In this document: positions 1-64,000 of the stretch, one piece after another
How positions within the stretch are numbered: the stretch's first letter is position 1
Layout: the number at the start of each line of letters is the position of its first letter
Assembly: GCF_020036995.1 (NCBI RefSeq)
Contig: NZ_JAIQDD010000010.1
Span: 97,433 to 161,432, forward strand
Reading direction: 5' to 3'
Source: Corallococcus sp. AS-1-12
GTDB lineage: Bacteria > Myxococcota > Myxococcia > Myxococcales > Myxococcaceae
Length of the DNA stretch: 64,000 nucleotides
Translations under genes and position numbers: made by a program
Notes under the pieces: generated by a model
The model's database searches: none
What the model was told of the DNA's origin: nothing
Seen by the model: only the letters and a program-made list of their open reading frames with translations

Positions 1-70
1 CCGGAGTCGAAATCACAGCATCCTCCAACGTCAACGGCGTGAAACCTGTCCCGGAGGGAAGGGTCCCTGC

Positions 71-1111
71 TTAGAAGAACAGGCGAAGCAGGTCGTACCG
101 GGTCTCCGCGCCCAGCTTCCGGAGCAGGTTGGCCTGGTGGAACTTCACCGTGCGCTCGGTAATCCCTAGCACCGTCGAGATGTCGGTGGGCGAGCGGCCG
201 AGCGCGAGATATCGCAAGACATCTCCCTCCCGCTCGGACAGCCGCGCGGCGTTCGCCATGCGCCGCACCTTGGCCTCGAAGAGGCCGCTGAGCGTGTCAT
301 CCCCGATGGTGTGCACGCTGACGCGCGCGGTGCCGGCGCCCGTGGGCGTGGCGGTGATGACCTCATAGCCCTCGGCGTGCCCGGCGGCCTGCCGCACGAC
401 GGTGTGCGGCCAGGAGGAGGGCGCCGCCGCCATCAGCGGACAGTCCAGGCAGGGCGCGTCGCGGTGCGCGAAGGCGCCGAAGCACGGCCGGCCCACCATC
501 TCCTCCAGCCGCGCCTCCCCGGAGGTCCACACCGCCTTGAGGGTCCCGAAGGACGACAGCTCGGTGGAGATTTCGTAGCTCAGGTCCCCTCGGGGCCCGT
601 GGGCCGCGGCCACGTCGGGAACGGCGCCTGGCTCGGGGACGGGGAGGGGCGGCGCCGAGCGCGTGACGATGGCCACCAGCCGCAGGGGAGGGCGGCCCAC
701 GGCGGCCACGTCCAGCTCCACTGGCAGCCGCTCACCGTCGCGCGTGAGCACCTGTGTCTCCATCCGGGGCTCGGCGCTGGTGAAGAGGGCCCGCAGCGCC
801 CGCCCCACCTCGCGCCCGTGCTCGCGCGGCGTGCAGACCTCCGCCCAGCGGCGCCCCAGCAGCTCCTCACGGGGCCGGCGCAGGAGCGCGGTGAACGCGC
901 TGTTCGCCAGCTCGATGCGGCCTCGCCGGTCCATCACGACGATGGGCCGCGTGTCCCGCTCCGCGAGCAGCGACGCGGTCAACGACCAGTCCATGATGCC
1001 CCCCAGCCGTTGCAACCCCGTGCAAGCCTCACACGGGTAGTGCTGAATTACTCGCTTTGAGAAGCTTACCGCGAGACGCCTGCGTTTGCATTTGGACAAA
1101 CGTTCAATCAC
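71..1111 (-). CDS. LuxR-family transcriptional regulator with N-terminal PAS-like domain
   Basis: C-terminal LuxR/FixJ HTH (LSEREGDVLRYLALGRSPTDISTVLGITERTVKFHQANLLRKLG). PAS-like region (IVVMDRRGRIELANSAFTALL). The likelier start is the internal Met at ~994 (MDWSLTASLL). Confidence 0.7.
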   Translation of the reverse strand: MIERLSKCKRRRLAVSFSKRVIQHYPCEACTGLQRLGGIMDWSLTASLLAERDTRPIVVMDRRGRIELANSAFTALLRRPREELLGRRWAEVCTPREHGREVGRALRALFTSAEPRMETQVLTRDGERLPVELDVAAVGRPPLRLVAIVTRSAPPLPVPEPGAVPDVAAAHGPRGDLSYEISTELSSFGTLKAVWTSGEARLEEMVGRPCFGAFAHRDAPCLDCPLMAAAPSSWPHTVVRQAAGHAEGYEVITATPTGAGTARVSVHTIGDDTLSGLFEAKVRRMANAARLSEREGDVLRYLALGRSPTDISTVLGITERTVKFHQANLLRKLGAETRYDLLRLFF

Positions 1112-1282
1112 AGACCGTCGCGTTCAGGGGAGGACGGTCCGTGTGCGCGCCTGTCCGCCTGGGGGGCGTGCCGGAAACCTGGAACGTCCCCCTGAATCCG
1201 GGCAACCTGCTGCATCGCCTGGGCCCGGGGATTACTCCCAGGGCTTCCCCGCCGTCCCCTCCGTGGGAGAGGAGCTGCACGC

Positions 1283-2341
1283 ATGAGCGCACCGCGACGA
1301 CCCGCGCAGTTCGACCTCTTCACCGGCGCGCTGGAGGAGCCACCCGCTTCGTCGCGGCGCAGGACCCAGCCGGTCGGGCCCGCCGCGCCGTCCGACAGCC
1401 TGCGCATGTTGGGGGAGCAGCTCCCGCGCGGCGTCTACCTGGGCACGTCGTCGTGGACGTTCCCGGGGTGGAACGGGCTCGTCTACGACCATGAGGCCAG
1501 CACGACCCAGTTGGCGCGCGAGGGCCTGGCCGCCTACGCGCACCACCCGGTGCTGCGCACGGTGGGCATCGACCGGACCTTCTACGCGCCGGTGCCGGCC
1601 AGCACCTTCGCCGAGTACGCGCAGCAGGTCCCGGACGGCTTCCGCTTCCTGGTGAAGGCGCATGAAGCCTGCACGCTGGCGCGCTTCCCCGTGCACGAGC
1701 GGTACGGCGCGCACCGGGGGCAGGTGAATGACCGCTTCCTCCAGGCGGCCTACGCCGTGGACCACGTGGTGGCGCCGTTCCTGGAGGGGCTGGGCGACAA
1801 GGCCGGGCCGCTCGTCTTCCAGTTCCCGCCGCAGGACCCCGCGGCGCTGGGCGGCGCGGGCCGCTTCGTGGAGCGGCTGCACGCGTTCTTCTCCGCGCTG
1901 CCCCGGGGGCCGCTGTACGCGGTGGAGGTGCGCAACGAGGAGCTGCTCACGGAAGGCTTCGCCCAGGCGCTCGCGGACACGGGCGTGAGCCCGGTGCTCG
2001 CGGTGTGGGCGCACATGCCGCCCGTCGCGCGGCAGGCGAAGCTCACGCGCGCCTTCGAGGCCCGCGCCGTGGTGGTGCGCTGGATGCTGCCGCCGAACCT
2101 GGGCTACGAGGAGGCCTACGCCCGCTACGCGCCCTTCAACCGGCTGGTGGACGAGGACGTGGGCACCCGCGACGTGCTGGCCCGCGTGTGCATGGCCGCG
2201 GTGCGGCGCGACCGGCCCGTCTTCGTGACCATCAACAACAAGGCGGAAGGCAGCGCCCCCCTGTCCGCCGTCCGGCTCGCGGAACGCGTCGTGTCACACA
2301 AGGAGGAGGGCGGCCAGCGAAGCGTTGCTCACGCAACATGA
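1283..2341 (+). CDS. DUF72 (YecE-like) family protein
   Basis: Characteristic DUF72 N-terminal motif (YLGTSSWTFPGWNG). Long ORF with high GC3. Confidence 0.8.
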   Translation: MSAPRRPAQFDLFTGALEEPPASSRRRTQPVGPAAPSDSLRMLGEQLPRGVYLGTSSWTFPGWNGLVYDHEASTTQLAREGLAAYAHHPVLRTVGIDRTFYAPVPASTFAEYAQQVPDGFRFLVKAHEACTLARFPVHERYGAHRGQVNDRFLQAAYAVDHVVAPFLEGLGDKAGPLVFQFPPQDPAALGGAGRFVERLHAFFSALPRGPLYAVEVRNEELLTEGFAQALADTGVSPVLAVWAHMPPVARQAKLTRAFEARAVVVRWMLPPNLGYEEAYARYAPFNRLVDEDVGTRDVLARVCMAAVRRDRPVFVTINNKAEGSAPLSAVRLAERVVSHKEEGGQRSVAHAT

Positions 2342-2379
2342 CTTGCGCGCGAGCACGGCGCTTGCTTACGTGATTGGCC

Positions 2380-2688
2380 ATGAAGGTGATGACCCTGGCC
2401 GCGCTGTTGATGCAGATGACCTCCGCCGGTGGCGCCGGCTCGGAGGGCAGGCGTGCGGGCAATCACGTGGACCTGGTGGGTGAAGGCCACCCGCGCGCGG
2501 TGAAGGAGGACATCACCTCGCTCAAGGGGGAGATCACCAGCCTGAAGGAGCAGTTCCGGCTGGCGCGCGAGCGTCAGCGCCTGGCGGCCGAGGAGAAGCA
2601 GCGCCAGGAGGAGGCCCGCTACGGTGTCACGCCGAAAGCCACCCCCGCCGCTGCCACCCGAGGGGCCGGAGCCTCCACCCACCCCTGA
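2380..2688 (+). CDS. small coiled-coil ORF; possibly the frameshifted 5' part of the downstream Smr gene
   Basis: GC3-rich ORF with a heptad-like segment ([37 protein letters not shown]). It ends inside a Pro-rich tract where the Smr reading frame begins. Confidence 0.35.
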
Positions 2689-2962
2689 GGAGCTGGGGGC
2701 GGTAGAAATTCCGGTCGATGGGAACCTCGACCTGCATCTCTTCCAGCCTCGCGAGGTGAAGGAGCTCGTCGCCGAGTACCTCTGGGCCTGCCGCCAGAAG
2801 GGCGTGCTCGACGTGCGCATCATCCACGGCAAGGGCACGGGCGCGCTGCGGCGCACCGTGCAGTCCCTGCTGCCCACGCTGCCGGAGGTCGAAAGCTTCC
2901 AGCCGGCCTCCGAGGCGGACGGAGGCTGGGGCGCGACGTGGGTGCGGCTCAAGCCCCTGTGA
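2624..2962 (+). CDS. Smr-domain protein
   Basis: Smr signature (LDLH...[23 protein letters not shown]). GTG start at 2624 overlaps the upstream ORF in another frame. Confidence 0.7.
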
Positions 2963-2977
2963 CGGGGCCCGCGCTCC

Positions 2978-5806
2978 TCAGGACAGCCAGAAGTACGCGG
3001 AGGCGATGAGGGTGCGCTTCTCCGTCACGCGCGCCTTGTTCGCCAGCTCCGCCATCTGCCGGTCCTTGGAGGCGTAGCGCTTCTCCTCTTCGTTGCGCAG
3101 CGACGCCAGCTTGCGGCGGTAGTCGCGCTCCATCCGGTCCGAGTGCGCCCGCGCCTTCGCGCGCTCCGCGACGTCCTCGATGCCAGAGACCTCCTTGCGC
3201 GCGTCGAACCACGCCTGGCGGGCGGCCTCCACCACCTCGCGCGACTCCATCAGGCAGTCCTCGACGTAGCGGTCCGCGCGCTCCTTGGCCTTGTCCAGCT
3301 CCAACGCGTTGCGCCGTTCCGCGGCCCGAATCAGCTCATCCTTGGCGGTCATGAGCGACTGCTCTTGCATGAGCTGGACCGACACCGGCGCGGGCTGCCG
3401 CCGCTTCTCCTCCTTGGCGTCGAGCTTCGTGAAGTGGACCCCGTCCGTCAGCGGCAGGGCGCGGAAGCCGCCGTCCCGGTCCTTCACCAGCACCAGGTGG
3501 ACCAGCTTCTCCTCCGGCTTCAGGCCCGTGGTCTCGAACTTGTAGACGAACCACCAGCCCTCGCTGCCGGCCAGCCGCGCCAGCCGCGAGGGCAGGCCAG
3601 CCGCGTCCAGTTGCAGGTAGCTGACGGTGTCCTGGGTGCGGTCGCGCACCGCGTAGGCGGCCTTGGCCACCTGGAGCCGTCCGGAGGTGCGGCTGCCCAG
3701 CACGGAGCCGGTGAGCGCCTTCGCCTCCTGCTGGCGCCTGGCCACGACCTCCTTGGCGGCGTCACCCGCCACGCGCAGGCGGCGGCGCACGTCACCGTCG
3801 AAGCGCTCCAGCACCACCGAGCGCATCGACGTCATGCGCTGGTTGATGCTGCCCTCCAGCTCCTCGCGCAGCTTGTCGAAGGCGCTGTTGATGTCCTTCG
3901 GGTCGCGGCAGGACTGGTAGATGTCCAGCACGCGCCGCTCGAAGTCGACGCCGCTCTCCAGCGCGCCCAGGATCTCGTCGGACGCGCCGAACACGCCGTC
4001 GAAGAGGTTGAGCTTCTTCTCCAGGAGCTCGAACAGGCGCGCGTCCGCCGCGTTCTGCCGGTTGAGGAAGTTCACCACCAGCACGTCGCGCTGCTGGCCG
4101 TAGCGGTGGCACCGGCCGATGCGCTGCTCCACGCGCTGCGGGTTCCACGGCAGGTCGTAGTTCACCACCAGGTTGCAGAACTGGAGGTTGAGGCCCTCCG
4201 CGCCCGCTTCCGTGCAGATGAGGATCTGCGTCTTGTGGCGGAACTCCTCCACCAGCGCCCGGCGCTCCTCGGGCGTGCCGCCGGCGTCGCCGGACAGCAG
4301 GGAGATCTTCCCCTTGTAGCCGTGCTCCGACAGCAGGTTGAACAGGTACTGCTGCGTGCGCTTGGACTCCGTGAAGATGAGCGCCTTCTCCGGCCAGGAG
4401 TGCGTGCGCATCACCGCGAAGGTGCGGTCCAGGGCGCGCTTGAGCGCCTCACCCTTGGCGTTGATGCGGATGGAGTCCGCGAGGTCCGCGTACTGCCGCA
4501 GCTCCCAGACCTCCTGCTCCAGCGTGCGGACCTGGGGCGCCTTGGCGGGGTCGTCGGACCACTCCTCGCCCTCCTCCACGAACTGCTTGGCCTCTTCCGG
4601 CTCGAAGAGCGACAGGGCCTGCTGCCCCAGCCGCGCGGCCGTCAGGCGCTTCTCCAGGTTCTCCGACAGCCGCCGCAGCGTGGGCGCGATGGCGAACGTG
4701 GAGGAGGCCAGCAGCTTGCGGTAGCACAGCGTCAGCAGCGTCTTCTTGCCCGGCTCGATGGCCGCGGCCTCCGAGCGCTGCAGGTACTCGCTGACCTTCT
4801 CGTAGAGGTCGTGCTCCTCCGGGGAGGGGTGGAAGTCCTCCACGATGCTGCGGCGGTTGGTGTAGCGGACGTACTCGCGCACCTGCCGGCGCAGCGTGCG
4901 CTGCACCACCGGGGCCAGCCGCTCCTTGAGCTCGCAAGCGGCGGCCTCCGTCATGCCGCCGCCCTCGTCCGCGCGGTAGCGGCTGCGGAAGGCGTGCTCG
5001 GGGCCCAAAATCTGCTCGTCCAGCAGCGACATCAGGCCGAACAGCTCCATCAGGTCGTTCTGGAGCGGGGTGGCGGTGAGCAGCAGCTTGGGGCGGCCCG
5101 CGAGCGACGCGCGCAGCGCCTGGCCCGTCTTGTTGTTGGCCCGGTGCGCGTTGCGCAGGCGGTGGGCCTCGTCGATGATGACCAGGTCCCAGGGGATCTC
5201 CGCCACGAGCGCGGACTTGTTCGCCGCGAACGGGTGCGAGCAGATGACGGGGAAGGGCTGGTCGAAGCAGTTGTTGTGCTTCTTCACGTCGCGGCCGTCG
5301 ACGAGGACGCTGTCCAGGTCGAACTTCTCGCGCAGCTCCGCGTTCCACTGCGCGCGCAGCACGGCGGGGGCCAGGATGAGGATGCGGTTCTTGCCCTCCG
5401 CCATGAGCTGGGCGACGACGAGGCCCGCCTCGATGGTCTTCCCCAGGCCCACCTCGTCCGCGAGCATGCAGCCGCCGCGCGACAGCGTGTCGAGCGCGAA
5501 CATCGCGGCCTCGACCTGATGCGGGTTGAGGTCCACCTTCGCCTCGGCCAGCGCGTTCGCCAGCCGCTGCTGCGTGTCTCCGCTGCGCGCGAGCAGCTCC
5601 TCGGCGAGGAGCCGCTCGTGGAAGGGCGTCAGCCCCGCCTCCACCAGCTCCTCCGCGGCGCGGGCCGCGATGGCCGCGGCGTCCGCCTCGACCTCCAGCT
5701 TCAAACCCCTCACGACCTCCGCCAAGTCCCGCCTCCCGTCCGGTTTGGAGCGTGCGCGCGTGCGCGCGAACAGTTGAGGCGCGCCATTCTGGGCAGCGAT
5801 CGGCAT
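2978..5806 (-). CDS. SNF2-family DEAD/H helicase (Swi2/Snf2 ATPase)
   Basis: Helicase motif I (LADEVGLGKTIEAG), motif II (DEAHRLRN), and C-terminal helicase motifs (LNLQFCNLVVNYDLPWNPQRVEQRIGRCHRYGQ). Start set at ATG 5806 (MPIAAQNG...). The longer ORF to 6823 is a low-complexity upstream read-through. Confidence 0.85.
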   Translation of the reverse strand: MPIAAQNGAPQLFARTRARSKPDGRRDLAEVVRGLKLEVEADAAAIAARAAEELVEAGLTPFHERLLAEELLARSGDTQQRLANALAEAKVDLNPHQVEAAMFALDTLSRGGCMLADEVGLGKTIEAGLVVAQLMAEGKNRILILAPAVLRAQWNAELREKFDLDSVLVDGRDVKKHNNCFDQPFPVICSHPFAANKSALVAEIPWDLVIIDEAHRLRNAHRANNKTGQALRASLAGRPKLLLTATPLQNDLMELFGLMSLLDEQILGPEHAFRSRYRADEGGGMTEAAACELKERLAPVVQRTLRRQVREYVRYTNRRSIVEDFHPSPEEHDLYEKVSEYLQRSEAAAIEPGKKTLLTLCYRKLLASSTFAIAPTLRRLSENLEKRLTAARLGQQALSLFEPEEAKQFVEEGEEWSDDPAKAPQVRTLEQEVWELRQYADLADSIRINAKGEALKRALDRTFAVMRTHSWPEKALIFTESKRTQQYLFNLLSEHGYKGKISLLSGDAGGTPEERRALVEEFRHKTQILICTEAGAEGLNLQFCNLVVNYDLPWNPQRVEQRIGRCHRYGQQRDVLVVNFLNRQNAADARLFELLEKKLNLFDGVFGASDEILGALESGVDFERRVLDIYQSCRDPKDINSAFDKLREELEGSINQRMTSMRSVVLERFDGDVRRRLRVAGDAAKEVVARRQQEAKALTGSVLGSRTSGRLQVAKAAYAVRDRTQDTVSYLQLDAAGLPSRLARLAGSEGWWFVYKFETTGLKPEEKLVHLVLVKDRDGGFRALPLTDGVHFTKLDAKEEKRRQPAPVSVQLMQEQSLMTAKDELIRAAERRNALELDKAKERADRYVEDCLMESREVVEAARQAWFDARKEVSGIEDVAERAKARAHSDRMERDYRRKLASLRNEEEKRYASKDRQMAELANKARVTEKRTLIASAYFWLS

Positions 5807-5940
5807 CTGTAAAGGGGGTCCTCCCGGAGGCCGAAAACTCGGCCTCCGCGCGATTGGCAAGCCCGCTGTTCGGCGGAGCGACGCATGCGCGCGCGAGCAC
5901 TGGAATGTCTCAAAGGGCTTGACGAATGCGCCGTGAGCGC

Positions 5941-7266
5941 TCAGAGCCGCCCGCGCGCCTTCACGTCCAGGTACACGTTGAGTGCAGCGGCGCCGAAGCC
6001 GCGTGCCGGCGCGCGCACCACCAGGGCCCCCGCGTCGCGCAGCGTGGTGGCGGTGCGGCGGTACTCGGCCTCCATGCGGGAGGCGGCCTGCCGTGCGTAG
6101 GCGGACGTCGCGTCGCCGGGCACGTCCGTGGCGGCGGCCTCCAGGTCCTCGTCCAGCAGCGACGCGACGACGGGCAGGTGCCGGGGGCGCAGGGCCAGCG
6201 TGCGCGTGAGGAGCGCGGAGGACGCGTCCGGATCCACCAGGTCGGTGAAGAGCACCACCAGCGCGCGGCGCGTCTGGCGGGCGAAGGCGAAGTCGAACGC
6301 GCGGCCGTAGTCGCTCTCCTCCAGGCCGGCCTCCGCGCGGTAGAGGGACTCGGTGATGAGGCGCAGGTGCTCCGCGCCCTTGCGCGGGGGCAGGAAGGCG
6401 CGCACGTCGCTGGCGAACGCGAGCACGCCCACCACGTCGCCCGCGTCCAGGCTCACGCGCGCCAGCCGCAGCGCCGCGTCCACCGCGTGGTCCAGCTTCC
6501 TTCGCCCCTGCACCCGGCCCGCCATGTGACGGCCGCAGTCCAGGAGCAGCAGCACGGGCTGGTTGCGCTCCGGCTGCCACGTGCGCACCAGCGTGTGGCC
6601 GTGGCGCGCGGAGGACTTCCAGTCGATGTGGCGGTAGTCGTCGCCGGGGCGGTACTCGCGCAGCGATTCGAACTCGCGGCCCTCCACGGACTTGCGCGGC
6701 AGCGTGCGCGCGGAGACTGCCTCCGACGCGCGCGCCAGCGTCAGCGCCTCGCGCGACAGGGCGCGCAGGTCCGGATACACCTTCACGTCCTGGCCCGCGG
6801 GCAGCCGCACCTGCCGCGAGCACAGGCCCAGCGGCCCCATCAGCCGCAGGTTCACGTCGCCGAAGCGCGCGTCGCCCCGGGAGAGCGGGTGCACGCGGTA
6901 TGTCAGCCGCGTGGCGTCGTGGGGCTCCAGCGTGAAGGGCTGACGGTGGCCATGGCTCTCCACGTCCAGGGGCGGCTCGTCTCGCAGCTCGCCGCGCACG
7001 GGCCCGTCCGCGCGCGAGCGCAGCTCCCAGCGCACGGTGTTGTCCACGCCGGAGGAGAGGATGGGCTCCACCTCGCGGCGCGCGTCGACGTCACGGGCCT
7101 GCGGCGCGCGCAGGAAGTCCACCGCGCACAGGAGCAGGACGGCCACGTCCACCGCGAGCGCCAGCCACCCGAAGGCGGGGCTCGCCACCGCGAGCGCGGC
7201 GGGCACGAGCGCCCCGGCGAACAGCGCCACGGCGAGGCCGCTGGGGACGGGGCGCCCTGGGCTCAC
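5941..7266 (-). CDS. DUF58 (vWA-like) protein, MoxR partner
   Basis: DUF58 motifs ([24 protein letters not shown]; [11 protein letters not shown]) plus N-terminal TM helices. GTG start at 7266 overlaps the MoxR stop (GTGA). Confidence 0.8.
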
Positions 7267-8198
7267 CGGGGCACTCGCACCCGTTCGAGCAACTGCTTCA
7301 GCACGTCGTCCGCGGTGACGCCCTCCACCTCCGCCTCGGCCTTGAGGAGGAGCCGGTGGTTGAGGACGCTGGGCGTCACGGCCTTCACGTCGTCCGGGGT
7401 GACGAAGTCGGTGCCCCGGAGCGCCGCGTGCGCCTTGGCCGCCGCGAGCAGGGCCTGGGCGGCGCGGGGGCTCGCGCCCAGCCGCACGCGGGGGTGGGCG
7501 CGGGTGTCGCGCACGAACTGCACCACGTACTGGAGGATGGAGTCGTCGCACGCGACGCGCGCCGCGCGGTCCTGCAGCTCCGTCAGCGTCCCCGCGTCCA
7601 GCACGCGGGACACGCCGGGCGGGCGGCCCTCGCGCTGATGGAAGGCGCGCAGGAGCGACGTTTCGGCGTCGCCGTCCGGGTAGCCCACGCGCACGCGCAT
7701 GAGGAAGCGGTCCAACTGCGCCTCGGGGAGGGGATAGGTGCCCTCCAGCTCCAGCGGGTTCTGCGTGGCCACGACGAAGAAGTGGGGCGGCAGCGCGTGG
7801 GTGACGCCGTCGATGGTGACCTGCCGCTCCTCCATGGCCTCCAGGAGCGCCGCCTGCGTCTTGGGCGGCGTGCGGTTGATCTCATCCGCGACCAGGACCT
7901 CCGTGAAGACGGGGCCCTTCATCAGGCGGAAGGACTGCGACTGCGGCTGGAAGACGTTGGTGCCCAGGATGTCCGCGGGCATCAGGTCCGGGGTGAACTG
8001 CACGCGGGAGAAGGACAGGCCCAGCGCCCCCGCCATGCTGCGCGCGGTGAGCGTCTTGGCGACCCCGGGCACGCCCTCCAGCAGCACGTGACCGCGCGCG
8101 AGGAAGGCCGTCACCAGGTCGGCCAGCACGCGGGGCTGGCCCACGACGGCCGAGCCCAGCGCGTCGAGGAGGCGGGAGAGGGGCGTGGCGTCGGACAT
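7263..8198 (-). CDS. moxR: MoxR-family AAA+ ATPase
   Basis: Walker A ([11 protein letters not shown]), Walker B ([23 protein letters not shown]). Typical MoxR length of ~311 aa. Confidence 0.9.
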
Positions 8199-8257
8199 GG
8201 TGGCGGGCGACGGTAGCCCGCCTCACGTCCGGCGCGGCAGCGAAAAACCGGTGGGGC

Positions 8258-9232
8258 CTACTCCTGGCGCTTCAGCCCCATCAGGCTGCCCAGCACCGCG
8301 ATGACGCCGCCGAGGATGCCCAGGAAACAGCCGATGCTCGGCGACGAGTTCATCATCTCCGAGTTGCCGAGCGGCGACGGCACGAGCGTGGTGTCCGAGG
8401 ACAGCTTCAGGAACACCAGCGACCAGACGAGGGTCACCACGCTGCAGACCATCTGCGCGCCCCACGGCAGCATGGGGTTCACCCAGGTCATCACCTGACG
8501 CGCCCGCAGGCCCACGAAGACCATGGTCGCCACGGCGAAGAGGAAGGAGATGAACCCCAGGCTGATGAGGCCCAGGAAGTCGCCGTCCGCCGCCGTCTCC
8601 TTCCACGGCATGAAGCAGGAGAGCACCACCAGCGTCGCGCCCCAGAACGCGATGCGGTCTCCGCCCTCCAGCTCGCGCAGGAACGAGCGCGCGTCGTCCA
8701 GCAGGACCTCCGGATCGTCGATGGGCGAGCGGGGCGACTCCAGCTCACGCGCCTCGCGGGACCAGGGATCCGCCACCGCGTCGCCCACGTCGTCCTCGTC
8801 CTCCTGGACGGGGGCGGGAGCCGGGGCGCGGCGGGCCGGCGCGCGAGCGGCCTTGGCGGCGCCACCGGCCCGGGCGGGAGCGGCGCGCTGGGCCTTCTCC
8901 CGGGCGATGTCGTCCATGCTCCGCACGTTGGTGGCGTCATCGCTCGGCGGCGGCGCGGCGGGGCGGGCGCCCGTCCTGGCGCGGGCCGGGGCGGGGCGTG
9001 CACGGGGCTCCGGAGCGGCGCGGGCCGGAGGGGGCCGCGAGCGCGGCGGAGGACGGACGCCGGTGCTCTCGTCATCGCCGCCGGAGTTCCCCTCATCCCC
9101 GGTTCCCCCAAGGAAGGACTCGTCGATGATGTGGTCGCAGTGGGGGCAGATGGCGGTGTCTTCCGCGACCTTGCGATTGCAGCCTGGGCAGTTCAGGGCC
9201 GGTGCTCCGGGAGGGGGGAAACGGCCCGGCAT
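8258..9232 (-). CDS. zinc-ribbon / proline-rich / C-terminal multi-TM membrane protein (hypothetical)
   Basis: N-terminal CPGC...CPHC zinc ribbon. Long Pro/Ala/Arg-rich linker. About 4 hydrophobic helices at the C-terminus. Co-oriented with MoxR-DUF58. Confidence 0.6.
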   Translation of the reverse strand: MPGRFPPPGAPALNCPGCNRKVAEDTAICPHCDHIIDESFLGGTGDEGNSGGDDESTGVRPPPRSRPPPARAAPEPRARPAPARARTGARPAAPPPSDDATNVRSMDDIAREKAQRAAPARAGGAAKAARAPARRAPAPAPVQEDEDDVGDAVADPWSREARELESPRSPIDDPEVLLDDARSFLRELEGGDRIAFWGATLVVLSCFMPWKETAADGDFLGLISLGFISFLFAVATMVFVGLRARQVMTWVNPMLPWGAQMVCSVVTLVWSLVFLKLSSDTTLVPSPLGNSEMMNSSPSIGCFLGILGGVIAVLGSLMGLKRQE

Positions 9233-9318
9233 CTTCCCGGCCCCGGCGCGCGGCTGTCAAACCCGTTCAGCGCCATAACCCCTGGATTTTCGCGGGGAAT
9301 TGACCTAGCCCCTCGGGC

Positions 9319-11415
9319 ATGGCCCGCCTGCCCGCCGCAGTGTCCGCCGGAGTCCTCCTCGTGAGCGCCTGTGTCCGCTCGGTGCCGACGCCCGACGTGC
9401 CTCCGCCCCCGGTCGAGCCCTCGAAGGTCATCGCCCAGATTCAGGACTGGGAGGACCGCCGGTCGCTGGGGGGCGGTGAGCTGCCGCGGCTCGCCACCTC
9501 CGCGCCGGAAGCGGCCGTGCGCGTGCGTGCGCTCCGGGCCCTGGCGCGCATCCAGGACGTGGAGACGCTGGAGGCCGTCCTCGTCGGGCTGACGGCGCCG
9601 GAAAAGGCCGTGCGCGACGAGGCCGCCTTCGCGGCGGGTGAGCTGGCGCAGTCGTGGGAGCCGCTCCCGGAGGCCGCACGGACGGCGCTCACGGAAGCGC
9701 TGGTGCGCGCCGAGGCCTCGGAAGCCTACGCCCGGGTGCACAACACGCTGCTGGAGTCCCTGGGCAAGCTGGCCACGCCTGGCGCCGTGGAGGTGCTGAC
9801 GGCCCGGCTGTCTCCGGCCAATGGCCCCTGGGCCGCGGCCGCGGCGACGGCGTTGGGCGTGGCTGCGCGCAAGGCCGGACCCGCGGTCGTGGCGAACGTC
9901 CCCCTGGAGACCATCCGCGTGCTGCTGGATCCCCGCTTGCGGAGCGAGGTGAACGTCGCCGGGGCGTACCTCCTGGCGGCGTCGAAGCGGCTGGACGGCG
10001 TGGATGCGCTCCGCTCCTGCATGGCCAGTTCGATACCGGATGTGATGGCCCCGTGCGTGAAGAGCCTGGGCGACCTGGGCAGCCCGCGGGACGCGCTGGC
10101 GCTGAACCTGCTGTCGGGCGAAGCCACGTCCCGCGCGTCAGCGGAGGTGGCGCGTGCGCTGGCGAAGCTCGCCGCGAAGTGCGAGGCCGGCGCGCCCTGT
10201 GAGCCGCTGCTCGCGCTGGAAGGCCAGGCGCACCTGGCGAAGCAGGTGGCGGAGGGGAAGGCGGCGAAAGGCCACGTGTTGCTGGCGGTGGCGCAGCAGG
10301 GCCTTCCGCTCCAGGGCCGGCCGGTGTTGTCGCGCCTGAGGCGTGCGCTGGCGGAAGCCGACCTCGCCGCCGTGTCCGAGGAGGCCCACGCGGACCTCGC
10401 CTGGCTGGACTGCCGTTTCGCGGCGGCCATGGACCGGCAGCAGGGCGCGCTGGAGCAGGTGCGCCAGTGCGGCTACGGCCGCGTCCCCGAGGCCCGATGG
10501 CTCGCGCTGGGACTGCACGAGGTGGCGCAGTCCAAGGGACAGCCCGCTGGAGCCGCGTTCGCGGTGCCCTACCTGGACCACGTCAGCCCCATCGTGCGCG
10601 GCGCCGCGCTGGACGCGCTCTCCGAACGCCCGGTGCCTGAAGCGATGGCGCCCATCCGCGCGCTCATCGGCGGAGGGGACGCGGTGGTGGCGGGGCTGGC
10701 CGCGTCCGCCGCCGGCAAGCTGAAGGACGCCGAGGCCCTGACCGCGGTGCAGGCCCTGGCCGACCGCGTCCCCAAGGAGCCGGATCTGGCGGAGGCGGTG
10801 GCCGGCGCGCTCGTCGCGTTGCAGGGGCAGGCCGCGGAGCCCCGCCTGCGCGAATGGCTGAACCACCCGCACGCGAACGTGCGCCGGGTCGCGGCCGAGT
10901 CCCTCACGGCGCTCACGGGCGCTCCCGTCCGCTCCGCCCGCGTGGAGCTGCCTCCGGAGACGTACCGCCCGCCGGCCGCGTCCCCCGGGACGACGCTCAC
11001 GCTGCGCACGCGCAAGGGCGACATCAAGGTCCTTTTGGATCCGGAAGCGCCGCTCACGGGCGGCAACCTGGCGGCGCTCGCGAAGCAGGGCTACTTCCGG
11101 GGCGTCACCTTCCACCGCGTGGTGCCGGACTTCGTCGCGCAGGGCGGAGACCCGCGCGGAGACGGGGAGGGTGGCCCCGGGTACTCCATCCGCTGCGAGA
11201 TGACGCGCCGGCCGTATGCGCGTGGCACCGTGGGGATGGCGCTGTCGGGCAAGGACACCGGCGGCAGCCAGTTCTTCTTCACCCACTCGCCGCAGCCGCA
11301 CCTGGACGGCCGCTACACGGCCTTCGGCGAGGTCGTCCAGGGCATGGACGTGGTGGACGCGTTGCTGGAGGGCACGGTCATCGACGACGTCATCGTCGGC
11401 ACGCGCGCCCCCTGA
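9319..11415 (+). CDS. lipoprotein with HEAT-like repeats fused to a C-terminal cyclophilin-type peptidyl-prolyl isomerase
   Basis: Signal peptide plus lipobox (LLVSAC). Repeated Ala/Leu-rich HEAT/PBS-lyase-like helices. C-terminal cyclophilin motifs (FHRVVPDFVAQGGDP; GTVGMALSGKDTGGSQFFF). Confidence 0.85.
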   Translation: MARLPAAVSAGVLLVSACVRSVPTPDVPPPPVEPSKVIAQIQDWEDRRSLGGGELPRLATSAPEAAVRVRALRALARIQDVETLEAVLVGLTAPEKAVRDEAAFAAGELAQSWEPLPEAARTALTEALVRAEASEAYARVHNTLLESLGKLATPGAVEVLTARLSPANGPWAAAAATALGVAARKAGPAVVANVPLETIRVLLDPRLRSEVNVAGAYLLAASKRLDGVDALRSCMASSIPDVMAPCVKSLGDLGSPRDALALNLLSGEATSRASAEVARALAKLAAKCEAGAPCEPLLALEGQAHLAKQVAEGKAAKGHVLLAVAQQGLPLQGRPVLSRLRRALAEADLAAVSEEAHADLAWLDCRFAAAMDRQQGALEQVRQCGYGRVPEARWLALGLHEVAQSKGQPAGAAFAVPYLDHVSPIVRGAALDALSERPVPEAMAPIRALIGGGDAVVAGLAASAAGKLKDAEALTAVQALADRVPKEPDLAEAVAGALVALQGQAAEPRLREWLNHPHANVRRVAAESLTALTGAPVRSARVELPPETYRPPAASPGTTLTLRTRKGDIKVLLDPEAPLTGGNLAALAKQGYFRGVTFHRVVPDFVAQGGDPRGDGEGGPGYSIRCEMTRRPYARGTVGMALSGKDTGGSQFFFTHSPQPHLDGRYTAFGEVVQGMDVVDALLEGTVIDDVIVGTRAP

Positions 11416-11433
11416 GGCGAAGGCCCTCGCGCG

Positions 11434-12555
11434 TCAGGCCCCGGCGGCGCGCGCGGGCATGGGCTGGCCGTTCGCGTCGAGCTTCGCGCCCGTCCAGCGG
11501 TGGCTCTCCGCCTCCTCCATCATCTCCACCTCGCGGCGGATGCGGGCCCACTCCGTCTCCGGCAGGCCGAGGAACGCCTCCGCGAGCATCGGGTCGAACT
11601 GCGTGCCCGAGCAGCGGCGGACCTCGTCGCGCGCCACGCTCATGGGGCGCCCCTTGCGGTAGGGCCGGTCGGACGTGATGGCGTCCAGCGTGTCCACGAG
11701 GCAGAAGATGCGCGCCCCGATGACGATCTCCTCGCCCTGGAGCCCCAGCGGGTAGCCCTTGCCGTCCCAGCGCTCCTGGTGCTGCAGGACGATGAGCGCC
11801 GCCTCGTGCAGGTAGGGCATCTTCGCCAGCATCCGGTAGCCGAACTCCGGGTGCAGCTTCATCTCCACCCACTCATCCGGCGTGAGCGGCCCGGGCTTGA
11901 GCAGGATGGAGTCCCGCACGCCGATCTTCCCGATGTCGTGCAGGAGCGCGCCCTGCTCCACCACGTCCAGCGCCGGCCCGGTGAGGCCGATCTCCTGCGC
12001 CAGCCGCCGCGCGTACAGCGACACCCGCCGCGAGTGCCACTGCGTCTCCGTGTCCCGGTAGTCCAGCGCGCTGATGAGCCCGTCCAGCAGCCCCGTGGTG
12101 CGCTCGATGACCCGGCGCTCCAGCCCCTCGTTGATGGACAGGAGCTCCGCGTTCTTCTCCGCCACCTCGCGCGTCAGCCGCTCGTTGGCCGCCACCAGCC
12201 GGTGGTGCTCGATGGCCTGCCGCACGCTGCTGGTCAGCTCGCTCAGCGCCCACGGCTTGCCCAGCAGCCGGAAGACCTCGCCCCGGTTCACCGCCTCCGA
12301 CGCCGTCTTGAAGTCCGCCGCCGCCGTCAGCATCAGCCGCACCGCGCGGGGGTTCTTCTCCCGCAGCGCCGACAACAGCTCGATGCCGTTGAGGTACGGC
12401 ATCATGAAGTCCGTCAGCACGACGTCGAAGCCCTGCTCCCGCGCCGCCACCACCGGGTCGCTGTGCGTCACGACCTCGTAACCCTCCGCCTGGAGGATCC
12501 GGGACAGCGCGGCGAGGATGAGCACGTCGTCGTCCACCACGAGGATTCGGGCCAT
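11434..12555 (-). CDS. response regulator with HD-GYP phosphodiesterase domain
   Basis: Receiver domain (MARILVVDDDVLI...DFMMPYLNGIEL). HD-GYP motifs (LHDIGKIGV...; GYP-type HD domain). Confidence 0.85.
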   Translation of the reverse strand: MARILVVDDDVLILAALSRILQAEGYEVVTHSDPVVAAREQGFDVVLTDFMMPYLNGIELLSALREKNPRAVRLMLTAAADFKTASEAVNRGEVFRLLGKPWALSELTSSVRQAIEHHRLVAANERLTREVAEKNAELLSINEGLERRVIERTTGLLDGLISALDYRDTETQWHSRRVSLYARRLAQEIGLTGPALDVVEQGALLHDIGKIGVRDSILLKPGPLTPDEWVEMKLHPEFGYRMLAKMPYLHEAALIVLQHQERWDGKGYPLGLQGEEIVIGARIFCLVDTLDAITSDRPYRKGRPMSVARDEVRRCSGTQFDPMLAEAFLGLPETEWARIRREVEMMEEAESHRWTGAKLDANGQPMPARAAGA

Positions 12556-12802
12556 GGGCTGATACGCTCCGAGCGAGTGGGCTGCGTTTTTTCTCAGAGT
12601 CTTATAGCCGGTCCGCAGACGGGCAAACAGGCCCCCCCAAGCTTTCCAGTGCCGCTAAACTGCCGGAATTCTTGAGGTTTCCCCGAAACAGGCGGTCGCC
12701 GGATTCCACGTCCTGCTTGCCTGCCCGAGGAGCCGTGTTCTATGGTGGCCGCCTACCCGACGTAAATGGCTGTAACCCCTTGGAATTCGGGAGCAATCTC
12801 CG

Positions 12803-13804
12803 ATGGCTAGAGCCCCTGAAGGGCCGGTGCCGGTGGTGGTGATGGGGCTGGGGTTCATCGGGCAGGAAATTGCCAGGGCCGCCCTGTCGTCCCCCGAAGT
12901 GGAGCTGATGGGCGCGGTGGACTCGCAGGCCTCCCTGGTGGGTCGTCCCCTGGGCGACGTGCTGGGGCTGGCCGGTCCGCGCTTCAAGGTCGCGGACTCG
13001 CTGGAGCGCGCCGTGGGGCGCCGCAAGGGCGTGGTGGTGCTGCACGCCACCAGCTCCCGGCTGTCCCAGGTGATGGATCAGCTCCTGGACGCGCTGAAGC
13101 TGGGCCTGCCGGTGGCCAGCACCTGCGAGGAGCTGGCGTTCCCGCACCTCAAGTACCCGGAGCTGGCGGACAAGCTGGAGCGCGCCGCGCAGAAGGCGGG
13201 CGTCGCCATCGTGGGCACGGGCGTGAACCCGGGCTTCGTGCTGGACCGCCTGGTGGCCACCGCCGGTCAGGTGTGCGGCCCCGTGCGCAAGGTGCTGGCC
13301 AGCCGGGTGGTGGACGCCCGCACGCGCCGTGAGGCCCTGCAGCGCAAGGTGGGCGCGGGCCTGACGGAGGAGGAGTTCTTCGACCTGGTGGACCGCGAGG
13401 AGCTGGGCCACGTGGGGCTGGTGGAGTCCGCGGCGATGGCGGCGGTGGGGCTGGGGCTGGACTGCGACGACTTCGAGGAGGAGGTCGCGCCCGTGTTCGC
13501 CGAGGAGGACATCACCGGCGGCGCATTTGTCGTGAAGAAAGGCCGCGTCGCGGGCATGTTCCAATCCGTGGTGGGTTTGGAGGAGGGGCAGGAGCGGGTC
13601 CGCCTGGAGCTGACCATCGCGATGGGGGCGGACAACCCACGGGATCGCATCGAGATCGACGCGGATCCCAAGCTGGTGCTGGAGATACCGGGGGGAGTGG
13701 CGGGTGACCGGGCCACCGCGAACGCGCTGGTGAATGCCGCGCCACGTTTGACGGCCGCGGAGGCCGGGCTCCTGACGGTGCTCGAGCTTCCGGCAGGCCG
13801 CTGA
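12803..13804 (+). CDS. DapB-like NAD(P)-binding oxidoreductase (dihydrodipicolinate reductase / amine dehydrogenase family)
   Basis: N-terminal Rossmann motif (VVVMGLGFIGQEIA). DapB-like size of 333 aa. Confidence 0.65.
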   Translation: MARAPEGPVPVVVMGLGFIGQEIARAALSSPEVELMGAVDSQASLVGRPLGDVLGLAGPRFKVADSLERAVGRRKGVVVLHATSSRLSQVMDQLLDALKLGLPVASTCEELAFPHLKYPELADKLERAAQKAGVAIVGTGVNPGFVLDRLVATAGQVCGPVRKVLASRVVDARTRREALQRKVGAGLTEEEFFDLVDREELGHVGLVESAAMAAVGLGLDCDDFEEEVAPVFAEEDITGGAFVVKKGRVAGMFQSVVGLEEGQERVRLELTIAMGADNPRDRIEIDADPKLVLEIPGGVAGDRATANALVNAAPRLTAAEAGLLTVLELPAGR

Positions 13805-13824
13805 AGACTCATCAGGAGAGGGAA

Positions 13825-14274
13825 ATGCTGGACAAGAACGCGATTGGCCGCGCCTCGCCGCCGACGCTCAACGAGGTGGAGAAGGGCGCCATCCGGCGCT
13901 TCGCCGAGGCAATCGGCGACTACAATCCCATCTACTACGACGAGGAGTACGCCCGCGCGTCGGGCTACCCCACCATCGTCGCGCCTCCCACGTTTCCCGC
14001 GTCGTTCCATTCCGCCGCGGACCTCCGGGAGCTGTTGGGGGTGGGCATCAAGAGCCTGCTGCACGCCGAGCAGGGCTTCGACTACGAGCGGCCCATCTTC
14101 GCGGGGGACCGCATCTACGTGTCCACCCGCGTGTCGGACGTCTTCGAGCGGCCGGGCATGTCCGGCAAGATGGACATCGCGGTCATCGAGGACGAAGGCC
14201 GGGACGAAGAGGGCAACCTCGTCTTCCGCGCCCGCCGGACCCTCGTGGTGCGTGCCGCCAAGGAGAACGCCTGA
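13825..14274 (+). CDS. MaoC-like (hot-dog) dehydratase, N-terminal-type subunit
   Basis: Hot-dog fold motifs (FAEAIGDYNPIYYDEEYA). TGATG stop/start overlap with the next gene. Confidence 0.8.
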   Translation: MLDKNAIGRASPPTLNEVEKGAIRRFAEAIGDYNPIYYDEEYARASGYPTIVAPPTFPASFHSAADLRELLGVGIKSLLHAEQGFDYERPIFAGDRIYVSTRVSDVFERPGMSGKMDIAVIEDEGRDEEGNLVFRARRTLVVRAAKENA

Positions 14275-14978
14275 TGCCCGCGCGCAAGCTCTACTTCGAA
14301 TCCATCCGCGTCGGTGACGAGCTGCCGGCGCTGGCCAAGGCCCCGGTGGACCGCGTCCAGTTGTCGCGCTACGCGGGCGCCTCCGGCGACTACAACCCCG
14401 TGCACGTGGACGAGCTCTACGCCAAGAGCGTGGGCATGCCGTCCGTCTACGCCCCCGGCATGCTCGTCATGGGTATGTTGGGCCAGCTCATCAGCGACTG
14501 GGCCCGGGGCGGCCAGCTCCGGCGCTACAATGTCCGCTTCATCAAGATGGTGTGGCCGGGCGACACCGTGGTCTGCAAGGGCCGCGTGAGCGACCGCCAC
14601 GGCTCCGGCGGCCGGTACTTCGTGGAAATCGACCTCTGGGCGGAGAACCAGAAGGGCGAGCTCGTCATGAAGGGCGGCTCGCAGATCCAGCTCTTCTACT
14701 CCCTGGAGGACGAGAACCGGCAGCGCTCCGGCCAGTCCCCCATCGTGGTGGAGGTCCCCCGCGAGAGCCTGGTCGTCCCGGCGCCCGCCACCCCGGAAGC
14801 CGCTACCAGCGCCCCGGCGCCCGCCGCCCCGGAGCGCGACCGGGACGAGGACGACGAGGACGATGACGAGGAGTCGGGCGAGCCCCGCTCCGGCGCCTCG
14901 TCCAAGAAGACCGCGCCCCGGGAGAAGCCCGCCGCGAAGACAGCGTCCCTCCCGGCCGCGAAGAAGGCCAGGAAGTAG
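14274..14978 (+). CDS. MaoC-like (R)-specific enoyl-CoA hydratase/dehydratase with acidic/lysine-rich C-terminal tail
   Basis: MaoC motif (YAGASGDYNPVHVDELYAKSVGMPSVYAPGML). About 80 aa disordered D/E/K-rich tail. Confidence 0.8.
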   Translation: MPARKLYFESIRVGDELPALAKAPVDRVQLSRYAGASGDYNPVHVDELYAKSVGMPSVYAPGMLVMGMLGQLISDWARGGQLRRYNVRFIKMVWPGDTVVCKGRVSDRHGSGGRYFVEIDLWAENQKGELVMKGGSQIQLFYSLEDENRQRSGQSPIVVEVPRESLVVPAPATPEAATSAPAPAAPERDRDEDDEDDDEESGEPRSGASSKKTAPREKPAAKTASLPAAKKARK

Positions 14979-15165
14979 GCGTTCCAAGACGAAATCCCGC
15001 GTTCGAGAAGGACGGCTTCGACCGTCCGTCAACGCGGGGTGTCATCTTGGGTTGACTCAAAAATCAGTCGACGCCACACTTCCTGCGTCACATGTGCCGC
15101 TGACCCTTACTTTTTCCCGCCCTGCGGGAAGCAGGCAGGCAGCGAGCCCCTACGCAGGAGTGGCC

Positions 15166-17010
<1,845 letters not shown>

Positions 17011-17035
17011 GGCACTTGAAGTCCTGAAGTGAAGA

Positions 17036-17069
17036 AGGCCCTCCGGCGCATGCGCCGGGGGGCCTTTTG
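17036..17069. terminator. bidirectional rho-independent terminator between convergent genes
   Basis: AGGCCC-T-CCGGCGCATGCGCCGG-G-GGGCCT stem containing a perfect 16-nt palindrome, followed by TTTTG. A-rich on the other side. Confidence 0.6.
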
Positions 17070-17070
17070 C

Positions 17071-17526
17071 CTAGTTGCCTTCGCGCACGCCGATGGCGAG
17101 CTGCGCGAGCCCGGCCTTCTTCGCCAGCTCCATCACCTGCACCACGGTGCCGTGGGGGACGCCTTCGTCCGCCTGGACGATCACCACGGTGTCGGGGTTC
17201 TGGTTCTTCGCGGTGTCGAAGGCCTGCTTCAGCTCCGCTTCCGCGACGACGTTGCCCGCGAGCACGAAGCGGCCGTCCGCCAGCACCGCCACGGACAGGT
17301 CCGTGGTGCGCGCGGTGACGTCCGCGGCGCCGCCCTTGGGCAGGTTCACCTTGAGGCCCGCCTTCGCGCCGCCGCCCGGGCCCTGCTGGGTGATGACCGA
17401 GCTGGTCACCATGAAGATGATGAGCAGCACGAGCATCACGTCCGTCAGCGGCGTGATGTTGATCTCCGCGAAGCCCGCGCCCTCCACCTCGTCGTCGCCC
17501 GAGCCGGGCGTCTTTCCCATGGCCAT
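17071..17526 (-). CDS. exbD: ExbD/TolR biopolymer transport protein
   Basis: Single N-terminal TM helix (ITPLTDVMLVLLIIFMV) plus an ExbD periplasmic domain. Confidence 0.85.
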   Translation of the reverse strand: MAMGKTPGSGDDEVEGAGFAEINITPLTDVMLVLLIIFMVTSSVITQQGPGGGAKAGLKVNLPKGGAADVTARTTDLSVAVLADGRFVLAGNVVAEAELKQAFDTAKNQNPDTVVIVQADEGVPHGTVVQVMELAKKAGLAQLAIGVREGN

Positions 17527-17541
17527 GGTGGGCGTGTCTCC

Positions 17542-18273
17542 TTACGAGGCGGGCTGCGGATCCGGGCGGGGAGCGGGGGGCGGGGTGCTCTCGCGCGGGG
17601 GCGGCGTGGTTTCCGGCAGCGGGCCGCCGGCGGAGCGCTCCTTGAGGACCTCCGCGAACTCGTCGCCCAACAGGCGCAGCTCCACCAGCACGCGGGACAG
17701 CCGGGCCTGGAAGTAGTTGTAGAAGACCATCGCCTGCACGGCGACGAGGATGCCCACGGCGGTGGCGACGAGCGCCTCGGAGATGCCCGTCATCACGGCC
17801 GCGGAGCCGCCGGTGCCGCCGGCCTCCACGTCCACGCCCAGGTCCTTGAAGGAGCGCATGATGCCGGCCACGGTGCCGAAGAGGCCCACGAAGGGCGTCG
17901 TCGAGCCGATGGTGGCGAGCAGCCACAGGTTGCGGCGCAGCTTCAAGCCCACCTGGGCGCGCTCGCGCTCCACGGCGGACTCGATGCCGTTGCCGCCGCT
18001 GGAGCGGGAGCGCTCCCAGCGATCGAACCCGGCGAGGAAGATGTCGGCCGCCACGGCGTCGGAGCGCTCGGCGGCGGTGCGGGCGGCGGCCACGTCCCCC
18101 CGGAGGAGGTGCTTCTGGACGATCTCCCCCAGGTTGCGGGAGCGCTCGCTCACGCCCCAGAGGGCGATGAGCCGCTCGATGGCCACGCCCAGGGCCACCA
18201 CGGAGGCGCCCAGGAGGAGGGCGAGGGTGACGCCGCCCAGGCGAAGGTAATGAAGTAGATCGTTCAGGCTCAT
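17542..18273 (-). CDS. exbB: MotA/TolQ/ExbB proton-channel protein
   Basis: ExbB/TolQ signature (TIGSTTPFVGLFGTVAGIMRSF) with 3 TM helices. Confidence 0.85.
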   Translation of the reverse strand: MSLNDLLHYLRLGGVTLALLLGASVVALGVAIERLIALWGVSERSRNLGEIVQKHLLRGDVAAARTAAERSDAVAADIFLAGFDRWERSRSSGGNGIESAVERERAQVGLKLRRNLWLLATIGSTTPFVGLFGTVAGIMRSFKDLGVDVEAGGTGGSAAVMTGISEALVATAVGILVAVQAMVFYNYFQARLSRVLVELRLLGDEFAEVLKERSAGGPLPETTPPPRESTPPPAPRPDPQPAS

Positions 18274-18315
18274 GATGGATGACCGGGCAGGCGGCCCTGG
18301 CTCACACTAGGACAT

Positions 18316-19146
18316 ATGAACCGCGCAGCCGCCGCAATCTTCCTGGCCCTCCTCTGTTCGGCCTGCCCCAAACGTCTCGAGTTCGGTCCGGAGGGCCGCA
18401 TCGAGGACGCCCAGACGCTCTACCAGCACGTGCGCGAGCGGCAGGCGAAGGTGGTGAACCTGGAGGGCGACGCCAAGCTCCACGTGGACTCCCCGCAGGG
18501 CAGCGGCACGCTCTCCACCTATCTCTCCATCACCCGCCCGGCCCTCATCCACCTGGAGACGTACGACTTCTTCAACCGCCCGGTGGCCTCGCTCGTCTCC
18601 GACGGTGAGCGCTTCGGCATCTACCAGGCGCGGGAGAACACGTACCTCCAGGGCCCCGCGAGCGCGGAGAACGTGTCCCGCTTCCTGCCCGTCGTCCTGC
18701 CGAGCGAGGAGCTGGTGGCGGTGATGCTGGGCCAGGTCCCCCTCCTGCCGCCGGAGTCCATGACCCTGGAGCTGGACGAGAAGGAGCGGGTCTACGTGCT
18801 CAAGCTCCAGCGGGGGCCGGCGACACAGACACTGCGCGTGGACCCCAAGCACCTGCGCGTGGTGAAGAGCGAGGTCCGGGGCGTGCCGGGCTACGACCTG
18901 GCGTTCGAGGACTTCCAGCAGCGGGGCGACCAGTTCTTCCCGGACAAGGTGCACCTCATCGCCGCCTCGGCGGACACGAAGCTGGACCTGAAGTACACGG
19001 ACATCCGCCTCAACGGCCGCCCGGACCTGACGCTCTATGAAATGGGCGCGCCCGAGGGGGCGAAGGTGGTGGACGTCGACGCGCGGGGCCAGGAGGTCCG
19101 CCCGGAAGGGGCGGTGTCGCAGCCGCCCCCTGCGCCGGGTTCCTGA
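18316..19146 (+). CDS. lipoprotein, LolB/DUF4292-like (uncertain)
   Basis: Signal peptide plus lipobox (FLALLCSAC). Function is not assignable from motifs. Confidence 0.55.
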   Translation: MNRAAAAIFLALLCSACPKRLEFGPEGRIEDAQTLYQHVRERQAKVVNLEGDAKLHVDSPQGSGTLSTYLSITRPALIHLETYDFFNRPVASLVSDGERFGIYQARENTYLQGPASAENVSRFLPVVLPSEELVAVMLGQVPLLPPESMTLELDEKERVYVLKLQRGPATQTLRVDPKHLRVVKSEVRGVPGYDLAFEDFQQRGDQFFPDKVHLIAASADTKLDLKYTDIRLNGRPDLTLYEMGAPEGAKVVDVDARGQEVRPEGAVSQPPPAPGS

Positions 19147-19205
19147 GCTTCCAGGCGTCGAAAGGCAGCGTCCCGGCGCAAACCGGGTACTATGGCGCGC
19201 ACGAC

Positions 19206-19955
19206 ATGGCACAGATCAAGCTTGGAGAACTGCTGATCAAGGCGAACGTCCTGCAGGAGAGCCAGCTCAAGGCGGCGCTCGCCGAGCAGGCCAAGTGGGG
19301 CGGGAAGCTGGGCGAGATCCTCGTCCGGATGAACCTCGTCTCCGAGGACATCCTCGTGCGCGCCCTGTCGAAACAGTTGGGCATGCCGGCGGTGAACCTG
19401 GACTCCGTGCAGATGGTGCCGCCGCACGTGAAGGCCAAGATTCCGGCGCAGACGGCGCGCGACTTCTCCGTGGTGCCGCTGCAACTGCGCGACGACGGCA
19501 AGACGCTGGTCGTCGCCATGTCGGATCCGCTCAACGTGCGCGTGCTGGACGAGCTGCGCGCCCTGTCCAAGTGCCGCATCGTGGCCAACGTGGCCGGGCG
19601 CACCTCCGTGGCGCGGGCGTTCGCGCGCCTCTACGAGGAGACGGCGGAGCTGGAGGACGCGGACACCAACTTCAAGGTGGTGGACGCCCAAGGCCGCACC
19701 GTCGTGAAGAACCTCAAGGACCTGGACCCGGCCGCCGCCGTCGCCATGTCCCCCAAGCCCGCCGCCGCTCCGCCGCCCCGTCAGGCCCCTCCGCCGGAGG
19801 CGCCGCGCGCGGCCTCGGGCAGCCCCGCGGAGCTGCTCAAGAGCGTGGAGGAGGTCCAGCGCAAGGAGGTCGCGGCGCTGAAGGCCATGGTGGAGCTGCT
19901 CATCGAGAAGGGCGTTTTCTCCCGCGAGGAATACCTCGCCAAGGTCAAGCGGTAG
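19206..19955 (+). CDS. MshEN / GspE-N-terminal domain protein (predicted c-di-GMP receptor)
   Basis: Tandem MshEN motifs (KLGELLIKANVLQESQLKAALAEQ...KLGEILVRMNLVSEDILVRALSKQ). No ATPase domain. Confidence 0.75.
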   Translation: MAQIKLGELLIKANVLQESQLKAALAEQAKWGGKLGEILVRMNLVSEDILVRALSKQLGMPAVNLDSVQMVPPHVKAKIPAQTARDFSVVPLQLRDDGKTLVVAMSDPLNVRVLDELRALSKCRIVANVAGRTSVARAFARLYEETAELEDADTNFKVVDAQGRTVVKNLKDLDPAAAVAMSPKPAAAPPPRQAPPPEAPRAASGSPAELLKSVEEVQRKEVAALKAMVELLIEKGVFSREEYLAKVKR

Positions 19956-19964
19956 CCCCCGGCC

Positions 19965-20968
19965 ATGCGCAAGAAGATTGGTGAACTCCTCGTCCAGGCC
20001 GGAGTGGTGACGGACGAGCAGGTGAAGCAGGCCCTCGCGTCCGGACGGCGCGGCCAGGGCCGCAAGCTGGGTGAGGTGCTGGTGTCCATGGGCCTGTGCA
20101 CGGGCCGGGACATCGCGCGGGCGCTGGCGGCGCAGCACGAGCTGCCGTTCGTGGAGATCCCCGAGTACATCCCCCATGCGGTGTCCTCGCTGGTGTCCAT
20201 GGACTTCCAGACCGAGCACCGGGTGCTCCTCTTCGCGGCGGAGCAGGACGGCCGCAGCGAGAAGATCCACGTCGCGGTGGAGGACCCGGGCAACCTGATG
20301 CTGGTGGACGAGCTGCGCTTCCAGCTTCGCAAGCCGCTGAAGGTGTTCGTCGCCGCGCCGGATGACCTGGAGCAGGCGTTGTCGCGCGGCCGGGGCGAGC
20401 CCCTGGACATCGTGGAGGCTGAACCGATGGACATGGACGAGGACGATTCGCCGGACATCCTGACGTCTCCGCCGCCCCCGCCCGCCGCCGCGCGCGCGCC
20501 CACGCCGCCGCGTCCGCCCGCGCCGGCGCTGGACTGGGACCTGCCGCCGCCGCCGCCCAACGAGTCGGGCGTGGACGGCGCGGAGGTGCTGGAGGACATC
20601 CTGGGCTCCACGCCCCGTCCCAAGGTCCCCAAGGCCCCGCGTCCGCCGCCCCCGCCCGCCGCGGCCCGTCCGCCGCCGCCTCCGCCCCCCGCGGAGCCGG
20701 AGGACCCGAGCAAGCCGCGCGTCCCGGTGGTGCTCTTCGGCGGCGCCGCGCAGGGCGTGAAGCCGTCCGTGGCGCTCACGCCCAAGCCGGACTTCTCCGA
20801 GGAGGACCTGGCGGTGCTGGACGACATCGACCGCATCTCGCGCGGCGAAGAGGCCAGCCTGGACACGGAGAAGGTGAAGCCCGCGCGCATGGTCGCGAGC
20901 CTCATCCGCCTGCTCATCCGCAAGGGGCTCATCCAGGAGGCGGAGTTCCTGGAGGAGCTGGCCCAGAA

Positions 20969-20972
<4 letters not shown>
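19965..20972 (+). CDS. MshEN / GspE-N-terminal domain protein with Pro-rich linker (paralog)
   Basis: [24 protein letters not shown]...[24 protein letters not shown]. Conserved C-terminal helix shared with the upstream paralog ([13 protein letters not shown] versus LIEKGVFSREEYL). Confidence 0.75.
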
Positions 20973-21996
<1,024 letters not shown>

Positions 21997-22000
<4 letters not shown>

Positions 22001-23052
22001 GCGAGCCGCTGGTCCAGGTGCGCGACCTGAAGGTGCACTTCCCGGTGAAGGGCGGCCTGCTGGGCCGCACGCGCGGCACGGTGCGCGCGGTGGACGGCGT
22101 GTCCTTCGACGTCGCCCGGGGCGAGACGCTGGGCCTGGTGGGGGAGAGCGGCTGCGGCAAGAGCACCCTGGGGCGCGCGGTGCTGCGCCTCATCGACCCG
22201 ACCTCCGGCTCCATCCGCGTGGCCGGGCGCGAGCTGACCGGCCTGTCGCAGCGCGAGCTGCGTCCGCTGCGCCGCCAGATGCAGCTCGTCTTCCAGGACC
22301 CGTACGCGTCGCTCAACCCGCGCATGACGGTGGGGGACATCCTCGCGGAGCCCTTCGCCATCCACGGCCTGGCGAAGGGCAGGGCGCGCGAGGACGAGGT
22401 GCTGGCGCTGCTCGACGCCATGGGGCTGCCCCGCGAGGCGCGCCAGCGCTACCCGCACGAGTTCTCCGGCGGCCAGCGTCAACGCATTGGCATTGCACGT
22501 GCCATCGCGTTGCGTCCAGACCTGGTGGTGGCGGATGAGCCCATCAGCGCGCTGGACGTCTCCATCCAGGCGCAGATCGTCAACCTGCTGGTGGACCTGC
22601 AGCGCGAGCGCGGCCTCACCTACGTCTTCATCGCGCACGACCTGAAGATCGTCGAGTACGTGTCCACGCGCGTGGCGGTGATGTACCTGGGGCGCATCGT
22701 GGAGGTGGCGCCGTCGCGGGCGCTGTACGCCGGGCCTCGCCACCCGTACACGCAGGCCCTGCTGTCCGCGGTGCCGGTGCCGGATCCGGAGCGCCCCGGC
22801 ACGCGCCTGCTGCTGCCGGGAGAGCCGCCTTCGCCCCTGTCGCCGCCGTCCGGTTGCGCGTTCCATCCGCGCTGCCCGCATGCGATGGAGCGCTGCCGCC
22901 GCGAGTCACCGCCGCTGTATCCCCTGGGCGGTGGCCACGCCGCGGCGTGCTTCCTGGCCGAAGGGGATTCGCGCGACGTACAGGACGGGCCCGCCGTTTC
23001 CGCGTCCGGAGGAGGTGCCGGTGTTCTGGCTCAGCCATCATCACGCGGATGA
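21997..23052 (+). CDS. ABC transporter ATP-binding protein, OppF/DppF-like
   Basis: Walker A (GESGCGKST), signature (FSGGQRQR), Walker B ([12 protein letters not shown]). ATGA overlap with the OppD-like gene. Confidence 0.85.
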
Positions 23053-23428
23053 GTACAACCGCACGTACGTGCTCGCGGGCGTGCGCGTGTGCGCGCGGTG
23101 CCTGGGCACGTACCCGGTGCTCGCGGGCGTGTTCCTCGCGTTGTTCGCGCTGAAGGCGCCGCTGCGGTGGGAGTGGGACGTGCCGGCGGTGCTGGCCCTC
23201 ACGCTGCCCGCGCTCGTGGACTGGGCGGTGGGACGCTTCCGGCCCGCTTCGGGTTCCAACGCGGTGCGCACGCTGACGGGCGTCCTGCTGGGAGTGGGGC
23301 TCGGCCGCTCGCTGTACGTGCATGTGCAGCGCCCGTTGCCGGCGGTGCTGCTGGCGCAGGCACTTCTGGTGACAGGGGTGGCGGTCCCTGTCATTCTCGC
23401 CACTTACCGGCGGCCACGGCCGGAATAG
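23021..23428 (+). CDS. DUF2085-like small membrane protein
   Basis: CARCLGTYP motif typical of DUF2085. 3-4 TM helices. GGAGGAGG RBS 5 nt upstream of GTG 23021. Confidence 0.5.
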
Positions 23429-23459
23429 ACCTTTCGCGCACGGCTGTCCGTTACAGGCC

Positions 23460-24140
23460 GTGGGCGGTGAAGGGGATGGCACCCGTGGCTTCATGGGCAC
23501 TGGGGGAAGTTTGGCACCCGAAACCTCAGACGAGCAGTTGATGCTCGCCTTCCAGGCGGGAAACGCGCGTGCGTTCGAAGCGTTGGTGCGCAAGCACCGC
23601 GCGCCGGTGTTCAACTTCATCCTGCGCTTCGTGGGCCACCGGGCGCGGGCGGAGGACGTGCTGCAGGAGACCTGGCTCAAGGTGGTCCGCAGCGCCCGGG
23701 AATACGAGCCCAAGGCCCGGTTCACGACCTGGCTGTACACCATCGCGAGGAACCTCTGCGTGGACAGCACGCGCAAAGAGAGCTACCGCCAGGCGACGTC
23801 CCTGGAAGCCCCCTCGGCGGGTGCCGACGGCGACGAGGGACGTCCGCTGGGCGAGGGGCTGCCGGATGCCGGGGCCAGCCCGGAGCGCGGCGCGCACAAC
23901 GCCCGCCTCCGGCCCCTGCTGGAGCGGGCCCTGTCGGCCCTGCCGGAGGAGCAACGCGAGGTGTTCGTGCTGCGCGAGTACAGCGGCATCCCGTTCAAGG
24001 AGATCGCCGAGGTGACGGGCGTGTCCGAGAACACGGTGAAGAGCCGCATGCGCTACGCGCTGGAGGGCCTGCGCCGCCGCCTGGGTGAGCTGGGCGTGGA
24101 CGGCGACCTGTCGGAGGATGGAAGGACGGTGGCGGGATGA
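23460..24140 (+). CDS. ECF (sigma-70 family group IV) sigma factor
   Basis: Region 2 (FEALVRKHRAPVFNFILRFVGHRARAEDVLQETWLKV) and region 4 (EQREVFVLREYSGIPFKEIAEVTGVSENTVKSRM). Confidence 0.85.
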   Translation: MGGEGDGTRGFMGTGGSLAPETSDEQLMLAFQAGNARAFEALVRKHRAPVFNFILRFVGHRARAEDVLQETWLKVVRSAREYEPKARFTTWLYTIARNLCVDSTRKESYRQATSLEAPSAGADGDEGRPLGEGLPDAGASPERGAHNARLRPLLERALSALPEEQREVFVLREYSGIPFKEIAEVTGVSENTVKSRMRYALEGLRRRLGELGVDGDLSEDGRTVAG

Positions 24141-25558
24141 ATGCCCAGAATGCCCACGCGCACGAGGACCGGCTCCTCGACTTCGCCTACGGCGAGCTCC
24201 CCGCGTCGGAGGCCCACGCGCTGGAGCAGCACGTCCAGGGCTGCGCGCGCTGCACGAAGGCGCTGGCGGACATCCGCGGCGTGCGCACCGCCATGGCGCA
24301 GTTGTCCTCGGAGCCCGCGCCGGACGCGGGCCTGGAGTCGCTGCTCGCGTACGCGCAGCAGTCCGCGCGCCGCGCCGCCGCCGGCCCCGAGCCGAAGCCC
24401 TCGCGCTGGCGCCGCTTCCTCTTGCCCGCGGTGGGCCTGGCCACGGTGGGCACCTTCGGCCTCCTGACGTTGACGGTGCGCGAGAACCTCGACCTGTCGC
24501 CGAACCTGTCACAGCGGGCCGCCCCCAGCGCGGCGATGGAGGCGGCGAAGGTCGCCCCCGTCGCCCCGGCCCCCGCGCCGTCGAGCGCGCCCCTCGAAGG
24601 GGACGCACCCGAGGGCGGCTCGGAGGCCCTGGCGGCCGCGCCGGGCGCGATGGAGCTCAACCGCAATCAGATGGAGACCAAGGCCCAGCGCAAGGGCACC
24701 GCCGCGGCCCGCCCGTCGGACTGGATGAACGCGGGCAGCGGGGGCGCGCTGCTGGAGCGCCGCGCGGACGCGGAGGCTCCGAAGAAGAAGGTGGCCAAGG
24801 CCGTCCGGGACGCGGACGGCGAGTTCGCCGCGCTCGAGCCGCCTCCGGCCGCGCTGGAGGCGCCGTCGAAGGAAGCGGAGGCCCATGACAGCTTCCTCGC
24901 GAAGGACGAGCCCGCGCGGGGGCGCGCCTCGGCCAAGGTCAGCGACAAGGCGCTGGCCACGAAGGGCGACTCCCTCCGGTTGGGTGAGGCGGCCTATGGC
25001 CGTGGGCTCGTCTCGGATGACGCAGAGGACACGTCCGCGAGCGCGCCTCCGCCGCCGCCTCCTCCCGTTGCCTCCGCGCCCGTGGTGCAGGCCGTGCCCA
25101 TGGCCCCCGCGAGCGTGGGCTCCATCGGCGGTGCGTCGCCGCCGTCCACGCGCGCTCCCGCCGCGCCCAAGGAGGAGTCCGCCCGGGCCGAGGCCGCGAA
25201 GCCCGCTCCCATGGAGAAGTCCGCGTCCCAGGAGGCGATGACGGCGCGCGACCTGTCCGCCCAGGCCCAGGCCGCCGCGAACCAGGGTGACCGCGCCCGG
25301 GAGGCACGGCTGCTGCGCGCCGCGCTCGCGGCCGGAGCCAGCGGCAGCGAGAGGCTGGCCCTGCTCTCACGGCTCTGCGAGTCCGAGTCCGCCCAGGGCC
25401 GGACCCGGGAGGCCGCCGCCGTCTGCGGGCAGATCATCAAGGAGGCCCCCGGCTCCAGCGCGGCGCAGCTCGCCCAGCGCCGCCTGCGTCAGGCCTCGCC
25501 CCCCACGGCGCCGGCGTCCGCGCCGGCCAAGGCCGCTCCTTCCCAGCCCGCGCAGTAG
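24137..25558 (+). CDS. anti-sigma factor (zf-HC2 N-terminus, single TM, long Ala/Pro-rich periplasmic domain)
   Basis: ATGA overlap with the sigma gene. HxxxC...CxxC zinc-finger anti-sigma motif (HALEQHVQGCARCTKAL). TM segment (FLLPAVGLATVGTFGLLTLTV). Confidence 0.75.
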   Translation: MNAQNAHAHEDRLLDFAYGELPASEAHALEQHVQGCARCTKALADIRGVRTAMAQLSSEPAPDAGLESLLAYAQQSARRAAAGPEPKPSRWRRFLLPAVGLATVGTFGLLTLTVRENLDLSPNLSQRAAPSAAMEAAKVAPVAPAPAPSSAPLEGDAPEGGSEALAAAPGAMELNRNQMETKAQRKGTAAARPSDWMNAGSGGALLERRADAEAPKKKVAKAVRDADGEFAALEPPPAALEAPSKEAEAHDSFLAKDEPARGRASAKVSDKALATKGDSLRLGEAAYGRGLVSDDAEDTSASAPPPPPPPVASAPVVQAVPMAPASVGSIGGASPPSTRAPAAPKEESARAEAAKPAPMEKSASQEAMTARDLSAQAQAAANQGDRAREARLLRAALAAGASGSERLALLSRLCESESAQGRTREAAAVCGQIIKEAPGSSAAQLAQRRLRQASPPTAPASAPAKAAPSQPAQ

Positions 25559-25576
25559 GGAAGGGCGGCAGTCCAC

Positions 25577-25879
25577 ATGACCGATGCGGCCGGGGCCCGG
25601 GTCCTGGATAATGGGGACATGACGTCGGACGTGCACGCTCCCCCCGTGAACAGCCCCCGGAAGTCGCCGCCGCGCTCCCCGCGCCGGGCCCGCCGTGGCC
25701 AGGCCATGGTGGAGTACTCGATGATCAACTGGGTGTTGATCGTCGGGCTCGTCATCGGCGCCACGGTGAAGATCCGCTGGACGGACGACCGGCAGACCAA
25801 CGTCATCGACCTGTTCCTCGAGGCGTATCAGATTTATTACGACTCGTTTTACTTCGTGCTGAACCTGCCGTTCCCCTGA
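25577..25879 (+). CDS. candidate Flp/Fap-family prepilin
   Basis: GXXXXEY Flp processing motif (G-QAMV-EY) followed by a hydrophobic stretch (SMINWVLIVGLVIGATV). The predicted mature part is short (~57 aa). It lies immediately upstream of cpaB-tadB-tadC. Confidence 0.5.
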   Translation: MTDAAGARVLDNGDMTSDVHAPPVNSPRKSPPRSPRRARRGQAMVEYSMINWVLIVGLVIGATVKIRWTDDRQTNVIDLFLEAYQIYYDSFYFVLNLPFP

Positions 25880-25991
25880 GGGACGCCAGGGCCGCGGATC
25901 AACCCGCTGCGTCGAGCCGTCCTCCCCCTGGGCGGGCAGGCTCCGTGAGCGCTGGAGGTCCCGGGATTCCGCTTTGTCACGAGAGGTGGTT

Positions 25992-26021
25992 TTGACACCC
26001 GATGTGGGGCATGGCTAACAT
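25992..26021 (+). promoter_or_regulatory. sigma-70-like promoter candidate upstream of cpaB
   Basis: TTGACA, an 18-nt spacer, then TAACAT, located ~90 nt upstream of the CpaB start. Confidence 0.3.
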
Positions 26022-26111
26022 CTTGCTCCGTTCGCGCCCTGGCATCGCCCCCTCGTCCAAAGCAGTCCTGCCGCCACGACGGCGCCCCACCGTTCTGGAG
26101 GACCTTGAACC

Positions 26112-26930
26112 ATGTTGAAGGGTAAGACCCCGCTCGTCGTCGCACTGGTGCTCGGTTTGCTCGCGGGCATCGTGGCCTACTCGGCCATCAAGAAGAAGGA
26201 ATCGGATGTGCGCCGCGGGTGGAACCTGGTGCCCGTGGTGGTGGCGGGCCAGGACATGCCCGAGGGTTCGGTCATCACGTACGAGATGATCTCCCAGCGC
26301 TCCGTGCCGGAGCAGTTCGTCACCTCGTCGGTGGTGAAGCCGGACTCCGCCAACTACATCGTGAACCAGAAGGTGCTGGTGGCGCTGCAGGCCGGCGACC
26401 CCATCCTCTGGAGCCAGTTCGAGACGACGAAGGCCGCCGAGCGCCTGTCCACGAAGGTGCAGAAGAAGGCGCGCGCCATCACCATCGAGGCGAAGCAGAC
26501 CACGTCCGTGGGCGGGTGGATCCGCCCGAACGATCACGTGGACATCATCGGCACGTTCCGCGATCCGCAGACGGACGAGAGCGTCGCGGTGACGCTGCTG
26601 CAGAACATCATCGTGGTCGCCACGGGCAAGATCACCGGCACCACGAACATCAACCTCATCCCGGAGAACCAGCGCGAGTACTCCAACGTCTCGCTGATGG
26701 TGCTGCCGGAAGAGGCGGAGATCCTGGTGCTGGCGGCGGAGCTGGGGCAGTTGACCCTGTCCCTGCGCAACGAGGACGACGTGGACCTCATCGAGGAGCG
26801 TGGCCGCGCGACCATCAGCACGCTGCTCTCCGGTGAGCGCACCCGCGTGCTGGAGCAGAAGCGCCGGGAGATCATCCAGATCATCAAGGGCAGTGGCGGC
26901 GGCGAGAAGGCCTCGGCCGGAGCTCCGTAG
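26112..26930 (+). CDS. cpaB: Flp pilus assembly protein CpaB/RcpC homolog
   Basis: N-terminal TM (LVVALVLGLLAGIVAY) plus an SAF/CpaB periplasmic domain. Confidence 0.85.
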   Translation: MLKGKTPLVVALVLGLLAGIVAYSAIKKKESDVRRGWNLVPVVVAGQDMPEGSVITYEMISQRSVPEQFVTSSVVKPDSANYIVNQKVLVALQAGDPILWSQFETTKAAERLSTKVQKKARAITIEAKQTTSVGGWIRPNDHVDIIGTFRDPQTDESVAVTLLQNIIVVATGKITGTTNINLIPENQREYSNVSLMVLPEEAEILVLAAELGQLTLSLRNEDDVDLIEERGRATISTLLSGERTRVLEQKRREIIQIIKGSGGGEKASAGAP

Positions 26931-26942
26931 TCGTCGCGCGCG

Positions 26943-26971
26943 GGGCCGCTTCGCCAACGCTGAAGCGGCCC
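26943..26971 (+). other. intercistronic stem-loop between cpaB and tadB
   Basis: Perfect 10-bp stem GGGCCGCTTC/GAAGCGGCCC with a 9-nt loop and no U-tract. Confidence 0.4.
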
Positions 26972-27008
26972 TGCCGACCCCTCCCTCATCCCCCGGGGAT
27001 TCGCGCCC

Positions 27009-27854
27009 ATGCTCGCAGGTATCGTCCTCCTTCTCGTCACCGGCTCGGTGTTCTTCTTCAGCCTGGTGATCTTCAGCGTCCTGTCGAAGGCGTATGAGCA
27101 GTACCAGGAGCGCTACGTCGCCAAGTCGATGAACGACTTGAGCGACATGTTCCTCTTCATCGACGCGCGGCAGATGTTGATCCTCAACATCGCCTGCATG
27201 TGCCTTCTGGGCATCCTCAGCTACATCATCTTCAACCCCATCCTGGCGGTGCTCGCGACCATCTTCGGCTTCTTCCTGCCGATGCTGCTCGTGAAGCACT
27301 ACCGCAAGCGCCGCATCAAGAAGTTCAACGTGCAGTTGGTGGACGCGCTGCAGGCCATGGCCAACGCGTTCAAGGCGGGCCTCACGTTCCCGCAGGCCAT
27401 CGAGCACGTGGCGCGCGAGGCGCTGCCGCCCCTGTCCCAGGAGTTCGGCCTCTTCGTGAAGGAAGTGAAGCTGGGCGTGCCGCTGGAGGAGGCGCTCATC
27501 AACATGGGCCGCCGCGTGGGCAGCGACGACCTGGAGCTGGTGGTGGTGTCCACCAACATCGCGCGCCAGTTGGGCGGCAACATGGCGGAGATGTTCGAGA
27601 CCATCTCCACGGTGATCCGCGAGCGCTTCCGTCTGGAAGGCAAGATCGACGCGCTGACGTCCCAGGGCAAGCTTCAAGGCTGGATCGTGGCGGCCATGCC
27701 GGCGGTGCTGGGCATGGTGCTCAACTACATGCGTCCGGACCTGATGGAGCCGATGATGAACCACATCTTCGGCTACATCCTGGTGACCCTGATCGCCATC
27801 ATGGAGATCATGGGCATCCTCATCATCCGGCGCATCGTCAACATCGACATCTGA
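27009..27854 (+). CDS. tadB: TadB-like platform protein (T2SS-F/GspF family)
   Basis: T2SSF-type domain with 3 TM segments (GLTFPQAIEHVAREALPPLSQEFG...). Confidence 0.8.
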   Translation: MLAGIVLLLVTGSVFFFSLVIFSVLSKAYEQYQERYVAKSMNDLSDMFLFIDARQMLILNIACMCLLGILSYIIFNPILAVLATIFGFFLPMLLVKHYRKRRIKKFNVQLVDALQAMANAFKAGLTFPQAIEHVAREALPPLSQEFGLFVKEVKLGVPLEEALINMGRRVGSDDLELVVVSTNIARQLGGNMAEMFETISTVIRERFRLEGKIDALTSQGKLQGWIVAAMPAVLGMVLNYMRPDLMEPMMNHIFGYILVTLIAIMEIMGILIIRRIVNIDI

Positions 27855-27867
27855 AGCGAGGCGCACC

Positions 27868-28758
27868 GTGCAGGAAGTCCTGACATTTCTGCTGATGGGC
27901 GGCTCGGCACTGCTGACCGCGGGCGCGGTGGCGTTCCTGGGCATCGGCCTGTACACCAACCTCCTGGAGCGCTTCCTCACGGAAGTCCGCGACGAGTCCG
28001 CGGGCGGCATGAAGGGCGCGGGCTCCGTCGCCATCCGCAAGCTGGGCGCGATGAACCGGCGCTTCATGTGGCCGGGCTACGAGTCCAAGACGCGCCGCAA
28101 GCTGATCAAGGCGGGCGAGCCGTCCCAGTACAAGCCCGAGGACATCATGGCGCTGCAGGAGGTGAGCGCCTTCCTGGGCCTGCTGGTGGGCCTGTTCGTC
28201 GCCAACGGCATCGGGGCGAACCTGGCGTGGTCGCTGCTGGTGATGCTGCTGGGCCTGTTCTATCCGCTCATCTGGTTGAACGACCAGGTGAAGCGCCGTC
28301 ACCTGGCCATCAGCCGCGCGCTTCCGTACAACCTGGACCTGCTGACGCTGTCGGTGGAAGCGGGCATGGACTTCACGGGCGCGCTGGCGAAGGTGGTGGA
28401 GAAGGGCCGCCAGGGGCCGCTGCGCGAGGAGCTGCAGTTGGTGCTCAAGCAGCTCAAGATGGGCAAGACGCGTGAAGAGGCGCTCAAGGGCATGATCGTG
28501 CGCGTGGACCTGCCGTCGCTGACGACGTTCGTCACGGCGCTGATCCAGGCGGACAAGATGGGCACGAGCCTGGGCAAGGTGCTGCGCATCCAGTCCACGC
28601 AGATGCGCATCGACCGCACGCAGCGCGCGGAGAAGCTGGCGGGTGAGGCACCGGTGAAGATGCTCTTCCCGCTCATCGCGTGCATCTTCCCGACGGTGTT
28701 CATGGTGCTCTTCGGGCCCATCGTGTTCCAGTTCATGTTCGGCAACGTCGGGGGCTAG
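27868..28758 (+). CDS. tadC: TadC-like platform protein (T2SS-F/GspF family)
   Basis: T2SSF-type domain (LPYNLDLLTLSVEAGMDFTGALAKVVEKG). Confidence 0.8.
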   Translation: MQEVLTFLLMGGSALLTAGAVAFLGIGLYTNLLERFLTEVRDESAGGMKGAGSVAIRKLGAMNRRFMWPGYESKTRRKLIKAGEPSQYKPEDIMALQEVSAFLGLLVGLFVANGIGANLAWSLLVMLLGLFYPLIWLNDQVKRRHLAISRALPYNLDLLTLSVEAGMDFTGALAKVVEKGRQGPLREELQLVLKQLKMGKTREEALKGMIVRVDLPSLTTFVTALIQADKMGTSLGKVLRIQSTQMRIDRTQRAEKLAGEAPVKMLFPLIACIFPTVFMVLFGPIVFQFMFGNVGG

Positions 28759-28831
28759 TCCTCTGCCCATCCTGCTCACCATCACCCAGGGGCTCCAGGT
28801 TGGACGGGAGCTCGCCTTCGAGCAGGCCGAA

Positions 28832-31663
28832 GTGAAGATCGGCCGGACCTCGGAGAACGACCTGGTCCTGCATGACCACGGTGTCTCCCGGCGTCATGCC
28901 CGCATCACGGCGAGGGATGGGCGTTACTTCGCCGAGGACGTTGGCAGCGCGAACGGCACGCAGTTGAACGGCCAGCCGCTGGGCGGCCAGAAGCAACTGC
29001 GCGACGGCGACCGCATCACCGTGGGGCCGGTGGAGTTCACCTTCGTGTGGGTGGCGCCGGAGGATGACGACGACGTCACCCGGCCCATCCGGCGGATGCT
29101 CGCGCCGCCGCACGCGAAGGTGTCGCCGCAGGGCGTGGAGCAGGCCTCGCTCGCGGAGATCGAAGCGGCGCCCACGAGCTACCAGCCGTCGATGCCGGCC
29201 ATGGCCCGGCCCGCGTCCCCGCCGCGCCCGGGAATGGCCGTGCCCGCCGCGAAGGGTGGGGCGATGCCAATGCCGGCCGCCACGCCGAAGCGGCCCTCCG
29301 CTCCGGATCTACCGGCGGTCAGTGCCTCCGCGCCGGGCCGGGCTGCACCGGGAACTCCCGTGCTGGGAACGCCCACGCCGGGGGCGGCGGCTTCGCCCAA
29401 GCCTGGTGTGCAGGGAGCCTCTGTTCCGGCGACTCCGCCCCGGCCTCCCTCGGGTCCGCCTGCGCTGGGCGCCTCTGCGTCCTCTGCTTCGGGCAAGGTT
29501 CCCGCCGCGCCTTCCGTGGTGGGGAGCCTGGGGCAGGGCGCGACCGCGCCGGCCAGGACTCCCGCGGGCCCTCCGGTGTTGGGTCCCGCGGCTCCCAACG
29601 AGGGTTCCCCGGCCAGGGCTCCTGCTGCTCCCCCGGTGCTGTCGGCCGGGAACAAGGCCTCGGGAGCTTCCGCCGCCGTCCGTGCCTCCGGGCCGGGACC
29701 GTCCTTGGCGGCCCGGGGCGCAGCGGCTTCGTCACCCGGCCTGCCGTTGATGTCTCCGCCGGGGCTGATGGTTCCGCCTCCTCCCGCACGGCCTCTCGCC
29801 GTGCCTCCTCCCGTGGAGCTGGCCCCCGTGGCGCCGGACGAGCCCGAGGAGCGCACGCTGATGGCGATCTCCACGGTGGACTCGCCCGTGCCCGCCGCCA
29901 CGCCGCCTCCCGTGCTGTCCCTCCCGGACATGGACGAGCCCGAGGAGCGCACGCTGATGGCGATCTCCACGGTGGACTCGCGCGTGCCCGCCGCCGCGCC
30001 GCCTCCCGTGCTGCCTCTCCCGGAGCTGGACGAGCCCAACGAGAGCACGCTGATGGCGATTCCCACGGCGGACCTGGCCGTGCCCGCCGCCACGCCGCCC
30101 CCGGTGCTCTCCTTCCCGGAGCTGGACGAGCCCGAGGAGCGCACGCTGATGGCGATTCCGGCGACCCCGGAAGCGCCACCGGTTCCCGTCGCGCCGCCGC
30201 CGCAGGAGGCCCCGCCCGCGCTGCCCCCGCCGGCGATGGAGGAGCCCGAGGAGCGGACCGTCCTCGACCTCCGGCCCATCACGCCGGTCAAGCCGCTCGT
30301 GGCCCCTCCGGTGCGCATCGTGAGCGCGCCCGCCGCCGCGATCGACTCCAGCGAGCCCTCGACCTTCGTCGGCCAGGACGATGACCTCTCCGCGGCCCCC
30401 GAGGAGACCCGGGCCTCCGGGACCTTCTCGGGCCAGGTCTCGCCCGGACCTGCCGCACCGGCCGCGGCGCCTCCGCCGGTCTGGAGCCCTCCCGTCCCGC
30501 CGCCTTCCGAGGAGCCGGTGACGTTCGTCGGCCACGACCGCGCCCCGCCTGCCCCGGCCCTGGACCCCGGGCTGCTGACGGGCGAAATCCCACTGCTGGC
30601 CCATGTGCCCGCTCCGGACGCGGAGGGTGAAGCCACCCTGCCCGTGCCGGCCAACCTGGATGAGTCCGCCACCCAGCCCGCGCCAAGGGGCCCGGTGACG
30701 GTCGTCGCGAAGGTCGAGCCCTCGTCCGCCGCCGACAAGGCCCGCCAGCGGCGCCAGTTGGGCAAGACGCTCAAGGGCCGGTTCCTCCTCTTCTGGCAGC
30801 GCCAGTCGCTGCCCAGGCGCATCGGCTTCGCGTCGCTGGCGGGCGTGGCCGTGCTGGGCGTGCTGACGCTGCTCGTGGCGCTCGCGGCCCCCTCGGCCAT
30901 CCGGCTCCCGGGCCGCGAACCCTTCACGCTGGGCATGGAGCCGGTGCCGGACTCCTTCGGCCTGGGCGAAGGGGTGCGCTGGGTCCACGCCGACGACAAG
31001 CTCTTCGACTTCCGCTTCGTGTCCCCCACGCGCGCCGTGGCGGTGCTGCACTACCAGGCCAGCAACATCGCCCGGGACGAGGTCAACCTGTCCCTCAACG
31101 GCGTGTCCCTGGGCTGGGTGCCCCCGGATACCGCCCAGACGGCCGAGCGTGAGCTGGAGCAGGTCCTCCCGCCCAGCCTCCTGCGGCGCAACGCCAACAA
31201 CCAGCTCCTCTTCGACAACGCCCTCAACCCGCCCGGCCGCGACCCCTGGCGCATCTGGAACCTGCGGCTGGAGATCATCCCGGTGCCGGAGCTGCCGCCG
31301 GATCAGCTCATCACCTCCGCCCGGGAGGCCGCCAAGGCAGGGGCCCGCTTCTACGAGCTCAAGGACGTGGGCGCGGAGAACCTGTTCAAGGCGTGGCGGG
31401 AGTACCGCGCCGCGTGGATCACCCTGGAAGCGCTGGACGACAAGCCGGAGCTCTACGAGGACGTCCGGGAGCGGATCGCCCAGATTTCAACGGAGCTGGA
31501 CCACCGCTGCAGCCAACTGATGATGCAGTTCCAGCGGGCGGTTCAGTTCCGCAGCCGACGGGATGCGGTCGCCACCCTGGAAGACGTACGGAGACGCTTC
31601 CCTACGGCCGAGCATCGCTGCCACAATCTCGCGCTGGAAAAAGCCTATGAGCACGAGCTTTAG
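28832..31663 (+). CDS. FHA-domain protein, large proline-rich, with internal 32-aa tandem repeats
   Basis: FHA core (IGRTSENDLVLHDHGVSRRHARI...ANGTQLNGQPL). The first canonical start (GTG 28832) would truncate the FHA beta1 strand, which is encoded in-frame upstream (PILLTITQGLQVGRELAFEQAE). The true start is likely non-canonical at ~28763-28769. Confidence 0.8.
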   Translation: MKIGRTSENDLVLHDHGVSRRHARITARDGRYFAEDVGSANGTQLNGQPLGGQKQLRDGDRITVGPVEFTFVWVAPEDDDDVTRPIRRMLAPPHAKVSPQGVEQASLAEIEAAPTSYQPSMPAMARPASPPRPGMAVPAAKGGAMPMPAATPKRPSAPDLPAVSASAPGRAAPGTPVLGTPTPGAAASPKPGVQGASVPATPPRPPSGPPALGASASSASGKVPAAPSVVGSLGQGATAPARTPAGPPVLGPAAPNEGSPARAPAAPPVLSAGNKASGASAAVRASGPGPSLAARGAAASSPGLPLMSPPGLMVPPPPARPLAVPPPVELAPVAPDEPEERTLMAISTVDSPVPAATPPPVLSLPDMDEPEERTLMAISTVDSRVPAAAPPPVLPLPELDEPNESTLMAIPTADLAVPAATPPPVLSFPELDEPEERTLMAIPATPEAPPVPVAPPPQEAPPALPPPAMEEPEERTVLDLRPITPVKPLVAPPVRIVSAPAAAIDSSEPSTFVGQDDDLSAAPEETRASGTFSGQVSPGPAAPAAAPPPVWSPPVPPPSEEPVTFVGHDRAPPAPALDPGLLTGEIPLLAHVPAPDAEGEATLPVPANLDESATQPAPRGPVTVVAKVEPSSAADKARQRRQLGKTLKGRFLLFWQRQSLPRRIGFASLAGVAVLGVLTLLVALAAPSAIRLPGREPFTLGMEPVPDSFGLGEGVRWVHADDKLFDFRFVSPTRAVAVLHYQASNIARDEVNLSLNGVSLGWVPPDTAQTAERELEQVLPPSLLRRNANNQLLFDNALNPPGRDPWRIWNLRLEIIPVPELPPDQLITSAREAAKAGARFYELKDVGAENLFKAWREYRAAWITLEALDDKPELYEDVRERIAQISTELDHRCSQLMMQFQRAVQFRSRRDAVATLEDVRRRFPTAEHRCHNLALEKAYEHEL
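29837..30220 (+). repeat. 4 (+1 partial) tandem 96-bp coding repeats inside the FHA gene
   Basis: Unit gacgagcccgaggagcgcacgctgatggcgatctccacggtggactcg... encodes EPEERTLMAISTVDSPVPAATPPPVLSLPDMD. Units start at 29837, 29933, 30029 and 30125. Confidence 0.8.
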
Positions 31664-31690
31664 GGCTCGTGCCCCCCTCAGCAGGACGCG

Positions 31691-33439
31691 GTGACCTCCA
31701 TGTCGAACGCACCACCCCCCGCCCGCCGACGGCCTACATCTGGCACGCCCTCCTCCGGGACCGGTTCGCGCGCGCCGGTCCGCCGGTCGTCCGCCGGTGC
31801 CGCCGCGGCCCGCCCCGCGAAGCTCGTCGTCATCGCCGGCCCCATGGAGGGTGAGGAGTTCGCGCTCTCCGAGCTCGAGTACACGGTCGGCCGCTCCACC
31901 GACAACCCCATCTGCATCCAGGACACGTCCGTCTCCCGCAAGCACGTGACGCTGCGCAAGGAGTCCGCCGGCTGGATGGTCAGTGACATGGGCTCCGGCA
32001 ACGGCACCATCGTCAACGGCGAGCCCATCTCCGAGGAGACGCTCCTCGCCAACGGCGACGTCATCACGCTGGGCGACTCGGAGCTGCGCTACGAGGACAC
32101 CGCCAACAGCACCGCGAAGGTGCAGGCCCCCACCGGCCCCCGGCCCCGTCCATCCTCGGCGGCGGGCCGCGGTTCCACGGCCGTGCCCCCGCGCCCCGCC
32201 CGCGAGGGCCGCGCGCGCCCGCAGACGTCGCGGGCCGCCGCCGCCGCGGAGCTCTCGCCGGAGGTGCAGCGCAAGCGCATGCGGATGAAGCTCGCGGGCG
32301 CCGCCGTGCTGGTGGTGCTCTTCGCGGGCCTGGGCGTCGCGCGCTCGCGCATGCGGCAACAGGCGGAGGAGCAGGGCCGCATCGAGGCGGAGCAGCGCAG
32401 CTACCGCGAGCAGTTGGGCGGCCTCTTCCAGGAGGCGAAGAACCTGGTGCGCGAGGGCCAGTGGCAGCAGGCCAAGGCGAAGCTGGAGGAGCTCCACGCG
32501 CAGGCGCCGGACTACCCCGGCGTGGCGGACTACCTGAAGGCCGCGGAGCGGGAGATCCCCAACCAGAACCACCTGAGCACGGCCCAGGCGGCGCTGGACA
32601 AGGGCCAGTTGGCCAGCGCGAAGGCGTCCATCGAGAAGGTGACCAGCGACACCCAGCTCTACGAGCAGTTGAAGACGGCGCGCAAGAACCTGACGGACGC
32701 CGCCGACACGCGCACGAAGGAGGCCAAGCGGCTGCTGGACACCCGCCAGTTGGAGAACGTGCAGCAGGCCAAGGCCATCACCGACGACGTGCTCGCGACC
32801 TTCCCCGAGCACCGCGACGGCAAGCTGGTCAACGACGACGCCGTGCGCGTCATCGCGGACCTGACGCGTCCGGACCCCGTGCGCGTGGCCGCGGCGCCCA
32901 AGCCGTGGGAGCCCGCCGTGGACCGCTTCCGCGACGGTGACATCACCGGCGCGGTGGCCATCCTCAACGCGTGCGCGGCCAAGACGTCCCAGTGCAAGCA
33001 GTTGATGGCGCAGGTGACGGAGTTCGGCAACCTCTACAAGAAGCTGGAGGACCTGGACGCCAAGGGCCTCACCCGCCTGCTCGCGCTGGACAAGGACATC
33101 ACCGACGGGCGCGCCAGCAAGATGGCGCGCAACGCGGGCACCCGCGCGGGCAACATCTATTACAAGAGCGCCGCGGGCGCGAAGGCCGCCGGCCAGTGGT
33201 CGCGCGCCATGGAGTTCGCCCGCCGCGCGCTCCAGGCGGACCCCAGCCACGCGGGCGCCGCCAACATCGTCAACGACCTCAAGGGCAAGGCGAAGGACCT
33301 GTACATGCAGGCCTACTCCATCAAGGACTCCAGCCCGGAGGACGCGCTGCCCAAGTTCCGCGACGTCGTCGCGATGACGCCGCCCGACGACGAGCTGCAC
33401 GGCAAGGCCCAGGGCTGGGTCGAGAAGCTGTCGCGATGA
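31691..33439 (+). CDS. FHA-domain protein with TM segment and C-terminal TPR-like helical domain
   Basis: FHA core (YTVGRSTDNPICIQDTSVSRKHVTL...SGNGTIVNGEPI). TM segment (LAGAAVLVVLFAGLGVA). The stop overlaps the xseA start (ATGA). Confidence 0.85.
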   Translation: MTSMSNAPPPARRRPTSGTPSSGTGSRAPVRRSSAGAAAARPAKLVVIAGPMEGEEFALSELEYTVGRSTDNPICIQDTSVSRKHVTLRKESAGWMVSDMGSGNGTIVNGEPISEETLLANGDVITLGDSELRYEDTANSTAKVQAPTGPRPRPSSAAGRGSTAVPPRPAREGRARPQTSRAAAAAELSPEVQRKRMRMKLAGAAVLVVLFAGLGVARSRMRQQAEEQGRIEAEQRSYREQLGGLFQEAKNLVREGQWQQAKAKLEELHAQAPDYPGVADYLKAAEREIPNQNHLSTAQAALDKGQLASAKASIEKVTSDTQLYEQLKTARKNLTDAADTRTKEAKRLLDTRQLENVQQAKAITDDVLATFPEHRDGKLVNDDAVRVIADLTRPDPVRVAAAPKPWEPAVDRFRDGDITGAVAILNACAAKTSQCKQLMAQVTEFGNLYKKLEDLDAKGLTRLLALDKDITDGRASKMARNAGTRAGNIYYKSAAGAKAAGQWSRAMEFARRALQADPSHAGAANIVNDLKGKAKDLYMQAYSIKDSSPEDALPKFRDVVAMTPPDDELHGKAQGWVEKLSR

Positions 33440-35151
33440 AGAAGCGCAAGGGGTTGGAGCCGCCCCCGGCCGACGAGCCGGGGCAGGGCGACCTGTTCGG
33501 CACGTCGCTGCTACCCCCCTTGCGTCCCGCGCCGGCGAAGGCCGCCAGCGGAGGCAGGCCGCCCCCGGCCCCGCCCACCGCGCCGGTGGCTGAAGTCGCC
33601 GCGCCGCCGCCGCCCGCCGCAGTCACCCCGCCGCCGCGCCCCGAGCGCACGGTGCTGTCGGTGGGCGAGCTCACCCGGCAGATCAAGCAGACGGTGGAGT
33701 CGCGCTTCCCGCGCGTGATGGTGCGCGGCGAGGTGTCCAGCTTCCGGGGCGCCAACGCGCGCGGCCACTGGTACTTCACGCTCAAGGACCCGGACGCCTC
33801 CATCGACGCGAAGGTGTGGGCGTCCATGGCCAGCCGCATCCGCTTCGCGCTGCGCGACGGCATGGAGGTCGTGGCCGAGGGCAGCGTGGACCTGTACGAG
33901 CCGCAGGGCCGCTACAGCCTCATCGTGTCCCGGCTGGAGCCGGTGGGCGAGGGCGCGCTGGCGCTCGCGTTCGAGCAGCTCAAGCAGCGGCTGGCGGCGG
34001 AGGGGCTCATCGGCGACCGGCGCGTGCGGCCGCCCCGGCCCGTGCCGTTCCTGCCCCGGCGCATCGGCGTCGTGACGAGCCGCACCGGCGCGGCGCTCCA
34101 GGACTTCCTGCGCGTGCTGCACTCGCGCAACCCCCGGCTGGGCGTGCTGCTGGCGGACGCGCGCGTGCAGGGGGAGGGCTCCGCGGAGGACGTGGCGCGG
34201 GCCATCGAGCGGCTCTCGCGCACCGACGTGGACGTCATCGTCGTGACGCGCGGCGGAGGCTCCGTGGAGGACCTCTGGACGTTCAACGAGGAGCGGGTGG
34301 CGCGCGCCATCTTCGCCTCGCCCGTGCCGGTGGTGTCCGCCATCGGCCACGAGATCGACTTCACCATCTCCGACTTCGTCGCGGACCTGCGCGCGCCCAC
34401 GCCCAGCGCGGCGGCGGAGCGGCTGGCGCCGGTGCTGGCGGACCTGGAGCTGACGCTGGCCACGCAGTCCGGCCGGCTGCGCCGGGCCATGGAGCGCCGG
34501 GTGCTGGAGCTGCGCGAGCGCCAGGGCCAGCTCCGCGCGCGGCTGCCGGACCCTCGCCGCGAGGTGAACCACCAGCGCCTGCACCTGTCCGAACAGGTGG
34601 AGGCGATGATGCGCGTGCTGCGCCCCCGCGTGCGTCAGGACCGGGAGACCTTGCGCGCCTTGCAGGAGCGGCTGCAGCGGGCGCGGCCCCAGACGCGGCT
34701 GTCGGAGCAGCGGGCGCACCTGCTCAAGCTGGCCATGCGCCTGTCGGACGCCGCTCGTGCGGGCGTCACCCGGCGGCGGGGCGCGCTGGCGGACGCGCGG
34801 CTGGGGCTGGAGCGGCAGTCCCCCACGGCGCGGGTGGCGGCCGAGCGGGCGAAGGTGGCCCAGGCGCGAGCGCGGCTCCTGGAGCTCCAGCGGGGAATGC
34901 TGGCCTCCGCGCAGACGCACTTCGGACGGCTGGGCGGCCGCCTGGACGCCCTGAGCCCCCTGAAGGTGATGTCGCGCGGCTACGCGGTGACGTTCCGCCA
35001 GCGGGACGGCGTGGTGGTCCGCTCCATGGCGGACGTGGTGGTGGGGGACGTGCTGGGCATCAAGCTGGCGGCCCACGGGGCGAAAACCCTGGGTGGATGT
35101 GAAGAAATCGAAGCGACCGTTACCAGCCTGAAAGGCCCGGTGGACTGCTAG
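33436..35151 (+). CDS. xseA: exodeoxyribonuclease VII large subunit
   Basis: OB-fold N-terminus (LSVGELTRQIKQTVESRFPRVMVRGEVSSF) and an XseA catalytic region (GVVTSRTGAALQDFLRVL; VVTRGGGSVEDLWTFN). Confidence 0.9.
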   Translation: MKKRKGLEPPPADEPGQGDLFGTSLLPPLRPAPAKAASGGRPPPAPPTAPVAEVAAPPPPAAVTPPPRPERTVLSVGELTRQIKQTVESRFPRVMVRGEVSSFRGANARGHWYFTLKDPDASIDAKVWASMASRIRFALRDGMEVVAEGSVDLYEPQGRYSLIVSRLEPVGEGALALAFEQLKQRLAAEGLIGDRRVRPPRPVPFLPRRIGVVTSRTGAALQDFLRVLHSRNPRLGVLLADARVQGEGSAEDVARAIERLSRTDVDVIVVTRGGGSVEDLWTFNEERVARAIFASPVPVVSAIGHEIDFTISDFVADLRAPTPSAAAERLAPVLADLELTLATQSGRLRRAMERRVLELRERQGQLRARLPDPRREVNHQRLHLSEQVEAMMRVLRPRVRQDRETLRALQERLQRARPQTRLSEQRAHLLKLAMRLSDAARAGVTRRRGALADARLGLERQSPTARVAAERAKVAQARARLLELQRGMLASAQTHFGRLGGRLDALSPLKVMSRGYAVTFRQRDGVVVRSMADVVVGDVLGIKLAAHGAKTLGGCEEIEATVTSLKGPVDC

Positions 35152-35192
35152 CGGGCCACCCTCTACATTCCGCGCCCCGCTCGGGGAGGTGG

Positions 35193-35531
35193 ATGGCCGT
35201 GGCGAAGTCGGACAAGAACCCCAAGGTGGAGCCCGCTCCGGAGCAGTACGGAGACGTGGTGTCGCGCCTGGAAGAGACGGTGGCGCGGCTGGAAGGCGGC
35301 GACCTGTCACTGGAAGAGTCGCTCAAGGCGTTCGAGGAGGGCATCCGCCTCGTCCGCCGGGGCGAGAAGCTGCTCACGGAGGCCGAGCAGCGCATCGAGC
35401 AGTTGCTGGTGGACGAGGACGGCCAGGACGTCGTGGCGCCGCTGGCGGTGGCGGCCCGGCCCGCTCCCCAGGCTGCCCCCCGGACGACCGCGCAGGCGCG
35501 TCCGCCACCGGAGGACGATGTCCCGTTCTAG
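35193..35531 (+). CDS. xseB: exodeoxyribonuclease VII small subunit
   Basis: XseB motif (LEETVARLEGGDLSLEESLKAFEEGIRLVRRGEKLL). Confidence 0.85.
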   Translation: MAVAKSDKNPKVEPAPEQYGDVVSRLEETVARLEGGDLSLEESLKAFEEGIRLVRRGEKLLTEAEQRIEQLLVDEDGQDVVAPLAVAARPAPQAAPRTTAQARPPPEDDVPF

Positions 35532-35558
35532 GCATCAGGGGAAGGGCGGAGGCCGGGC

Positions 35559-35948
35559 ATGTCGAAGCCGAAGATTACGATTGTCGATGACGACCGCGAC
35601 ACGCGCGAGCTGCTCGCCGAGGCCCTGGGGGCCGAGGGCTTCGAGGTCATGTCCGCGGCCAATGGCCTGCGGCTCGTCGCGTCGCTGGAGCTGCACCGCC
35701 CGCACGCCATCCTCCTGGACGTGAACATGTCCTGGATCAACGGCTTCGAGCTGTGTCAGGCCGTGAAGCAGAACAAGCAGTTCCGGGACATCCCCATCAT
35801 CTTCATCAGCGGGCGGGGAGACCCGGAGGACAAGCGGCGTGGCATGGAGGTCGGCGCGGCCGACTACTTCGTGAAGCCGCTGGAGCTGGACGCGCTCGTC
35901 AAGCGCATCCGCGAACTCATCCCCGCCGACGTGGCGAAGGAGCCCTGA
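35559..35948 (+). CDS. single-domain CheY-like response regulator
   Basis: Receiver motifs (KITIVDDDRDTREL...LLDVNMSWINGFEL...ADYFVKP). Confidence 0.85.
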   Translation: MSKPKITIVDDDRDTRELLAEALGAEGFEVMSAANGLRLVASLELHRPHAILLDVNMSWINGFELCQAVKQNKQFRDIPIIFISGRGDPEDKRRGMEVGAADYFVKPLELDALVKRIRELIPADVAKEP

Positions 35949-35953
35949 CGCCG

Positions 35954-36847
35954 ATGGCCGCATTCAACCTGGAACCCTTCATGCGCACGCACCAGGCGCG
36001 GGTGGAGGCGCTCCTGCTCGAACGCGCGGACCGCCTGGGTCCCGCGGGCACGCCGCCCCGGCTGGCGGAGGCCATGCGCTACTCGCTGCTCGCGGGCGGC
36101 AAGCGCCTGCGCCCCGTGCTCTGCCTGGCCTTCGCGGACGCGGTGGCGAAGGCGAGCACCGACAGCGCCGTGGTGTTGGATGCGGCGTGCTCGCTGGAGT
36201 ACGTGCACACCTATTCGCTGGTGCATGACGACCTGCCCTGCCTGGACAACGACGACCTGCGCCGGGGCCGGCCCACGAACCACAAGGTCTACGGCGAGCC
36301 GCTGGCGCTGCTGGCCGGGGACGGGCTGCTCACGGAGGCCTTCCACGTGCTCGCCGGAGGGCCGGAGCCGGTGCGCGGCCTGCTGTGCGCGGAGCTGGCG
36401 CGTGCGGCGGGCGCGAGCGGCATGGTGGGCGGGCAGGTGCTGGACATCGCGGCGGACCGGGCCGCGACGCTGGACTACCTGCTGCGGCTGCACCGGATGA
36501 AGACGGGCGCGCTCATCCTCGCGGCGTGCCGGATGGGCGTCCTGGCGGCCGGGGGCGACGCGGCGGCGCTCGCCAGCGCGGTGACGTACGGTGAGGCGGT
36601 GGGCCTGGCCTTCCAGATCGCGGACGACGTGCTGGACGTGACCTCCAGCGCGGAGGCCATGGGCAAGCCGGTGGGCGCGGACGCGGAGGCCGGGCGCTTC
36701 ACCTTCCCGGCGGTGGTGGGGCTGGACGAGTCCCGCCGCATGGCCGACGAGCTGGTGGCCCGGGCGGAGGCCGCGGTGCGCCCGCTGGAGGGCGTGGACG
36801 GTCCGCTGGCGGCGCTGGCGCGCTACTCGGTGGAGCGGAAGTCCTGA
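35954..36847 (+). CDS. ispA: farnesyl/geranylgeranyl diphosphate synthase (polyprenyl synthetase)
   Basis: FARM motif (LVHDDLPCLDNDDLRRG) and SARM motif (FQIADDVLD). Confidence 0.9.
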   Translation: MAAFNLEPFMRTHQARVEALLLERADRLGPAGTPPRLAEAMRYSLLAGGKRLRPVLCLAFADAVAKASTDSAVVLDAACSLEYVHTYSLVHDDLPCLDNDDLRRGRPTNHKVYGEPLALLAGDGLLTEAFHVLAGGPEPVRGLLCAELARAAGASGMVGGQVLDIAADRAATLDYLLRLHRMKTGALILAACRMGVLAAGGDAAALASAVTYGEAVGLAFQIADDVLDVTSSAEAMGKPVGADAEAGRFTFPAVVGLDESRRMADELVARAEAAVRPLEGVDGPLAALARYSVERKS

Positions 36848-38703
36848 TGGCGGACGTGCTGTCCGGTGTCGAGTCTCCCGCGGATGTGCGCGCGCTCCCC
36901 GAGGACGCGCTGCCCGGCCTGTGCGAGGCGCTGCGCGAGGCCATCATCACCACGTGCGGACGCGTGGGCGGCCACCTGGGCGCGTCGCTGGGCGCGGTCG
37001 AATTGATCGTGGCCCTGCACCGCGTCTTCCACACGCCGCAGGACGCGCTCCTCTTCGACGTGGGGCACCAGGCGTACGCGCACAAGCTGCTCACCGGCCG
37101 GCGGGACCGGATGCACACGCTGCGGCAGGCGGACGGCATCGCGCCGTTCCTGGATCCGCGCGAGAGCCACCACGACGCGCTGGCGGCCGGGCATGCGTGC
37201 ACGGCCATCTCCGCGGCGCTGGGCCTGCTCTCCGGCCGGCGGCAGTTGGGCCACACGGGCCACGTGGTGGCGGTGGTGGGCGACGGCGCGCTCACCGGGG
37301 GCCTGAGCTTCGAGGGGCTCAACAACGCGGGGGGCAGCCCGCTGCCGCTCGTGGTGGTGCTCAACGACAACCAGATGTCCATCAGCGCGAACGTGGGGGC
37401 CATCCCCGCGCTCCTGCGCACGCGCAACGCCCGCGCCTTCTTCGAGTCGCTGGGCTTCACCTACCTGGGCCCGGTGGACGGGCACGACCTGGGCGCGCTC
37501 ACGCGGGCCCTGCGCGAGGCGAAGGCGTCATGCCGCCCGGTGGTGGTGCACACGCTGACGAAGAAGGGGCGCGGCTTCCCGCCCGCGGAGGCGGACGAGC
37601 AGACCCGCGGCCACGCGATGGGGCCGTACGAGTGGCGCGACGGCAAGCTGGTGCGCTCGCGAGGGGGTCGGCCCACGTTCAGCGAGGCCTTCGCCCAGGT
37701 GCTGGGCGACGCGCTGGAGCGCGACCCGCGCGTGGTGGCGGTGACGCCCGCGATGCTGGAGGGCAGTGCGCTCACTGGTTTGAAGGAGCGCTTCCCGGAC
37801 CGCGTGCACGACGTGGGCATCGCGGAGCAGCACGCGGTGACGTTCTGCGCGGGGCTGGCCGCGGCGGGCGCGAAGCCGGTGTGCGTCATCTACTCCACCT
37901 TCCTCCAGCGCGCGTACGACCAGGTGGTCCACGACGTGTGCCTGCCGGGGCTGCCCGTCGTCTTCGCGGTGGACCGGGCGGGGCTCGTGGGCGCGGACGG
38001 CGCCACGCACCAGGGCGCCTACGACGTGTCCTTCCTCCGGCCGCTGCCGGGCCTCACGCAGTGGGCCCCGGTGGTGGGGGAGGACCTGGAGCCCATGCTC
38101 GCCACCGCGCTCCAGGCCTCCGGGCCCTCCGTGCTACGCTTCCCGCGAGGCACGCTGCCGGACCTCCCGCCAGAGCTGGCACAGGGCGACACGGAGGCGC
38201 AGGGGTCGTCCTCGCCCGGGCAGCCGGCCCACGACACGCGCGCTGGCGCGGCAGGGGCCATGGATTCTGCGGCCTCGCGGTTGGCGCCGGCCGCGCTCCC
38301 CATGCCGGGGGCCCGCTGGTTGAAGCGCGTGGCCGGATCTCGGCTGACGCTGGTGACGCTGGGCCCGCTGGGCCTGTCCGCGCTGGAGGCCGCGCGGAGC
38401 GAGCCGGACTGGAGCGTGCTGGACGCGCGCCGGGCGTGGCCCCTGGATGAGGCCGCGCTCCTGGAGGCCGCGGCGGGCGGGCATGTGGTGGTGGCCGAGG
38501 AGGGCACCACCCGCGGCGGCCTGGGCAGCGCGGTGCTGGAGCTGTACGCGGCCTGCGGCGTGTCCCCCCGGGTGACGCTGCTGGGCATGCCGGATGTCTT
38601 CCTGCCGCACGGGGACGCGCGGGTGCAGCGGACGCAACTGGGACTGGACGCGGCGGGCCTGCGGCGCGCGGGCCGTGCGCTGCTGGGAGAGGAGCACCGG
38701 TGA
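36847..38703 (+). CDS. dxs: 1-deoxy-D-xylulose-5-phosphate synthase
   Basis: Dxs N-terminal TPP motifs (GGHLGASLGAVELIVALH; DVGHQAYAHKLLTGRRDRM). ATGA-type overlap with ispA. Conserved xseB-ispA-dxs order. Confidence 0.9.
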   Translation: MADVLSGVESPADVRALPEDALPGLCEALREAIITTCGRVGGHLGASLGAVELIVALHRVFHTPQDALLFDVGHQAYAHKLLTGRRDRMHTLRQADGIAPFLDPRESHHDALAAGHACTAISAALGLLSGRRQLGHTGHVVAVVGDGALTGGLSFEGLNNAGGSPLPLVVVLNDNQMSISANVGAIPALLRTRNARAFFESLGFTYLGPVDGHDLGALTRALREAKASCRPVVVHTLTKKGRGFPPAEADEQTRGHAMGPYEWRDGKLVRSRGGRPTFSEAFAQVLGDALERDPRVVAVTPAMLEGSALTGLKERFPDRVHDVGIAEQHAVTFCAGLAAAGAKPVCVIYSTFLQRAYDQVVHDVCLPGLPVVFAVDRAGLVGADGATHQGAYDVSFLRPLPGLTQWAPVVGEDLEPMLATALQASGPSVLRFPRGTLPDLPPELAQGDTEAQGSSSPGQPAHDTRAGAAGAMDSAASRLAPAALPMPGARWLKRVAGSRLTLVTLGPLGLSALEAARSEPDWSVLDARRAWPLDEAALLEAAAGGHVVVAEEGTTRGGLGSAVLELYAACGVSPRVTLLGMPDVFLPHGDARVQRTQLGLDAAGLRRAGRALLGEEHR

Positions 38704-39440
38704 AGCCGAAGAAGGAACGCCTGGACGTGCTGGTGGTGGAGCGCGGGCTCGCCGAGTCTCGCACCAAGGCCCAGGCGCTCATCCTCGCCGGCCAGGTGGT
38801 GGTGGCGGATCAGCGCGTGGACAAGCCCGGCTCCCTGGTCCCCGTGGAGGCCGAGCTGCGCCTCAAGGGCGAGGTGCTGCCGTACGTGTCGCGCGGCGGC
38901 CTCAAGCTGAAGGCGGCCATGGACCGCTTCGGCCTGGACGTGACGGGCCGCGTGGGCGCGGACATCGGCGCCAGCACCGGCGGCTTCACCGACTGCCTGC
39001 TCCAGCACGGCGCGGTGCGGGTGCACGCCATCGACGTGGGCTACGGCCAGCTCCACGAGAAGCTGCGCGTGGACCCGCGCGTGCGCTCCCGCGAGCGCGT
39101 CAACGCGCGCTACCTCACGGACGAGGACCTGCCGGAGAAGGTGGGCGTCGTCGTCATCGACGTGAGCTTCATCTCGCTCACCCAGGTGCTGCCGTCGGTG
39201 CTGCCGTTCCTCTCACCGGGCGGCCTGCTCATCGCCCTGGTGAAGCCCCAGTTCGAGGTGGGCCCGGAGCGCGTGGGCAAGGGCGGCGTGGTGCGCGACC
39301 CGGAGGCGCGCCAGGACGCCATCGACACCGTGACGGCCTTCGTGCGCGAGCACGGGCTCACCGTGCGCGGGGTGATGGACTCACCCGTGCCCGGGCCCGC
39401 CGGCAACGTGGAGGCGCTCCTCGTCGCCGACAGGCCCTGA
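38700..39440 (+). CDS. tlyA: TlyA-family rRNA 2'-O-methyltransferase
   Basis: S4 domain (RLDVLVVERGLAESRTKAQALILAGQV) plus an FtsJ-like MTase (GADIGASTGGFTDCLLQHGA). GTGA overlap with dxs. Confidence 0.85.
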   Translation: MKPKKERLDVLVVERGLAESRTKAQALILAGQVVVADQRVDKPGSLVPVEAELRLKGEVLPYVSRGGLKLKAAMDRFGLDVTGRVGADIGASTGGFTDCLLQHGAVRVHAIDVGYGQLHEKLRVDPRVRSRERVNARYLTDEDLPEKVGVVVIDVSFISLTQVLPSVLPFLSPGGLLIALVKPQFEVGPERVGKGGVVRDPEARQDAIDTVTAFVREHGLTVRGVMDSPVPGPAGNVEALLVADRP

Positions 39441-39449
39441 GGGCCGCCG

Positions 39450-41012
39450 TCACTGCCTGACGGCGCGGTACTCGGGCAGCGTGAGGGCCTGGACCAGGTT
39501 GTTGCCCACGCGCATCCACAGCCGCCCGCCGTCATCCACGGAGCAGGACAGGCTGCTGGAGACCTCGTAGCGGAACAGCTCGCCCTGCTCGGCGGAGTCC
39601 ACCGCGACGATCTCCTGGGGCAGGGCGCCCGCCACGTTCGGGCCGGTGAGCAGGTAGAACTCCGGGCTCGTCGGCAGGCCCAACTGCACCTGGTGGATGC
39701 GCAACTGCCCGGACGCGTCCACGGACGTGCCGCCCTTGTTCATCACCAGGCCGCTCGTCGAGTTCAGGAACCACACGCGCTGGTCTCCAATGGCCGCCAC
39801 CTTCGAGCCGCCATGGAACGGGAGCAGGAAGCGGATGGGCACCGGGAAGGTGGTGCTGGACCAGCGGTACGCGTTGCCCTCGCAGCCCGCGGCCTCCGTG
39901 GAGCAGGCCTCGATGCGCGACTGGTTGTTGGCGAAGTCGAAGGACATGTAGAGCGTGGACCCGTCCACGCTGAACGACGCGGGCGGCGGCGCGCTGATGA
40001 GGCCGTTGTACGTGTAGATGATGCGCGTGCTCACCGGCTGGAGGTCCGCGCTCGTGGCGTTCGCGTCCAGCGTGGCGATCTCGATCTGCAGGGCGTCCCC
40101 GCCGCCCCCCGCGTTGTTCGGGTAGGCCACCAGCACCTGCTGGCCCTTCTCCTTGGGCGGGGTGATGGGCTGCAGCGGCGCGTTCTCGAACGTCCACTGG
40201 AAGGAGCCGCCGGACGCCGTGTGCTTCAGGCGCGACACCGTGTACAGGTCGTTCACCAGCGCGTCGCCGTTGGCCATCACGGACAGGTTCTGCAGCTTGT
40301 ACGTGGGCGCGGTGCGGCCGGTGATGGCGAAGTTGGCGTCCACCGCCACCGCGCCCGTGCCGGGCGTCCACACCCACCGCTTGCCGCTCTGGGCGTTGAC
40401 GCTGGTGATGACCGTCGCGGAGCTGCACGGGATGCCCATCTCCACCGAGTTGCGCACCACGCCCGCCGAGTCCACGCGGAAGAGCGTGCCGGAGCCCGTG
40501 GTGGGGTTGCCGCACCCGATGAAGGCGACGTTCGTGCCGCTGCCCTCGGCGATGAAGAAGTCCGTCACCACCTGGCCGTTGGGGTCCGGATCCTTGATGA
40601 CCTTCGCCACCGGCAGGAACGTGGCCGCCTGCGGCTGGGACACGTTCGTCCGGCCGTCCGCGCACGTCGCCCGCGCGTTGAGCGACAGGCTCGCGGCGAG
40701 CCCGCGGGTGTACTTGATCTCATTCGAGGCCAGCTCGAAGTCCATGGACCCGCTGGTGTAGGCCACGGTCTTCAGGAACGTGTCCCGGTCGTAGATGTCC
40801 ACCCGCGACACGGCGTCACACCCGGACACGATGACCCGCACCGTCAGCGACGGGGCCGCCGTGTTGGGCTGCGGCACGGTGAGCGTCACCGTCGGCGGGT
40901 CCGGAGTGGGGGCCGGCTTCTCACCACCACAGGCGGTGAACACGGAAGCACAGAGGGTCAGCGAGGCCAGGAGGGCCCGCGGCGCGAACGGGCGCGAAGG
41001 GACGGAGTGCAT
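39450..41012 (-). CDS. large secreted lipoprotein (hypothetical)
   Basis: Signal peptide plus lipobox (LASLTLCASVFTACGG). No recognisable motif. The start is taken at the internal Met (MHSVPSRPF). Confidence 0.6.
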   Translation of the reverse strand: MHSVPSRPFAPRALLASLTLCASVFTACGGEKPAPTPDPPTVTLTVPQPNTAAPSLTVRVIVSGCDAVSRVDIYDRDTFLKTVAYTSGSMDFELASNEIKYTRGLAASLSLNARATCADGRTNVSQPQAATFLPVAKVIKDPDPNGQVVTDFFIAEGSGTNVAFIGCGNPTTGSGTLFRVDSAGVVRNSVEMGIPCSSATVITSVNAQSGKRWVWTPGTGAVAVDANFAITGRTAPTYKLQNLSVMANGDALVNDLYTVSRLKHTASGGSFQWTFENAPLQPITPPKEKGQQVLVAYPNNAGGGGDALQIEIATLDANATSADLQPVSTRIIYTYNGLISAPPPASFSVDGSTLYMSFDFANNQSRIEACSTEAAGCEGNAYRWSSTTFPVPIRFLLPFHGGSKVAAIGDQRVWFLNSTSGLVMNKGGTSVDASGQLRIHQVQLGLPTSPEFYLLTGPNVAGALPQEIVAVDSAEQGELFRYEVSSSLSCSVDDGGRLWMRVGNNLVQALTLPEYRAVRQ

Positions 41013-41453
41013 GGTTTCGCACTCTAGCGCGCTCCCTCGGGAAGCGGGCGGGGCCACCTCCCCCGCGCCTTCCCCCGGCTCCCTGATCGCGAGATCCCCT
41101 GAAAACCCCCAGCGGGCGCCTGCCCGCCCGCCCTGCCTCCGGCCGGACGAAGAGGGTGGTATTGGAAGAAAGTGACAGCCTGGCTGTTTTCATGGGATTC
41201 CCGCCTGGCAAGGGCTGGGCGGGCGGTTTCCGGTCACCGGACCGTCACGCGCGTGCGGGATTCCGGAGGAAGAAGGCCGGTCCGGGGTATACGTCGCGCG
41301 CCTTTTCCCACCCCTCTCTCATGAGGAGAGCCCCGTTCATCCGCTGGCCCGCGGACGGGTTAGACGGCATGATCCGGAATCGACCATGACTCCTTTCGCA
41401 CCCAACGGGTTTCCGCGACGTCGTTCCCTGTCTGGGCGGGGCGGAGGCGCGCC

Positions 41454-43967
41454 GTGAGGATCGAGATGTTGTCGTCGGAGCAGCGGGGGCGGGTGCTCGT
41501 GCTCGCGGCGAAGGCCGCGGGTGACGCGTTGGTGGAGCGGCTCACGGCGAGTGGCTACCAGTGCGCCTCCACGGAGCGGGAGACCGGGCTGGCGGAGATG
41601 GTGGATCAGCTCCAGCCGGAGGTGGTGCTCCTGGCCGTGACGGCCAAGCGGGCGGCGGAGCTGCTGGAGACGGTGCGCAAGACGGACAAGCTCCAGCGCC
41701 TGCCGGTGCTGGTGGATCAGGGCCGCGCGCGCTCGGCGGAGGCCTTCAAGCGCCTGGCGGTGGACGACTTCGTGCGCGGCGCGGATGAGCTGGTGCCCCG
41801 GCTGGAGTCCGCCCTGCGCGCCTGGAGGCTCAAGGAGCGCGAGGAGCGCATCCGGATGCGCATGGGGATGCTGCTCGAAATCACCCAGGCGGCCACCAGC
41901 TCGCTGGAGCTGGAGGAGATCCTCCGCATCGCGGTGGAGAAGGTCGGCCAGGTGACGGGCACGGACCGCTGCTCCGTGGTGCTGGTGGAGGGCAGCCACG
42001 CGCGCACGGCCACGGTCGTCGCGACGCAGGAGGACCCCAGCCTCGTCCAACTGGACATCGAGGTGGCGCGCTACCCGGAGCTGCGCCGCGCGCTGGAGAC
42101 GCGGCAGCCCGTGCTGATTGAAGAGGCGCAGCGCGACCCGCTGATGGCGGAGGTGCGCACGTCGCTGTTGCCTCAGGGCGTGAAGTCCATCCTGGTGCAG
42201 CCGCTCATCTGCCAGGACGACCTGCTGGGCGCGCTCTTCCTGCGCGTGTCCAAGGGCGAGGCGTCCATCGGGCGCGACGAGCAGGAGTTCGCGGAGGCGG
42301 TGGCGGGCGTGCTCGCCAACTCCATCCGCAACGCGCGCCTGCACACGGCGGTGAAGAAGAAGCGCGAGGACCTGGAGCTGGCGTACGTGGAGCGCTACCG
42401 CGAGCTCAACGACGCGAACCGCCGCCTCAAGGAGCTCAACCGCCTCAAGGACGAGATCATCGCGGTGTGCAGCCACGACCTGCGCGCGCCGCTCCAGGTG
42501 CTCCTGGGGCACGGCCGGCTGCTCCTGGAAGGGCCGCTGGAGGCGCAGCAGAAGCAGTCCGCGGAGGCGATGATCCGCCAGGGCCGGAAGATCCTCACCC
42601 TGGTCGAGTCCCTGCTGGAGAAGGGCAAGGGCGAGGCGGCGCGCCTGTCCATCGAGCCCCGCGTGCTGGACGTGGCGCAGTTGTGCCGCGACGCCGTGGC
42701 GGAGCTGGAGATCCTGGCGGCGGAGAAGGCCGTGTCGCTGCGCTCCGAGTGCCCCGACAGCCTCATGCTGATCGGCGACGAGGTGAAGTTGCACGAGGTG
42801 CTGCAGAACCTCATCAGCAACGCCATCCAGCACGCCAGCGACCCGGGCGTGGTGGTGGTGCGCACGCAGCGGCTGTCCCGGCCGGACGGCGACGCGGTGC
42901 GCGTGATGGTGAGCGACAACGGCGTGGGCATCCCGCCGGACGAGCTGCACCTCGTCTTCGACCGCTACCGCCACGGGCCCAAGGGCACGGGGCTGGGGCT
43001 GGCCATCTGCAAGGAGTTCGTGGAGCTGCACGGCGGTGAGATCTGGGCGGAGAGCCCGGCGGACGGCGGCTGCACCTTCGTCTTCACGCTGCCCCTGGCG
43101 CAGGAGGCCGCGCGCAACCCCCGGCCGCAGCCCGCGCCCGGCGCCGCCCCCGAGCAGCCGCGCGTGCTGGTGGTGGAGGACGAGCCGGAGATCGCCGCGG
43201 TGCTGTCGGAGGTGCTGCGCTCGAAGTACCGCGTGGAGGTGGCGCGCGACGGCGCGGAGGGCCTGGCGAAGGCACGCGCGTCCCGTCCGGACCTGGTGGT
43301 GATGGACGTGTTCCTGCCCAAGCTGGACGGCCTGGACGCGGCCATGGCGCTCAAGTCCTCGTCGGACACGGCGCACATCCCGGTCATCCTCCTGTCCGCC
43401 CACCAGGGCGTGGCCGACAAGGTCCGCGCGCTCAACCTGGGCGCGGTGGACTACATGGCCAAGCCCTTCAACGCGGTGGAGCTGCTCAACCGCACCGAGC
43501 GCGCGCTCAAGCTGCGCCAGGGTGAGAAGGAGCAGGACACCAAGACGAACTCGCTCCAGCGCCGCACCGGCAGCGACCCCGTGACGGGGCTGCACGACCG
43601 CCGGGGCCTGCTCCTGCGCCTGGAGCAGGAGGTGGCCCGCAGCCGCCGCTACCACCGCGCCCTCACGCTGGCGGTGCTGCGTCCGGACCGCGAGCTGGAG
43701 GTGATGCCCTCCAACATGGGGGACGTGATGCGCAAGCGCGTGCGCCACCCGGACGCCATCGCCCACCTGGGGCAGGGCGTCTTCGCGGTGGTGCTGCCCG
43801 AGTGCAACGCGGACGCGGCGCGCACGGTCATCAACCGCCTGATGCCGGACGTGGAGCAGGTGACCTCCATCGAGTACCGGGCCGCCATGGCGGACGTCAG
43901 CCAGGACAGCGATCCGGTGGAGAAGCTGCTGGAGAAGCTGGGGGCGCCCCCTCCCGAGGTCCACTAG
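41454..43967 (+). CDS. hybrid sensor histidine kinase / response regulator with GAF and a degenerate C-terminal GGDEF-like domain
   Basis: N-terminal receiver-like domain. GAF (DRCSVVLVEG...). HisKA (ICSHDLRAPLQ). HATPase (GLGLAICKEFVELHGGEIWAESP). Receiver (RVLVVEDEPEIA...DVFLPKLDGLD). GGDEF-like region without the GG[DE]EF motif (GQGVF). Confidence 0.85.
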   Translation: MRIEMLSSEQRGRVLVLAAKAAGDALVERLTASGYQCASTERETGLAEMVDQLQPEVVLLAVTAKRAAELLETVRKTDKLQRLPVLVDQGRARSAEAFKRLAVDDFVRGADELVPRLESALRAWRLKEREERIRMRMGMLLEITQAATSSLELEEILRIAVEKVGQVTGTDRCSVVLVEGSHARTATVVATQEDPSLVQLDIEVARYPELRRALETRQPVLIEEAQRDPLMAEVRTSLLPQGVKSILVQPLICQDDLLGALFLRVSKGEASIGRDEQEFAEAVAGVLANSIRNARLHTAVKKKREDLELAYVERYRELNDANRRLKELNRLKDEIIAVCSHDLRAPLQVLLGHGRLLLEGPLEAQQKQSAEAMIRQGRKILTLVESLLEKGKGEAARLSIEPRVLDVAQLCRDAVAELEILAAEKAVSLRSECPDSLMLIGDEVKLHEVLQNLISNAIQHASDPGVVVVRTQRLSRPDGDAVRVMVSDNGVGIPPDELHLVFDRYRHGPKGTGLGLAICKEFVELHGGEIWAESPADGGCTFVFTLPLAQEAARNPRPQPAPGAAPEQPRVLVVEDEPEIAAVLSEVLRSKYRVEVARDGAEGLAKARASRPDLVVMDVFLPKLDGLDAAMALKSSSDTAHIPVILLSAHQGVADKVRALNLGAVDYMAKPFNAVELLNRTERALKLRQGEKEQDTKTNSLQRRTGSDPVTGLHDRRGLLLRLEQEVARSRRYHRALTLAVLRPDRELEVMPSNMGDVMRKRVRHPDAIAHLGQGVFAVVLPECNADAARTVINRLMPDVEQVTSIEYRAAMADVSQDSDPVEKLLEKLGAPPPEVH

Positions 43968-43972
43968 CCCGC

Positions 43973-45859
43973 GTGCGCCCGCTCCCGCTCCTCAGCCGTG
44001 CCGCGGTGATGTGCCTCGCGCTGGCCGCCGGAGGTTCGGGGGCCGCGCCCGCGAGGAGGGCCCCGGCCCCGCACGTCGACCGCGAGGCGATGCGCGAGGC
44101 CATGGACTCGAGCAGCCGCGACGACGAGCCGTCCGCGTCGTCCGCTAGCTACGCGCACTACCTCCAGGCGCGGCTGATGCACCTGGAGGGCAACCACCGG
44201 GCCTCGGTGGACGAGCTGCGGCTGGCGCTCGCCACCGACGACGGCAACCCGACCCTCCTCACCCAGTTGGGCGAGGAGTACGCGCGCCTGGGCGACCTCA
44301 CGCGCGCCGAGCGCGAGCTGCGCCGGGCCGTGGAGAAGGCCCCCACGCACTACGCCGCCCACGTGCTGCTGGGCCGGGTGCTGCTGGAGTCCGGCCGCAC
44401 GGCGCGCGCGAAGCAGCACCTGCGCCGCGCCGTGACGCTGCGCCCCCGCGAGCCGGAGGCGTACCTCGTCCTGTCGCAGTTGTACCTGGACGCGAAGGAC
44501 CCCGACGAGGCGGTGAAGGTGGTGGAGGCGCTGGCCCACGCGCTGCCGGGCGAGGCCTCCGGCTACCGTCGGCTGGGGCTCGTCCTGGCCGAGCGCGGCG
44601 ACGCGCCCCGCGCCGAGCGCCTGCTCGCGAAGGCCGCCGAGCGCGACCCGGGCGACGTGGAGGTGTGGTCCACGCTGGCCCGGCTCTACGAGGGCTCCGG
44701 CCGGCCGAAGGAGGCGGAGGACGCGCTGGCCCGCGCGCTGGAGGCGGATCCGGACAGCCGCGAGGTGCTCCTGTCCGCGGGCCGCGCCGCGCTCAAGGGC
44801 GGGTCGGTGACCCGGGCGCGAGCGTACTTCGACCGGCTGCTGTCGCTCTCCGCGTCGCCGGAGCTGGCCGTGCGCGTGGCCTTCAGCTACCTGGCCTCCG
44901 GAGAGCCCGCCCCCGCGCGGGAGGTGCTGGACGCCGCGCGCAAGGACGCGCCGGATGAGCCCCGGCTGGCGTACTACGCCGGCCTCGTCGCGGAGCGCAC
45001 CCGCCGCTTCTCCGTCGCCGCCCAGGACTTCGCGGGCGTGCCCCCGGACTCGGAGGTGTTCCCGGACGCCCGCGTGCGCCAGGCCCGCTGCCTGTCGCTG
45101 GCGGGAGACCACCCGCGCGCGCTGGCGCTCTACCGCGCGGCCATGTCGGACGCGCCTGACGACGTGGAGGTGCGCGTCGGCTACGCCCGGGCGCTGGAGC
45201 GCGGCGGGGACGCGGCGAGGGCGGAGGGCGTGCTGCGCGAGGCGCTGGCGGGGGAGGGCGGGGCGCTGGCGTATGACGCGCTGGCCAGCCTGCTGGAGCG
45301 CCAGGGCCGGGCTCCGGACGCGCTCGCGCTCCTGCGGGACGCCGTCGCGAAGGCGCCGAGGAACCAGGACCTGCAGTTCGCCCTGGCCACCCTGCTGGAG
45401 CGCCAGGGCGACGTGGCGGGGGCGCTGTCGCGCATGCGGGCGGTGCTCGCGCTGAAGCCGGACCACTCCGCCGCGCTGAACTTCATGGGCTACGTGATGG
45501 CGCAGCGGGGCCGGGACCTGGACCAGGCGGAGCGGCTGGTGCGGCGCGCGCTGGCGCTCCGGCCGGACAACGCGGCCTACGTGGACTCGCTGGGGTGGGT
45601 GCACTACCAGCGCGGTGACGCCCGGAAGGCCGTGGAGGTCCTGGAGCGCGCGGTGGAGCTGTCCCCGGACGACCCCGCCATCCTGGAGCACCTGGGAGAC
45701 GCGTACCTCAAGGCGGGCCGCGCCCCGGAGGCCGTCCGGACCTGGAAGCGCGCGCTGGAGGTGCTGACGCTGGAGCCGGAGGCCGCCGAGCCCGCCAACC
45801 AGCGCACCACCCTGGAGCGCAAGTTGAAGGCGCTACCCTCGACCGCGCCGGGCCGCTAA
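43973..45859 (+). CDS. secreted TPR-repeat protein
   Basis: Signal peptide from GTG 43973 (VRPLPLLSRAAVMCLALAAGGSGA). More than 10 TPR-like repeats. Confidence 0.75.
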   Translation: MRPLPLLSRAAVMCLALAAGGSGAAPARRAPAPHVDREAMREAMDSSSRDDEPSASSASYAHYLQARLMHLEGNHRASVDELRLALATDDGNPTLLTQLGEEYARLGDLTRAERELRRAVEKAPTHYAAHVLLGRVLLESGRTARAKQHLRRAVTLRPREPEAYLVLSQLYLDAKDPDEAVKVVEALAHALPGEASGYRRLGLVLAERGDAPRAERLLAKAAERDPGDVEVWSTLARLYEGSGRPKEAEDALARALEADPDSREVLLSAGRAALKGGSVTRARAYFDRLLSLSASPELAVRVAFSYLASGEPAPAREVLDAARKDAPDEPRLAYYAGLVAERTRRFSVAAQDFAGVPPDSEVFPDARVRQARCLSLAGDHPRALALYRAAMSDAPDDVEVRVGYARALERGGDAARAEGVLREALAGEGGALAYDALASLLERQGRAPDALALLRDAVAKAPRNQDLQFALATLLERQGDVAGALSRMRAVLALKPDHSAALNFMGYVMAQRGRDLDQAERLVRRALALRPDNAAYVDSLGWVHYQRGDARKAVEVLERAVELSPDDPAILEHLGDAYLKAGRAPEAVRTWKRALEVLTLEPEAAEPANQRTTLERKLKALPSTAPGR

Positions 45860-45871
45860 GGTCCCGGGCTC

Positions 45872-46708
45872 ATGGCCCGCCACGACGAAGGCTTCTTCAC
45901 CGGGAAGGACAACACCCGGCTGTTCTGGACGCTGGACCTGCCGGACACGCCCCCCCGCGCGCACGTCGCCATCGTCCATGGCTATGGCGACCACATCGGC
46001 CGCTACCGGCCCGTCATCGACGCGCTGGTGAAGGACGGCTTCGCCGTGCACGGCTTCGACTACCGGGGCCACGGCCGCGCGGACGGCCGGCGCGCCTACG
46101 CCGCGAAGTGGACCGAGTTCCTCGACGACCTGGACGGCTTCTGGCAGCGCGTGCGCAAGGCCGCGGGCAACGAGAAGATCTTCCTGCTCGCCCACAGCCA
46201 CGGCGGCCTGATGGCCGCGCACGCCCTGACCGGGAGGCTGGAGGGGCTCTCCGGCGCCATCCTCTCCGCGCCCTACCTCAAGCTCGCCATCACCCCGCCG
46301 GCCGCGAAGGTGCTCGCCGCGCGCATGGTGGGCTCCGTGGTGCCCTGGATGAAGGTGCCCTCCGGCCTGGCCCCGGACATGCTCAGCACCGACCCGGAGA
46401 TTCAAAAGGCGGTCGGGGCGGACCCGCTGTACGTGCCCTTCGCCACGCCCCGCTGGTTCGTGGAGTCCACGGCCGCCCAGGCGCAGACGCTCTCGCTGGC
46501 GCCGAAGATTCAAGTGCCGCTGTTCGTGCTGTGCGGCCAGGAGGACGGGGTGGCGCTGCCGGCGGCGGCGCGGGCCTTCTTCGAGGCGGCGGGGACGGCG
46601 GACAAGAAGTTCAAGGAGTACCCCGGAATGCGGCATGAGCCGCTCAACGAGCGGGACCGCGCGACGGTGTTCCAGGACATCTCCGGCTGGATCTCCGCGC
46701 ATCTCTGA
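45872..46708 (+). CDS. alpha/beta hydrolase (lysophospholipase / monoacylglycerol lipase-like)
   Basis: HGYGDH oxyanion region and nucleophile elbow (LLAHSHGG). Confidence 0.85.
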   Translation: MARHDEGFFTGKDNTRLFWTLDLPDTPPRAHVAIVHGYGDHIGRYRPVIDALVKDGFAVHGFDYRGHGRADGRRAYAAKWTEFLDDLDGFWQRVRKAAGNEKIFLLAHSHGGLMAAHALTGRLEGLSGAILSAPYLKLAITPPAAKVLAARMVGSVVPWMKVPSGLAPDMLSTDPEIQKAVGADPLYVPFATPRWFVESTAAQAQTLSLAPKIQVPLFVLCGQEDGVALPAAARAFFEAAGTADKKFKEYPGMRHEPLNERDRATVFQDISGWISAHL

Positions 46709-46761
46709 CATAATCAGGTCGCCCCGCTCCCGACGGAGCAGGCGCTGGCGAGGATCACCTC

Positions 46762-47103
46762 ATGGCACAGGGTGAAACGGGCATCATTGGCAAGGGCATC
46801 GTCATCAGGGGCAACCTCACGGGCGGAGGGGACCTGGTCATCGAGGGGCGCGTGGAGGGGCAGATCGCCCTGAAGAACCACCTCACCATCGAGGGCACCG
46901 GCAAGGTGCAAGCGGACATCCGCGCCGAGGAACTGACCATCAACGGCGAGGCGAGCGGCAACATCGACGCCTCCACGCGCGTGGCCATCAACGCCTCGGC
47001 GAAGGTCGCGGGCGACATCAAGGCCCCGCGGGTCATCATCGAGGACGGCGCCGTGTTCAACGGCTCCATCGAGATGGACGTGAAGTTGCCGGACGACATC
47101 TAG
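46762..47103 (+). CDS. bacN: bactofilin
   Basis: Bactofilin (DUF583) beta-helical repeats. First of three tandem bactofilin genes followed by a ParB-like gene. Confidence 0.8.
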   Translation: MAQGETGIIGKGIVIRGNLTGGGDLVIEGRVEGQIALKNHLTIEGTGKVQADIRAEELTINGEASGNIDASTRVAINASAKVAGDIKAPRVIIEDGAVFNGSIEMDVKLPDDI

Positions 47104-47165
47104 CATCCACCGGGGACCGACCCACGGCCCCCCATGCGCACAGCTTCGAGAAGGCGGACACACTC

Positions 47166-47489
47166 ATGGCGAATACGATCATTGGCTCGAGCATCGTCAT
47201 CGACGGAGAGATTTCCGGTGACGAGGACCTGGTCATCCAGGGCACCGTGAAGGGGAAGATCTCCCTCAAGGAGAGCCTCTACGTGGAGGGCTCCGGCGTC
47301 GTCGAGGCGGACATCGAGACGCAGAACGTGGAGATCGCCGGCCGCGTGACGGGCAACATCGCCGCCAGCGACAAGGTGGAGCTGAAGACGGACTGCCGCG
47401 TGGTGGGCGACATCAAGGCCCCGCGCATCCTCATCGCCGACGGTGCCTCCTTCAAGGGCAACGTCGACATGGACATGAAGGAGCGCTGA
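47166..47489 (+). CDS. bacO: bactofilin
   Basis: Bactofilin domain (DLVIQGTVKGKISL...VVGDIKAPRILIADGASFKGNVDM). Confidence 0.8.
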   Translation: MANTIIGSSIVIDGEISGDEDLVIQGTVKGKISLKESLYVEGSGVVEADIETQNVEIAGRVTGNIAASDKVELKTDCRVVGDIKAPRILIADGASFKGNVDMDMKER

Positions 47490-47492
47490 TCC

Positions 47493-48212
47493 GTGGCGAC
47501 CGCGAAGGATCTTGCAGGCAACGCCGTCGACAACACCGTGGTGGGGCCCTCCATCCTCATCAGCGGTCGGCTCACGGGTGACGAGGACCTCACGGTCCGC
47601 GGGCGCGTCGAGGGTGAGCTCACCCTCAGCCGCACCCTCATCGTGGAGCCGTCCGGCGTGGTGAAGGCCAACGTGGCGGTGAAGAACGCCATCGTCAGCG
47701 GCGTGGTGGTGGGCAACATCAACGCCACGGAGAGCGTGGAGCTCACCCGCGAGGGCCGCATGGTGGGCGACATCCGCGCCCCCCGCGTCATCATCGTGGA
47801 CGGGGCCAGCTTCCGCGGCCGCGTGGACATGGGCGACGTGGAACCGGGCCGGCTGCCGTCCGAGCGCCCCGCCGTGGCCCGCCCCCAGGCGGTGACGCGC
47901 CCCACGGTGCGTCCGGGCGCCACCCCGCCGCGTCCTCCGACGCCGCCGGCAGCCCCGCCGCGCGCCGCTCCGACGCCGCCGCCCCCGCCTCCCGCGCGCA
48001 CGCAGCCCGCGACGACGGCGCCGGCCACCGTCGTGGCCCGTCCGTCGGCCAAGCCGCTGCCGCCGCCCCCGCCGCCCGCCGCCACCACGACCCGGGCGCC
48101 GGAGCCTCCGCGTCCGGCCGCCACTGAGCAGGCGAGCAGTGCTGGCGCGCCCGTTCCCCGCGTGATGGGTGCTGGCGCGAAGAAGAAGGTCGTGGTGAAG
48201 AAGTCCCGTTAG
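47493..48212 (+). CDS. bacP: bactofilin with long Pro-rich C-terminal tail
   Basis: Bactofilin domain followed by a ~110-aa Pro/Ala/Thr-rich tail and a [11 protein letters not shown]-terminus. Confidence 0.8.
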
Positions 48213-48273
48213 AGCCCGCCCGCCGCGCCGTCGTTTCCGGCGGCGCGGGGGTGGAACAACCGGGGGTGCCACC

Positions 48274-49644
48274 ATGGACGCCGAGCACAGGGCCGAGGGA
48301 CAGGAAGGGATGCCGGGCACACCTGGAGAGAACGCGACGCCGTCCCAGCAGGAGGGCGCGGCCGACGCGTCCGCGCCGAAGCATGGCGAGGGCGCGAGTG
48401 GAGACGTGACGCCGGAAGGGGCCGCCCGGGCCGAAGCGGCTGGGGCCCAGACCGGCCTGCCGGCGGAAGGTGGGCAGGTGACCGGAGCCAGCGGTGAGGG
48501 CAACGCGGCCCCGCACGGCACCGACGCCAGCGCCTCCGCCCACGGCACCGACGCGAGCGAGGGCATCGCCTCCGCCCACGGAGCCGGCACGAGCGCGGCC
48601 GGTGGCGAGGGCAACGGATTGGATTCCAGCGAGGCACGCGACGCTGGCGCGGGGACGGATTCCAGCGCGGCCGGTGGTCAGGGTGCGCCGTCTTCGACCG
48701 GAGCGGACGCGGCGGGGCAGGGCGAGGGCACCCGTGCGGACGCGGAGGCCTCCGCGGGCCCCGGCCGCTACGTGGAGCTGTCCTCGGGCGAGAGCGTCCA
48801 GGACGCCTCCGGCACGGGCAGCGACGGTGGCGGCGAGGCGAAGGACGTGCTGGCGGAGCCGCGCTCCGGTCTGGTGTCGGGCGCGGACGACGCGCTCTTG
48901 GGCGCCGGCATCTGGGACGTGGCGAGCCGGGCGAGCCAGGAGGACGCGGGCTCCGGCGAGGGGACGGAACAGGGAGCCAACGACGGCGCGGCGACTTCGG
49001 AAGGGGAGCCCCACGCGCAGGCCATCGAGCCGCGCGTGATGGGACAGGTGACGGCGATGGTGCTGCCGCTGGAGCGACTGGAGGAGGACACGACCTTCCG
49101 CCTGCGGGACGAGGGCGACGTGTCCGAGCTGGCCACGGACCTGGCGCGTCTGGGCCAACTGTTCCCGGTGGACGTGCGCCCGCGGGGCGAGGACCGCTAC
49201 CAGCTCATCTGCGGCTTCCGGCGCGTGGCGGCGCTGCGCTTCCTCAAGCGCGACCAGGTCCAGGTGCGCGTGCACGAGGAGCTGTCCGACGAGGACGCGC
49301 TCCTGCTGTCCCTGGCGGAGGCCATCCACGCCTCGCCGGTGGAGCACGACGTGCTGGAGGCCAAGCGCGAGTCGCTGGAGGCCGAAGGCCGGCTGACGGC
49401 GCCGGTGCGCGACATGCTGGAGAAGGCGCTCGCCACCGAGGAGACGCTGGCTCCGGAGGGCGTCGAGGAGGAGATCGACGCGGACGAGCTGGCGGTGGAC
49501 GTCGCGCAGCGCATGGGCGCCCTCAACCAGGACCTGTCGCTGCTCGCGGACGTGTTCGCGGCGCTGGACGAATCGCGCAAGGCGGAGCTGCTGATGCAGT
49601 TGCGCTACTCGGCGCAGTTGGTGGCGTACCTGGAGGGTCTGTAG
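48274..49644 (+). CDS. padC: ParB/Srx-domain protein (PadC-like bactofilin adaptor)
   Basis: Acidic low-complexity N-terminus. C-terminal ParB-like domain ([16 protein letters not shown]). Confidence 0.75.
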
Positions 49645-49647
49645 GCC

Positions 49648-50223
49648 ATGGCGGAAACGCTCGAACGTGACCGCGCCCGGCTGCTGGAGGTGCTCACCCA
49701 GCGCTCCTTCGAGCGCCGGCGCGTGGTGCTCTCCTCCGGCAAGGAGTCGGACTTCTACATCGACTGCAAGCGCACGGCGCTGCTCGCCGAGGGCCACTAC
49801 CTCATCGGCCGGCTGCTGCTGGAGGCCATCCGGCGCGACGCTCCGTCGGCGGTGGCCGCGGGTGGGCTGACGCTGGGCGCGGATCCGCTCGCGTCGGCGG
49901 TGAGCCTCACCAGCTTCCTGGAGGGCGGCGGCCAGAAGCCCCTGCACGCGTTCATCGTGCGCAAGGAGCCCAAGGGCCACGGCACCGGCCAGTGGATTGA
50001 AGGCCTGTCCGCGCTGGGCCCTGGCGCCCCGGTGGCCATCGTGGAGGACGTCGTCACGACGGGCGCGTCCACGCTCAAGGCCATCGAGCGCGCGAAGCTG
50101 GAGGGCCTGACGGTGCTGGGCGCCTTCGCGCTGGTGGACCGGCTGGAGGGCGGACGCGAGGCCGTGGAGTCCGCCGGCCACCGGCTCACCACGCTGTTCA
50201 CGCGCAAGGACTTCATCCCGTGA
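49648..50223 (+). CDS. pyrE: orotate phosphoribosyltransferase
   Basis: PRPP-binding motif (VAIVEDVVTTGAS). Type I PRTase length. Confidence 0.9.
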   Translation: MAETLERDRARLLEVLTQRSFERRRVVLSSGKESDFYIDCKRTALLAEGHYLIGRLLLEAIRRDAPSAVAAGGLTLGADPLASAVSLTSFLEGGGQKPLHAFIVRKEPKGHGTGQWIEGLSALGPGAPVAIVEDVVTTGASTLKAIERAKLEGLTVLGAFALVDRLEGGREAVESAGHRLTTLFTRKDFIP

Positions 50224-50849
50224 GAAGGCTGCTGGTGGCCGCGGTGCTGCTGGGCGCGCTGGGCGGCTGCTCCACCGCGCCCCCCGTCGTCGGTGAGCCC
50301 GCGCCCACGCTGGATGATCCGAAGCAGGAGTCGGCCTACCTCGCGGTGCTGGACAGGTACTCGGACCGCAAGGAGATCTACGACGGCTTTGACACGCGCG
50401 TCTTCGCGGGGACCACGTTCCAGACCCCCGCCTTCCGCGAGGCCCGCGTCCACCGCCGCGCCATCTTCCAGACGCTGCCCGCCGCGAAGGTGGAGCAGCT
50501 CCTGGAGGAAGAACAGGCCGACGCGGCGAAGTTCCACGAGTTCTTCCTGGCGGTGCACGTCAACGACTACCGCTACGACGACTTCGCCCACCGCAACAGC
50601 ATCTGGCGGATCGCGCTGGTGACGCCCGCGGGCGAAATCACGCCCATGGAGATCCGCCGCCTGGGCCGGGCGGACCTCAACGTGCGCGCCTACTACCCCT
50701 ACGCCAGCCTCTTCTGGGTGGGCTACCGCGTGCGCTTCCCGAAGACCTTCGCCAACGGCCAGCCCGTCATCCCCGAGGGCACGGAGCAGGTGATGCTCCG
50801 CGTCGCCTCGTCGCTGGGCAACGCGGCGCTGAAGGTCCACGCGCGCTGA
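50220..50849 (+). CDS. lipoprotein (hypothetical)
   Basis: GTGA overlap with pyrE. Lipobox (LGALGGCS). Confidence 0.6.
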   Translation: MRRLLVAAVLLGALGGCSTAPPVVGEPAPTLDDPKQESAYLAVLDRYSDRKEIYDGFDTRVFAGTTFQTPAFREARVHRRAIFQTLPAAKVEQLLEEEQADAAKFHEFFLAVHVNDYRYDDFAHRNSIWRIALVTPAGEITPMEIRRLGRADLNVRAYYPYASLFWVGYRVRFPKTFANGQPVIPEGTEQVMLRVASSLGNAALKVHAR

Positions 50850-50874
50850 GCCCGAGGAGCCCGGCCGCGGGCCC

Positions 50875-51477
50875 TCAGGTCTGCTGGCCGTCCTTCAGCC
50901 ACTTCGACGTGAGCGGCATGGTCGGCCCCGCGAGCAGGCGGTCCAGGAGCGCGTCCGGCGAGGCGTTCACCGCGAAAGGGGTGCCCTGCGTCTCCGGGAC
51001 GAAGCCCGCCTCCACCATCTGCTTCGCCATCGCGAGCAGCGGCTGGAAGAAGCCGTCCACGTCCAACAGGCCCATGGGCTTGCGGTGCAGGCCCAACTGC
51101 GCCCAGGTGATGATCTCGAAGAGCTCATCCAGCGTGCCGAAGCCGCCGGGCAGGGCGACGAAGGCGTCCGAGCGCTCGGCCATCAGCGCCTTGCGCGCGT
51201 GCATGGAGTCCACCCGGTGCAGCTCCGTCAGCCGCGGGTGGGCCAGCTCCTTCGCGTCCATGAAGTGGGGCAGCACGCCCACGGCCTTGCCGCCGTTGGC
51301 GATGACCGCGTCCGCCACCGCGCCCATCAACCCCACGCTGGCGCCGCCGTAGACGAGCGTCAGGCCCCGCTTCGCCAGCGCGGCGCCCATCCTGGACGCG
51401 GCCTCGCGGTACTCGGCGCGCACGCCGGAGCGCGAGCCACAGAAGACGCAGACGCTGCGCACGGGGGTCTCAGCCAT
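50875..51477 (-). CDS. LOG-family phosphoribohydrolase (cytokinin riboside 5'-monophosphate phosphoribohydrolase-like)
   Basis: LOG motifs (VCVFCGS; LVYGGASVGLMG; PGGFGTLDELFE). Start at ATG 51477. The longer ORF is a high-GC read-through. Confidence 0.85.
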   Translation of the reverse strand: MAETPVRSVCVFCGSRSGVRAEYREAASRMGAALAKRGLTLVYGGASVGLMGAVADAVIANGGKAVGVLPHFMDAKELAHPRLTELHRVDSMHARKALMAERSDAFVALPGGFGTLDELFEIITWAQLGLHRKPMGLLDVDGFFQPLLAMAKQMVEAGFVPETQGTPFAVNASPDALLDRLLAGPTMPLTSKWLKDGQQT

Positions 51478-51479
51478 CG

Positions 51480-52244
51480 TCAAAGGCCTCCAAGGCGCCC
51501 GGGATGGGCGGCGACCACGGCCAGCGCCGCGGCGATGAACAGCAGGACGGGGATGGCGCGAGCGAAGAACTTCGGGCCCTGGCGCAGCGCCATGCCGCAC
51601 GGCAGGCCGAAGACGAAGCCGCCCAGGTGCCCCGCCCAGCTCACGCCGGGCAGCAGGCTGATGACCGCCACCTGCAACAGCCAGAACATGTGCTCCTTGC
51701 GGCCCTGCTGGGTGAGGATGGGCAGCATCGCGCCGCCCCAGCCGAGGATCATCCCGGACGCGCCCACCGTCACGGTGTCGAAGTTGAAGAAGAGCGCGAA
51801 CGCGGAGCCGCCCAGCGCCGTGACGAGCGACAGCCCCAGGAACCTCAGGCTCCCGATGCCGCGCTCCAGCGACGCGCCCAGCGAATACACCGCGAGCATG
51901 TTGAAGAGCAGGTGCATGGGGCCGCCGTGCTCGAACACCGTGCCCAGCAGGCGCCAGTACTCGCCCGCCTGGACCCACGGCCCGTAGAGCGCCAGCGGCC
52001 CCACGATGCCGTAGTTCGTCCCGCCGATGACCAGCGGGCGGCCCAGGGACTGGCTGACGAAGAACATCCCCACCGCGCCCGCGATGATGGCGTAGCAGAC
52101 GTAGGGCGTGGGCAGCACGCGCCGCGGCTGCGGCGGACCCGGCGGCGGACCGTTGCCGTCACCGGGGCGCGGCGCGCCGTCCTGCGTGTCTCCCAGCCCG
52201 GAGGGGCCGGGGAGGTCATCCAGCATGTTGCGGGGACGGGACAT
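51480..52244 (-). CDS. rhomboid-family intramembrane serine protease
   Basis: GASG catalytic Ser motif (GASGMILGW) and AGHLGG His motif. Confidence 0.85.
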   Translation of the reverse strand: MSRPRNMLDDLPGPSGLGDTQDGAPRPGDGNGPPPGPPQPRRVLPTPYVCYAIIAGAVGMFFVSQSLGRPLVIGGTNYGIVGPLALYGPWVQAGEYWRLLGTVFEHGGPMHLLFNMLAVYSLGASLERGIGSLRFLGLSLVTALGGSAFALFFNFDTVTVGASGMILGWGGAMLPILTQQGRKEHMFWLLQVAVISLLPGVSWAGHLGGFVFGLPCGMALRQGPKFFARAIPVLLFIAAALAVVAAHPGRLGGL

Positions 52245-52250
52245 GGGTGC

Positions 52251-53837
52251 TCACAGCTCCCGGGAGAGGACGGTGTCGCGCGTGCCCTGGTGCTCGTCCG
52301 TGTGGGGGTAGTCCAGGGTGTAGTGCAGGCCCCGGCTCTCCTTGCGGCGGCTGGCGCAGTCCACGATGAGGTGCGCCACCTCCGCGATGTTGCGCAGCTC
52401 GATGACGTCGCGGGTGACCTTGAAGCGCCAGTAGTAGTCGCGGATCTCCTCGCGCAGGAGCTCCAGCCGGCGCCTGGCGCGCATCAGCCGCTTGTCCGTG
52501 CGGACGATGCCCACGTAGTTCCACATCAGCCGGCGGATCTCATCCCAGTTGTGGGTGACGACCACGCTCTCGTCGGAGTCCACCGCGCTGCCGGAGTCCC
52601 AGGCCGGCGGGTCCTCCTTCGGCAGCGTCAGCGACGCCAGCTCCTCGGACGCCACCTGCACCGCGCGGTGGCCGAAGACGAGGCCCTCCAGCAGCGAGTT
52701 GGACGCGAGCCGGTTGGCGCCGTGCAGGCCCGTGCAGGACACCTCTCCAATGGCGTAGAGGCCCGGGATGTTGGTGCGCCCGTGCAGGTCCGTCACCACG
52801 CCGCCGCACTGGTAGTGGGCCGCGGGCACCACGGGGATGGGCTGCACGGCCATGTCGATGTTGAAGGCCTTGCAGGTGGCGTAGATGTTCGGGAAGCGCT
52901 CGGTGAGGTACGCGCGGCCCAGGTGCGTCATGTCCAGGTAGACGCAGTCGTTGCCCGTGCGCTTGAGCTCCGCGTCGATGGCGCGCGCCACCACGTCGCG
53001 CGGGGCCAGGTCCTTCATGGGGTGGTAGCGGTCCATGAACGTCTGGCCGCCCTTGAGCCGCAGCTTGCCGCCCTCGCCGCGCAGCGCCTCGCTGATGAGG
53101 AAGCTCTTGGCCTCCGGGTGGAAGAGGCACGTGGGGTGGAACTGGTAGAACTCCATGTTCGCCACGCGCGCGCCCGCGCGGTACGCCATGGCCACGCCGT
53201 CGCCCGTCGCGACGTCCGGGTTGGACGTGTAGAGGTACACCTTGCCCGCGCCGCCCGTGGCCAGCACCGTCACCTTGGAGAGGAAGCGCTCGATGGAGCC
53301 GTCCTCCATCAGCGCGTACGCGCCCAGGCACCGGCTGCCGGCCGGCATGTGCGGACGCCGGTCCAGGATGAGGTCGATGGCGGCCGTGTTCTGGAAGAAG
53401 GTGATGTGGGGCTGCTCGTCGCACGCGGCCAGCAGCGCGCGCTGCACCTCGCGGCCGGTGATGTCGCCCGCGTGGATGATCCGGCGGGCGGAGTGGCCCC
53501 CCTCGCGCGTGAGGTCGAACTCGCCGCCGCGCTGATCGAACGCCGCGCCCAGCGCCACCAGTTCCTTGAGGCGCGCGGGGCCCTCCCGCACCGTCACCTC
53601 CACCGCGTCGCGGTGGCACAGGCCCGCGCCCGCGACGAGCGTGTCGTCGATGTGCGCGTCGAAGGTGTCCGTGGGGGACAGCACACCGGCGATGCCCCCC
53701 TGGGCGTAGGCGGTGTTGCCTTCACCGCGCTCGCGCTTGGTGAGCACGGCGACCGTGCCGTGCCGGGCCGCCTGCAGGGCGAACGACAGTCCGGCCACGC
53801 CGCCGCCCATGACCAGGAAATCAAACCGATGGGGCAT
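52251..53837 (-). CDS. nadB: L-aspartate oxidase
   Basis: FAD-binding N-terminus (FDFLVMGGGVAGLSFAL) plus a fumarate reductase/succinate dehydrogenase-type flavoprotein. Start at ATG 53837. Confidence 0.9.
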   Translation of the reverse strand: MPHRFDFLVMGGGVAGLSFALQAARHGTVAVLTKRERGEGNTAYAQGGIAGVLSPTDTFDAHIDDTLVAGAGLCHRDAVEVTVREGPARLKELVALGAAFDQRGGEFDLTREGGHSARRIIHAGDITGREVQRALLAACDEQPHITFFQNTAAIDLILDRRPHMPAGSRCLGAYALMEDGSIERFLSKVTVLATGGAGKVYLYTSNPDVATGDGVAMAYRAGARVANMEFYQFHPTCLFHPEAKSFLISEALRGEGGKLRLKGGQTFMDRYHPMKDLAPRDVVARAIDAELKRTGNDCVYLDMTHLGRAYLTERFPNIYATCKAFNIDMAVQPIPVVPAAHYQCGGVVTDLHGRTNIPGLYAIGEVSCTGLHGANRLASNSLLEGLVFGHRAVQVASEELASLTLPKEDPPAWDSGSAVDSDESVVVTHNWDEIRRLMWNYVGIVRTDKRLMRARRRLELLREEIRDYYWRFKVTRDVIELRNIAEVAHLIVDCASRRKESRGLHYTLDYPHTDEHQGTRDTVLSREL

Positions 53838-53925
53838 GGCCAACAGGCTTAATGGCGGTAAGTGCTGGAAACAAGGCGTTTTCTTGAGGACTTTCCGGGC
53901 GTTGTCTAAGGTTTCGCCCGCCGCC

Positions 53926-54615
53926 ATGCGTGTCCTGCCCGCCCTCGTCGTCCTGCTGACCTGTGCCCTCCCGGCCGCCGCCGCGGACGGCATCTACAGC
54001 TACGTGGAGAAGGACGGCACCATCGTCTACACGAACGTGCCGCCTGGAGGCGCGCGCAAGGCCCGCAAGCTGTCCGGGACCTTCACGCCCGCGCCGGCCA
54101 AGTCCGCGCCCGTGCGGGGCCGCTCGCGGACGCCCGCGGAGCTGGATCCGCACATCACCAACGCGGCGCTGCGCTACCGCATCCCGCCCGCGCTGGTGCG
54201 CGCCATCATGCACACGGAGAGCAACTTCAACCCGAACGCGCTCAGCCACAAGGGCGCCAGCGGGCTGATGCAGCTCATGCCGGGCACCGCGTCGGAGATG
54301 TACGTGAAGGACATCTTCGACTCGAAGGACAACATCGAGGGCGGCGTGCGCTACCTGCGCGTGCTGGCCAACATGTTCGACGGCGACATGGTGAAGATGG
54401 TCGCCGCGTACAACGCTGGCCCGGACGCGGTGAAGAAGTACGGAGGCCAGGTGCCGCCGTACGCCGAGACGCAGGAATACGTGCGCAAGGTCCTCCAGCT
54501 CTACCAACACTACAAGGAGCGCGAGCGGCTCGCCCAGGCCGAGGCCAGCAGCCGTGAGCCCACACCCGAGAATGACGACGCGCACGAAGGGGACGAAGCC
54601 GCCGGGCCCCGCTGA
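53926..54615 (+). CDS. lytic transglycosylase (SLT domain) with N-terminal DUF4124-like region
   Basis: Signal peptide. SLT catalytic motif (IMHTESNFNPNALSHKGASGLMQLMP). Confidence 0.85.
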   Translation: MRVLPALVVLLTCALPAAAADGIYSYVEKDGTIVYTNVPPGGARKARKLSGTFTPAPAKSAPVRGRSRTPAELDPHITNAALRYRIPPALVRAIMHTESNFNPNALSHKGASGLMQLMPGTASEMYVKDIFDSKDNIEGGVRYLRVLANMFDGDMVKMVAAYNAGPDAVKKYGGQVPPYAETQEYVRKVLQLYQHYKERERLAQAEASSREPTPENDDAHEGDEAAGPR

Positions 54616-56314
54616 CGAGGAGTTCCTGCAGCAGCTCCAACGCGGGAGCGAGCTGCTGGGCGCCGGCAAGGTCACCGAAGCGAAGGACTTCCTGGAGCGT
54701 GCGCACCAGCTCCAGCCGCGCCACGAGAAGGCCCAGAACCTCCTGGGCCTGACGTATTTCAAGCTGGGCCTCTTCGACCGCGCCGCCGACCTGTACGAGA
54801 TGCTCGTGCGGGACAACCCGGTGGACCCCACGCTGCGGGTCAACCTGGGGCTCGTCTACCTGAAGACGAACGCGCTCCAGCGCGCGGCGCGCGAGTTCGA
54901 GACCGCCACCGACCTGGCGCCGGACCACAAGAAGGCCCACAACTACCTGGGCCTGACCTTCGCCCAGATGGGCGAGTACGGCCGCGCGCGCGAGCACTTC
55001 CTCCTGTCCGGCAGCGACGCCATGGCGGAGAAGATGTCGCGCGCCATCGCGGGCGAGGTCTACAGCCGTCCGCCCGCGGCCCCCGCGCCGGCCCGCCCGC
55101 GCGAGGAGGAGGACGAGACCGCCGTCGTCGTCGCGCCGCCCGCGCCCACGCCGGCTTCCGGTGAGAGCGACTGGGGGGCCCAGTTCGGTCTGGATGAGAC
55201 GCCCCGCGCTCCTCGCGCCGCCGCGCCGCCCCAGGCCGCCGCGAAGGCACCGGAGGACGACCTGCTCTTCGCGGAGGACGAAGGCCCGCCGGCCCCCACG
55301 GATGACCACGCGTTCAGCTTGCCCGCCGCGACGCAGGTCCAGGAGGACGAGGACCCCAGCCTCGCCGCTGGCGCGAGCACCTTCGAGGAGGACGCGGAGC
55401 TCGCCGCCACCACGGACGCGGACACCTCCGGGGCCGACGTCGAGGTCGCCGACGAGCTGCCCCCCACGCCGGTGTCGGAGGAGATTGAAGTCTCCGAGGA
55501 GCCGCCCGTCCTCGCGTCCGACCTGGAGTCGGGCCCCGGCGACGCCTTCGCGGAGACCTTCGCCACGCTGGCCACGAGCGAGCCGCCCCCCACGACCCGG
55601 CCCGCCGGGTCGATTCAGGAGCCCCGGTCCTCCGAGCGGCCTCCCGCGCCTGACGCCGGCACGGGCGCGAACCCGCCCGTGCTCACCGCGTGGGTGCCCT
55701 CGGTGGCGCTGCCGGGCGCGGCGCCGGGCCAGCCCTTCACCCAGGGCGCGTCCGCCATGGCGCTCTCGGTGGAGGGCGAGCTGCTCACGCGCCTGGAGGG
55801 GCTGATCGCCGTGCGCGGCCAGGTCACCTTCGAGCCGGAGATGAAGCGCTTCCGGGGCCGGGCCACGGACAAGCCCTTTGGCGAGGGCGACCAGGCCATG
55901 GTGCGCGCCCGGGGGCAGGGGACGCTGCACCTGGAGCCCGTGTCCGGGCGCCAGTGGGTGGCGGTCTCCCTGGACGACGAGTCCGTCTACCTGCGCGACG
56001 CGTGCGTCTTCGCCTTCGAGGAGCCCGTCGTCTTCGAGAACGGCCGCGTGCCGTCGGACCTGGCACAGGACCTGGACCTGGTGCACCTGCGCGGGCAGGG
56101 GCGGGTGCTGCTCAGCCTGACGGGCCCGCTGCGCTCGGTGCCGGTGGCCATGGACCAGCCGGTGACGGTGCCCCTCACGCACCTGGTGGGCTGGGTGGGC
56201 AACCTCACGCCCCGCGTGGTGCCGCTCGTGACGACCGCTGGCGGGGAGACACTGAAGGCGGCGGTGGAGCTGGGCGGTGAAGGATTTGCCCTCATCGCAC
56301 TCGGGGTCCGGTAG
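54554..56314 (+). CDS. TPR-repeat protein with acidic/Pro-rich linker and uncharacterised C-terminal beta-rich domain
   Basis: N-terminal TPRs (AQNLLGLTYFKLGLFDRAADLYEMLVRDNP...). A C-terminal ~200-aa domain of unknown family. Confidence 0.7.
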   Translation: MSPHPRMTTRTKGTKPPGPADEEFLQQLQRGSELLGAGKVTEAKDFLERAHQLQPRHEKAQNLLGLTYFKLGLFDRAADLYEMLVRDNPVDPTLRVNLGLVYLKTNALQRAAREFETATDLAPDHKKAHNYLGLTFAQMGEYGRAREHFLLSGSDAMAEKMSRAIAGEVYSRPPAAPAPARPREEEDETAVVVAPPAPTPASGESDWGAQFGLDETPRAPRAAAPPQAAAKAPEDDLLFAEDEGPPAPTDDHAFSLPAATQVQEDEDPSLAAGASTFEEDAELAATTDADTSGADVEVADELPPTPVSEEIEVSEEPPVLASDLESGPGDAFAETFATLATSEPPPTTRPAGSIQEPRSSERPPAPDAGTGANPPVLTAWVPSVALPGAAPGQPFTQGASAMALSVEGELLTRLEGLIAVRGQVTFEPEMKRFRGRATDKPFGEGDQAMVRARGQGTLHLEPVSGRQWVAVSLDDESVYLRDACVFAFEEPVVFENGRVPSDLAQDLDLVHLRGQGRVLLSLTGPLRSVPVAMDQPVTVPLTHLVGWVGNLTPRVVPLVTTAGGETLKAAVELGGEGFALIALGVR

Positions 56315-56325
56315 AACGCGCGCCC

Positions 56326-57015
56326 ATGGCCACCGAGCGAGCCCTCAGGAAGCAGCGCAAGCGCGAGGAGCGGGCCCGCCGCCGCGCGTCCCGCCGTCCC
56401 AGCATCCTGGTGCAGGAGTTCTGGAACCTGCCCAACATGCTGACGCTGGGGCGCATCCTCCTCATCCCGGTGTTCGTCTGGCTCACCTACGACGCGGACC
56501 CCCTGCACTCGCTGCTGGCCGCGCTGGTGTTCGCCGTGGCCGCCATCACCGACGTCATCGACGGCTACCTGGCCCGCCGCTGGAACCTCATCACCGTGGT
56601 GGGCAAGTTCATGGATCCGCTGGCGGACAAGCTCATCGCCATGGCCGCCCTGGTGATGATGGTGCGCCTGGGCCGCATCGCCGCCTGGGTCGTCATCGTG
56701 CTGCTGGCCCGCGAGTTCATCGTCACCGGCCTGCGCACCATCGCCGCCAGCGAGGGCATGGTCATCGCCGCGGGGCAGGAGGGGAAGTGGAAGACGTCCC
56801 TCCAACTGGTGGGGATCATCTCCCTGTGCGTCCACTACGTGCACCCGCTGGACATGGGCTTCCGCGTCGTCACCGTGGACTACAACCAGGTGGGCAAGGT
56901 GCTGGTCTACCTGTCCGGCGCGTTCTCCGTGTGGAGCGCCGTCGTCTACTTCCGGGCGTTCCTCGGCATGCTCGCCCGGCGAGGCGGGGCGGATCCGGAT
57001 GCGAAAAGTGTTTGA
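56326..57015 (+). CDS. pgsA: CDP-diacylglycerol--glycerol-3-phosphate 3-phosphatidyltransferase
   Basis: CDP-alcohol phosphatidyltransferase motif (DVIDGYLARRWNLITVVGKFMDPLADK). Confidence 0.85.
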   Translation: MATERALRKQRKREERARRRASRRPSILVQEFWNLPNMLTLGRILLIPVFVWLTYDADPLHSLLAALVFAVAAITDVIDGYLARRWNLITVVGKFMDPLADKLIAMAALVMMVRLGRIAAWVVIVLLAREFIVTGLRTIAASEGMVIAAGQEGKWKTSLQLVGIISLCVHYVHPLDMGFRVVTVDYNQVGKVLVYLSGAFSVWSAVVYFRAFLGMLARRGGADPDAKSV

Positions 57016-57040
57016 CGTGCCTGGGAGGCCTCTGTATATC
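57012..57040 (+). promoter_or_regulatory. sigma-70-like promoter candidate for the tRNA-Gly pair
   Basis: TTGACG, a 17-nt spacer, then TATATC. The -35 element overlaps the pgsA stop. It lies ~45 nt upstream of the first tRNA. Confidence 0.4.
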
Positions 57041-57089
57041 CCGCCCCACTTCCGGGGCGGCACTGACCGGGCAGCACGCGGTACCTGAT

Positions 57090-57164
57090 GCGGGAATAGC
57101 TCAGCGGTAGAGCATCGCCTTGCCAAGGCGAGGGTCGAGGGTTCAAATCCCTTTTCCCGCTCCA
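57090..57164 (+). tRNA. tRNA-Gly (GCC), CCA-encoded
   Basis: Cloverleaf read directly: acceptor GCGGGAA/TTCCCGC, anticodon loop TTGCCAA, T-loop TTCAAAT. Confidence 0.9.
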
Positions 57165-57194
57165 ATCGAAGCACGCAGCACCGCAGTACCTGAT

Positions 57195-57269
57195 GCGGGA
57201 ATAGCTCAGCGGTAGAGCATCGCCTTGCCAAGGCGAGGGTCGAGGGTTCAAATCCCTTTTCCCGCTCCA
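57195..57269 (+). tRNA. tRNA-Gly (GCC), identical tandem copy
   Basis: Identical 75-nt sequence ~30 nt downstream of the first copy. The leader is also duplicated. Confidence 0.9.
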
Positions 57270-57275
57270 ATCGAA

Positions 57276-57309
57276 GGCCCTCTGGGAAACCAGGGGGCCT
57301 TTTTCTTTT
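57276..57309 (+). terminator. rho-independent terminator after the tRNA pair
   Basis: GGCCCTCTGG-gaaa-CCAGGGGGCC hairpin followed by TTTTTCTTTT. Confidence 0.6.
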
Positions 57310-57423
57310 CCCAGCCGGCCTCCTGGCGGCGCGCGAGGCCTGCCGGCCAGACGGGCTTTCGCGTGGATGGCTGGAGTCCCATGCCTGACACCTTCCGGGG
57401 GCATGAGGTATGGATGGCGCCGC

Positions 57424-58203
57424 ATGCTTCGCAACCTCCGTGAGCTCTACCAGTACCGGGGCCTCCTGCTCAGCCTGACCCAGCGGGAACTGAAGGCCCG
57501 GTACCGGAACTCGGTGCTCGGCTTCTTCTGGACGTTCCTCAACCCGATGCTGCAGATGGGCGTCTACTCGCTGCTCTTCACCGTCTACATGCGGCAGAAG
57601 ATCCCCGGGTACACGTTCTTCGTCTTCGTGGGGCTGCTGCCGTGGATCTGGTTCTCCACGTCCCTGGGGACGGGGGCCAGCGCCATCAGCGACCGGCGCG
57701 ACCTGCTCACCAAGGTGCGCTTCCCCGCGCAGGTGCTCCCGGCCACGGTGGTGGTGACCAACCTGTGCAACTACGTGCTGTCCCTGCCGCTGATGGTGGC
57801 GCTGGGGCTCTTGCTGGGCTACGTGCCCAGTTGGCACGTGGTGGCGTTCCCGGTGGTGCTGCTCACCCAGCTCTGCATGACGGTGGCGCTGGTCTACATC
57901 GTGTCCGCGCTCAACGTGACGTTCCGGGACCTGCAGCAGATCATCGCCAACCTGCTGACGATGTGGTTCTTCGTCACGCCGGTGTTCTACCGGGTGGACT
58001 CGCTGCCGGAGGCGGTGCGGGCGCCCGTGGTGCTGCTCAACCCCATGGCGGTGATGGTGACGTCCTACCAGGCCATCTTCTACGAACATCAACTGCCGCA
58101 GCCCGGCCCGCTCCTGATGTGGATGGGCATCTCCCTGGCGCTGCTGTGGATCGCGGCGGGCATCTTCGAGCGCCGCCGCGAGGACTTCGCGGAGTTCATA
58201 TGA
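57424..58203 (+). CDS. wzm: ABC-2 type polysaccharide/O-antigen export permease
   Basis: ABC-2 signature N-terminus (LRELYQYRGLLLSLTQRELKARYRNSVLGFFWTFLNP) with 6 TM segments. Alternative starts at 57403 or 57367. Confidence 0.8.
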   Translation: MLRNLRELYQYRGLLLSLTQRELKARYRNSVLGFFWTFLNPMLQMGVYSLLFTVYMRQKIPGYTFFVFVGLLPWIWFSTSLGTGASAISDRRDLLTKVRFPAQVLPATVVVTNLCNYVLSLPLMVALGLLLGYVPSWHVVAFPVVLLTQLCMTVALVYIVSALNVTFRDLQQIIANLLTMWFFVTPVFYRVDSLPEAVRAPVVLLNPMAVMVTSYQAIFYEHQLPQPGPLLMWMGISLALLWIAAGIFERRREDFAEFI

Positions 58204-59510
58204 CCAGCGCCATCGCGTCTCCGGACGCCATCGTGCTCCGCAACGTGGTGAAGCGCTTCCGGAAGAGCACCATCCGGCGCGAGTACACCACCATCAAGTC
58301 GGAGCTCATCCGCTTCCTGCGAGGCCAGCGCGACACGGACGGCAAGTCCATGATCGAAGCGCTCCGGGGCATCGACCTGGTGGTGCCCCGCGGCAAGACG
58401 GTGGGCATCATCGGGCGCAACGGCTCCGGCAAGAGCACGCTGCTCAAGCTCATCTCCGGCATCTACACGCCGACCACGGGCACCATCGACATCAACGGGC
58501 GCATCAGCGCGCTGTTGGACCTGGGCGCGGGCTTCCACCCGGACTTCTCCGGCCGGGAGAACATCCTCATCAACGGCATCATCCTGGGGATGTCGCGCGC
58601 GGAGGTGAAGGCGCGCATGGAGGAGATCATCGCCTTCAGCGAGCTGGGCGACTTCATCGACGAGCCGGTGCGCACCTACTCCAGCGGCATGTACATGCGC
58701 CTGGCGTTCTCCGTGGCCACGCACGTGGACCCGGACATCCTCATCATCGACGAGATCCTCGCCGTCGGTGACGAGCACTTCGGCAAGAAGAGCCTGGCGA
58801 AGATGACGGAGTTCAAGCGGGCCGGGAAGACCATCGTCATCGTCACCCACGACCTGGGGACGCTGGAGCGCTGGTGCGACCTGGGCGCGTGGATCGACGC
58901 CGGGCGCATCCGCGAGTTCGGCCCGCCCGCGGACGTCATCCGCAGCTACCGCCGCGCGGTGGAGCTGGCGGAGGAGCGCGGCATGTCCATGGAGGCGCCC
59001 GCGCTGGCGTCGGACGGCGGCGCGCTGCCCTCGCTGGCGGCGCCCCAGGCCGAACCGTCCCCGCTCACCCTGGAGGCGGTGACGCTGAAGGGCCGGGACG
59101 GCGGGGCGGTGGAGTGCGTGGACACCGAGGACGGCCTGGAGCTGAGCGTCGCGTACACCGCGAATGCGCCCGCGCCGGAGCTGGGCCTGGGGCTGGAGCT
59201 CCTCCGGGCGGACGGGGTGCTGGTGCACGCCACGGACACGTTCGCGGAGGAGGTGCCCTTCTGCGCGGCGGCGGCAGGCAGCGGGACGGTGCGCTTCGTG
59301 GTGGACCGGCTGGGCCTCACCGCGGGGCGCTACGCGTTCACGGTGGTGGTGCGCGACCGGGCGGGGCAGGTGCGGGAGAAGCGCGAGGCGGCGTGCGCCT
59401 TCGAGGTGCGCTCCGGCGTGCGGGACGGCGGGGTGACGCGGCCTCCACACCGGTGGATTGTCGAGGGCGCCGCGGCTCGCGTGGCGCCGGTGCGAGACGT
59501 CGGCTCGTGA
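58200..59510 (+). CDS. wzt: O-antigen export ABC ATP-binding protein with C-terminal carbohydrate-binding-type domain
   Basis: Walker A (GRNGSGKST), signature (YSSGMYMRLAF), Walker B (ILIIDEILAVGD). C-terminal ~180-aa extension typical of Wzt. ATGA overlap with wzm. Confidence 0.85.
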   Translation: MTSAIASPDAIVLRNVVKRFRKSTIRREYTTIKSELIRFLRGQRDTDGKSMIEALRGIDLVVPRGKTVGIIGRNGSGKSTLLKLISGIYTPTTGTIDINGRISALLDLGAGFHPDFSGRENILINGIILGMSRAEVKARMEEIIAFSELGDFIDEPVRTYSSGMYMRLAFSVATHVDPDILIIDEILAVGDEHFGKKSLAKMTEFKRAGKTIVIVTHDLGTLERWCDLGAWIDAGRIREFGPPADVIRSYRRAVELAEERGMSMEAPALASDGGALPSLAAPQAEPSPLTLEAVTLKGRDGGAVECVDTEDGLELSVAYTANAPAPELGLGLELLRADGVLVHATDTFAEEVPFCAAAAGSGTVRFVVDRLGLTAGRYAFTVVVRDRAGQVREKREAACAFEVRSGVRDGGVTRPPHRWIVEGAAARVAPVRDVGS

Positions 59511-60358
59511 GCGGCCCTGCTTCGGCGAACGGGGGGGGGCCGGGCATCTGGCTGGGCATCGTGCTTTACCGGAACCCGGAGCGGGAGCTGGAGCGACTGT
59601 GGGAGTCGCTCCGGTGGAACCGCGAGGTCCCGGGTGCGCCCGCGTTCCGGGTCGTCTGGCTGGACAACTCGCCGGACGACACGCTGCGCGCGCGGGTTGC
59701 GCGGCTGGACGCGGACGCGGACTACCGGCACGCGGGCGGCAACCTGGGCTTCGGGGCCGCGCACAACCGGCTGATGGCGGAGGCCTTCGGCTCGGGCGGG
59801 GCGCGGTACTACGTCTGCGTGAACCCGGACGGGCTGCTGCATCCGGACTGCGTGCGGGAGCTGGCCCGTGAGGCGGATCAGCGCGCGGACACGGGGCTGG
59901 TGGAGGCGCGGCTGTTCCCGGACGAGCACCCCAAGCCGTACCACCCGGCGACGGGCGAGACGCCCTGGTGCAGCGGCTGCGTGCTGCTGGTGACGAAGCG
60001 GCTGCACGCGCGGGTGGGGGGCTTCGACGAGCGCTTCTTCATGTACTGCGAGGACGTGGACCTGTCGTGGCGCGCGAGGGCCTCCGGGCTGTCCATCCGG
60101 GTGGCGCCCGCCGCGCTGGTGCACCACTACACCGTCACCCGCGAGGAGAGCCCGGTGCGCGAGCGGATGGTCCGCCGCAGCGCGGCCCTGCTCGGGGCGA
60201 AGTACGGGGACGCGGCGTTCATGAACGCCCGCCTGCGGGAGTACGCGCAATTGGGCGGCGAGCCGTTCCCGACGCCGGACGTCCTCAAGCCCGGTCGGAA
60301 GCTCGCGGGCATCGCGGACTTCAGGCACCACCTGGAGTTCGCCCGGAGGCGCTGGTGA
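59507..60358 (+). CDS. glycosyltransferase family 2
   Basis: GT2 motifs (VVWLDNSPDD; YCEDVDLSWR). GTG 59507 overlaps the wzt stop (GTGA). Alternative start at GTG 59561. A G9 tract at 59531-59539 lies within codons 9-11. Confidence 0.7.
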   Translation: MSGPASANGGGPGIWLGIVLYRNPERELERLWESLRWNREVPGAPAFRVVWLDNSPDDTLRARVARLDADADYRHAGGNLGFGAAHNRLMAEAFGSGGARYYVCVNPDGLLHPDCVRELAREADQRADTGLVEARLFPDEHPKPYHPATGETPWCSGCVLLVTKRLHARVGGFDERFFMYCEDVDLSWRARASGLSIRVAPAALVHHYTVTREESPVRERMVRRSAALLGAKYGDAAFMNARLREYAQLGGEPFPTPDVLKPGRKLAGIADFRHHLEFARRRW

Positions 60359-61776
60359 ACGCTCTATCCGAGGAGGCCTCCCCGTCCGCCGCGACCGAGC
60401 GGTGGATGGAGTGGGTGCGGTCGCGTGCGCGCGCGGGCGCGGTGGTGAGCCTGGTGGGCGCGTCGCCCGCGCTGGCGGAGGCCCTGCGGGCCCGGGGCCT
60501 CTCCGTGCGGGCGCTGCCGGGGCCGGAGTGGAAGCGGGGCAAGGGGCCCGCGCCGTCGCTGGTGGTGCTGGAGGGCGACGCGGTCGAGCGGGTGCTGGAG
60601 GAGGGGCTGGAGGCGCTGCGGCGCGAGGCGCCGGGGGCGGAGCTGGTGTTCGGCCTGCGCAACGCGGGCTCGGCGCGGGCGTTGATGGGCGCGCTGACGG
60701 GCGAGGCGCCGGTGCGCGCGGGGCTCTCCGAGCAGCGGATGTTGCGGCGGCTGGCCGAGGCGGGCTACCGCGTGGCGCACCGCGAGGTGGTGCCGTGCGC
60801 GTCCGGAGGCACGGCGCTGGCGGAGGACACCGCGCAGGCGCTGCGGGCGGTGCTGGCCCAGGTGTCGCCGTCCACGCAGGTGGAGGAGGGGCTCTACGTC
60901 GCGGTGCCGGACGAGCCCGTGCGCGCGCTGGTGGCGGGGCTGCTCAGCGTCGTCGTCACGGTGGATCCGGGGGCGCGGGACGCGGCGCTCGACGAGGCGC
61001 TCTTCGCGCTGGCCTGTCAGGAGCAGCAGCCGTTGGAGTTGCTGCTCGCGGCGCCCGAGGGCGTGGACCTGTCCGCGGCGGAGGCGGCGCTGGAGCGCTA
61101 CGGCAGGTTGGGGTCGTTCCAGGCGCGCGTCGTGCGTGCGTCCTCGGGGGCCCTGTACGCGGAGGCCGTGCGCGAGGCGCGGGGACAGTACCTGTCATTC
61201 GTGGACGCGCGGTGCCTGGTGTATCCGCGTCACTACGTGGAGCTGGTGCGCGCGCTCCAGACGGGCCGCGAGGCCTGGGCGGTGGCGCGGGCGTTCCGCA
61301 CCGAGTGGGCGTCCAGTGAGGGAACTCCGCCCTACGTGCGCGCGAAGGTGCCATTCCCGCTGGGTGAGCGGCTGGAGGTGGAGCACCTGGTGCAGCATCC
61401 GGAGCTCGTCCACGCGATGGTGATCGACCGGGGTCGCATCGGTCCCTTCGCGGTGGCGACGGAGTCGGGGCTCGGGGAGCTGCCCGCGCGGCTGGGGGCG
61501 TTGTTTCCGCCGGTGTTCCTGGGCGGCATCGCCTCATGCGAGGTGCGAGGGCCGCGCGAACCGCCGGCGGCCGCGATGGCTCCGGGGACCTGGTTGCTGC
61601 GCCCCCTGGATGCATGGGTGGAAGCCGTGGCGCGGATCCGCGACGAGACGCTCCAGGCCCGGGAGTTCCGCCACCGGATGGTGGACGCGCTGAACGCGCG
61701 AGTCCACGGCATCCCCTGGGTTCACAGCACGCTCAAGACCCTGGCGAACCGGCTCAAGTCCGGCAACGAGCGCTGA
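60355..61776 (+). CDS. hypothetical protein in the O-antigen operon
   Basis: GTGA overlap with the upstream GT. No firm motif. Weak GT-like segment (QYLSFVDARCLVYP). Confidence 0.55.
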   Translation: MNALSEEASPSAATERWMEWVRSRARAGAVVSLVGASPALAEALRARGLSVRALPGPEWKRGKGPAPSLVVLEGDAVERVLEEGLEALRREAPGAELVFGLRNAGSARALMGALTGEAPVRAGLSEQRMLRRLAEAGYRVAHREVVPCASGGTALAEDTAQALRAVLAQVSPSTQVEEGLYVAVPDEPVRALVAGLLSVVVTVDPGARDAALDEALFALACQEQQPLELLLAAPEGVDLSAAEAALERYGRLGSFQARVVRASSGALYAEAVREARGQYLSFVDARCLVYPRHYVELVRALQTGREAWAVARAFRTEWASSEGTPPYVRAKVPFPLGERLEVEHLVQHPELVHAMVIDRGRIGPFAVATESGLGELPARLGALFPPVFLGGIASCEVRGPREPPAAAMAPGTWLLRPLDAWVEAVARIRDETLQAREFRHRMVDALNARVHGIPWVHSTLKTLANRLKSGNER

Positions 61777-61780
61777 GACG

Positions 61781-64000
61781 ATGGGCACCGCCGACAGCGA
61801 GGGCCCACGTAACCCGCGAGGGACGTCAGGAGTCGGGGGCGCGGAGATGGGCCCGGCCAATCCTAAGGCATCCTCTGCTTCGTCCGGAGCTGCCGGTGGC
61901 CGGGCGGGTCCGCCGCACGATGTCTTCGTCGAGGTGCTGGGCTTCGACGTGCCTCGGTCGCACCGCGCGCGCTGGGGCCCGATCATCACCGCCGCCAAAC
62001 GCTGGGGGACACGGGGGCTTTCTCCCTTGCAGCGGTGGGTGCTGGACCGCCAACTGCGCTTTGACCTGCGGCTGAGAGCGTTGATCCGGGCGCCGGACCA
62101 CACGCTTCCGGAGCGAGCCCGTGAGGAACTGTCGCGACTCGCGGATCCGCGTCCCGGGGGCGCGGTGGGCCGGTGGCTTCCCTCCGTGCCGGGGCTGGAG
62201 GCGCAGCGGGCCTGGAACCTCGCGGTCGTGGCCCTGCTCTCCAATGCCGGGTGGCCCCTTCGGACCGAGGGCGCCGCCGAGGCGCTGGACGCACTGGAAG
62301 CCCGCTGCGACGTGCTGTCTCAAGAGGCCCGAGCCGTGGGCCTTCCCCTGTGGCGCGAGCTGTGGCGCCGGCAGGTCGCCTTCAATCACGCGACCGTGCG
62401 CCTGTTGCGGCACCTCCTTGGCGCGGCCCGTCCGGTCGTGCTGTTGCCCGCGCCGGAGTCGTACACGCGCGAGGCCCTGGCGCAGGAGGCTCGCGAGGTC
62501 CGCGACGCGACCGCCGCGCTGACCCGGCTGGCGCACCGGCCTCGGATCAGCCTCGTCACGCCTGCCTGGGAGACGCCGGTGGACGTCCTCCGCGCGTGCG
62601 TCGCGTCCGTGCGCGCTCAGGTGTATCCGCACTGGGAGCTGTGCATCGTGGACGACGGCTCGCGCTCGGCGGCGGTCGCGGACGTGCTGCGTGAGGCCGC
62701 TGCCGGCGACGCGCGGATCCGCTTCGAGCGGCTGGAGTCGAACCAGGGCATCGCCCGCGCCACCAACGCGGCGCTGGCACTGGCCACCGGCGAGTACGTG
62801 GGCTTCCTTGACCATGACGACCTGCTGGCGCCGCACGCGCTGGCCGAGGTCGCGCTGCGGCTCGGGGAGACTCCGGACGCGGATGTCGTCTACTCGGACG
62901 AGGACAAGGTGGACGCGCGGGGGCTGCGCTTCGCGCCCTACCTGAAGCCCGCGCTGTCCCCGGAGCTGCTGCGCGCGGTGAACTACGTGTGCCACTTCCT
63001 CGTGGTGCGCGCATCACTGCTGCGCGAGGTGGGAGGCATCCGCCCGGGCTTCGAGGGCGCGCAGGACCATGACCTGCTCCTGCGCCTGATGGAGCGCACT
63101 CCGCGCTTCGACCACATCCCCCGCGTGCTCTACCACTGGCGGACGCTGCCCGGCTCCACGGCCACGGACGCCAGCGCGAAGCCCGCGGCCTCCGAAGCGG
63201 GCCGCAGGGCCGTGGCGGAGCACCTGGCGCGCATGGGGGAGGGCGGCTCGGCGGAGACGGTCGCGCCAGGGCTGTACCGCATCCGCCACCCGCTCGTGGG
63301 CCGCCCCCGGGTGTCCGTGCTGCTCTCGGAATCACCCACCGACTCCGAGCTCGCGGCGCTCCTCGCCTTCACGGACGACCTGGACGTGGAGGTCCGCGTC
63401 CCTGCTTCGTCTCCCGGCGCCGCCTCCACCAGCAACGTCATCCCCGTCGAAGTGGACGCGGCCTTGAGCCCGGGCGCCGTGGCGAACCGGCTGCTGCGCG
63501 AGGCCCGGGGCGAGCTCATCCTCGTCCTGGAGGCCGGCACGCTCCCGACCGGAGCGGGGTGGCTGAGGGAGCTCGCGTCACAGGCCTCGCGCCCCGGCGT
63601 CGGCGTGGTGGGCGCGCGCATCGTCTCTCCCGGAGGACAGGTGCTGGAGGCCGGCCTGCGCTTCGACGCCGAGGGCCGGGTGCTGCGCCCCTTCGCAGGG
63701 CTGTTCGATCCCACGCTCGGCGCGTTCGGCGGCTCGCATTGGCCCCGGGACGTGCGCGCCGTCTCCAGCGCCTGCGCGATGATCCGCCGCGAGGTCCTGG
63801 AGTCACTCGGTGGTTGGGACGCGGCCTTCACGTCCGACGAGGCCCGGGGCGTGGACCTGTGCCTGCGCGCGGGCGAAGCCGGGCTGCGTGTCCTCTACGC
63901 ACCCCATGCGCGCCTCGTGCGCACCCGTGCGCGGGAGGGCGCACCTGCGGCTTCCCACGATGCCGACCGGCTCCGTGAAGCGTGGGTTCGCGCGGGACGG
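61781..64000 (+). CDS. large multi-domain glycosyltransferase (N-terminal domain + two GT2 domains); 3' end beyond window
   Basis: Frame-2 ORF runs open from ATG 61781 to the window end. First GT2 domain (ISLVTPAWETPVDVLRACVASVRAQVYPHWELCIVDDGS...FLDHDD...YSDEDK). Second GT2-like domain (ILVLEAG...VGVVGARIV...CAMIRREVLESLGGWD). Confidence 0.75.
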   Translation, partial: MGTADSEGPRNPRGTSGVGGAEMGPANPKASSASSGAAGGRAGPPHDVFVEVLGFDVPRSHRARWGPIITAAKRWGTRGLSPLQRWVLDRQLRFDLRLRALIRAPDHTLPERAREELSRLADPRPGGAVGRWLPSVPGLEAQRAWNLAVVALLSNAGWPLRTEGAAEALDALEARCDVLSQEARAVGLPLWRELWRRQVAFNHATVRLLRHLLGAARPVVLLPAPESYTREALAQEAREVRDATAALTRLAHRPRISLVTPAWETPVDVLRACVASVRAQVYPHWELCIVDDGSRSAAVADVLREAAAGDARIRFERLESNQGIARATNAALALATGEYVGFLDHDDLLAPHALAEVALRLGETPDADVVYSDEDKVDARGLRFAPYLKPALSPELLRAVNYVCHFLVVRASLLREVGGIRPGFEGAQDHDLLLRLMERTPRFDHIPRVLYHWRTLPGSTATDASAKPAASEAGRRAVAEHLARMGEGGSAETVAPGLYRIRHPLVGRPRVSVLLSESPTDSELAALLAFTDDLDVEVRVPASSPGAASTSNVIPVEVDAALSPGAVANRLLREARGELILVLEAGTLPTGAGWLRELASQASRPGVGVVGARIVSPGGQVLEAGLRFDAEGRVLRPFAGLFDPTLGAFGGSHWPRDVRAVSSACAMIRREVLESLGGWDAAFTSDEARGVDLCLRAGEAGLRVLYAPHARLVRTRAREGAPAASHDADRLREAWVRAGR

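Follow-up and report, generated by a model that had tools for sequence, protein, structure and literature searches.

The closest described relative of the locus analysed here is cluster II (MXAN_4648-4661) of the M. xanthus Kil system, a Tad-like pilus for contact-dependent prey killing (Seef et al. 2021 eLife, PMC8460266; Herrou et al. 2025 Nat Commun, PMC12075869). As in our case, cluster II of M. xanthus is split from the cluster that encodes the ATPase, secretin and peptidase. In M. xanthus, Tip4 carries T3SS*-independent killing. For C. coralloides (GCF_004104415.1), the rows for this strain in Supplementary Data 1 of Herrou et al. 2025 (PMC12075869) give KilB/G/H at gene indices 4611/4610/4609 and KilD/F/C/A at 4689-4692. 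Since KilB/G/H and cluster I of C. coralloides are already tabulated there, the Corallococcus cluster is a known system and not a new one.

Canonical Tad/Cpa loci (Aggregatibacter tad, Caulobacter cpa) have in common with our locus a Flp-type pilin with the G/XXXXEY site, CpaB/RcpC, and TadB- and TadC-type T2SSF platform proteins. However, TadA/CpaF, RcpA/CpaC, TadZ/CpaE, TadV/CpaA and TadE/F/G are absent from the locus and from the Pfam-scanned ORFs of the window (the whole 64-kb stretch of DNA analysed), and the locus carries two FHA membrane proteins and a sigma/anti-sigma pair instead. The Kil-like Tad clusters of two predators, Bdellovibrio bacteriovorus (Bd0110-0119) and Bradymonas sediminis (DN745_00680-00700), encode homologous CpaB, TadB and TadC; there CpaB, secretin, ATPase and TadB (plus TadC in Bradymonas) have consecutive locus tags, whereas the genes are split here. 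In Bdellovibrio, FHA-, TPR- and PilZ-domain regulatory genes lie near the tad genes.

Kil cluster II in Corallococcus

The features of the cluster are as follows:

25571-25621, + strand: conserved promoter-like element ahead of kilK, GTCCAnnTGACCGATGC ... GATAATGG-N4-5-ATG
25619-25879, + strand: KilK ortholog, Flp-type adapter (minor) pilin, prepilin of 86 aa
25992-26021, + strand: sigma-70-type promoter-like site for kilB, TTGACA-N18-TAACAT
26112-26930, + strand: KilB (CpaB/RcpC), N-terminal membrane anchor; Pfam RcpC and SAF
27009-27854, + strand: KilG (TadB/CpaG), inner-membrane platform; Pfam T2SSF
27868-28758, + strand: KilH (TadC/CpaH), inner-membrane platform; Pfam T2SSF
28763(28832)-31663, + strand: MXAN_4649 ortholog, FHA/YscD-like; Pfam FHA and Yop-YscD_cpl
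29836-30156, + strand: 96-bp (32-aa) tandem repeat in the linker of the MXAN_4649-like protein; TRF
31691-33439, + strand: MXAN_4648 ortholog, FHA and TPR; Pfam FHA, Yop-YscD_cpl and weak TPR

A preliminary description of this DNA proposed a split Kil system of the M. xanthus type, and this is supported by tblastn of the M. xanthus locus, with gene identities taken from Supplementary file 1 of PMC8460266: the window holds one-to-one orthologs of MXAN_4648-4661 genes in conserved order, at 42-95% identity. Anti-sigma, KilK, KilB, KilG, KilH, FHA (4649), FHA-TPR (4648) and xseA have the same order and orientation in both genomes. An Flp pilin, CpaB, TadB, TadC and two membrane-anchored FHA proteins are indeed encoded on the plus strand at 25619-33439, and all earlier domain calls were reproduced with Pfam; the Tad genes are not, however, flanked by the FHA genes, both of which lie 3' of tadC. 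Judged by sequence, this stretch corresponds by orthology to Kil cluster II of M. xanthus and encodes the inner-membrane half of the prey-killing pilus. We hold with high confidence to this identity, together with the reduction of the cluster, an apparent kilB promoter of its own and an upstream block that is most likely separate.

KilK is 78% identical to MXAN_4655, the occupant of the KilK position in M. xanthus (tblastn). Its ORF has no Pfam match; the Flp-type cleavage motif RG/QAMVEY(S) and the C-terminal YYDSxYFVLNLPFP are invariant among 10 orthologs. The preceding element, followed by kilK here and by kilM4 in M. xanthus, is kept in both Corallococcus loci that were compared (L001, L004), in L007 and L009, and in M. 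xanthus. Its ATG lies 6-7 nt past GATAAT, which fixes the kilK start at 25619 and resembles a leaderless start. The site upstream of kilB, the sole sigma-70-like site within 17-36 kb of the window, is kept in 7/7 Cystobacterineae loci compared; it appears to give kilB-kilG-kilH and the FHA genes a conserved sigma-70-type promoter of their own. KilB (90% identical to MXAN_4652) is present as an identical protein in six Corallococcus assemblies, and its homolog cluster bears the name Corallococcus. KilG (95%, MXAN_4651) differs from its M. xanthus counterpart by 52 synonymous and 13 non-synonymous codons, indicating purifying selection, and KilH is 83% identical to MXAN_4650 (all tblastn).

The MXAN_4649-like protein consists of a cytoplasmic FHA domain, a long Pro-rich linker, one TM segment (residues 689-707) and a C-terminal domain of ~260 aa that would be periplasmic. 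It matches MXAN_4649 at 77% identity in the FHA part and 54% in the C-terminal part, with an insert of ~480 aa between them (tblastn), and is about twice as long (943-966 aa vs 484 aa). It further differs from the M. xanthus protein by the 96-bp repeat (3.3 copies, TRF score 509, 88% matches) and by CTG in place of GTG. The first canonical start of the gene is GTG at 28832, with none 5' of the FHA domain; the CTG at 28763, which stands where MXAN_4649 has its GTG and is followed by codons that differ synonymously, is the probable start. The MXAN_4648-like protein (62% identical to MXAN_4648, tblastn) has a cytoplasmic FHA domain, one TM segment (residues 199-217) and a TPR-like domain that should face the periplasm, and its stop and the start of xseA share 4 bp. 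The single hydrophobic segments place each FHA domain, like the zinc finger of the anti-sigma factor, on one membrane side. With a Yop-YscD_cpl match and a single predicted TM segment behind the FHA domain, both FHA proteins resemble the T3SS inner-ring proteins YscD/PrgH (cytoplasmic FHA-like domain, TM, periplasmic domain), and a PrgH-like HHpred match was reported for MXAN_4649 by Seef et al. (PMC8460266). Past the TM segment, neither protein has detectable sequence similarity to solved structures, and, unlike in a T3SS, no further T3SS genes are present at this locus.

Roles in Corallococcus can be proposed from orthology with the M. xanthus Kil proteins, those of KilK (an adapter pilin), KilP and the Tips being drawn from PMC12075869. 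The FHA-fused ATPase KilF would polymerise the major pilin KilP on a platform made of KilG and KilH, KilB would connect this platform with the secretin KilC, and KilK would couple a tip complex of minor pilins to the fibre. Both FHA membrane proteins may be phospho-threonine-dependent scaffolds that bring the cytoplasmic FHA partners KilF and KilD to the prey contact site. KilF, KilC, KilA and KilD would be supplied by cluster I, and KilP and the other tips would be encoded elsewhere.

Genes upstream of the cluster

The following features precede kilK:

17071-17526, - strand: divergent ExbD/TolR-like protein, one TM segment; Pfam ExbD 1.2e-28
17542-18273, - strand: divergent ExbB/TolQ/MotA-family proton-channel protein; Pfam MotA_ExbB 4e-29
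18316-19146, + strand: DUF4292 protein, LolB-like; Pfam DUF4292 6e-15
19206-19955, + strand: stand-alone MshEN/GSPII protein 1; Pfam MshEN
19965-20972, + strand: stand-alone MshEN protein 2, Pro-rich linker and C-terminal helix; Pfam MshEN
20969-22000, + strand: OppD/DppD-like ABC ATPase; Pfam ABC_tran and oligo_HPY
21997-23052, + strand: OppF/DppF-like ABC ATPase; Pfam ABC_tran and oligo_HPY
23021-23428, + strand: DUF2085 membrane protein, two hydrophobic segments; Pfam DUF2085 1.4e-9
23396-23452, + strand: promoter-like element 5' of the sigma gene, CTCGCCACTTACC ... TAGACC-N17-CGTT
23493-24140, + strand: ECF sigma factor, alternative GTG start at 23460; Pfam Sigma70_r2/r4_2
24137-25558, + strand: ZAS-type anti-sigma factor, MXAN_4661 ortholog; Pfam zf-HC2

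These accessory genes do lie beside the Tad genes, but the Tad genes are not embedded among them: the whole set is upstream. Where readable, they are neighbours of the cluster in other Cystobacterineae too, M. xanthus among them; in M. xanthus the neighbours covered (OppD/OppF, DUF2085, sigma) match those of the window, and the promoter-like elements are common to both.

ExbB scores well under the NCBIfam tolQ and exbB cut-offs, and no TonB gene was found in the window. ExbD is adjacent to the cluster in Cystobacterineae, is absent from a distant Kil-bearing clade, and is probably outside the Kil system. The DUF4292 protein is a probable lipoprotein, its N-terminus being signal-peptide-like and Cys-containing as judged by eye; it matches NCBIfam LolB1_Flavo over its full length at 47.1 bits, under the cut-off of 50, and a homolog with 28-30% identity occupies the same position in the distant clade. 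OppD/DppD scores of the first ATPase are under the NCBIfam cut-offs, the second reaches 413 bits vs 408 for NF008453 and is 80% identical to its M. xanthus neighbour, and no permease or binding-protein gene was found in the window. The DUF2085 protein is 83% identical to that of M. xanthus (both tblastn).

Both MshEN proteins contain the 53-residue N-terminal tandem motif and the complete GSPII fold region of the MshE, PilB and PilF ATPases (Wang et al. 2016, PMC5013675, from which the motif definition is taken), but have a Pro-rich linker and a short C-terminal helix in place of the ATPase domain. Against an NCBIfam c-di-GMP_motif cut-off of 38, protein 1 scores 64.8 bits and protein 2 58.5. 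Residues 5-144 of protein 1 align with the N-domains of PilF, PilB and MshE in PDB, and its two 24-residue motifs, with a 5-residue spacer, deviate solely by Gly10->Asn in both; it is a predicted c-di-GMP receptor. Protein 2 has Gln24->Gly in motif 1 and, as read from the translation, a 6-residue spacer.

The sigma factor (268 bits vs a cut-off of 206 for NCBIfam NF009166) is 87% identical to its M. xanthus counterpart, and its gene overlaps the anti-sigma gene by 4 bp. The anti-sigma factor (42% identical to MXAN_4661; both tblastn) has an N-terminal zinc finger, one TM segment (residues 94-112) and beyond it ~360 aa that would be periplasmic. The element 5' of the sigma gene is the sole match to AGACC-N15-18-CGTT in the window and is kept in Corallococcus, Myxococcus, Hyalangium, Archangium and a Myxococcaceae MAG; as it is intergenic in Archangium, it is not conserved as coding sequence.

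Most likely, the block of DUF4292, the two MshEN, OppDF-like, DUF2085 and sigma genes is a separate, anciently adjacent module and not a set of structural Kil parts. The genome being Corallococcus and not M. xanthus, the preliminary description would make the MshEN, Opp-like, sigma/anti-sigma and ExbBD genes candidate new components; this suggestion is weakly supported, and in distant relatives only a part of the block is still linked. No paper text was found under the inferred locus tags of these genes, and no published test of the conserved neighbours as Kil regulators was found. Accessory involvement is plausible, with the sigma/anti-sigma pair and the MshEN proteins as credible regulatory candidates, and ExbBD, OppDF and DUF2085 are probably unrelated neighbours.

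A stronger proposal, which we think unlikely, is that these upstream genes form a module dedicated to regulating and assembling the Kil machine. KilF bears an FHA and not a MshEN N-domain, and the stand-alone MshEN pair would sense c-di-GMP and act in trans on KilF or KilG/H; the anti-sigma/ECF sigma pair would sense the envelope or prey contact and tune kil or tip expression; and the LolB-like lipoprotein would serve the machine in its outer-membrane part. The order lipoprotein, MshEN, MshEN, a variable slot, sigma, anti-sigma, KilB, KilG, KilH, FHA, FHA is indeed common to Cystobacterineae and a distant uncultured clade with KilB ~45% identical, where the lipoprotein, MshEN pair and sigma/anti-sigma genes still adjoin kilBGH. 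In that clade the slot holds HD_5 (HD-GYP-like) and a PilZ or PP2C-cNMP gene adjoins, a second link to c-di-GMP and FHA/phospho-signalling. MshEN usually forms the N-terminal domain of ATPases of type IV pili and T2SS (PMC5013675), both proteins here exceed the c-di-GMP-motif cut-off, Seef et al. (PMC8460266) placed the anti-sigma MXAN_4661 in cluster II, and the Bdellovibrio tad genes likewise have PilZ, FHA and TPR genes nearby. However, the same ancient block also holds the housekeeping genes xseA and xseB, a response regulator and tlyA/ftsJ, so adjacency by itself is no proof of function. The sigma homologs, ~50% identical across Myxococcota, mostly lack Kil genes nearby, the sigma/anti-sigma family occurring in ~70 loci of Myxococcota where Kil genes are absent within 10 kb (e.g. 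Sorangium, Kofleriaceae), and one MAG has TPR, DUF4292, MshEN, OppDF and sigma genes and no kilBGH. kilB has its separate conserved sigma-70-type site, and no promoter motif common to the sigma gene and kilK or kilB was found. M. xanthus has 22 MshEN genes (PMC5013675), which makes a neighbouring pair unremarkable, and DUF4292 resembles LolB1, a general lipoprotein insertase.

The conserved adjacency of the upstream block to kilBGH in a clade with such divergent KilB challenges its description as separate.

Gene loss relative to M. xanthus

KilL4, KilM4, KilN4, MXAN_4653, 4654, 4656 and 4657 have no tblastn match in the window; these seven genes, which include Tip4 (kilL4/M4/N4), belong to M. 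xanthus cluster II, and kilK is the sole gene between anti-sigma and kilB here. The deletion boundaries were mapped against a full-length "Corallococcus sp." locus, and the reduced form was seen in seven Corallococcus loci. The lineage has lost the seven genes, leaving kilK directly behind the former tip4 promoter-like element, and the linker of the MXAN_4649-like protein has roughly doubled in length. Cluster II is thus present here as a trimmed Kil copy from which one pilus-tip gene set is missing, and with Tip4 lost the machine may act differently here.

That the cluster is instead a decaying remnant, with Tip4, four other genes and a start codon lost from an inactivated predation pilus, is very improbable. 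In its favour, the cluster is seven genes short of that of M. xanthus, the GTG start of the MXAN_4649-like gene is replaced by CTG, and gene callers differ on this gene among assemblies, with two ORFs in L004. Yet the other genes are intact and under purifying selection, the promoter-like elements are kept, the reduced architecture and the CTG are unchanged in the seven reduced-type loci from different assemblies, and the amino acids 5' of the first canonical start are kept via synonymous changes. Tips 1-3 are redundant with Tip4 in M. xanthus, and the published table for the related strain C. coralloides lists Tip1 genes and a Tip2 kilM homolog.

Missing Tad components and cluster I

No Pfam match to a T2SSE/CpaF ATPase, secretin, CpaE/TadZ ParA-like ATPase or A24 peptidase was found among nearly all coding-like ORFs of the 64 kb, in agreement with the earlier statement that the window lacks a Tad ATPase, secretin, TadZ and prepilin peptidase, and cpaF, cpaC and the peptidase gene are not in the same operon. 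An ordinary adhesive Tad/Flp locus, with tadZ, tadA, rcpA and tadV just beyond the window in one operon, is barely credible: although Flp, CpaB, TadB and TadC make up the usual Tad core, it is already contradicted by the unrelated flanks (sigma/anti-sigma 5'; FHA genes, xseA, xseB, ispA and dxs 3'), by the lack of the missing parts in every Pfam-scanned ORF, by the 83-95% identity of KilB/G/H to experimentally defined M. xanthus proteins, and by the tabulated C. coralloides layout, in which the ATPase, secretin and peptidase lie beside KilD. According to that published table for a related strain (Herrou et al. 2025, PMC12075869), cluster I (KilA/C/D/F), which is outside the window, is ~80 genes from cluster II, vs ~1500 genes in M. 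xanthus.

Gene content and relation to Kil cluster II

The window has a G+C content of about 72%, and genes were therefore called by codon-position G+C, with a subsequent Pfam check. The gene series between 17071 and 35948 is listed below, together with the identities obtained when the proteins of the M. xanthus locus were searched against the window with tblastn.

Gene order at 17071-35948 (Pfam) and identity to M. xanthus
− strand: ExbD
− strand: ExbB
+ strand: DUF4292 protein
+ strand: MshEN protein, paralog 1
+ strand: MshEN protein, paralog 2
+ strand: OppD-like ABC ATPase
+ strand: OppF-like ABC ATPase; 80%
+ strand: DUF2085 membrane protein; 83%
+ strand: ECF sigma factor; 87%
+ strand: zf-HC2 anti-sigma factor; MXAN_4661, 42%, position at the cluster boundary kept
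+ strand: 86-aa ORF without Pfam match; KilK, 78%, a 75-aa protein in the MXAN_4655 position upstream of kilB
+ strand: CpaB/RcpC; KilB, 90%, full length
+ strand: T2SSF protein (TadB); KilG, 95%, full length
+ strand: T2SSF protein (TadC); KilH, 83%, full length; kilB, kilG and kilH adjacent and in M. xanthus order
+ strand: FHA/YscD-like protein downstream of kilH; MXAN_4649, 77% (FHA part) and 54% (C-terminal part)
+ strand: FHA+TPR protein downstream of kilH; MXAN_4648 (FHA/YscD-like), 62%
3' end of the series: xseA, xseB, response regulator, ispA, dxs, tlyA-like methyltransferase

In the 86-aa ORF a hydrophobic helix follows the Flp cleavage motif RG/QAMVEY; the motif does not vary among 10 orthologs, nor does the C-terminus. 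The two FHA proteins and the anti-sigma factor are bitopic, with a single TM segment each. The DUF4292 protein has a signal-peptide-like, Cys-containing N-terminus and is a probable lipoprotein. Like canonical Tad/Flp loci, the window has a Flp pilin, CpaB/RcpC, TadB and TadC, but it differs from them in lacking TadA/CpaF, RcpA/CpaC, TadZ/CpaE and TadV/CpaA: Pfam scans of nearly all coding-like ORFs of the 64 kb gave no T2SSE/CpaF ATPase, Secretin, CpaE/TadZ (ParA-like) or Peptidase_A24 match. The gene inventory of the preliminary description, both its domain calls and its missing ATPase, secretin, TadZ and peptidase, is thus reproduced. Its picture of a Tad block flanked by FHA and accessory genes needs correction in one respect: the two FHA genes come after the Tad genes, and every other accessory gene comes before them.

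We retrieved the M. xanthus locus via the ortholog of the 86-aa ORF, and its gene series agrees gene for gene with Supplementary file 1 of Seef et al. 2021 (PMC8460266). The order there is OppD, OppF, DUF2085, sigma, anti-sigma (MXAN_4661), TadE-like KilM4, Tad KilN4, TadE-like KilL4, two unknowns, KilK (MXAN_4655, 75 aa), two unknowns, KilB, KilG, KilH, 4649, 4648 and xseA. The proposal of a Kil-like predation apparatus is borne out by the comparison with MXAN_4648-4661, which gives same-order orthologs at 42-95% identity; judged by gene order and protein identity, the block is the ortholog of Kil cluster II. The published role of this cluster in M. xanthus lies in a Tad-like pilus, on which contact-dependent killing depends and which polymerises at the sites of prey contact: KilG/H are its platform in the inner membrane, KilB is its CpaB-like protein and KilK its adapter pilin. 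The exact CpaB protein of the window is encoded in six NCBI assemblies, and one close relative (GCA_042231085.1) has proteins 96-100% identical to those of the window throughout the locus. Another compared locus, L004, comes from GCA/GCF_004104415.1, which is C. coralloides (Herrou et al. 2025, PMC12075869). The homolog cluster of the CpaB protein also bears the name Corallococcus, and the window is accordingly assigned to Corallococcus and not to M. xanthus.

Since the Kil system is known and its Corallococcus orthologs have already been catalogued, novelty is low. An ortholog of an experimentally dissected system does not change what is known of Tad/Kil machines, and its value is comparative. 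The additions are modest but useful: an architecture without Tip4 in which kilK is kept, a longer FHA linker with a non-canonical start, the closeness of clusters I and II, a conserved promoter-like site at kilB, and a ranking of the accessory genes by deep synteny.

To the gene content, orthology, single-TM architecture, Flp motif and promoter-like elements read from the window, the M. xanthus experiments would by analogy add the following mechanism. KilG/H would form the inner-membrane platform, KilB would bridge it to the KilC secretin, KilF would power the polymerisation of KilP, the major pilin, and KilK would adapt tips to the fibre. Following the proposal of Seef et al. (PMC8460266), prey contact would elicit a Ser/Thr phosphorylation signal, upon which FHA or phospho-threonine partners would be brought in by the two FHA membrane proteins.

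The remaining Kil parts (the ATPase KilF, the secretin KilC, the peptidase KilA, and KilD) are placed by published gene indices for two Corallococcus genomes (Herrou et al. 2025, Supplementary Data 1, PMC12075869). C. coralloides has KilB/G/H at 4611/4610/4609 and KilD/F/C/A at 4689-4692, and the second genome has index 4647 against 4732-4735 for cluster I. The Kil system is therefore split in Corallococcus too, with only about 80 genes between its halves. The orientation of the C. coralloides locus would put cluster I to the left of the window. That an ordinary Tad operon runs on just outside the window is rejected: no cpaF or cpaC belongs to the same operon, and cluster I of C. coralloides is about 80 genes off. 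The reading of the cluster as a decaying remnant is likewise rejected; of the codon changes between KilG and its M. xanthus ortholog, 52 are synonymous and 13 non-synonymous. The spacing of clusters I and II differs widely between genera (Herrou 2025): about 80-88 genes separate them in the two Corallococcus genomes and about 430 in Stigmatella, against about 1500 in M. xanthus and some 2300-2400 in Archangium. Corallococcus may be near the unsplit ancestral arrangement, or the clusters may have been re-approximated.

Absence of Tip4 from the cluster, the kilK and kilB upstream elements and the long FHA protein

Biologically, the difference from M. xanthus of most interest is that the cluster lacks Tip4 (the minor pilins KilL4, KilM4 and KilN4). 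No tblastn match for KilM4, KilN4, KilL4, MXAN_4657, 4656, 4654 or 4653 was found anywhere in the 64-kb window; the kilK start follows the anti-sigma stop after only 60 nt, and the kilK-kilB gap is 232 bp. A comparison locus labelled Corallococcus sp. H22C18031201 (L092) has kept the full M. xanthus-like gene set, and two deletions relative to it flank kilK in the window: about 5.9 kb is missing on the side of the anti-sigma gene, and about 1.5 kb on the side of the kilB promoter region. The reduced form of the cluster is common to seven Corallococcus loci (L001-L006 and L093).

In M. xanthus, kilM4 is preceded by a conserved element, GTCCAnnTGACCGATGC...GATAATGG-N4-5-ATG, which also stands 5' of the kilM4 counterparts in Hyalangium and a Myxococcaceae MAG. 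In the window it sits directly 5' of kilK, whose start is thereby fixed at 25619. The distance from GATAAT to this ATG, 6-7 nt, suggests a leaderless kilK transcript. In M. xanthus, Tip4 is the sole tip with T3SS*-independent killing activity. The cluster described here is thus a natural Tip4-less cluster II that retains kilK, placed directly behind the tip4 promoter-like element, in keeping with the published role of KilK as an adapter for several tips, and it offers a natural test of whether the T3SS*-independent killing by Tip4 is dispensable.

The best KilK-like match in Archangium (51-60% identity) is encoded on the other strand, some 2 kb past the anti-sigma gene (L008:12765-12977 (−) and L078:12722-12952 (−)), and an inverted copy of the TGACCGATGC element is found near kilB in L008, at about 18811 on the minus strand. 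Together these suggest that the tip4/kilK segment is inverted in Archangium.

Upstream of kilB, TTGACA-N18-TAACAT at 25992-26021 is a sigma-70-type promoter-like site, and 17-36 kb contains no other. It is kept 5' of kilB in Corallococcus, Myxococcus, Hyalangium, Archangium and the Myxococcaceae MAG, and on account of this conservation kilB-kilG-kilH and the FHA genes probably have a housekeeping-type promoter of their own. Transcription from it may run on into xseA, the genes being tightly packed or overlapping. The sigma gene has another conserved element in front of it, CTCGCCACTTACC...TAGACC-N16/17-CGTT, which differs from the kilB site; it is intergenic in Archangium and so is conserved as DNA, not as coding sequence. 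The elements upstream of kilK and kilB differ from it in appearance, and a search for AGACC-N15-18-CGTT returned the sigma gene itself as its sole match (1.3 matches expected by chance), with none upstream of kilK or kilB. As the motif does not recur there, direct control of the kil genes by the ECF sigma factor through a shared promoter motif is unsupported.

The reduced loci encode an MXAN_4649-like protein (943-1021 aa, where one ORF is called) of about double the length found in M. xanthus and the Corallococcus strain retaining Tip4 (484-494 aa). A Pro-rich, cytoplasmic linker accounts for the additional residues and includes a tandem repeat at 29836-30156 (unit 96 bp, or 32 aa; 3.3 copies; 88% identity). 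With the long form in Tip4-less loci and the short form in Tip4-bearing ones, linker expansion and loss of Tip4 from the cluster co-occur. Public annotations disagree on this gene, giving it different starts or splitting it. Where M. xanthus MXAN_4649 has its GTG start, the window has CTG at 28763, as do all seven reduced-type Corallococcus loci, and no canonical start codon lies upstream of GTG 28832 (region 28756-28835). The 23 codons after CTG 28763 are conserved through synonymous changes, which very probably places the translation start at or near this CTG. The C-terminal domain behind the TM segment found no match in a PDB sequence search.

The upstream genes as candidate Kil regulators

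The preliminary description regarded the accessory genes as candidate components. An extended version would make the MshEN pair, the ECF sigma/anti-sigma pair and the LolB-like DUF4292 lipoprotein a control layer of Kil, in which c-di-GMP and envelope signals set the place and time of pilus assembly; we regard this as unlikely, although parts of it have points in their favour. A corollary, were it true, is that the Tip4-deleted Corallococcus lineages would kill prey only via T3SS*-dependent tips.

The series ExbD/ExbB-DUF4292-MshEN-MshEN-OppD-OppF-DUF2085-sigma-anti-sigma adjoins the Kil genes in Archangium, Hyalangium and the Myxococcaceae MAG. More telling, in our judgement, than this synteny within Cystobacterineae is that of an uncultured Myxococcota clade with KilB about 45% identical (L010, L017, L089-L091), where a DUF4292-like lipoprotein, MshEN, a long MshEN, HD_5, sigma and anti-sigma are followed by KilB-KilG-KilH-FHA-FHA, and where a PilZ or PP2C-cNMP gene lies just upstream of the lipoprotein-MshEN-sigma-Kil block. 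Moreover, the N-domain of KilF is FHA and not MshEN (Seef et al. 2021, PMC8460266), which makes trans-acting MshEN proteins a reasonable idea.

Against this, the ancient block also holds xseA, xseB, the response regulator and tlyA, so that adjacency fails to separate function from inherited gene order, and OppDF, DUF2085 and ExbBD are missing from the distant Kil-bearing clade. The sigma/anti-sigma family (about 50% identity) occurs in at least some 70 other Myxococcota loci without a Kil gene within 10 kb, among the matches listed, a sample with few Myxococcaceae and hence uneven; examples are Sorangium (sigma, ZAS, PilZ) and Kofleriaceae (among fpg and rnhB). In the MAG 'bacterium isolate 2_bin.46' (L053:3929-10615), TPR, DUF4292, MshEN, OppD, OppF and sigma genes stand together with no kilBGH in the next 10 kb, and the upstream block can thus exist as a module alone. 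M. xanthus has 22 MshEN genes (PMC5013675). In the full texts searched, no paper discusses the flanking genes under MXAN_4661 to 4670, where the tags above 4661 are deduced from gene order.

The properties of the individual proteins bear on the same question. Both MshEN proteins exceed the cut-off of the NCBIfam c-di-GMP-motif model NF053729 (64.8 and 58.5 bits; cut-off 38). The binding module consists of two tandem 24-residue motifs with a 5-residue spacer, 53 residues in all (Wang et al. 2016, PMC5013675). Paralog 1 aligns across the whole GSPII domain of PilF, PilB and MshE and keeps both motifs and the spacer except for Gly10 -> Asn; under a loosened motif pattern each matched motif deviates at a single position, and the second motif of paralog 2 is unmatched. 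The stand-alone pair are predicted c-di-GMP receptors. The ECF sigma factor has Sigma70 regions 2 and 4 only, and its gene is predicted to be co-transcribed with that of the zf-HC2 anti-sigma factor, with which it overlaps by 4 bp. The DUF4292 protein has a near-threshold, full-length match to the NCBIfam LolB1 insertase model of Bacteroidota (47.1 bits, cut-off 50; model positions 3-236 of 244), which points to a general envelope role, and no relative in a PDB sequence search. The OppD/OppF-like pair carries the oligo_HPY C-terminal domain, and no scanned ORF of the window matches BPD_transp_1 (OppB/C permease) or SBP_bac_5 (OppA). ExbB and ExbD are both present, with NCBIfam exbB and tolQ scores far below the cut-offs; no TonB (or TolA/Pal) gene adjoins them, their neighbours being an acyl-CoA dehydrogenase and the DUF4292 gene.

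Of the accessory genes proposed as components, then, the MshEN and sigma/anti-sigma pairs are credible regulatory candidates by deep synteny, and Seef et al. 2021 (PMC8460266) drew the anti-sigma factor inside cluster II. The DUF4292 lipoprotein is a possible Kil component. OppDF, DUF2085 and ExbBD are most likely bystanders. This narrows the candidates for deletion to the MshEN pair, sigma/anti-sigma and the DUF4292 lipoprotein, which, unlike OppDF, DUF2085 and ExbBD, adjoin kilBGH across a deep Myxococcota split. Such a short ranked list is of some practical use for the question of how Kil is targeted to prey contacts.

Neighbouring genes

Two c-di-GMP-related signalling genes lie near the MshEN pair: a REC-HD_5 (HD-GYP-like) response regulator at 11434-12654 (−), less than 15 kb away, and a hybrid kinase (GAF-HisKA-HATPase-REC) with a short GGDEF fragment at its end at 41373-43967 (+). 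An HD-GYP link was not counted: the HD_5 protein of the distant clade gave only a weak generic match in the window (33% over 147 aa), to this response regulator. In two loci of that clade (L090:1-1916 and L091:1-1369), microcompartment shell genes (BMC, EutN_CcmL, CsoS1D_N) lie directly upstream of the PP2C-cNMP gene.

Other genes of the window
2978-7090, − strand: SNF2-family helicase, 1370 aa; unrelated to Tad/Kil
7263-8222, − strand: MoxR-type AAA_3 ATPase; unrelated to Tad/Kil
46714-47103, + strand: bactofilin
47103-47489, + strand: bactofilin
47490-48212, + strand: bactofilin
48199-49644, + strand: ParB_N-domain protein
57367-64000 (right end), + strand: ABC-2/Wzt polysaccharide exporter, then several family-2 glycosyltransferases; unrelated to Tad/Kil

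The three consecutive bactofilin genes and the ParB_N gene next to them resemble the bacNOP-padC chromosome-segregation scaffold locus of M. xanthus, a likeness that would fit an overall synteny with the MXAN_46xx region.

Follow-up and report, generated by a model that had tools for sequence, protein, structure and literature searches.

Two free-standing MshEN proteins, predicted c-di-GMP receptors, head a putative operon with Dpp/Opp-type ABC ATPase genes beside the Kil cluster of Corallococcus sp. AS-1-12

In MshE of V. cholerae (PDB 5HTL), tandem 24-residue motifs form a four-helix bundle ahead of an MshEN_C subdomain, and the domain is fused to a T2SSE ATPase. In this protein (VcMshE) the G11/G40 substitutions abolish c-di-GMP binding, and the hydrophobic motif residues are L10, L25, L29, L39, L54 and L58. 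The GSPII-B domain of T. thermophilus PilF (8PDK), one of three tandem domains within a pilus ATPase, has Lys at position 1 of motif I; with this native Lys it binds c-di-GMP more tightly (6 nM) than after the K167R change (150 nM), and single Gln-to-Glu changes still leave a Kd of 0.5-1 uM. Proven c-di-GMP binders accept Lys at position 1 as well as hydrophobic substitutions. The documented non-binding MshEN domains include XpsE, domain III of Dgeo_0263 and PilF GSPII-A, the last having His at the closing position of motif I and a degenerate motif II.

MshEN proteins without an ATPase form an established class, with M. xanthus FrgA and P. aeruginosa PA3740 as examples (Wang 2016). By description, both join MshEN to an uncharacterised non-enzymatic C-terminal region (Wang 2016), as do the proteins studied here; they have motility or development phenotypes, and ABC ATPases are not known from their gene contexts. 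M. xanthus has 17-22 MshEN proteins, and myxobacteria hold more of them than any other group examined.

A pair of such proteins is encoded in a 64-kb stretch of the Corallococcus sp. AS-1-12 genome (hereafter the window):

19206..19955, + strand: msh1, 249-aa standalone MshEN protein, orthologue of MXAN_4667
19965..20972, + strand: msh2, 335-aa standalone MshEN protein, orthologue of MXAN_4666

The second gene starts 9 nt past the stop codon of the first, on the same strand. Both are regarded as real genes, since GC content at the third codon position (0.90 in msh1, 0.94 in msh2) is as expected for a genome of 72% GC; long antisense open reading frames over the two genes were rejected as usual high-GC artefacts. 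Msh1 and its M. xanthus DK1622 counterpart (P0051) share 86% identity, and the lengths of MXAN_4667 and MXAN_4666 (251 and 338 aa) match those of Msh1 and Msh2. In Stigmatella, STAU_5448 corresponds to MXAN_4667 and msh1, and STAU_5447 to MXAN_4666 and msh2. MXAN_4666/4667 and STAU_5447/5448 are listed in the MshEN table of Wang (2016), and both M. xanthus proteins were catalogued as MshEN proteins by Kuzmich (2022). The protein type and the orthologues are already catalogued, and the prediction of a c-di-GMP receptor is not new. A literature search found no mention of MXAN_4661-4668 in the main text of papers, and no functional study or reported function of MXAN_4667 or MXAN_4666 was found in the searchable literature.

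The Pfam model PF05157 (MshEN) matches Msh1 (E 5e-15) and Msh2 (E 5e-13) at about residues 58-147, the MshEN_C part, and the NCBIfam model NF053729 ('cyclic di-GMP-binding domain, MshE-related'; cut-off 38 bits) matches residues 4/5-57 with 64.8 bits in Msh1 and 58.5 bits in Msh2. The sequence matches in the PDB are PilF, PilB and MshE (5HTL, E 2e-10 and 2e-11). Unlike MshE, both proteins are devoid of a T2SSE or other ATPase domain in Pfam and NCBIfam searches, and matches to PilB and GspE models are confined to the N-terminal 85-150 positions of the models; the same searches gave no Tad family match. The description of two free-standing MshEN proteins in the earlier note is borne out, with open reading frames at exactly the coordinates above and agreement of Pfam and NCBIfam. 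Since both lack a C-terminal T2SSE-type ATPase domain, their NCBI record name, 'general secretion pathway protein GspE', is a misnomer. Msh1 and Msh2 are paralogues, with 32% identity over 140 aa (E 2e-15). The following parts were delimited:

19218..19376, + strand: Msh1 MshEN_N, predicted c-di-GMP site
19377..19646, + strand: Msh1 MshEN_C alpha/beta subdomain (PF05157, residues 58-147)
19647..19823, + strand: Msh1 linker, a conserved DADTNFKVVDAQGRTV stretch and then a Pro/Ala-rich disordered segment
19824..19955 with the stop codon, + strand: Msh1 C-terminal helix-turn-helix (helices 207-234 and 240-248), ending ...KAMVELLIEKGVFSREEYLAKVKR
19974..20135, + strand: Msh2 MshEN_N
20136..20393, + strand: Msh2 MshEN_C subdomain (PF05157, residues 59-141; pLDDT above 90)
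20394..20798, + strand: Msh2 Pro-rich disordered linker, holding a conserved VPVVxFGGAAQG stretch
20799..20972 with the stop codon, + strand: Msh2 C-terminal helices 279-292, 305-319 and 325-334, including the hairpin

In Msh1, the two 24-residue motifs run from K5-L-G to Q28 and from K34-L-G to Q57 with the spacer AKWGG between them; in Msh2 they run from K4-I-G to G27 and from K34-L-G to Q57 around a 6-residue spacer, RRGQGR. The earlier reading of a motif closed twice by Gln applies to Msh1 and fails for motif I of Msh2, where Gly takes its place. Of the Arg, Leu, Gly and Gln positions that were said to be conserved, Msh1 keeps all Gly, Leu and Gln on alignment, Msh2 loses one Gln, and position 1 is Lys throughout. 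The Gly at motif position 3 (G7/G36 in Msh1, G6/G36 in Msh2) is invariant in 69 Msh1 and 50 Msh2 orthologues, and the hydrophobic positions 2, 17 and 21 are filled by L6, L21, L25, L35, L50 and L54 in Msh1 and by I5, V20, L24, L35, I50 and L54 in Msh2. Relative to MshE, in which the same Gly and Leu positions are found, both proteins have Lys for Arg at position 1, the turns of Msh1 carry Asn, and the Msh2 spacer is longer; the Lys at motif I position 1 is shared with PilF GSPII-B.

The 69 Msh1 orthologues show little or no variation at motif positions 2 (Leu), 3 (Gly), 17 (Leu), 21 (Leu) and 24 (Gln), the spacer always has 5 residues (69/69), and the N-terminal 62 residues are almost invariant family-wide, including every residue whose mutation weakens binding in VcMshE. 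In Msh2, motif I position 24 is Gln in only 27 of the 50 orthologues, spacers vary from 6 to 8 residues, and mean column identity is 51%, versus 77% for Msh1, which indicates that Msh2 is evolving much faster. The published relaxed regular expression of Wang, read literally, matches neither protein, being one position off per motif: Msh1 has Asn at the turn of both motifs, and the departures in Msh2 are a Cys at one of the hydrophobic positions of motif II and the Gly that closes motif I (position 24). Binding of c-di-GMP is a reasonable prediction from these data, strong for Msh1 and weaker for Msh2: Msh1 probably binds the nucleotide, and for Msh2 the chances appear evenly balanced.

In the AF2 model of Msh1, residues from roughly 60 to 140 have pLDDT of about 90 or higher, and four N-terminal helices are predicted with low pLDDT (41-57). 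Because of this low-confidence bundle the fold search was limited to the Msh2 model, in which residues 1-143 have pLDDT of 75-95 (75-93 in the MshEN_N part). In Foldseek, with TM-scores normalised to target length, the Msh2 model matched 8pdk, 8pfa and 5htl with E values of 6e-9 to 7e-8 and TM-scores of 0.74-0.76 (0.75 for MshE 5HTL); PilF GSPII-B (8PDK) is the best structural match among c-di-GMP-bound structures, and 4pht and 7lko are also among the matches.

Disordered tethers and a terminal hairpin distinguish both proteins from GSPII-B. The Msh1 model falls below pLDDT 50 at residues 146-156 and 173-211; residues 175-206 are 31% Pro and 34% Ala, and the invariant linker columns are L149, A152, D153, N155-V158, D160 and G163-T165. 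The Pro-rich linker noted before in the second protein is real (31% Pro over Msh2 residues 144-278); it is predicted to be devoid of secondary structure, with pLDDT mostly below 60, and P254, V255 and F258-A262 are invariant. Msh2 orthologues range from 292 to 1835 aa, and extra domains were sought in the giant ones, but Pfam finds MshEN alone in the 769-, 834- and 1835-aa proteins.

A C-terminal motif is common to both proteins (LIEKGVFSREEYL in Msh1, with a 13-residue counterpart in Msh2), and profile-profile comparison of the two C-termini gave a probability of 96% (E 1e-9). Profile comparison also places the hairpin in register with one half of the MshEN c-di-GMP motif (hhalign score 22.7, versus a mean of 7.8 and a maximum of 14.9 in 200 column shuffles), the [RK]-L-G head being missing. 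The C-terminal helix-turn-helix is thus best read as a degenerate third MshEN_N-type hairpin devoid of the nucleotide-contacting [RK]-L-G head. Of the previously reported 'short C-terminal helix', the shared conserved motif stands, and the structure is better described as this third hairpin. It is nearly invariant across Msh1 orthologues and is kept in more than 100 clusters (50% identity clustering) of Msh1-like proteins. A resemblance of the motif to SHOCT (short C-terminal domain) was considered and discarded, since a Pfam scan of isolated C-termini gave no match at E values up to 10.

The genes surrounding the pair are these:

18316..19146, + strand: DUF4292/LolB-like lipoprotein gene, directly upstream of msh1 (Pfam DUF4292, E 6e-15)
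19188..19193, + strand: -10-like hexamer TACTAT, 12 nt before the msh1 ATG
20969..22000, + strand: OppD/DppD-like ABC ATPase, ABC1 (Pfam ABC_tran and oligo_HPY), GTGA overlap with the msh2 stop
21997..23052, + strand: DppF/OppF-like ABC ATPase, ABC2, ATGA overlap with ABC1
22880..23428, + strand: DUF2085 predicted membrane protein (Pfam E 1.4e-9), overlapping the 3' end of ABC2
23460..24140, + strand: ECF-type sigma factor, MXAN_4662 position (Pfam Sigma70_r2 and r4_2)
24137..25558, + strand: zf-HC2 anti-sigma factor, MXAN_4661 position (Pfam zf-HC2), ATGA overlap with the sigma gene
26112..33439, + strand: Kil (Tad-like) cluster II core (Pfam RcpC, two T2SSF, two FHA)
26112-26930, + strand: KilB/CpaB
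27009-27854, + strand: KilG/TadB
27868-28758, + strand: KilH/TadC
28832-31663, + strand: FHA protein
31691-33439, + strand: FHA-TPR protein

The upstream lipoprotein gene product scores 47.1 bits with NCBIfam LolB1_Flavo, under the cut-off of 50. The best NCBIfam matches of ABC1 are DppD/OppD, below cut-off, and ABC2 matches the dipeptide ABC transporter ATP-binding subfamily with 413.4 bits (cut-off 408). The true start of the DUF2085 frame is probably later than 22880, and the anti-sigma factor has one predicted transmembrane segment and a weak NCBIfam anti-sigma match. Stop and start codons overlap at the msh2/ABC1, ABC1/ABC2, ABC2/DUF2085 and sigma/anti-sigma junctions. The genes msh1-msh2-ABC1-ABC2-DUF2085-ECF sigma-anti-sigma are thus predicted to form an operon headed by the msh pair and abutting Kil cluster II, and MXAN_4667-4661 is a predicted 7-gene operon in M. 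xanthus (Kuzmich 2022). In that organism a constitutive internal transcription start lies 66 nt upstream of the sigma gene, and since the sigma gene has this separate promoter the operon is not a single obligatory unit. A strong start lies 5 nt upstream of MXAN_4667, which is expressed during growth (Kuzmich 2022); the position of TACTAT fits it and, at 12 nt before the ATG, points to a near-leaderless msh1 transcript. A TAnnnT hexamer at the same distance is kept in Corallococcus, Myxococcus and Pyxidicoccus loci and in many loci of uncultured lineages. No -35 match was found upstream of msh1, and the consensus promoter scan did not call the TACTAT site. A terminator-like site called within msh1 (19897-19914) is no more than chance would give (2 found, 2.1 expected), and Rfam gave no riboswitch or RNA element match anywhere near the locus.

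The Tad-like genes reported earlier are present from 26112 onward (Pfam) and correspond by orthology to Kil cluster II of M. xanthus (MXAN_4648-4661), the order of the core genes matching MXAN_4652-4648 (Seef 2021 table). MXAN_4661 is counted as the last gene of cluster II (Seef 2021); the gene lists of Kil clusters I and II end there and do not contain counterparts of the msh pair. From the HD-GYP gene through to Kil cluster II, M. xanthus and the window have their genes in the same order, but between the anti-sigma gene and kilB there is one small pilin-like open reading frame in Corallococcus and eight genes in M. xanthus. The other c-di-GMP-related genes of the earlier note were confirmed, namely a REC and HD-GYP protein (11434-12555) and a GAF-kinase-REC protein with a partial GGDEF match (41454-43967). 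The latter fits SgmT (MXAN_4640, 836 aa) in size and synteny; TmoK was rejected as its orthologue, being MXAN_4445 in the published table.

The order msh1-msh2-ABC1-ABC2-DUF2085 recurs in essentially every sufficiently long locus of relatives, down to 52% Msh1 identity, and over the same range an ECF sigma gene follows in most loci that are long enough. Upstream of msh1, all long loci have the DUF4292-like gene, which is also present around homologues of 35-46% identity. In about 18 loci of uncultured lineages the msh pair lies inside a complete importer operon, after oppC and before oppD, with SBP_bac_5 and two permease genes immediately upstream of msh1; the msh1 ATG of L064 and L066-68 apparently overlaps the stop codon of oppC. 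Behind homologues of 35-40% identity (L081, the P0374 locus, L090) there is a longer MshEN gene, a Dpp/Opp/Nik-type ABC ATPase gene or both. A rule of one Msh protein per ATPase was considered and dropped, since the ratio is one to one at L081 but two MshEN genes to a single visible ATPase gene at the P0374 locus.

The overlapping genes, the recurrent order of msh followed by ABC ATPase genes and the placement between oppC and oppD put the ABC ATPases first as partners, and this genomic evidence favours them over the Tad machine as the direct Msh partner. The Opp-like ATPases had been named among the candidate partners before; on the evidence they rank first. Direct partnership, as judged from gene neighbourhood, is possible, at somewhat less than an even chance. 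The explanation favoured overall, that a c-di-GMP-sensing Msh pair docks on the co-encoded ABC ATPases, is put tentatively, at just under even; its choice of partner likewise comes from gene neighbourhood.

In the favoured explanation, both Msh proteins would be cytoplasmic, each combining an MshEN domain, a disordered Pro/Ala-rich tether with short conserved stretches and a C-terminal helix-turn-helix. The MshEN_N part would be a four-helix bundle of 53-54 residues, which in MshE and PilF clamps one c-di-GMP; Msh1 may bind with sub-micromolar to micromolar affinity, and the Msh2 of Corallococcus and Myxococcus less tightly. Msh1 and Msh2 would act together and may pair or oligomerise via their C-terminal hairpins, although the hairpin is kept where msh2 is absent, which counts against obligatory pairing. 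The MshEN heads would bind to the co-translated Dpp/Opp-type ATPase pair, whose activity would then depend on c-di-GMP. In relatives that keep oppABC in the operon, c-di-GMP would thereby gate peptide import. No SBP or permease gene was found within the 64-kb window, and since permease genes are absent at the locus, the output in Corallococcus and Myxococcus would more likely be signalling to the adjacent Kil genes by way of DUF2085 and the ECF sigma/anti-sigma pair.

Binding of c-di-AMP to the CBS domains of OpuCA controls the ATPase of an ABC transporter. The favoured model is analogous in that a second messenger would gate an ABC importer via a sensor module on the ATPase; it differs in nucleotide and sensor fold, and the OpuCA sensor is fused, whereas the Msh sensors are separate polypeptides whose interaction with the ATPases is inferred. 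A literature search joining MshEN with oligopeptide or ABC terms found nothing. Several observations count against the favoured explanation: L082 has no ABC ATPase gene, L081 has no msh2, 3 of 10 distant homologues lie in unrelated gene contexts, Msh2 has G27 and a 6-residue spacer, and Msh1 has the turn Asn and a bundle of pLDDT 41-57.

According to the earlier note, the pair would confer c-di-GMP control on the Tad-like machinery. In that form this is not supported: the one link is adjacency, and it is the ABC ATPase genes that overlap the pair. As an alternative to the favoured explanation, the Msh proteins could be receptors acting directly on the Kil machine, through the KilG/KilH platform, the FHA proteins or KilF, an FHA-fused ATPase whose gene lies elsewhere, with the MshEN module in trans where MshE- and PilB-type ATPases have it in cis. 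The homologous N-domain of GspE/PilB docks on machine components (GspL) or on PilZ, and structures of this kind are among the Foldseek matches (4pht, 7lko). Immediately downstream, on the same strand, is Kil cluster II; Corallococcus and several divergent loci (L035, L053, L061, L062, L065, L069-71, L073) have KilB/G/H within 10 kb after the operon, and in L082 msh1 is directly followed by DUF2085 and a TadE-like gene; the Kil papers, moreover, call the signal that triggers assembly unknown. However, no fewer than five genes lie between the pair and the first Tad gene, the downstream pilin-like gene of Archangium and Cystobacter loci is on the opposite strand, and homologues of 35-40% identity keep ABC ATPase and DUF4292 neighbours with no Tad genes seen around them in the available sequence. 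The literature search found no paper linking c-di-GMP to the Kil system, and neither c-di-GMP nor MshE appears in the Kil papers searched. Direct action on the machine is therefore judged unlikely, and an influence of the msh module on Kil, although less improbable, is itself doubtful.

Equally unlikely is a sigma switch, in which c-di-GMP-loaded Msh proteins would bind the anti-sigma factor at its cytoplasmic zf-HC2 domain, or else the sigma factor itself, and so set a sigma regulon that may include kil genes. Control of a sigma factor by c-di-GMP through a helical anti-sigma factor is established for RsiG-WhiG of Streptomyces. The sigma/anti-sigma genes belong to the same predicted M. xanthus operon, the sigma gene follows the module in most long-enough loci of the family, and the distant L081 again shows msh1-ABC-ECF sigma-392-aa protein, with a sigma factor 51% identical to that of the window. 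Against this reading, the M. xanthus sigma gene has its own constitutive start, no sigma gene is seen beside the pair at L082 and the P0374 locus in the available sequence, 1-5 kb are inserted between DUF2085 and the sigma gene in several Archangium-type loci, and the ATPase genes, not the sigma gene, overlap the msh pair. Least probable is that one or both proteins, most plausibly Msh2, do not bind c-di-GMP and use the MshEN fold as a protein-protein docking adaptor, as in Xanthomonas XpsE/GspE and PilF GSPII-A: the motif I and spacer departures of Msh2, their spread among its orthologues, its lower column identity, the missing literal match to the relaxed expression in both proteins and the documented non-binding domains agree with it, but the near-invariant Msh1 N-terminus with all binding-sensitive residues kept, NF053729 scores well over cut-off in both proteins, the residual affinity of GSPII-B Gln-to-Glu variants and the substitutions tolerated by proven binders make it very improbable.

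If the ATPases are not the targets of the Msh pair, the two proteins would be ordinary members of the already catalogued standalone MshEN class; if they are, control of an ABC system by c-di-GMP would take a new form. Improbable as it stands, the wider reading is that the pair and the two Dpp/Opp-type ATPases make up an undescribed c-di-GMP-gated ABC module, an upstream input to the Kil pilus, in which trans MshEN sensors would pair through a vestigial third MshEN hairpin and reach Kil via DUF2085 and the sigma/anti-sigma pair, or via imported prey peptides where oppABC is kept. Such a module would tie contact-dependent killing to the c-di-GMP level and to the sensing of nutrients or prey. The Kil papers leave open how Kil is activated upon contact with prey, and almost no myxobacterial MshEN protein has an assigned role. 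Two probable c-di-GMP sensors, two transporter-type ATPases lacking permease genes at the locus and a sigma/anti-sigma pair lie directly upstream of the Kil platform genes, in an arrangement conserved family-wide. The conserved pairing with two transporter-type ATPase genes beside a predation-pilus cluster offers a testable lead in a tractable model organism.

The window, with a GC content of 72%, contains two neighbouring genes, msh1 and msh2, that are separated by 9 nt and lie in an identical reading frame:

19206-19955, same strand as msh2: msh1, encoding Msh1 (249 aa)
19965-20972, same strand and frame as msh1: msh2, encoding Msh2 (335 aa)

The Corallococcus records WP_223741404.1 and WP_223741405.1 are identical to Msh1 and Msh2, and the third-position GC contents (0.90 for msh1 and 0.94 for msh2) are typical of real genes in this genome. 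Both proteins match Pfam MshEN (E 5e-15 and 5e-13, respectively) and the NCBIfam model 'cyclic di-GMP-binding domain, MshE-related' (64.8 and 58.5 bits, with a cut-off of 38 bits). No ATPase domain was found in either protein in Pfam and NCBIfam profile searches, and the PilB and GspE models are matched over their N-terminal 85-150 positions only; because of this, the database name 'general secretion pathway protein GspE' is, on profile evidence, misleading. The earlier note's description of paired MshEN proteins lacking an ATPase was borne out for both ORFs, for the MshEN matches and for the absent ATPase domain. By sequence comparison the two proteins are paralogues, with 32% identity across 140 residues (E 2e-15).

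In the AF2 model of Msh2, residues 1-143 are confident (pLDDT 75-95), residues 144-278 are without structure, and terminal helices occupy residues 279-292, 305-319 and 325-334. A Foldseek search with the N-terminal 140 residues retrieved c-di-GMP-bound PilF GSPII-B and MshE (5HTL) with TM-scores of 0.74-0.76 (E ~1e-8). In the Msh1 model MshEN_C is confident, the N-terminal bundle reaches a pLDDT of only 41-57, and a disordered linker leads to helices 207-234 and 240-248. The two proteins had been thought to share a short conserved C-terminal helix; the common motif was recovered by profile comparison of the C-termini (probability 96%, E 1e-9), but it forms a helix-turn-helix rather than a single helix. 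The joint C-terminal profile aligns in register with positions 4-23 of the half-motif profile, the half-motif being one 24-residue unit of the tandem MshEN c-di-GMP motif, with a score of 22.7 (probability 89%), while 200 column shuffles gave a mean of 7.8 (SD 2.0, maximum 14.9) and the reversed sequence 6.9. Since the head of this hairpin motif reads A-M-V (Msh1) or S-L-I (Msh2) instead of [RK]-L-G, the hairpin alone should not bind the nucleotide. The four-helix bundle consists of two MshEN hairpins, which makes it a reasonable idea that the hairpins of Msh1 and Msh2 would pair with each other, or with themselves, through the C-termini. The terminal hairpin is retained in homologues without an msh2 neighbour, which argues against obligatory heterodimerisation.

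Motif I of Msh1 (K5-L-G-E-L-L-I-K-A-N-V-L-Q-E-S-Q-L-K-A-A-L-A-E-Q28) is followed by the spacer AKWGG and motif II (K34-L-G...Q57), and motif I of Msh2 (K4-I-G...A-L-A-S-G27) by the spacer RRGQGR and motif II (K34-L-G...Q57). All four motif Gly and every Leu-class position are present in the two proteins. In V. cholerae MshE, binding is abolished by substitution of G11 or G40 and reduced 36-fold by L10A, and changes of R9 or Q32 have effects of fivefold or less. Lys at motif position 1 of Msh1 and Msh2 is, by analogy, no defect, because PilF GSPII-B binds more tightly with its native Lys (6 nM) than as the K167R mutant (150 nM). Msh1 deviates in having Asn in place of Gly at both helix turns, and Msh2 in its six-residue spacer and in the Gly, not Gln, that ends motif I; the published relaxed regular expression, read literally, is matched by neither. 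In 69 Msh1 orthologues the key motif positions are invariant and the spacer always has five residues. Of 50 Msh2 orthologues, 27 have Gln at position 24 of motif I, 10 have Lys and 8 have Arg; another residue replaces the Gln in Corallococcus and Myxococcus, whereas Archangium and several uncultured lineages retain it. PilF variants with one Gln-to-Glu change still bind (0.5-1 uM), and PilF GSPII-A, with His at that position and a degenerate second motif, is non-binding. Motif conservation and this behaviour of PilF make c-di-GMP binding likely for Msh1 and uncertain for Msh2; a rival explanation, that nucleotide binding has been lost, concerns Msh2 above all.

The genes that follow msh2 include two encoding Dpp/Opp-type ABC ATPases, ABC1 (OppD/DppD-like) and ABC2 (DppF/OppF-like), and lead into Kil cluster II, the Tad-like predation pilus genes with the M. 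xanthus counterpart MXAN_4648-4661:

19188-19193: -10-like hexamer TACTAT, 12 nt 5' of the msh1 ATG
20969-23052, + strand: two Opp/Dpp-like ATPases, with Walker A, signature and Walker B intact
25577-25879, + strand: pilin-like ORF of 100 aa with the Flp/TadE-type prepilin motif RRG|QAMVEYSMINWVLIVGLVIG
25992-26021: sigma-70-like site TTGACA-18-TAACAT, just upstream of kilB

The msh2 gene overlaps ABC1 (GTGA), ABC1 overlaps ABC2 (ATGA), and ABC2 overlaps a DUF2085 membrane-protein gene, after which come an ECF sigma gene and a zf-HC2 anti-sigma gene that overlap each other (ATGA). In both ATPases (20969-23052) the C-terminal oligo_HPY region contains a cluster of four Cys. Neither an SBP gene nor a permease gene was found within the entire 64-kb window. 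The anti-sigma gene is followed by the small pilin-like ORF, KilB, KilG, KilH and two FHA proteins, the KilB-to-FHA run being orthologous to MXAN_4652-4648 of Kil cluster II. Only the pilin-like ORF separates the anti-sigma gene from kilB; in M. xanthus this interval holds eight genes (MXAN_4653-4660, with the pilins KilK/L/M among them). The region upstream of msh1 holds a DUF4292/LolB-like lipoprotein gene together with an ExbB/ExbD pair transcribed divergently. The DUF4292/LolB-like gene is kept directly 5' of msh1 around homologues of 35-46% identity (17071-19146 in the window; distant loci L081, L085, L087, L089 and L082), and ExbB/ExbD lies beside it in the window's family and at L082.

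The M. xanthus counterparts of Msh1 and Msh2 are MXAN_4667 and MXAN_4666 (synteny and 86% identity). Wang et al. 2016 included both, with STAU_5448/5447 of Stigmatella, in their alignment of MshEN proteins, put the number of MshEN genes in M. xanthus at up to 22 and noted that MshEN is fused to many non-ATPase domains. Kuzmich et al. 2022 listed the two among 17 MshEN proteins, expressed in growth with a mild drop in development, and placed both genes in a predicted operon, MXAN_4667-4661. The strong transcription start that they mapped lies 5 nt 5' of MXAN_4667, and another, which is constitutive, precedes the sigma gene MXAN_4662. In the literature searched, no main-text discussion of either locus tag was found, and the Kil papers covered mention neither c-di-GMP nor MshE. 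The position of TACTAT fits the near-leaderless M. xanthus start, and a TAnnnT hexamer at equal distance from msh1 is conserved in related genera. While msh1 is near-leaderless in Corallococcus and Myxococcus, in the Archangium and Cystobacter-type loci (L026-L044) the -10-like element lies ~45 nt before msh1 and there is a conserved leader, GGGTCCGTTCGGACTCC, that may be regulatory and lineage-specific.

With one genome scanned per species, 80 loci were recovered; all belong to Myxococcaceae or Archangiaceae, and their Msh1 identity ranges between 52% and 100%. The order DUF4292, then msh1-msh2-ABC1-ABC2-DUF2085, is kept in essentially every sufficiently long locus, and the ECF sigma gene comes next in most of them. 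Conservation is far higher in Msh1 than in Msh2 (mean column identity 77% vs 51%). Msh2 orthologues vary from 292 to 1835 aa with no additional Pfam domain, and the linker between MshEN and the hairpin is therefore extremely length-variable. Orthologues of 765-1835 aa, with MshEN as the only Pfam domain, occur at L076 (10754-16261), L077, L064, L067, L068 and L078. In about 18 loci of uncultured lineages, DUF4292 and msh1 are separated by SBP_bac_5 and two permease genes, so that oppC and oppD of a complete importer operon flank the msh pair; at L064 and L066-68 the msh1 ATG apparently overlaps the stop codon of oppC. On a rough neighbour-joining tree without support values, the permease-bearing loci form a paraphyletic grade around the cultured genera and the outgroups are permease-less, which loosely suggests a single gain of the permease genes and their later loss in the lineage that includes the window.

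An exhaustive search yielded more than 100 clusters (at 50% identity) of Msh1-like proteins of 230-290 aa, with the terminal hairpin kept down to 34-40% identity. Among ten distant homologues whose gene neighbourhoods were examined, a DUF4292-like gene precedes six, four are directly followed by a second, longer MshEN gene, and in three a Dpp/Opp/Nik-type ABC ATPase comes next, the contig ending earlier in three more; three lie in unrelated contexts. At L081 there is also an ECF sigma factor, which shares 51% identity with that of the window; at L082 DUF2085 follows msh1 and a TadE-like gene comes after it.

Other genes annotated in the window are the following:

11434-12555, - strand: receiver and HD-GYP (HD_5) response regulator, at the position of MXAN_4675
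41454-43967, + strand: GAF-HisKA-HATPase-REC protein, 837 aa, with a partial GGDEF match only
43964-45859, + strand: large TPR protein, directly after the preceding gene
46714-47103, + strand: bactofilin gene, 1.2 kb upstream of the ParB_N-domain gene
48274-49644, + strand: ParB_N-domain protein gene
57090-57164 and 57195-57269, + strand: tandem tRNA-Gly(GCC), two copies with identical Rfam scores

M. xanthus has six listed HD-GYP proteins, of which MXAN_4675 is one. Judged by size and synteny, the products of 41454-43967 and 43964-45859 are orthologues of SgmT (MXAN_4640, 836 aa) and MXAN_4639; TmoK was dropped as an identity for the former.

The domain identity, orthology and operon structure of the msh pair are firm. 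The best-supported functional reading is that Msh1 and Msh2 would sense c-di-GMP and function together with the co-translated Dpp/Opp-type ATPases, because this linkage is the tightest, with overlapping codons, and the deepest, being kept at 35-40% identity. On gene context, the link to Kil is real but looser; part of it is that the anti-sigma gene, counted as the last of Kil cluster II, belongs to the msh operon. The earlier note had proposed c-di-GMP control of the Tad-like machinery; the adjacency holds, on the same strand, in many family members, but the closest linkage is to the ATPase genes, with which the overlap occurs. The other rival explanations are that Msh1 and Msh2 would act on the sigma/anti-sigma pair or directly on the adjacent Kil machine. 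Given this anti-sigma gene and the Kil adjacency, a chain that retains the ATPases is plausible, each step of which we infer: c-di-GMP would be sensed by Msh1 and Msh2, which would pass the signal to the ATPase pair; the ATPases and DUF2085 would signal to the ECF sigma/anti-sigma pair, and this would set kil expression.

As a domain prediction, the msh pair was already on record. New are the third hairpin, the conserved module of an MshEN pair and ABC ATPases, and the embedding of this module in an opp operon in relatives; together these three additions open the unexplained regulation of the Kil system to concrete experiments.

What the first reader, a model, noticed from the sequence alone, without database searches (positions are those of the whole stretch)
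25577..25879. Flp-type prepilin candidate directly upstream of cpaB
The ORF carries the G-XXXX-EY motif (GQAMVEY) followed by a hydrophobic helix (SMINWVLIVGLVIGATV). This is the hallmark of Flp/Fap pilins cleaved by TadV/CpaA-type peptidases. The leader is unusually long and Arg/Pro-rich. The mature C-terminal half is AT-rich and Tyr/Phe-rich (YQIYYDSFYFVLNLPFP), unlike classical Flp pilins. No prepilin peptidase gene is present in the window.
Basis: seen in the sequence. Interest (0 to 1): 0.55.

Follow-up and report, generated by a model that had tools for sequence, protein, structure and literature searches.

The report
KilK adapter pilin of predation pilus

Summary
The ORF, the GQAMVEY motif, the hydrophobic helix and the AT-rich, Tyr/Phe-rich C-terminus are all present. 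The motif-plus-helix occurs once in the six-frame translation and never in 100 shuffles.

The gene is the ortholog of M. xanthus KilK (mxan_4655). Published kilK deletion primers bracket, and encode the ends of, the 75-aa M. xanthus homolog, which is 78% identical over the mature part. KilK is a minor "adapter" Flp pilin of the Kil predation pilus; the major pilin is KilP, encoded elsewhere.

No Pfam or NCBIfam model detects the protein. A profile-profile comparison with Caulobacter-type Flp aligns the leader, G/XXXXEY motif and helix in register (86%, E 5e-6).

The 41-residue leader is probably an artefact. ATG 25577 lies in a conserved non-coding block, and one relative has an in-frame stop after it. 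Likely starts are ATG 25619 (86 aa) or GTG 25646 (77 aa); the mature protein is 59 aa either way.

Corallococcus loci are compact. The Tip4 minor-pilin genes and four unknown genes that flank kilK in Myxococcus are absent, and kilK sits directly behind the regulatory block that precedes kilM4 elsewhere.

No prepilin peptidase gene is in the window. Verdict: an ordinary member of a known family, with a locus-level twist.

The parts
25577..25879 (+). Longest ORF as reported (100 aa, stop codon included)
   Evidence: The first 14 codons are probably not translated.
25570..25587 (+). Conserved upstream block AGTCCACATGACCGATGC. Other genera read GTCCAnTTGACCGATGC. It contains the ATG at 25577.
   Evidence: It is invariant in 14 Corallococcus sequences. 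It is homologous to the block upstream of the first Tip4 gene (kilM4) in Myxococcus, Pyxidicoccus, Archangium and Hyalangium (alignment A4). A regulatory function is inferred, not shown.
25607..25612 (+). Conserved GATAAT (-10-like hexamer), 6 nt upstream of ATG 25619
   Evidence: The pattern GAT(A/G)(A/C)T, then 6-8 nt, then ATG is conserved in all 10 sequences of alignment A4. The tool's sigma-70 scan did not call a full promoter here, so promoter function is inferred.
25619..25879 (+). Most probable kilK coding sequence (86 aa prepilin, 27-residue leader ending in Gly). The alternative start GTG 25646 gives 77 aa.
   Evidence: ATG 25619 is the positional homolog of the kilM4 start codon in other genera. 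GTG 25646 is the positional homolog of kilK's own start codon elsewhere, but the Shine-Dalgarno sequence in front of it is lost in Corallococcus. All indels from 25619 onward are multiples of 3. Each candidate start is missing in one of 14 relatives.
25697..25717 (+). Predicted prepilin-peptidase site G41 | Q42-A-M-V-E46-Y47 (G/XXXXEY)
   Evidence: G, Q and E are invariant, and Y is at least 90% conserved, across the wide family. The site aligns in register with G14/E19/Y20 of Caulobacter PilA-type Flp. Cleavage itself is inferred.
25700..25876 (+). Mature pilin coding region (59 aa, QAMVEY...NLPFP)
   Evidence: It is 78% identical to M. xanthus KilK residues 16-75. Substitutions fall 14/7/24 at codon positions 1/2/3 among Corallococcus.
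25718..25768 (+). Hydrophobic alpha1N helix (SMINWVLIVGLVIGATV)
   Evidence: Hydropathy. The AlphaFold2 model has a helix at residues 12-40 of the 77-aa form, with pLDDT 89-91 over the hydrophobic part.
25826..25876 (+). C-terminal signature YQIYYDSFYFVLNLPFP (48-50% GC)
   Evidence: It is nearly invariant in 45 Myxococcaceae/Archangiaceae homologs. It is recognisable in distant members as AYQ.YYDS.Y.VLNLP(F/I)P. GC profile.
25992..26021 (+). Sigma-70-like promoter TTGACA-18-TAACAT in front of kilB
   Evidence: Matches 10 of 12 positions, with 0.0 expected in shuffles. Both hexamers are invariant across five genera. This suggests that kilK and kilBGH are separate transcription units.
26112..26930 (+). 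kilB (CpaB/RcpC homolog)
   Evidence: TIGR03177 E 4e-56. It is 90% identical to M. xanthus KilB (mxan_4652).
27009..27854 (+). kilG (TadB-like inner-membrane platform protein)
   Evidence: Pfam T2SSF. It is 95% identical to the M. xanthus gene at the KilG position.
27868..28758 (+). kilH (TadC-like inner-membrane platform protein)
   Evidence: Pfam T2SSF. It is 83% identical to M. xanthus KilH.
28832..33439 (+). Two FHA-domain genes (28832-31663 and 31691-33439), counterparts of the two FHA genes that follow kilH in M. xanthus
   Evidence: Pfam FHA and Yop-YscD_cpl. Synteny with the M. xanthus locus L001.
23460..25558 (+). ECF sigma factor gene (23460-24140) and zf-HC2 anti-sigma gene (24137-25558), directly upstream
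   Evidence: Pfam and NCBIfam hits. The pair is kept next to the kil cluster in nearly all of the 80+ loci examined.

Best explanation
The gene is kilK, encoding a small Flp-like minor pilin of the Kil system. The Kil system is the Tad-like contact-dependent prey-killing pilus of myxobacteria.

The proposed mechanism has four steps.
1. The prepilin (probably 86 or 77 aa) inserts into the inner membrane through its basic leader and hydrophobic helix.
2. A prepilin peptidase, encoded outside this window, cuts after Gly41. This leaves a 59-residue protein that starts with QAMVEY.
3. Its N-terminal helix packs into the helix bundle at the top of the KilP filament.
4. Its conserved C-terminal helix and LNLPFP tail contact the KilL/KilM/KilN tip trimer. 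In this way the protein couples a tip complex to the fibre and helps prime polymerisation on the KilB/KilG/KilH platform encoded just downstream.

What is shown here: the gene is real and conserved; it is orthologous to M. xanthus KilK; it lies in the Kil cluster II context; and it has the motif, the helix and the family signature.

What is taken from M. xanthus experiments: the adapter role and the requirement for predation.

What is inferred: the cleavage, the identity of the peptidase, and the start codon.

In Corallococcus the gene stands alone. It lies directly behind the regulatory block that precedes kilM4 in other genera. The most likely cause is a deletion that removed kilM4, kilN4, kilL4 and two unknown genes.
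For: Orthology:
- There are 265 homologs, all named ones from Myxococcaceae or Archangiaceae.
- The M. xanthus homolog P0042 (75 aa) lies three genes upstream of kilB.
- The kilK deletion primers of PMC8460266 map to the bases flanking that gene on L001, at 9981-10001 and 10230-10248.
- The kilK deletion primer of PMC12075869 encodes NHPKTLR|VLNLPFP, which are the two ends of P0042.
- The window protein is 78% identical to KilK over residues 16-75.

Context:
- kilB, kilG and kilH follow at 90/95/83% identity.
- The same neighbourhood is seen in 80+ loci.

Coding:
- GC3 is 0.90.
- Substitutions in the mature part show a third-position bias.
- The antisense ORF is broken in about half of the Corallococcus relatives.

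Pilin features:
- The G/Q...E/Y motif is invariant.
- hhalign of the wide family against PF04964-annotated Flp proteins gives 86% probability and E 5e-6 over 34 columns, in register.
- Some members give weak Class_IIIsignal, TadE or Flp_Fap hits.
- The AlphaFold2 model is helix, short hairpin, helix.

Function of the ortholog (PMC12075869, section 13):
- Deleting kilK abolishes the activity of Tip1, Tip2 and Tip4.
- The kilK kilO double mutant cannot polymerise KilP.
- Models place KilK between the tip trimer and the KilP fibre.

A distant family member closes a stand-alone TadE-Tad-TadE operon. This fits a role linked to tip complexes.
Against: - No curated model recognises the protein. Pfam Flp_Fap and NCBIfam gave no hit.
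- A PDB sequence search and a Foldseek search found nothing meaningful.
- hhalign with the narrow family alignment aligned only 12 columns, at 0.9% probability.
- The tip genes that accompany kilK in Myxococcus are absent from this locus and from the whole window. The partners of this KilK are therefore not identified here.
- No peptidase gene is in the window.
- No expression or protein data exist for Corallococcus.
- The adapter role rests on genetics and AlphaFold models in another genus, not on a solved structure.
Confidence: 0.85

Rival explanations
1. It is the major, fibre-forming Flp pilin of the Tad-like pilus encoded next to it. This is the natural reading of 'Flp gene upstream of cpaB'.
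For: It occupies the position in front of cpaB that the flp/pilA gene takes in classical tad/cpa loci. It has the G/XXXXEY motif and is small. KilK was first proposed as the major pilin (PMC8460266).
Against: - In M. xanthus, deleting the ortholog gives only a partial defect.
- The fibre there is made of KilP (mxan_5121), encoded elsewhere, and kilK is transcribed at very low level (PMC12075869).
- The C-terminal half is almost invariant over whole families. That fits a buried interface better than the usually variable exposed surface of a major pilin.
Confidence: 0.07
2. The full 100-aa ORF is translated from ATG 25577, and the prepilin really has a 41-residue leader.
For: ATG 25577 is present in all 14 Corallococcus sequences and there are no indels in 25577-25618. 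Some gene callers chose it, giving products of 96-100 aa. GGGAAGGG lies 11-18 nt upstream.
Against: - The ATG lies inside a block that is non-coding and reads TTGACC in other genera.
- L011 has an in-frame TGA at codon 5.
- Substitutions in this stretch are 12/15/9 at codon positions 1/2/3.
- The upstream GGGAAGGG is not conserved in L005, L017 or L018.
- Homologs outside Corallococcus are 74-78 aa.
Confidence: 0.08
3. It is a small membrane protein unrelated to pili, for example a partner of the adjacent ECF sigma/anti-sigma pair, and the pilin-like motif is coincidental.
For: No pilin HMM hits it. In Corallococcus it lies directly after the anti-sigma gene.
Against: - It is orthologous to a gene with a pilus phenotype (PMC12075869).
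- In most genera it is separated from the anti-sigma gene by five genes and ends a TadE-TadG-TadF operon.
- The profile-profile match to Flp is in register.
Confidence: 0.04
4. It is not a gene: either a chance ORF in GC-rich DNA, or the real gene is the antisense ORF 25489-25806.
For: GC-rich genomes carry many long spurious ORFs. The antisense ORF is 105 aa with GC3 of 0.91.
Against: There are 265 conserved homologs with 24 invariant residues. Substitutions are coding-like. The antisense frame carries internal stops or frameshifts in relatives such as L005, L006, L007, L010, L011, L012 and L018.
Confidence: 0.01

Closest known systems
KilK (MXAN_4655) of Myxococcus xanthus, the adapter minor Flp pilin of the Kil Tad-like predation pilus (Seef et al. 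2021, PMC8460266; Herrou et al. 2025, PMC12075869)
   Same: It is the ortholog. It is 78% identical over the mature part and has the same G|QAM(V/L)EY site, hydrophobic helix and YQIYYDSFYFVLNLPFP end. It lies in the same cluster as kilB, kilG, kilH and the two FHA genes, behind the same ECF sigma/anti-sigma pair.
   Different: - In M. xanthus, kilK is the sixth gene of an operon-like run (kilM4, kilN4, kilL4, two unknown genes, kilK). Its GTG start overlaps the previous stop codon, and two more unknown genes separate it from kilB.
- Here all seven of those genes are absent, and kilK stands 18 nt after the anti-sigma stop (longest ORF) and 232 nt before kilB.
- The Shine-Dalgarno sequence of the ancestral start is lost, and the leader is probably longer (27 against 16 residues).
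KilO (mxan_1150), the second adapter Flp pilin of M. xanthus, encoded in the tip3 cluster
   Same: As described in the paper, it is a small all-helical Flp-like protein with a leader and cleavage motif, encoded beside a TadE/TadG/TadF-like tip cluster (PMC12075869, section 13). A distant KilK-like protein found here has that same arrangement.
   Different: KilO is 59 aa, and its deletion primer indicates that it ends in ...VIQAPI rather than LNLPFP. I did not have the KilO sequence, so relatedness was not tested.
Classical Flp/Fap pilins (Pfam PF04964), for example Caulobacter PilA
   Same: Both have a basic leader, cleavage after Gly with Glu at +5 and Tyr at +6, a hydrophobic helix of about 20 residues, a small size, and a location in front of cpaB. 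The profile-profile match over these 34 columns is 86% probability, E 5e-6.
   Different: - It does not reach the Pfam model, even at E<=10. Only 1 of 37 wide-family members gives a weak hit, at E 0.08.
- Gln, not Ala or Val, follows the cleavage site.
- The C-terminal half is an invariant aromatic helix ending in LNLPFP, not a short variable tail.
- By orthology it is a minor subunit, not the fibre.
Adapter or coupling minor pilins of type II secretion and type IV pili, which link a minor-pilin tip complex to the major subunit
   Same: The proposed role is the same: one copy sits between a minor-pilin tip complex and the fibre and primes assembly. The comparison is drawn in PMC12075869 (section 13).
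   Different: No sequence relationship was found here. Those proteins have a globular head, whereas KilK is a 59-residue helical hairpin.

Membership tests
KilK-type adapter Flp pilin (Kil system) | Sequence orthology to M. xanthus KilK (mxan_4655) | tested here: met
   phmmer E 4.8e-30 to P0042. tblastn gives 78% identity, E 1e-33. P0042 was identified as KilK through two independent sets of published deletion primers.
KilK-type adapter Flp pilin (Kil system) | Location in Kil cluster II with kilB, kilG and kilH | tested here: met
   CpaB and two T2SSF genes follow directly, at 90/95/83% identity to the M. xanthus genes. The same linkage is seen in 80+ loci.
KilK-type adapter Flp pilin (Kil system) | Family signature: R-G|Q-x-x-x-E-Y, a hydrophobic helix, and a C-terminal YYDS.Y.VLN.PFP | tested here: met
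   All 24 columns that are invariant in the 45-sequence alignment are present in the window protein.
KilK-type adapter Flp pilin (Kil system) | Encoded with a TadE/TadG/TadF-like tip cluster (kilM/kilN/kilL) | tested here: not met
   No homolog of kilM4, kilN4, kilL4 or the four neighbouring unknown genes exists anywhere in the 64-kb window (tblastn E<=1e-3). All Corallococcus loci examined lack them at this site. This is a property of the locus, not of the protein.
KilK-type adapter Flp pilin (Kil system) | Required to couple tip complexes to the KilP fibre, and for predation | not testable with these tools
   Known only from M. xanthus genetics and AlphaFold models (PMC12075869, sections 13-14).
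Flp/Fap pilin (Pfam PF04964) | Match to the Flp_Fap profile above its gathering score | tested here: not met
   There was no hit at E<=1 for the 100-aa ORF and none at E<=10 for 45 close family members. One weak hit (E 0.082) appeared among 37 wide-family members.
Flp/Fap pilin (Pfam PF04964) | G/XXXXEY processing motif followed by a hydrophobic helix of about 20 residues | tested here: met
   GQAMVEY plus SMINWVLIVGLVIGATV. It is unique in the window and absent from the shuffles.
Flp/Fap pilin (Pfam PF04964) | Detectable homology to bona fide Flp proteins | tested here: inconclusive
   hhalign of the wide KilK family (A3) against 36 PF04964-annotated Caulobacter-type Flp proteins (A2) gave 86% probability, E 5e-6, over 34 columns in register. 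The narrow alignment (A1) gave 0.9% probability over 12 columns. The match covers only the signal and helix region.
Flp/Fap pilin (Pfam PF04964) | Small and wholly alpha-helical | tested here: met
   The mature protein is 59 aa. The AlphaFold2 model has helix 12-40, a short hairpin 42-52 and helix 53-72, with mean pLDDT 74.7.
Flp/Fap pilin (Pfam PF04964) | Cleaved by a TadV/CpaA/FppA-type prepilin peptidase | not testable with these tools
   No Peptidase_A24 gene is in the window. In M. xanthus, kilA lies in the other kil cluster, and the peptidase that acts on KilK has not been stated (PMC12075869).
Flp/Fap pilin (Pfam PF04964) | Forms the pilus fibre (major subunit) | not testable with these tools
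   By orthology this is unlikely. In M. xanthus the fibre is KilP, and kilK deletion gives a partial defect.

The most novel reading that the evidence does not exclude
In the Corallococcus lineage, one deletion removed the Tip4 minor-pilin genes (kilM4, kilN4, kilL4) and two unknown genes. That deletion joined the Tip4 regulatory block and the kilM4 start codon directly to kilK.

On this reading, kilK is now an orphan adapter gene, possibly expressed from a leaderless mRNA that begins at ATG 25619. It would carry a chimeric, longer signal peptide and would serve only tip complexes encoded elsewhere in the genome. If so, Corallococcus would lack this Tip4 copy, the tip that in M. xanthus kills independently of the T3SS-like system. 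Tip-like clusters encoded elsewhere in the genome were not examined here.
Probability: 0.4. Interest if true: 0.35.

Novelty: new member of a known kind. Interest (0 to 1): 0.25.

Why it matters
- Annotation: KilK-type pilins are labelled 'hypothetical protein' in NCBI records and escape Pfam and NCBIfam. The signature defined here (RG|Q...EY, a hydrophobic helix, then AYQ.YYDS.Y.VLNLPFP) would let them be annotated. It finds 118 clusters at 50% identity in a 1.8-billion-protein library.
- Myxobacterial predation: the Corallococcus locus shows that kilK is kept even where the neighbouring tip genes are gone. This fits its described role as an adapter shared by several tips.
- A testable lead: Corallococcus may lack the Tip4 module of M. 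xanthus at this site.
- Beyond these points, the finding is an ordinary ortholog of a characterised gene.

Tried and rejected
- Pfam and NCBIfam scans of the ORF found nothing, even at E<=1. Scanning 45 close and 37 distant family members gave only marginal Class_IIIsignal, TadE and Flp_Fap hits.
- A profile search of all PDB chain sequences returned only a chance beta-xylosidase match at E 1.6.
- A Foldseek search of the AlphaFold2 model against the PDB gave nothing below E 1.9. This is as expected for a 77-residue helical hairpin.
- hhalign with the narrow family alignment aligned the motif in register but without significance. The wider alignment was needed.
- The antisense ORF 25489-25806 was considered and rejected, because it is broken in relatives.
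- The consensus sigma-70 scan found no promoter in front of kilK. The conserved TTGACC-like and GATAAT elements are 24-25 nt apart, too far for a standard sigma-70 promoter. I could not fit them to an ECF-type or sigma-54 pattern by eye, so their nature stays open.
- A literature search for leaderless transcripts or mapped start sites in M. xanthus gave nothing usable.
The paper shows that it is Tip4.
- Cluster look-ups of distant family members gave no taxonomy.

Full report
**What is in the sequence.**
- The + strand carries a 100-codon ORF from 25577 to 25879.
- GC content by codon position is 0.59/0.44/0.90, the pattern of real genes in this 72% GC window.
- Residues 41-47 read G-QAMVEY and are followed by SMINWVLIVGLVIGATV. 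Windowed hydropathy peaks at 2.2 there.
- I searched the six-frame translation of the whole window for G-X4-E-[YF] followed by an uncharged, strongly hydrophobic stretch. It occurs once, at 25697, and never in 100 codon-block shuffles.
- The last 90 bases are 48-50% GC and encode YQIYYDSFYFVLNLPFP.
- The next gene, 232 nt downstream, is a clear CpaB (TIGR03177, E 4e-56). It is followed by two T2SSF platform genes and two FHA genes. An ECF sigma factor gene and a zf-HC2 anti-sigma gene lie just upstream.

**The ORF is a real gene.**
- A search of 5.8 billion proteins returned 265 homologs. All that carry a name come from Corallococcus, Myxococcus, Pyxidicoccus, Hyalangium, Archangium or unnamed Myxococcaceae.
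- They are mostly 74-78 aa and share 24 invariant positions.
- Among 14 distinct Corallococcus sequences, the mature part shows 14/7/24 changes at codon positions 1/2/3, and all indels are multiples of three.
- The antisense ORF 25489-25806 carries stops or frameshifts in about half of the same relatives.

**Identity.**
- The M. xanthus homolog P0042 (75 aa) lies three genes upstream of the CpaB gene.
- Seef et al. 2021 list mxan_4652 as KilB and mxan_4655 as the pilin KilK (PMC8460266).
- Their kilK deletion primers map to the bases immediately flanking the 75-aa gene on L001, at 9981-10001 and 10230-10248 against the gene at 10001-10228.
- The kilK deletion primer of Herrou et al. 2025 encodes NHPKTLR joined to VLNLPFP, which are the two ends of P0042.
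- So P0042 is KilK. The window protein is its ortholog, 78% identical over KilK residues 16-75, with KilB, KilG and KilH at 90, 95 and 83% identity.
- The best genomic match is Corallococcus coralloides KYC2213 at 99% identity.

**What KilK does, from the literature.**
[quoted passage not shown] Its deletion gave only a partial defect (PMC8460266).
- The fibre is made of KilP (mxan_5121), encoded elsewhere (PMC12075869).
- KilK and KilO are Flp-like minor pilins transcribed at very low level.
- Deleting kilK abolishes the function of Tip1, Tip2 and Tip4.
- The kilK kilO double mutant cannot polymerise KilP.
- AlphaFold models place the N-terminal helix of KilK inside the KilP bundle and its C-terminal helix between KilM, KilN and KilP (PMC12075869, sections 13-14).
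- I take this as the most likely mechanism for the Corallococcus protein. It is inferred by orthology and was not tested here.
- The near invariance of the C-terminal half fits a buried interface better than an exposed fibre surface (my inference).

**Is it an Flp pilin in the formal sense?**
- The Pfam Flp_Fap model does not see it. There was no hit at E<=1 for the ORF and none at E<=10 in 45 close relatives. One marginal hit appeared in 37 distant relatives, alongside marginal Class_IIIsignal and TadE hits.
- NCBIfam, the PDB sequence search and Foldseek gave nothing.
- A profile search of 1.84 billion cluster representatives found 118 clusters with the same layout. The layout is a basic leader, G|Q-x-x-x-E-Y, a hydrophobic helix, a short linker, then AYQ.YYDS.Y.VLNLP(F/I)P.
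- I compared the alignment of these with 36 PF04964-annotated Flp proteins seeded from Caulobacter PilA. hhalign gave 86% probability and E 5e-6 over 34 columns, with Gly, Glu and Tyr in register.
- I conclude that the N-terminal half is a Tad-type class III signal plus alpha1N helix. The C-terminal half defines a separate subfamily that no library models.
- The AlphaFold2 model (mean pLDDT 74.7) is a helix, a short hairpin and a second helix.

**Start codon and the 'long leader'.**
- ATG 25577 lies inside an 18-nt block (25570-25587) that is invariant in Corallococcus.
- The same block, reading TTGACC instead of ATGACC, lies upstream of the first Tip4 gene (kilM4) in Myxococcus, Pyxidicoccus, Archangium and Hyalangium. 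It is followed by a variable spacer of about 20 nt, a conserved GATAAT, 6-8 nt and that gene's ATG.
- In the window, that ATG is 25619.
- One Corallococcus genome (L011) has an in-frame TGA four codons after the upstream ATG. Substitutions between 25577 and 25618 are spread 12/15/9 over the codon positions.
- GTG 25646 aligns with kilK's own start codon in other genera. Their GGAG-type Shine-Dalgarno sequence is replaced by CCCCCC here.
- Each downstream candidate is missing in one relative: 25619 in L013 and 25646 in L017.
- My reading is that 25577 is very unlikely to be the start. ATG 25619 (86 aa, 27-residue leader) is the best candidate and GTG 25646 (77 aa) is the alternative.
- GATAAT ends 6 nt before ATG 25619, which suggests a leaderless transcript. 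This is inference only.
- The mature 59-residue product is the same in all cases.

**The locus differs from the model organism.**
- In M. xanthus the order is: anti-sigma, kilM4, kilN4, kilL4, two unknown genes, kilK, two unknown genes, kilB.
- None of those seven genes has a homolog anywhere in the window.
- All the loci of Corallococcus type examined have the compact order anti-sigma, kilK, kilB. One assembly labelled C. terminator (L034), which groups with Myxococcus by identity, has the full order instead.
- Myxococcus, Pyxidicoccus, Hyalangium, Archangium and Cystobacter have the full order.
- A few deep-branching metagenome bins are also compact.
- A distant family member closes a stand-alone TadE-Tad-TadE operon. 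The ancestral unit therefore probably was a tip cluster ending in a KilK-like gene.
- Together with the shared regulatory block, this favours a deletion in Corallococcus that left kilK joined to the Tip4 promoter region. A species-tree analysis is needed to confirm it.

**Peptidase.** None of about 55 ORFs scanned across the window matches Peptidase_A24. Four of them matched no Pfam family, and the only intramembrane protease found is a rhomboid. In M. xanthus, kilA sits in the other kil cluster with kilC and kilF. Its absence here is therefore expected.

**Verdict.** It is the KilK ortholog, a minor adapter pilin of a published predation machine. The long leader is probably an ORF-calling artefact. 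The points of modest interest are the lack of any library model for this family and the reduced Corallococcus locus.

Noticed in passing
window 25559-26111, compared with L001 4029-12025: Corallococcus loci lack the Tip4 genes (kilM4, kilN4, kilL4) and four genes of unknown function (counterparts of mxan_4653, 4654, 4656 and 4657) that surround kilK in Myxococcus. No homolog of these genes is found anywhere in the 64-kb window.
   Followed up: yes
window 25992-26021: A sigma-70-like promoter (TTGACA, 18 nt, TAACAT) lies upstream of kilB, and a CTGGAGG ribosome-binding site lies before its ATG. Both hexamers are invariant from Corallococcus to Hyalangium, although the surrounding intergenic DNA is not.
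   Followed up: partly
window 25570-25612: Two conserved elements, GTCCAn(T/A)TGACCGATGC and GATAAT, are separated by a hypervariable spacer of 19-21 nt (24-25 nt between the TTGACC-like hexamer and GATAAT). They are shared with the kilM4 upstream region of other genera. The spacing does not fit a standard sigma-70 promoter. Whether the adjacent ECF sigma factor acts here is unknown.
   Followed up: partly
window 28832-31663: The first FHA gene after kilH encodes 943 aa, against 484 aa in M. xanthus. The extra 481 residues or so (29096-30538) are 24% Pro and 19% Ala. They contain four to five tandem copies of a motif like DEPEERTLMAIxTVDxxVPAAxPPPVL. Other Corallococcus have 903-1021 aa.
   Followed up: partly
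window 46762-49644: Three consecutive bactofilin genes are followed by a gene with a ParB N-terminal domain. From memory only, this layout resembles the BacNOP-PadC module of M. xanthus.
   Followed up: no
window 19206-20972: Two adjacent genes encode proteins with MshEN domains (cyclic-di-GMP-binding domain family). They lie between a DUF4292 gene and two ABC-transporter ATPase genes. The arrangement is conserved in other Corallococcus loci.
   Followed up: no
L034 (assembly labelled Corallococcus terminator BB12-2): This assembly has the full Myxococcus-type kil locus, and its KilK groups with Myxococcus species. The C. terminator type-like strain CA054A (L018) has the compact locus. The assembly label may be wrong.
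   Followed up: no
L088 3216-8198: A metagenomic contig carries a stand-alone operon: TadE (294 aa), Tad (620 aa), TadE-like (407 aa), a 243-aa protein, and a 65-aa KilK-like protein. It lies next to NADH dehydrogenase genes, with no Tad machinery nearby. It looks like a dispersed tip module with its own adapter.
   Followed up: partly
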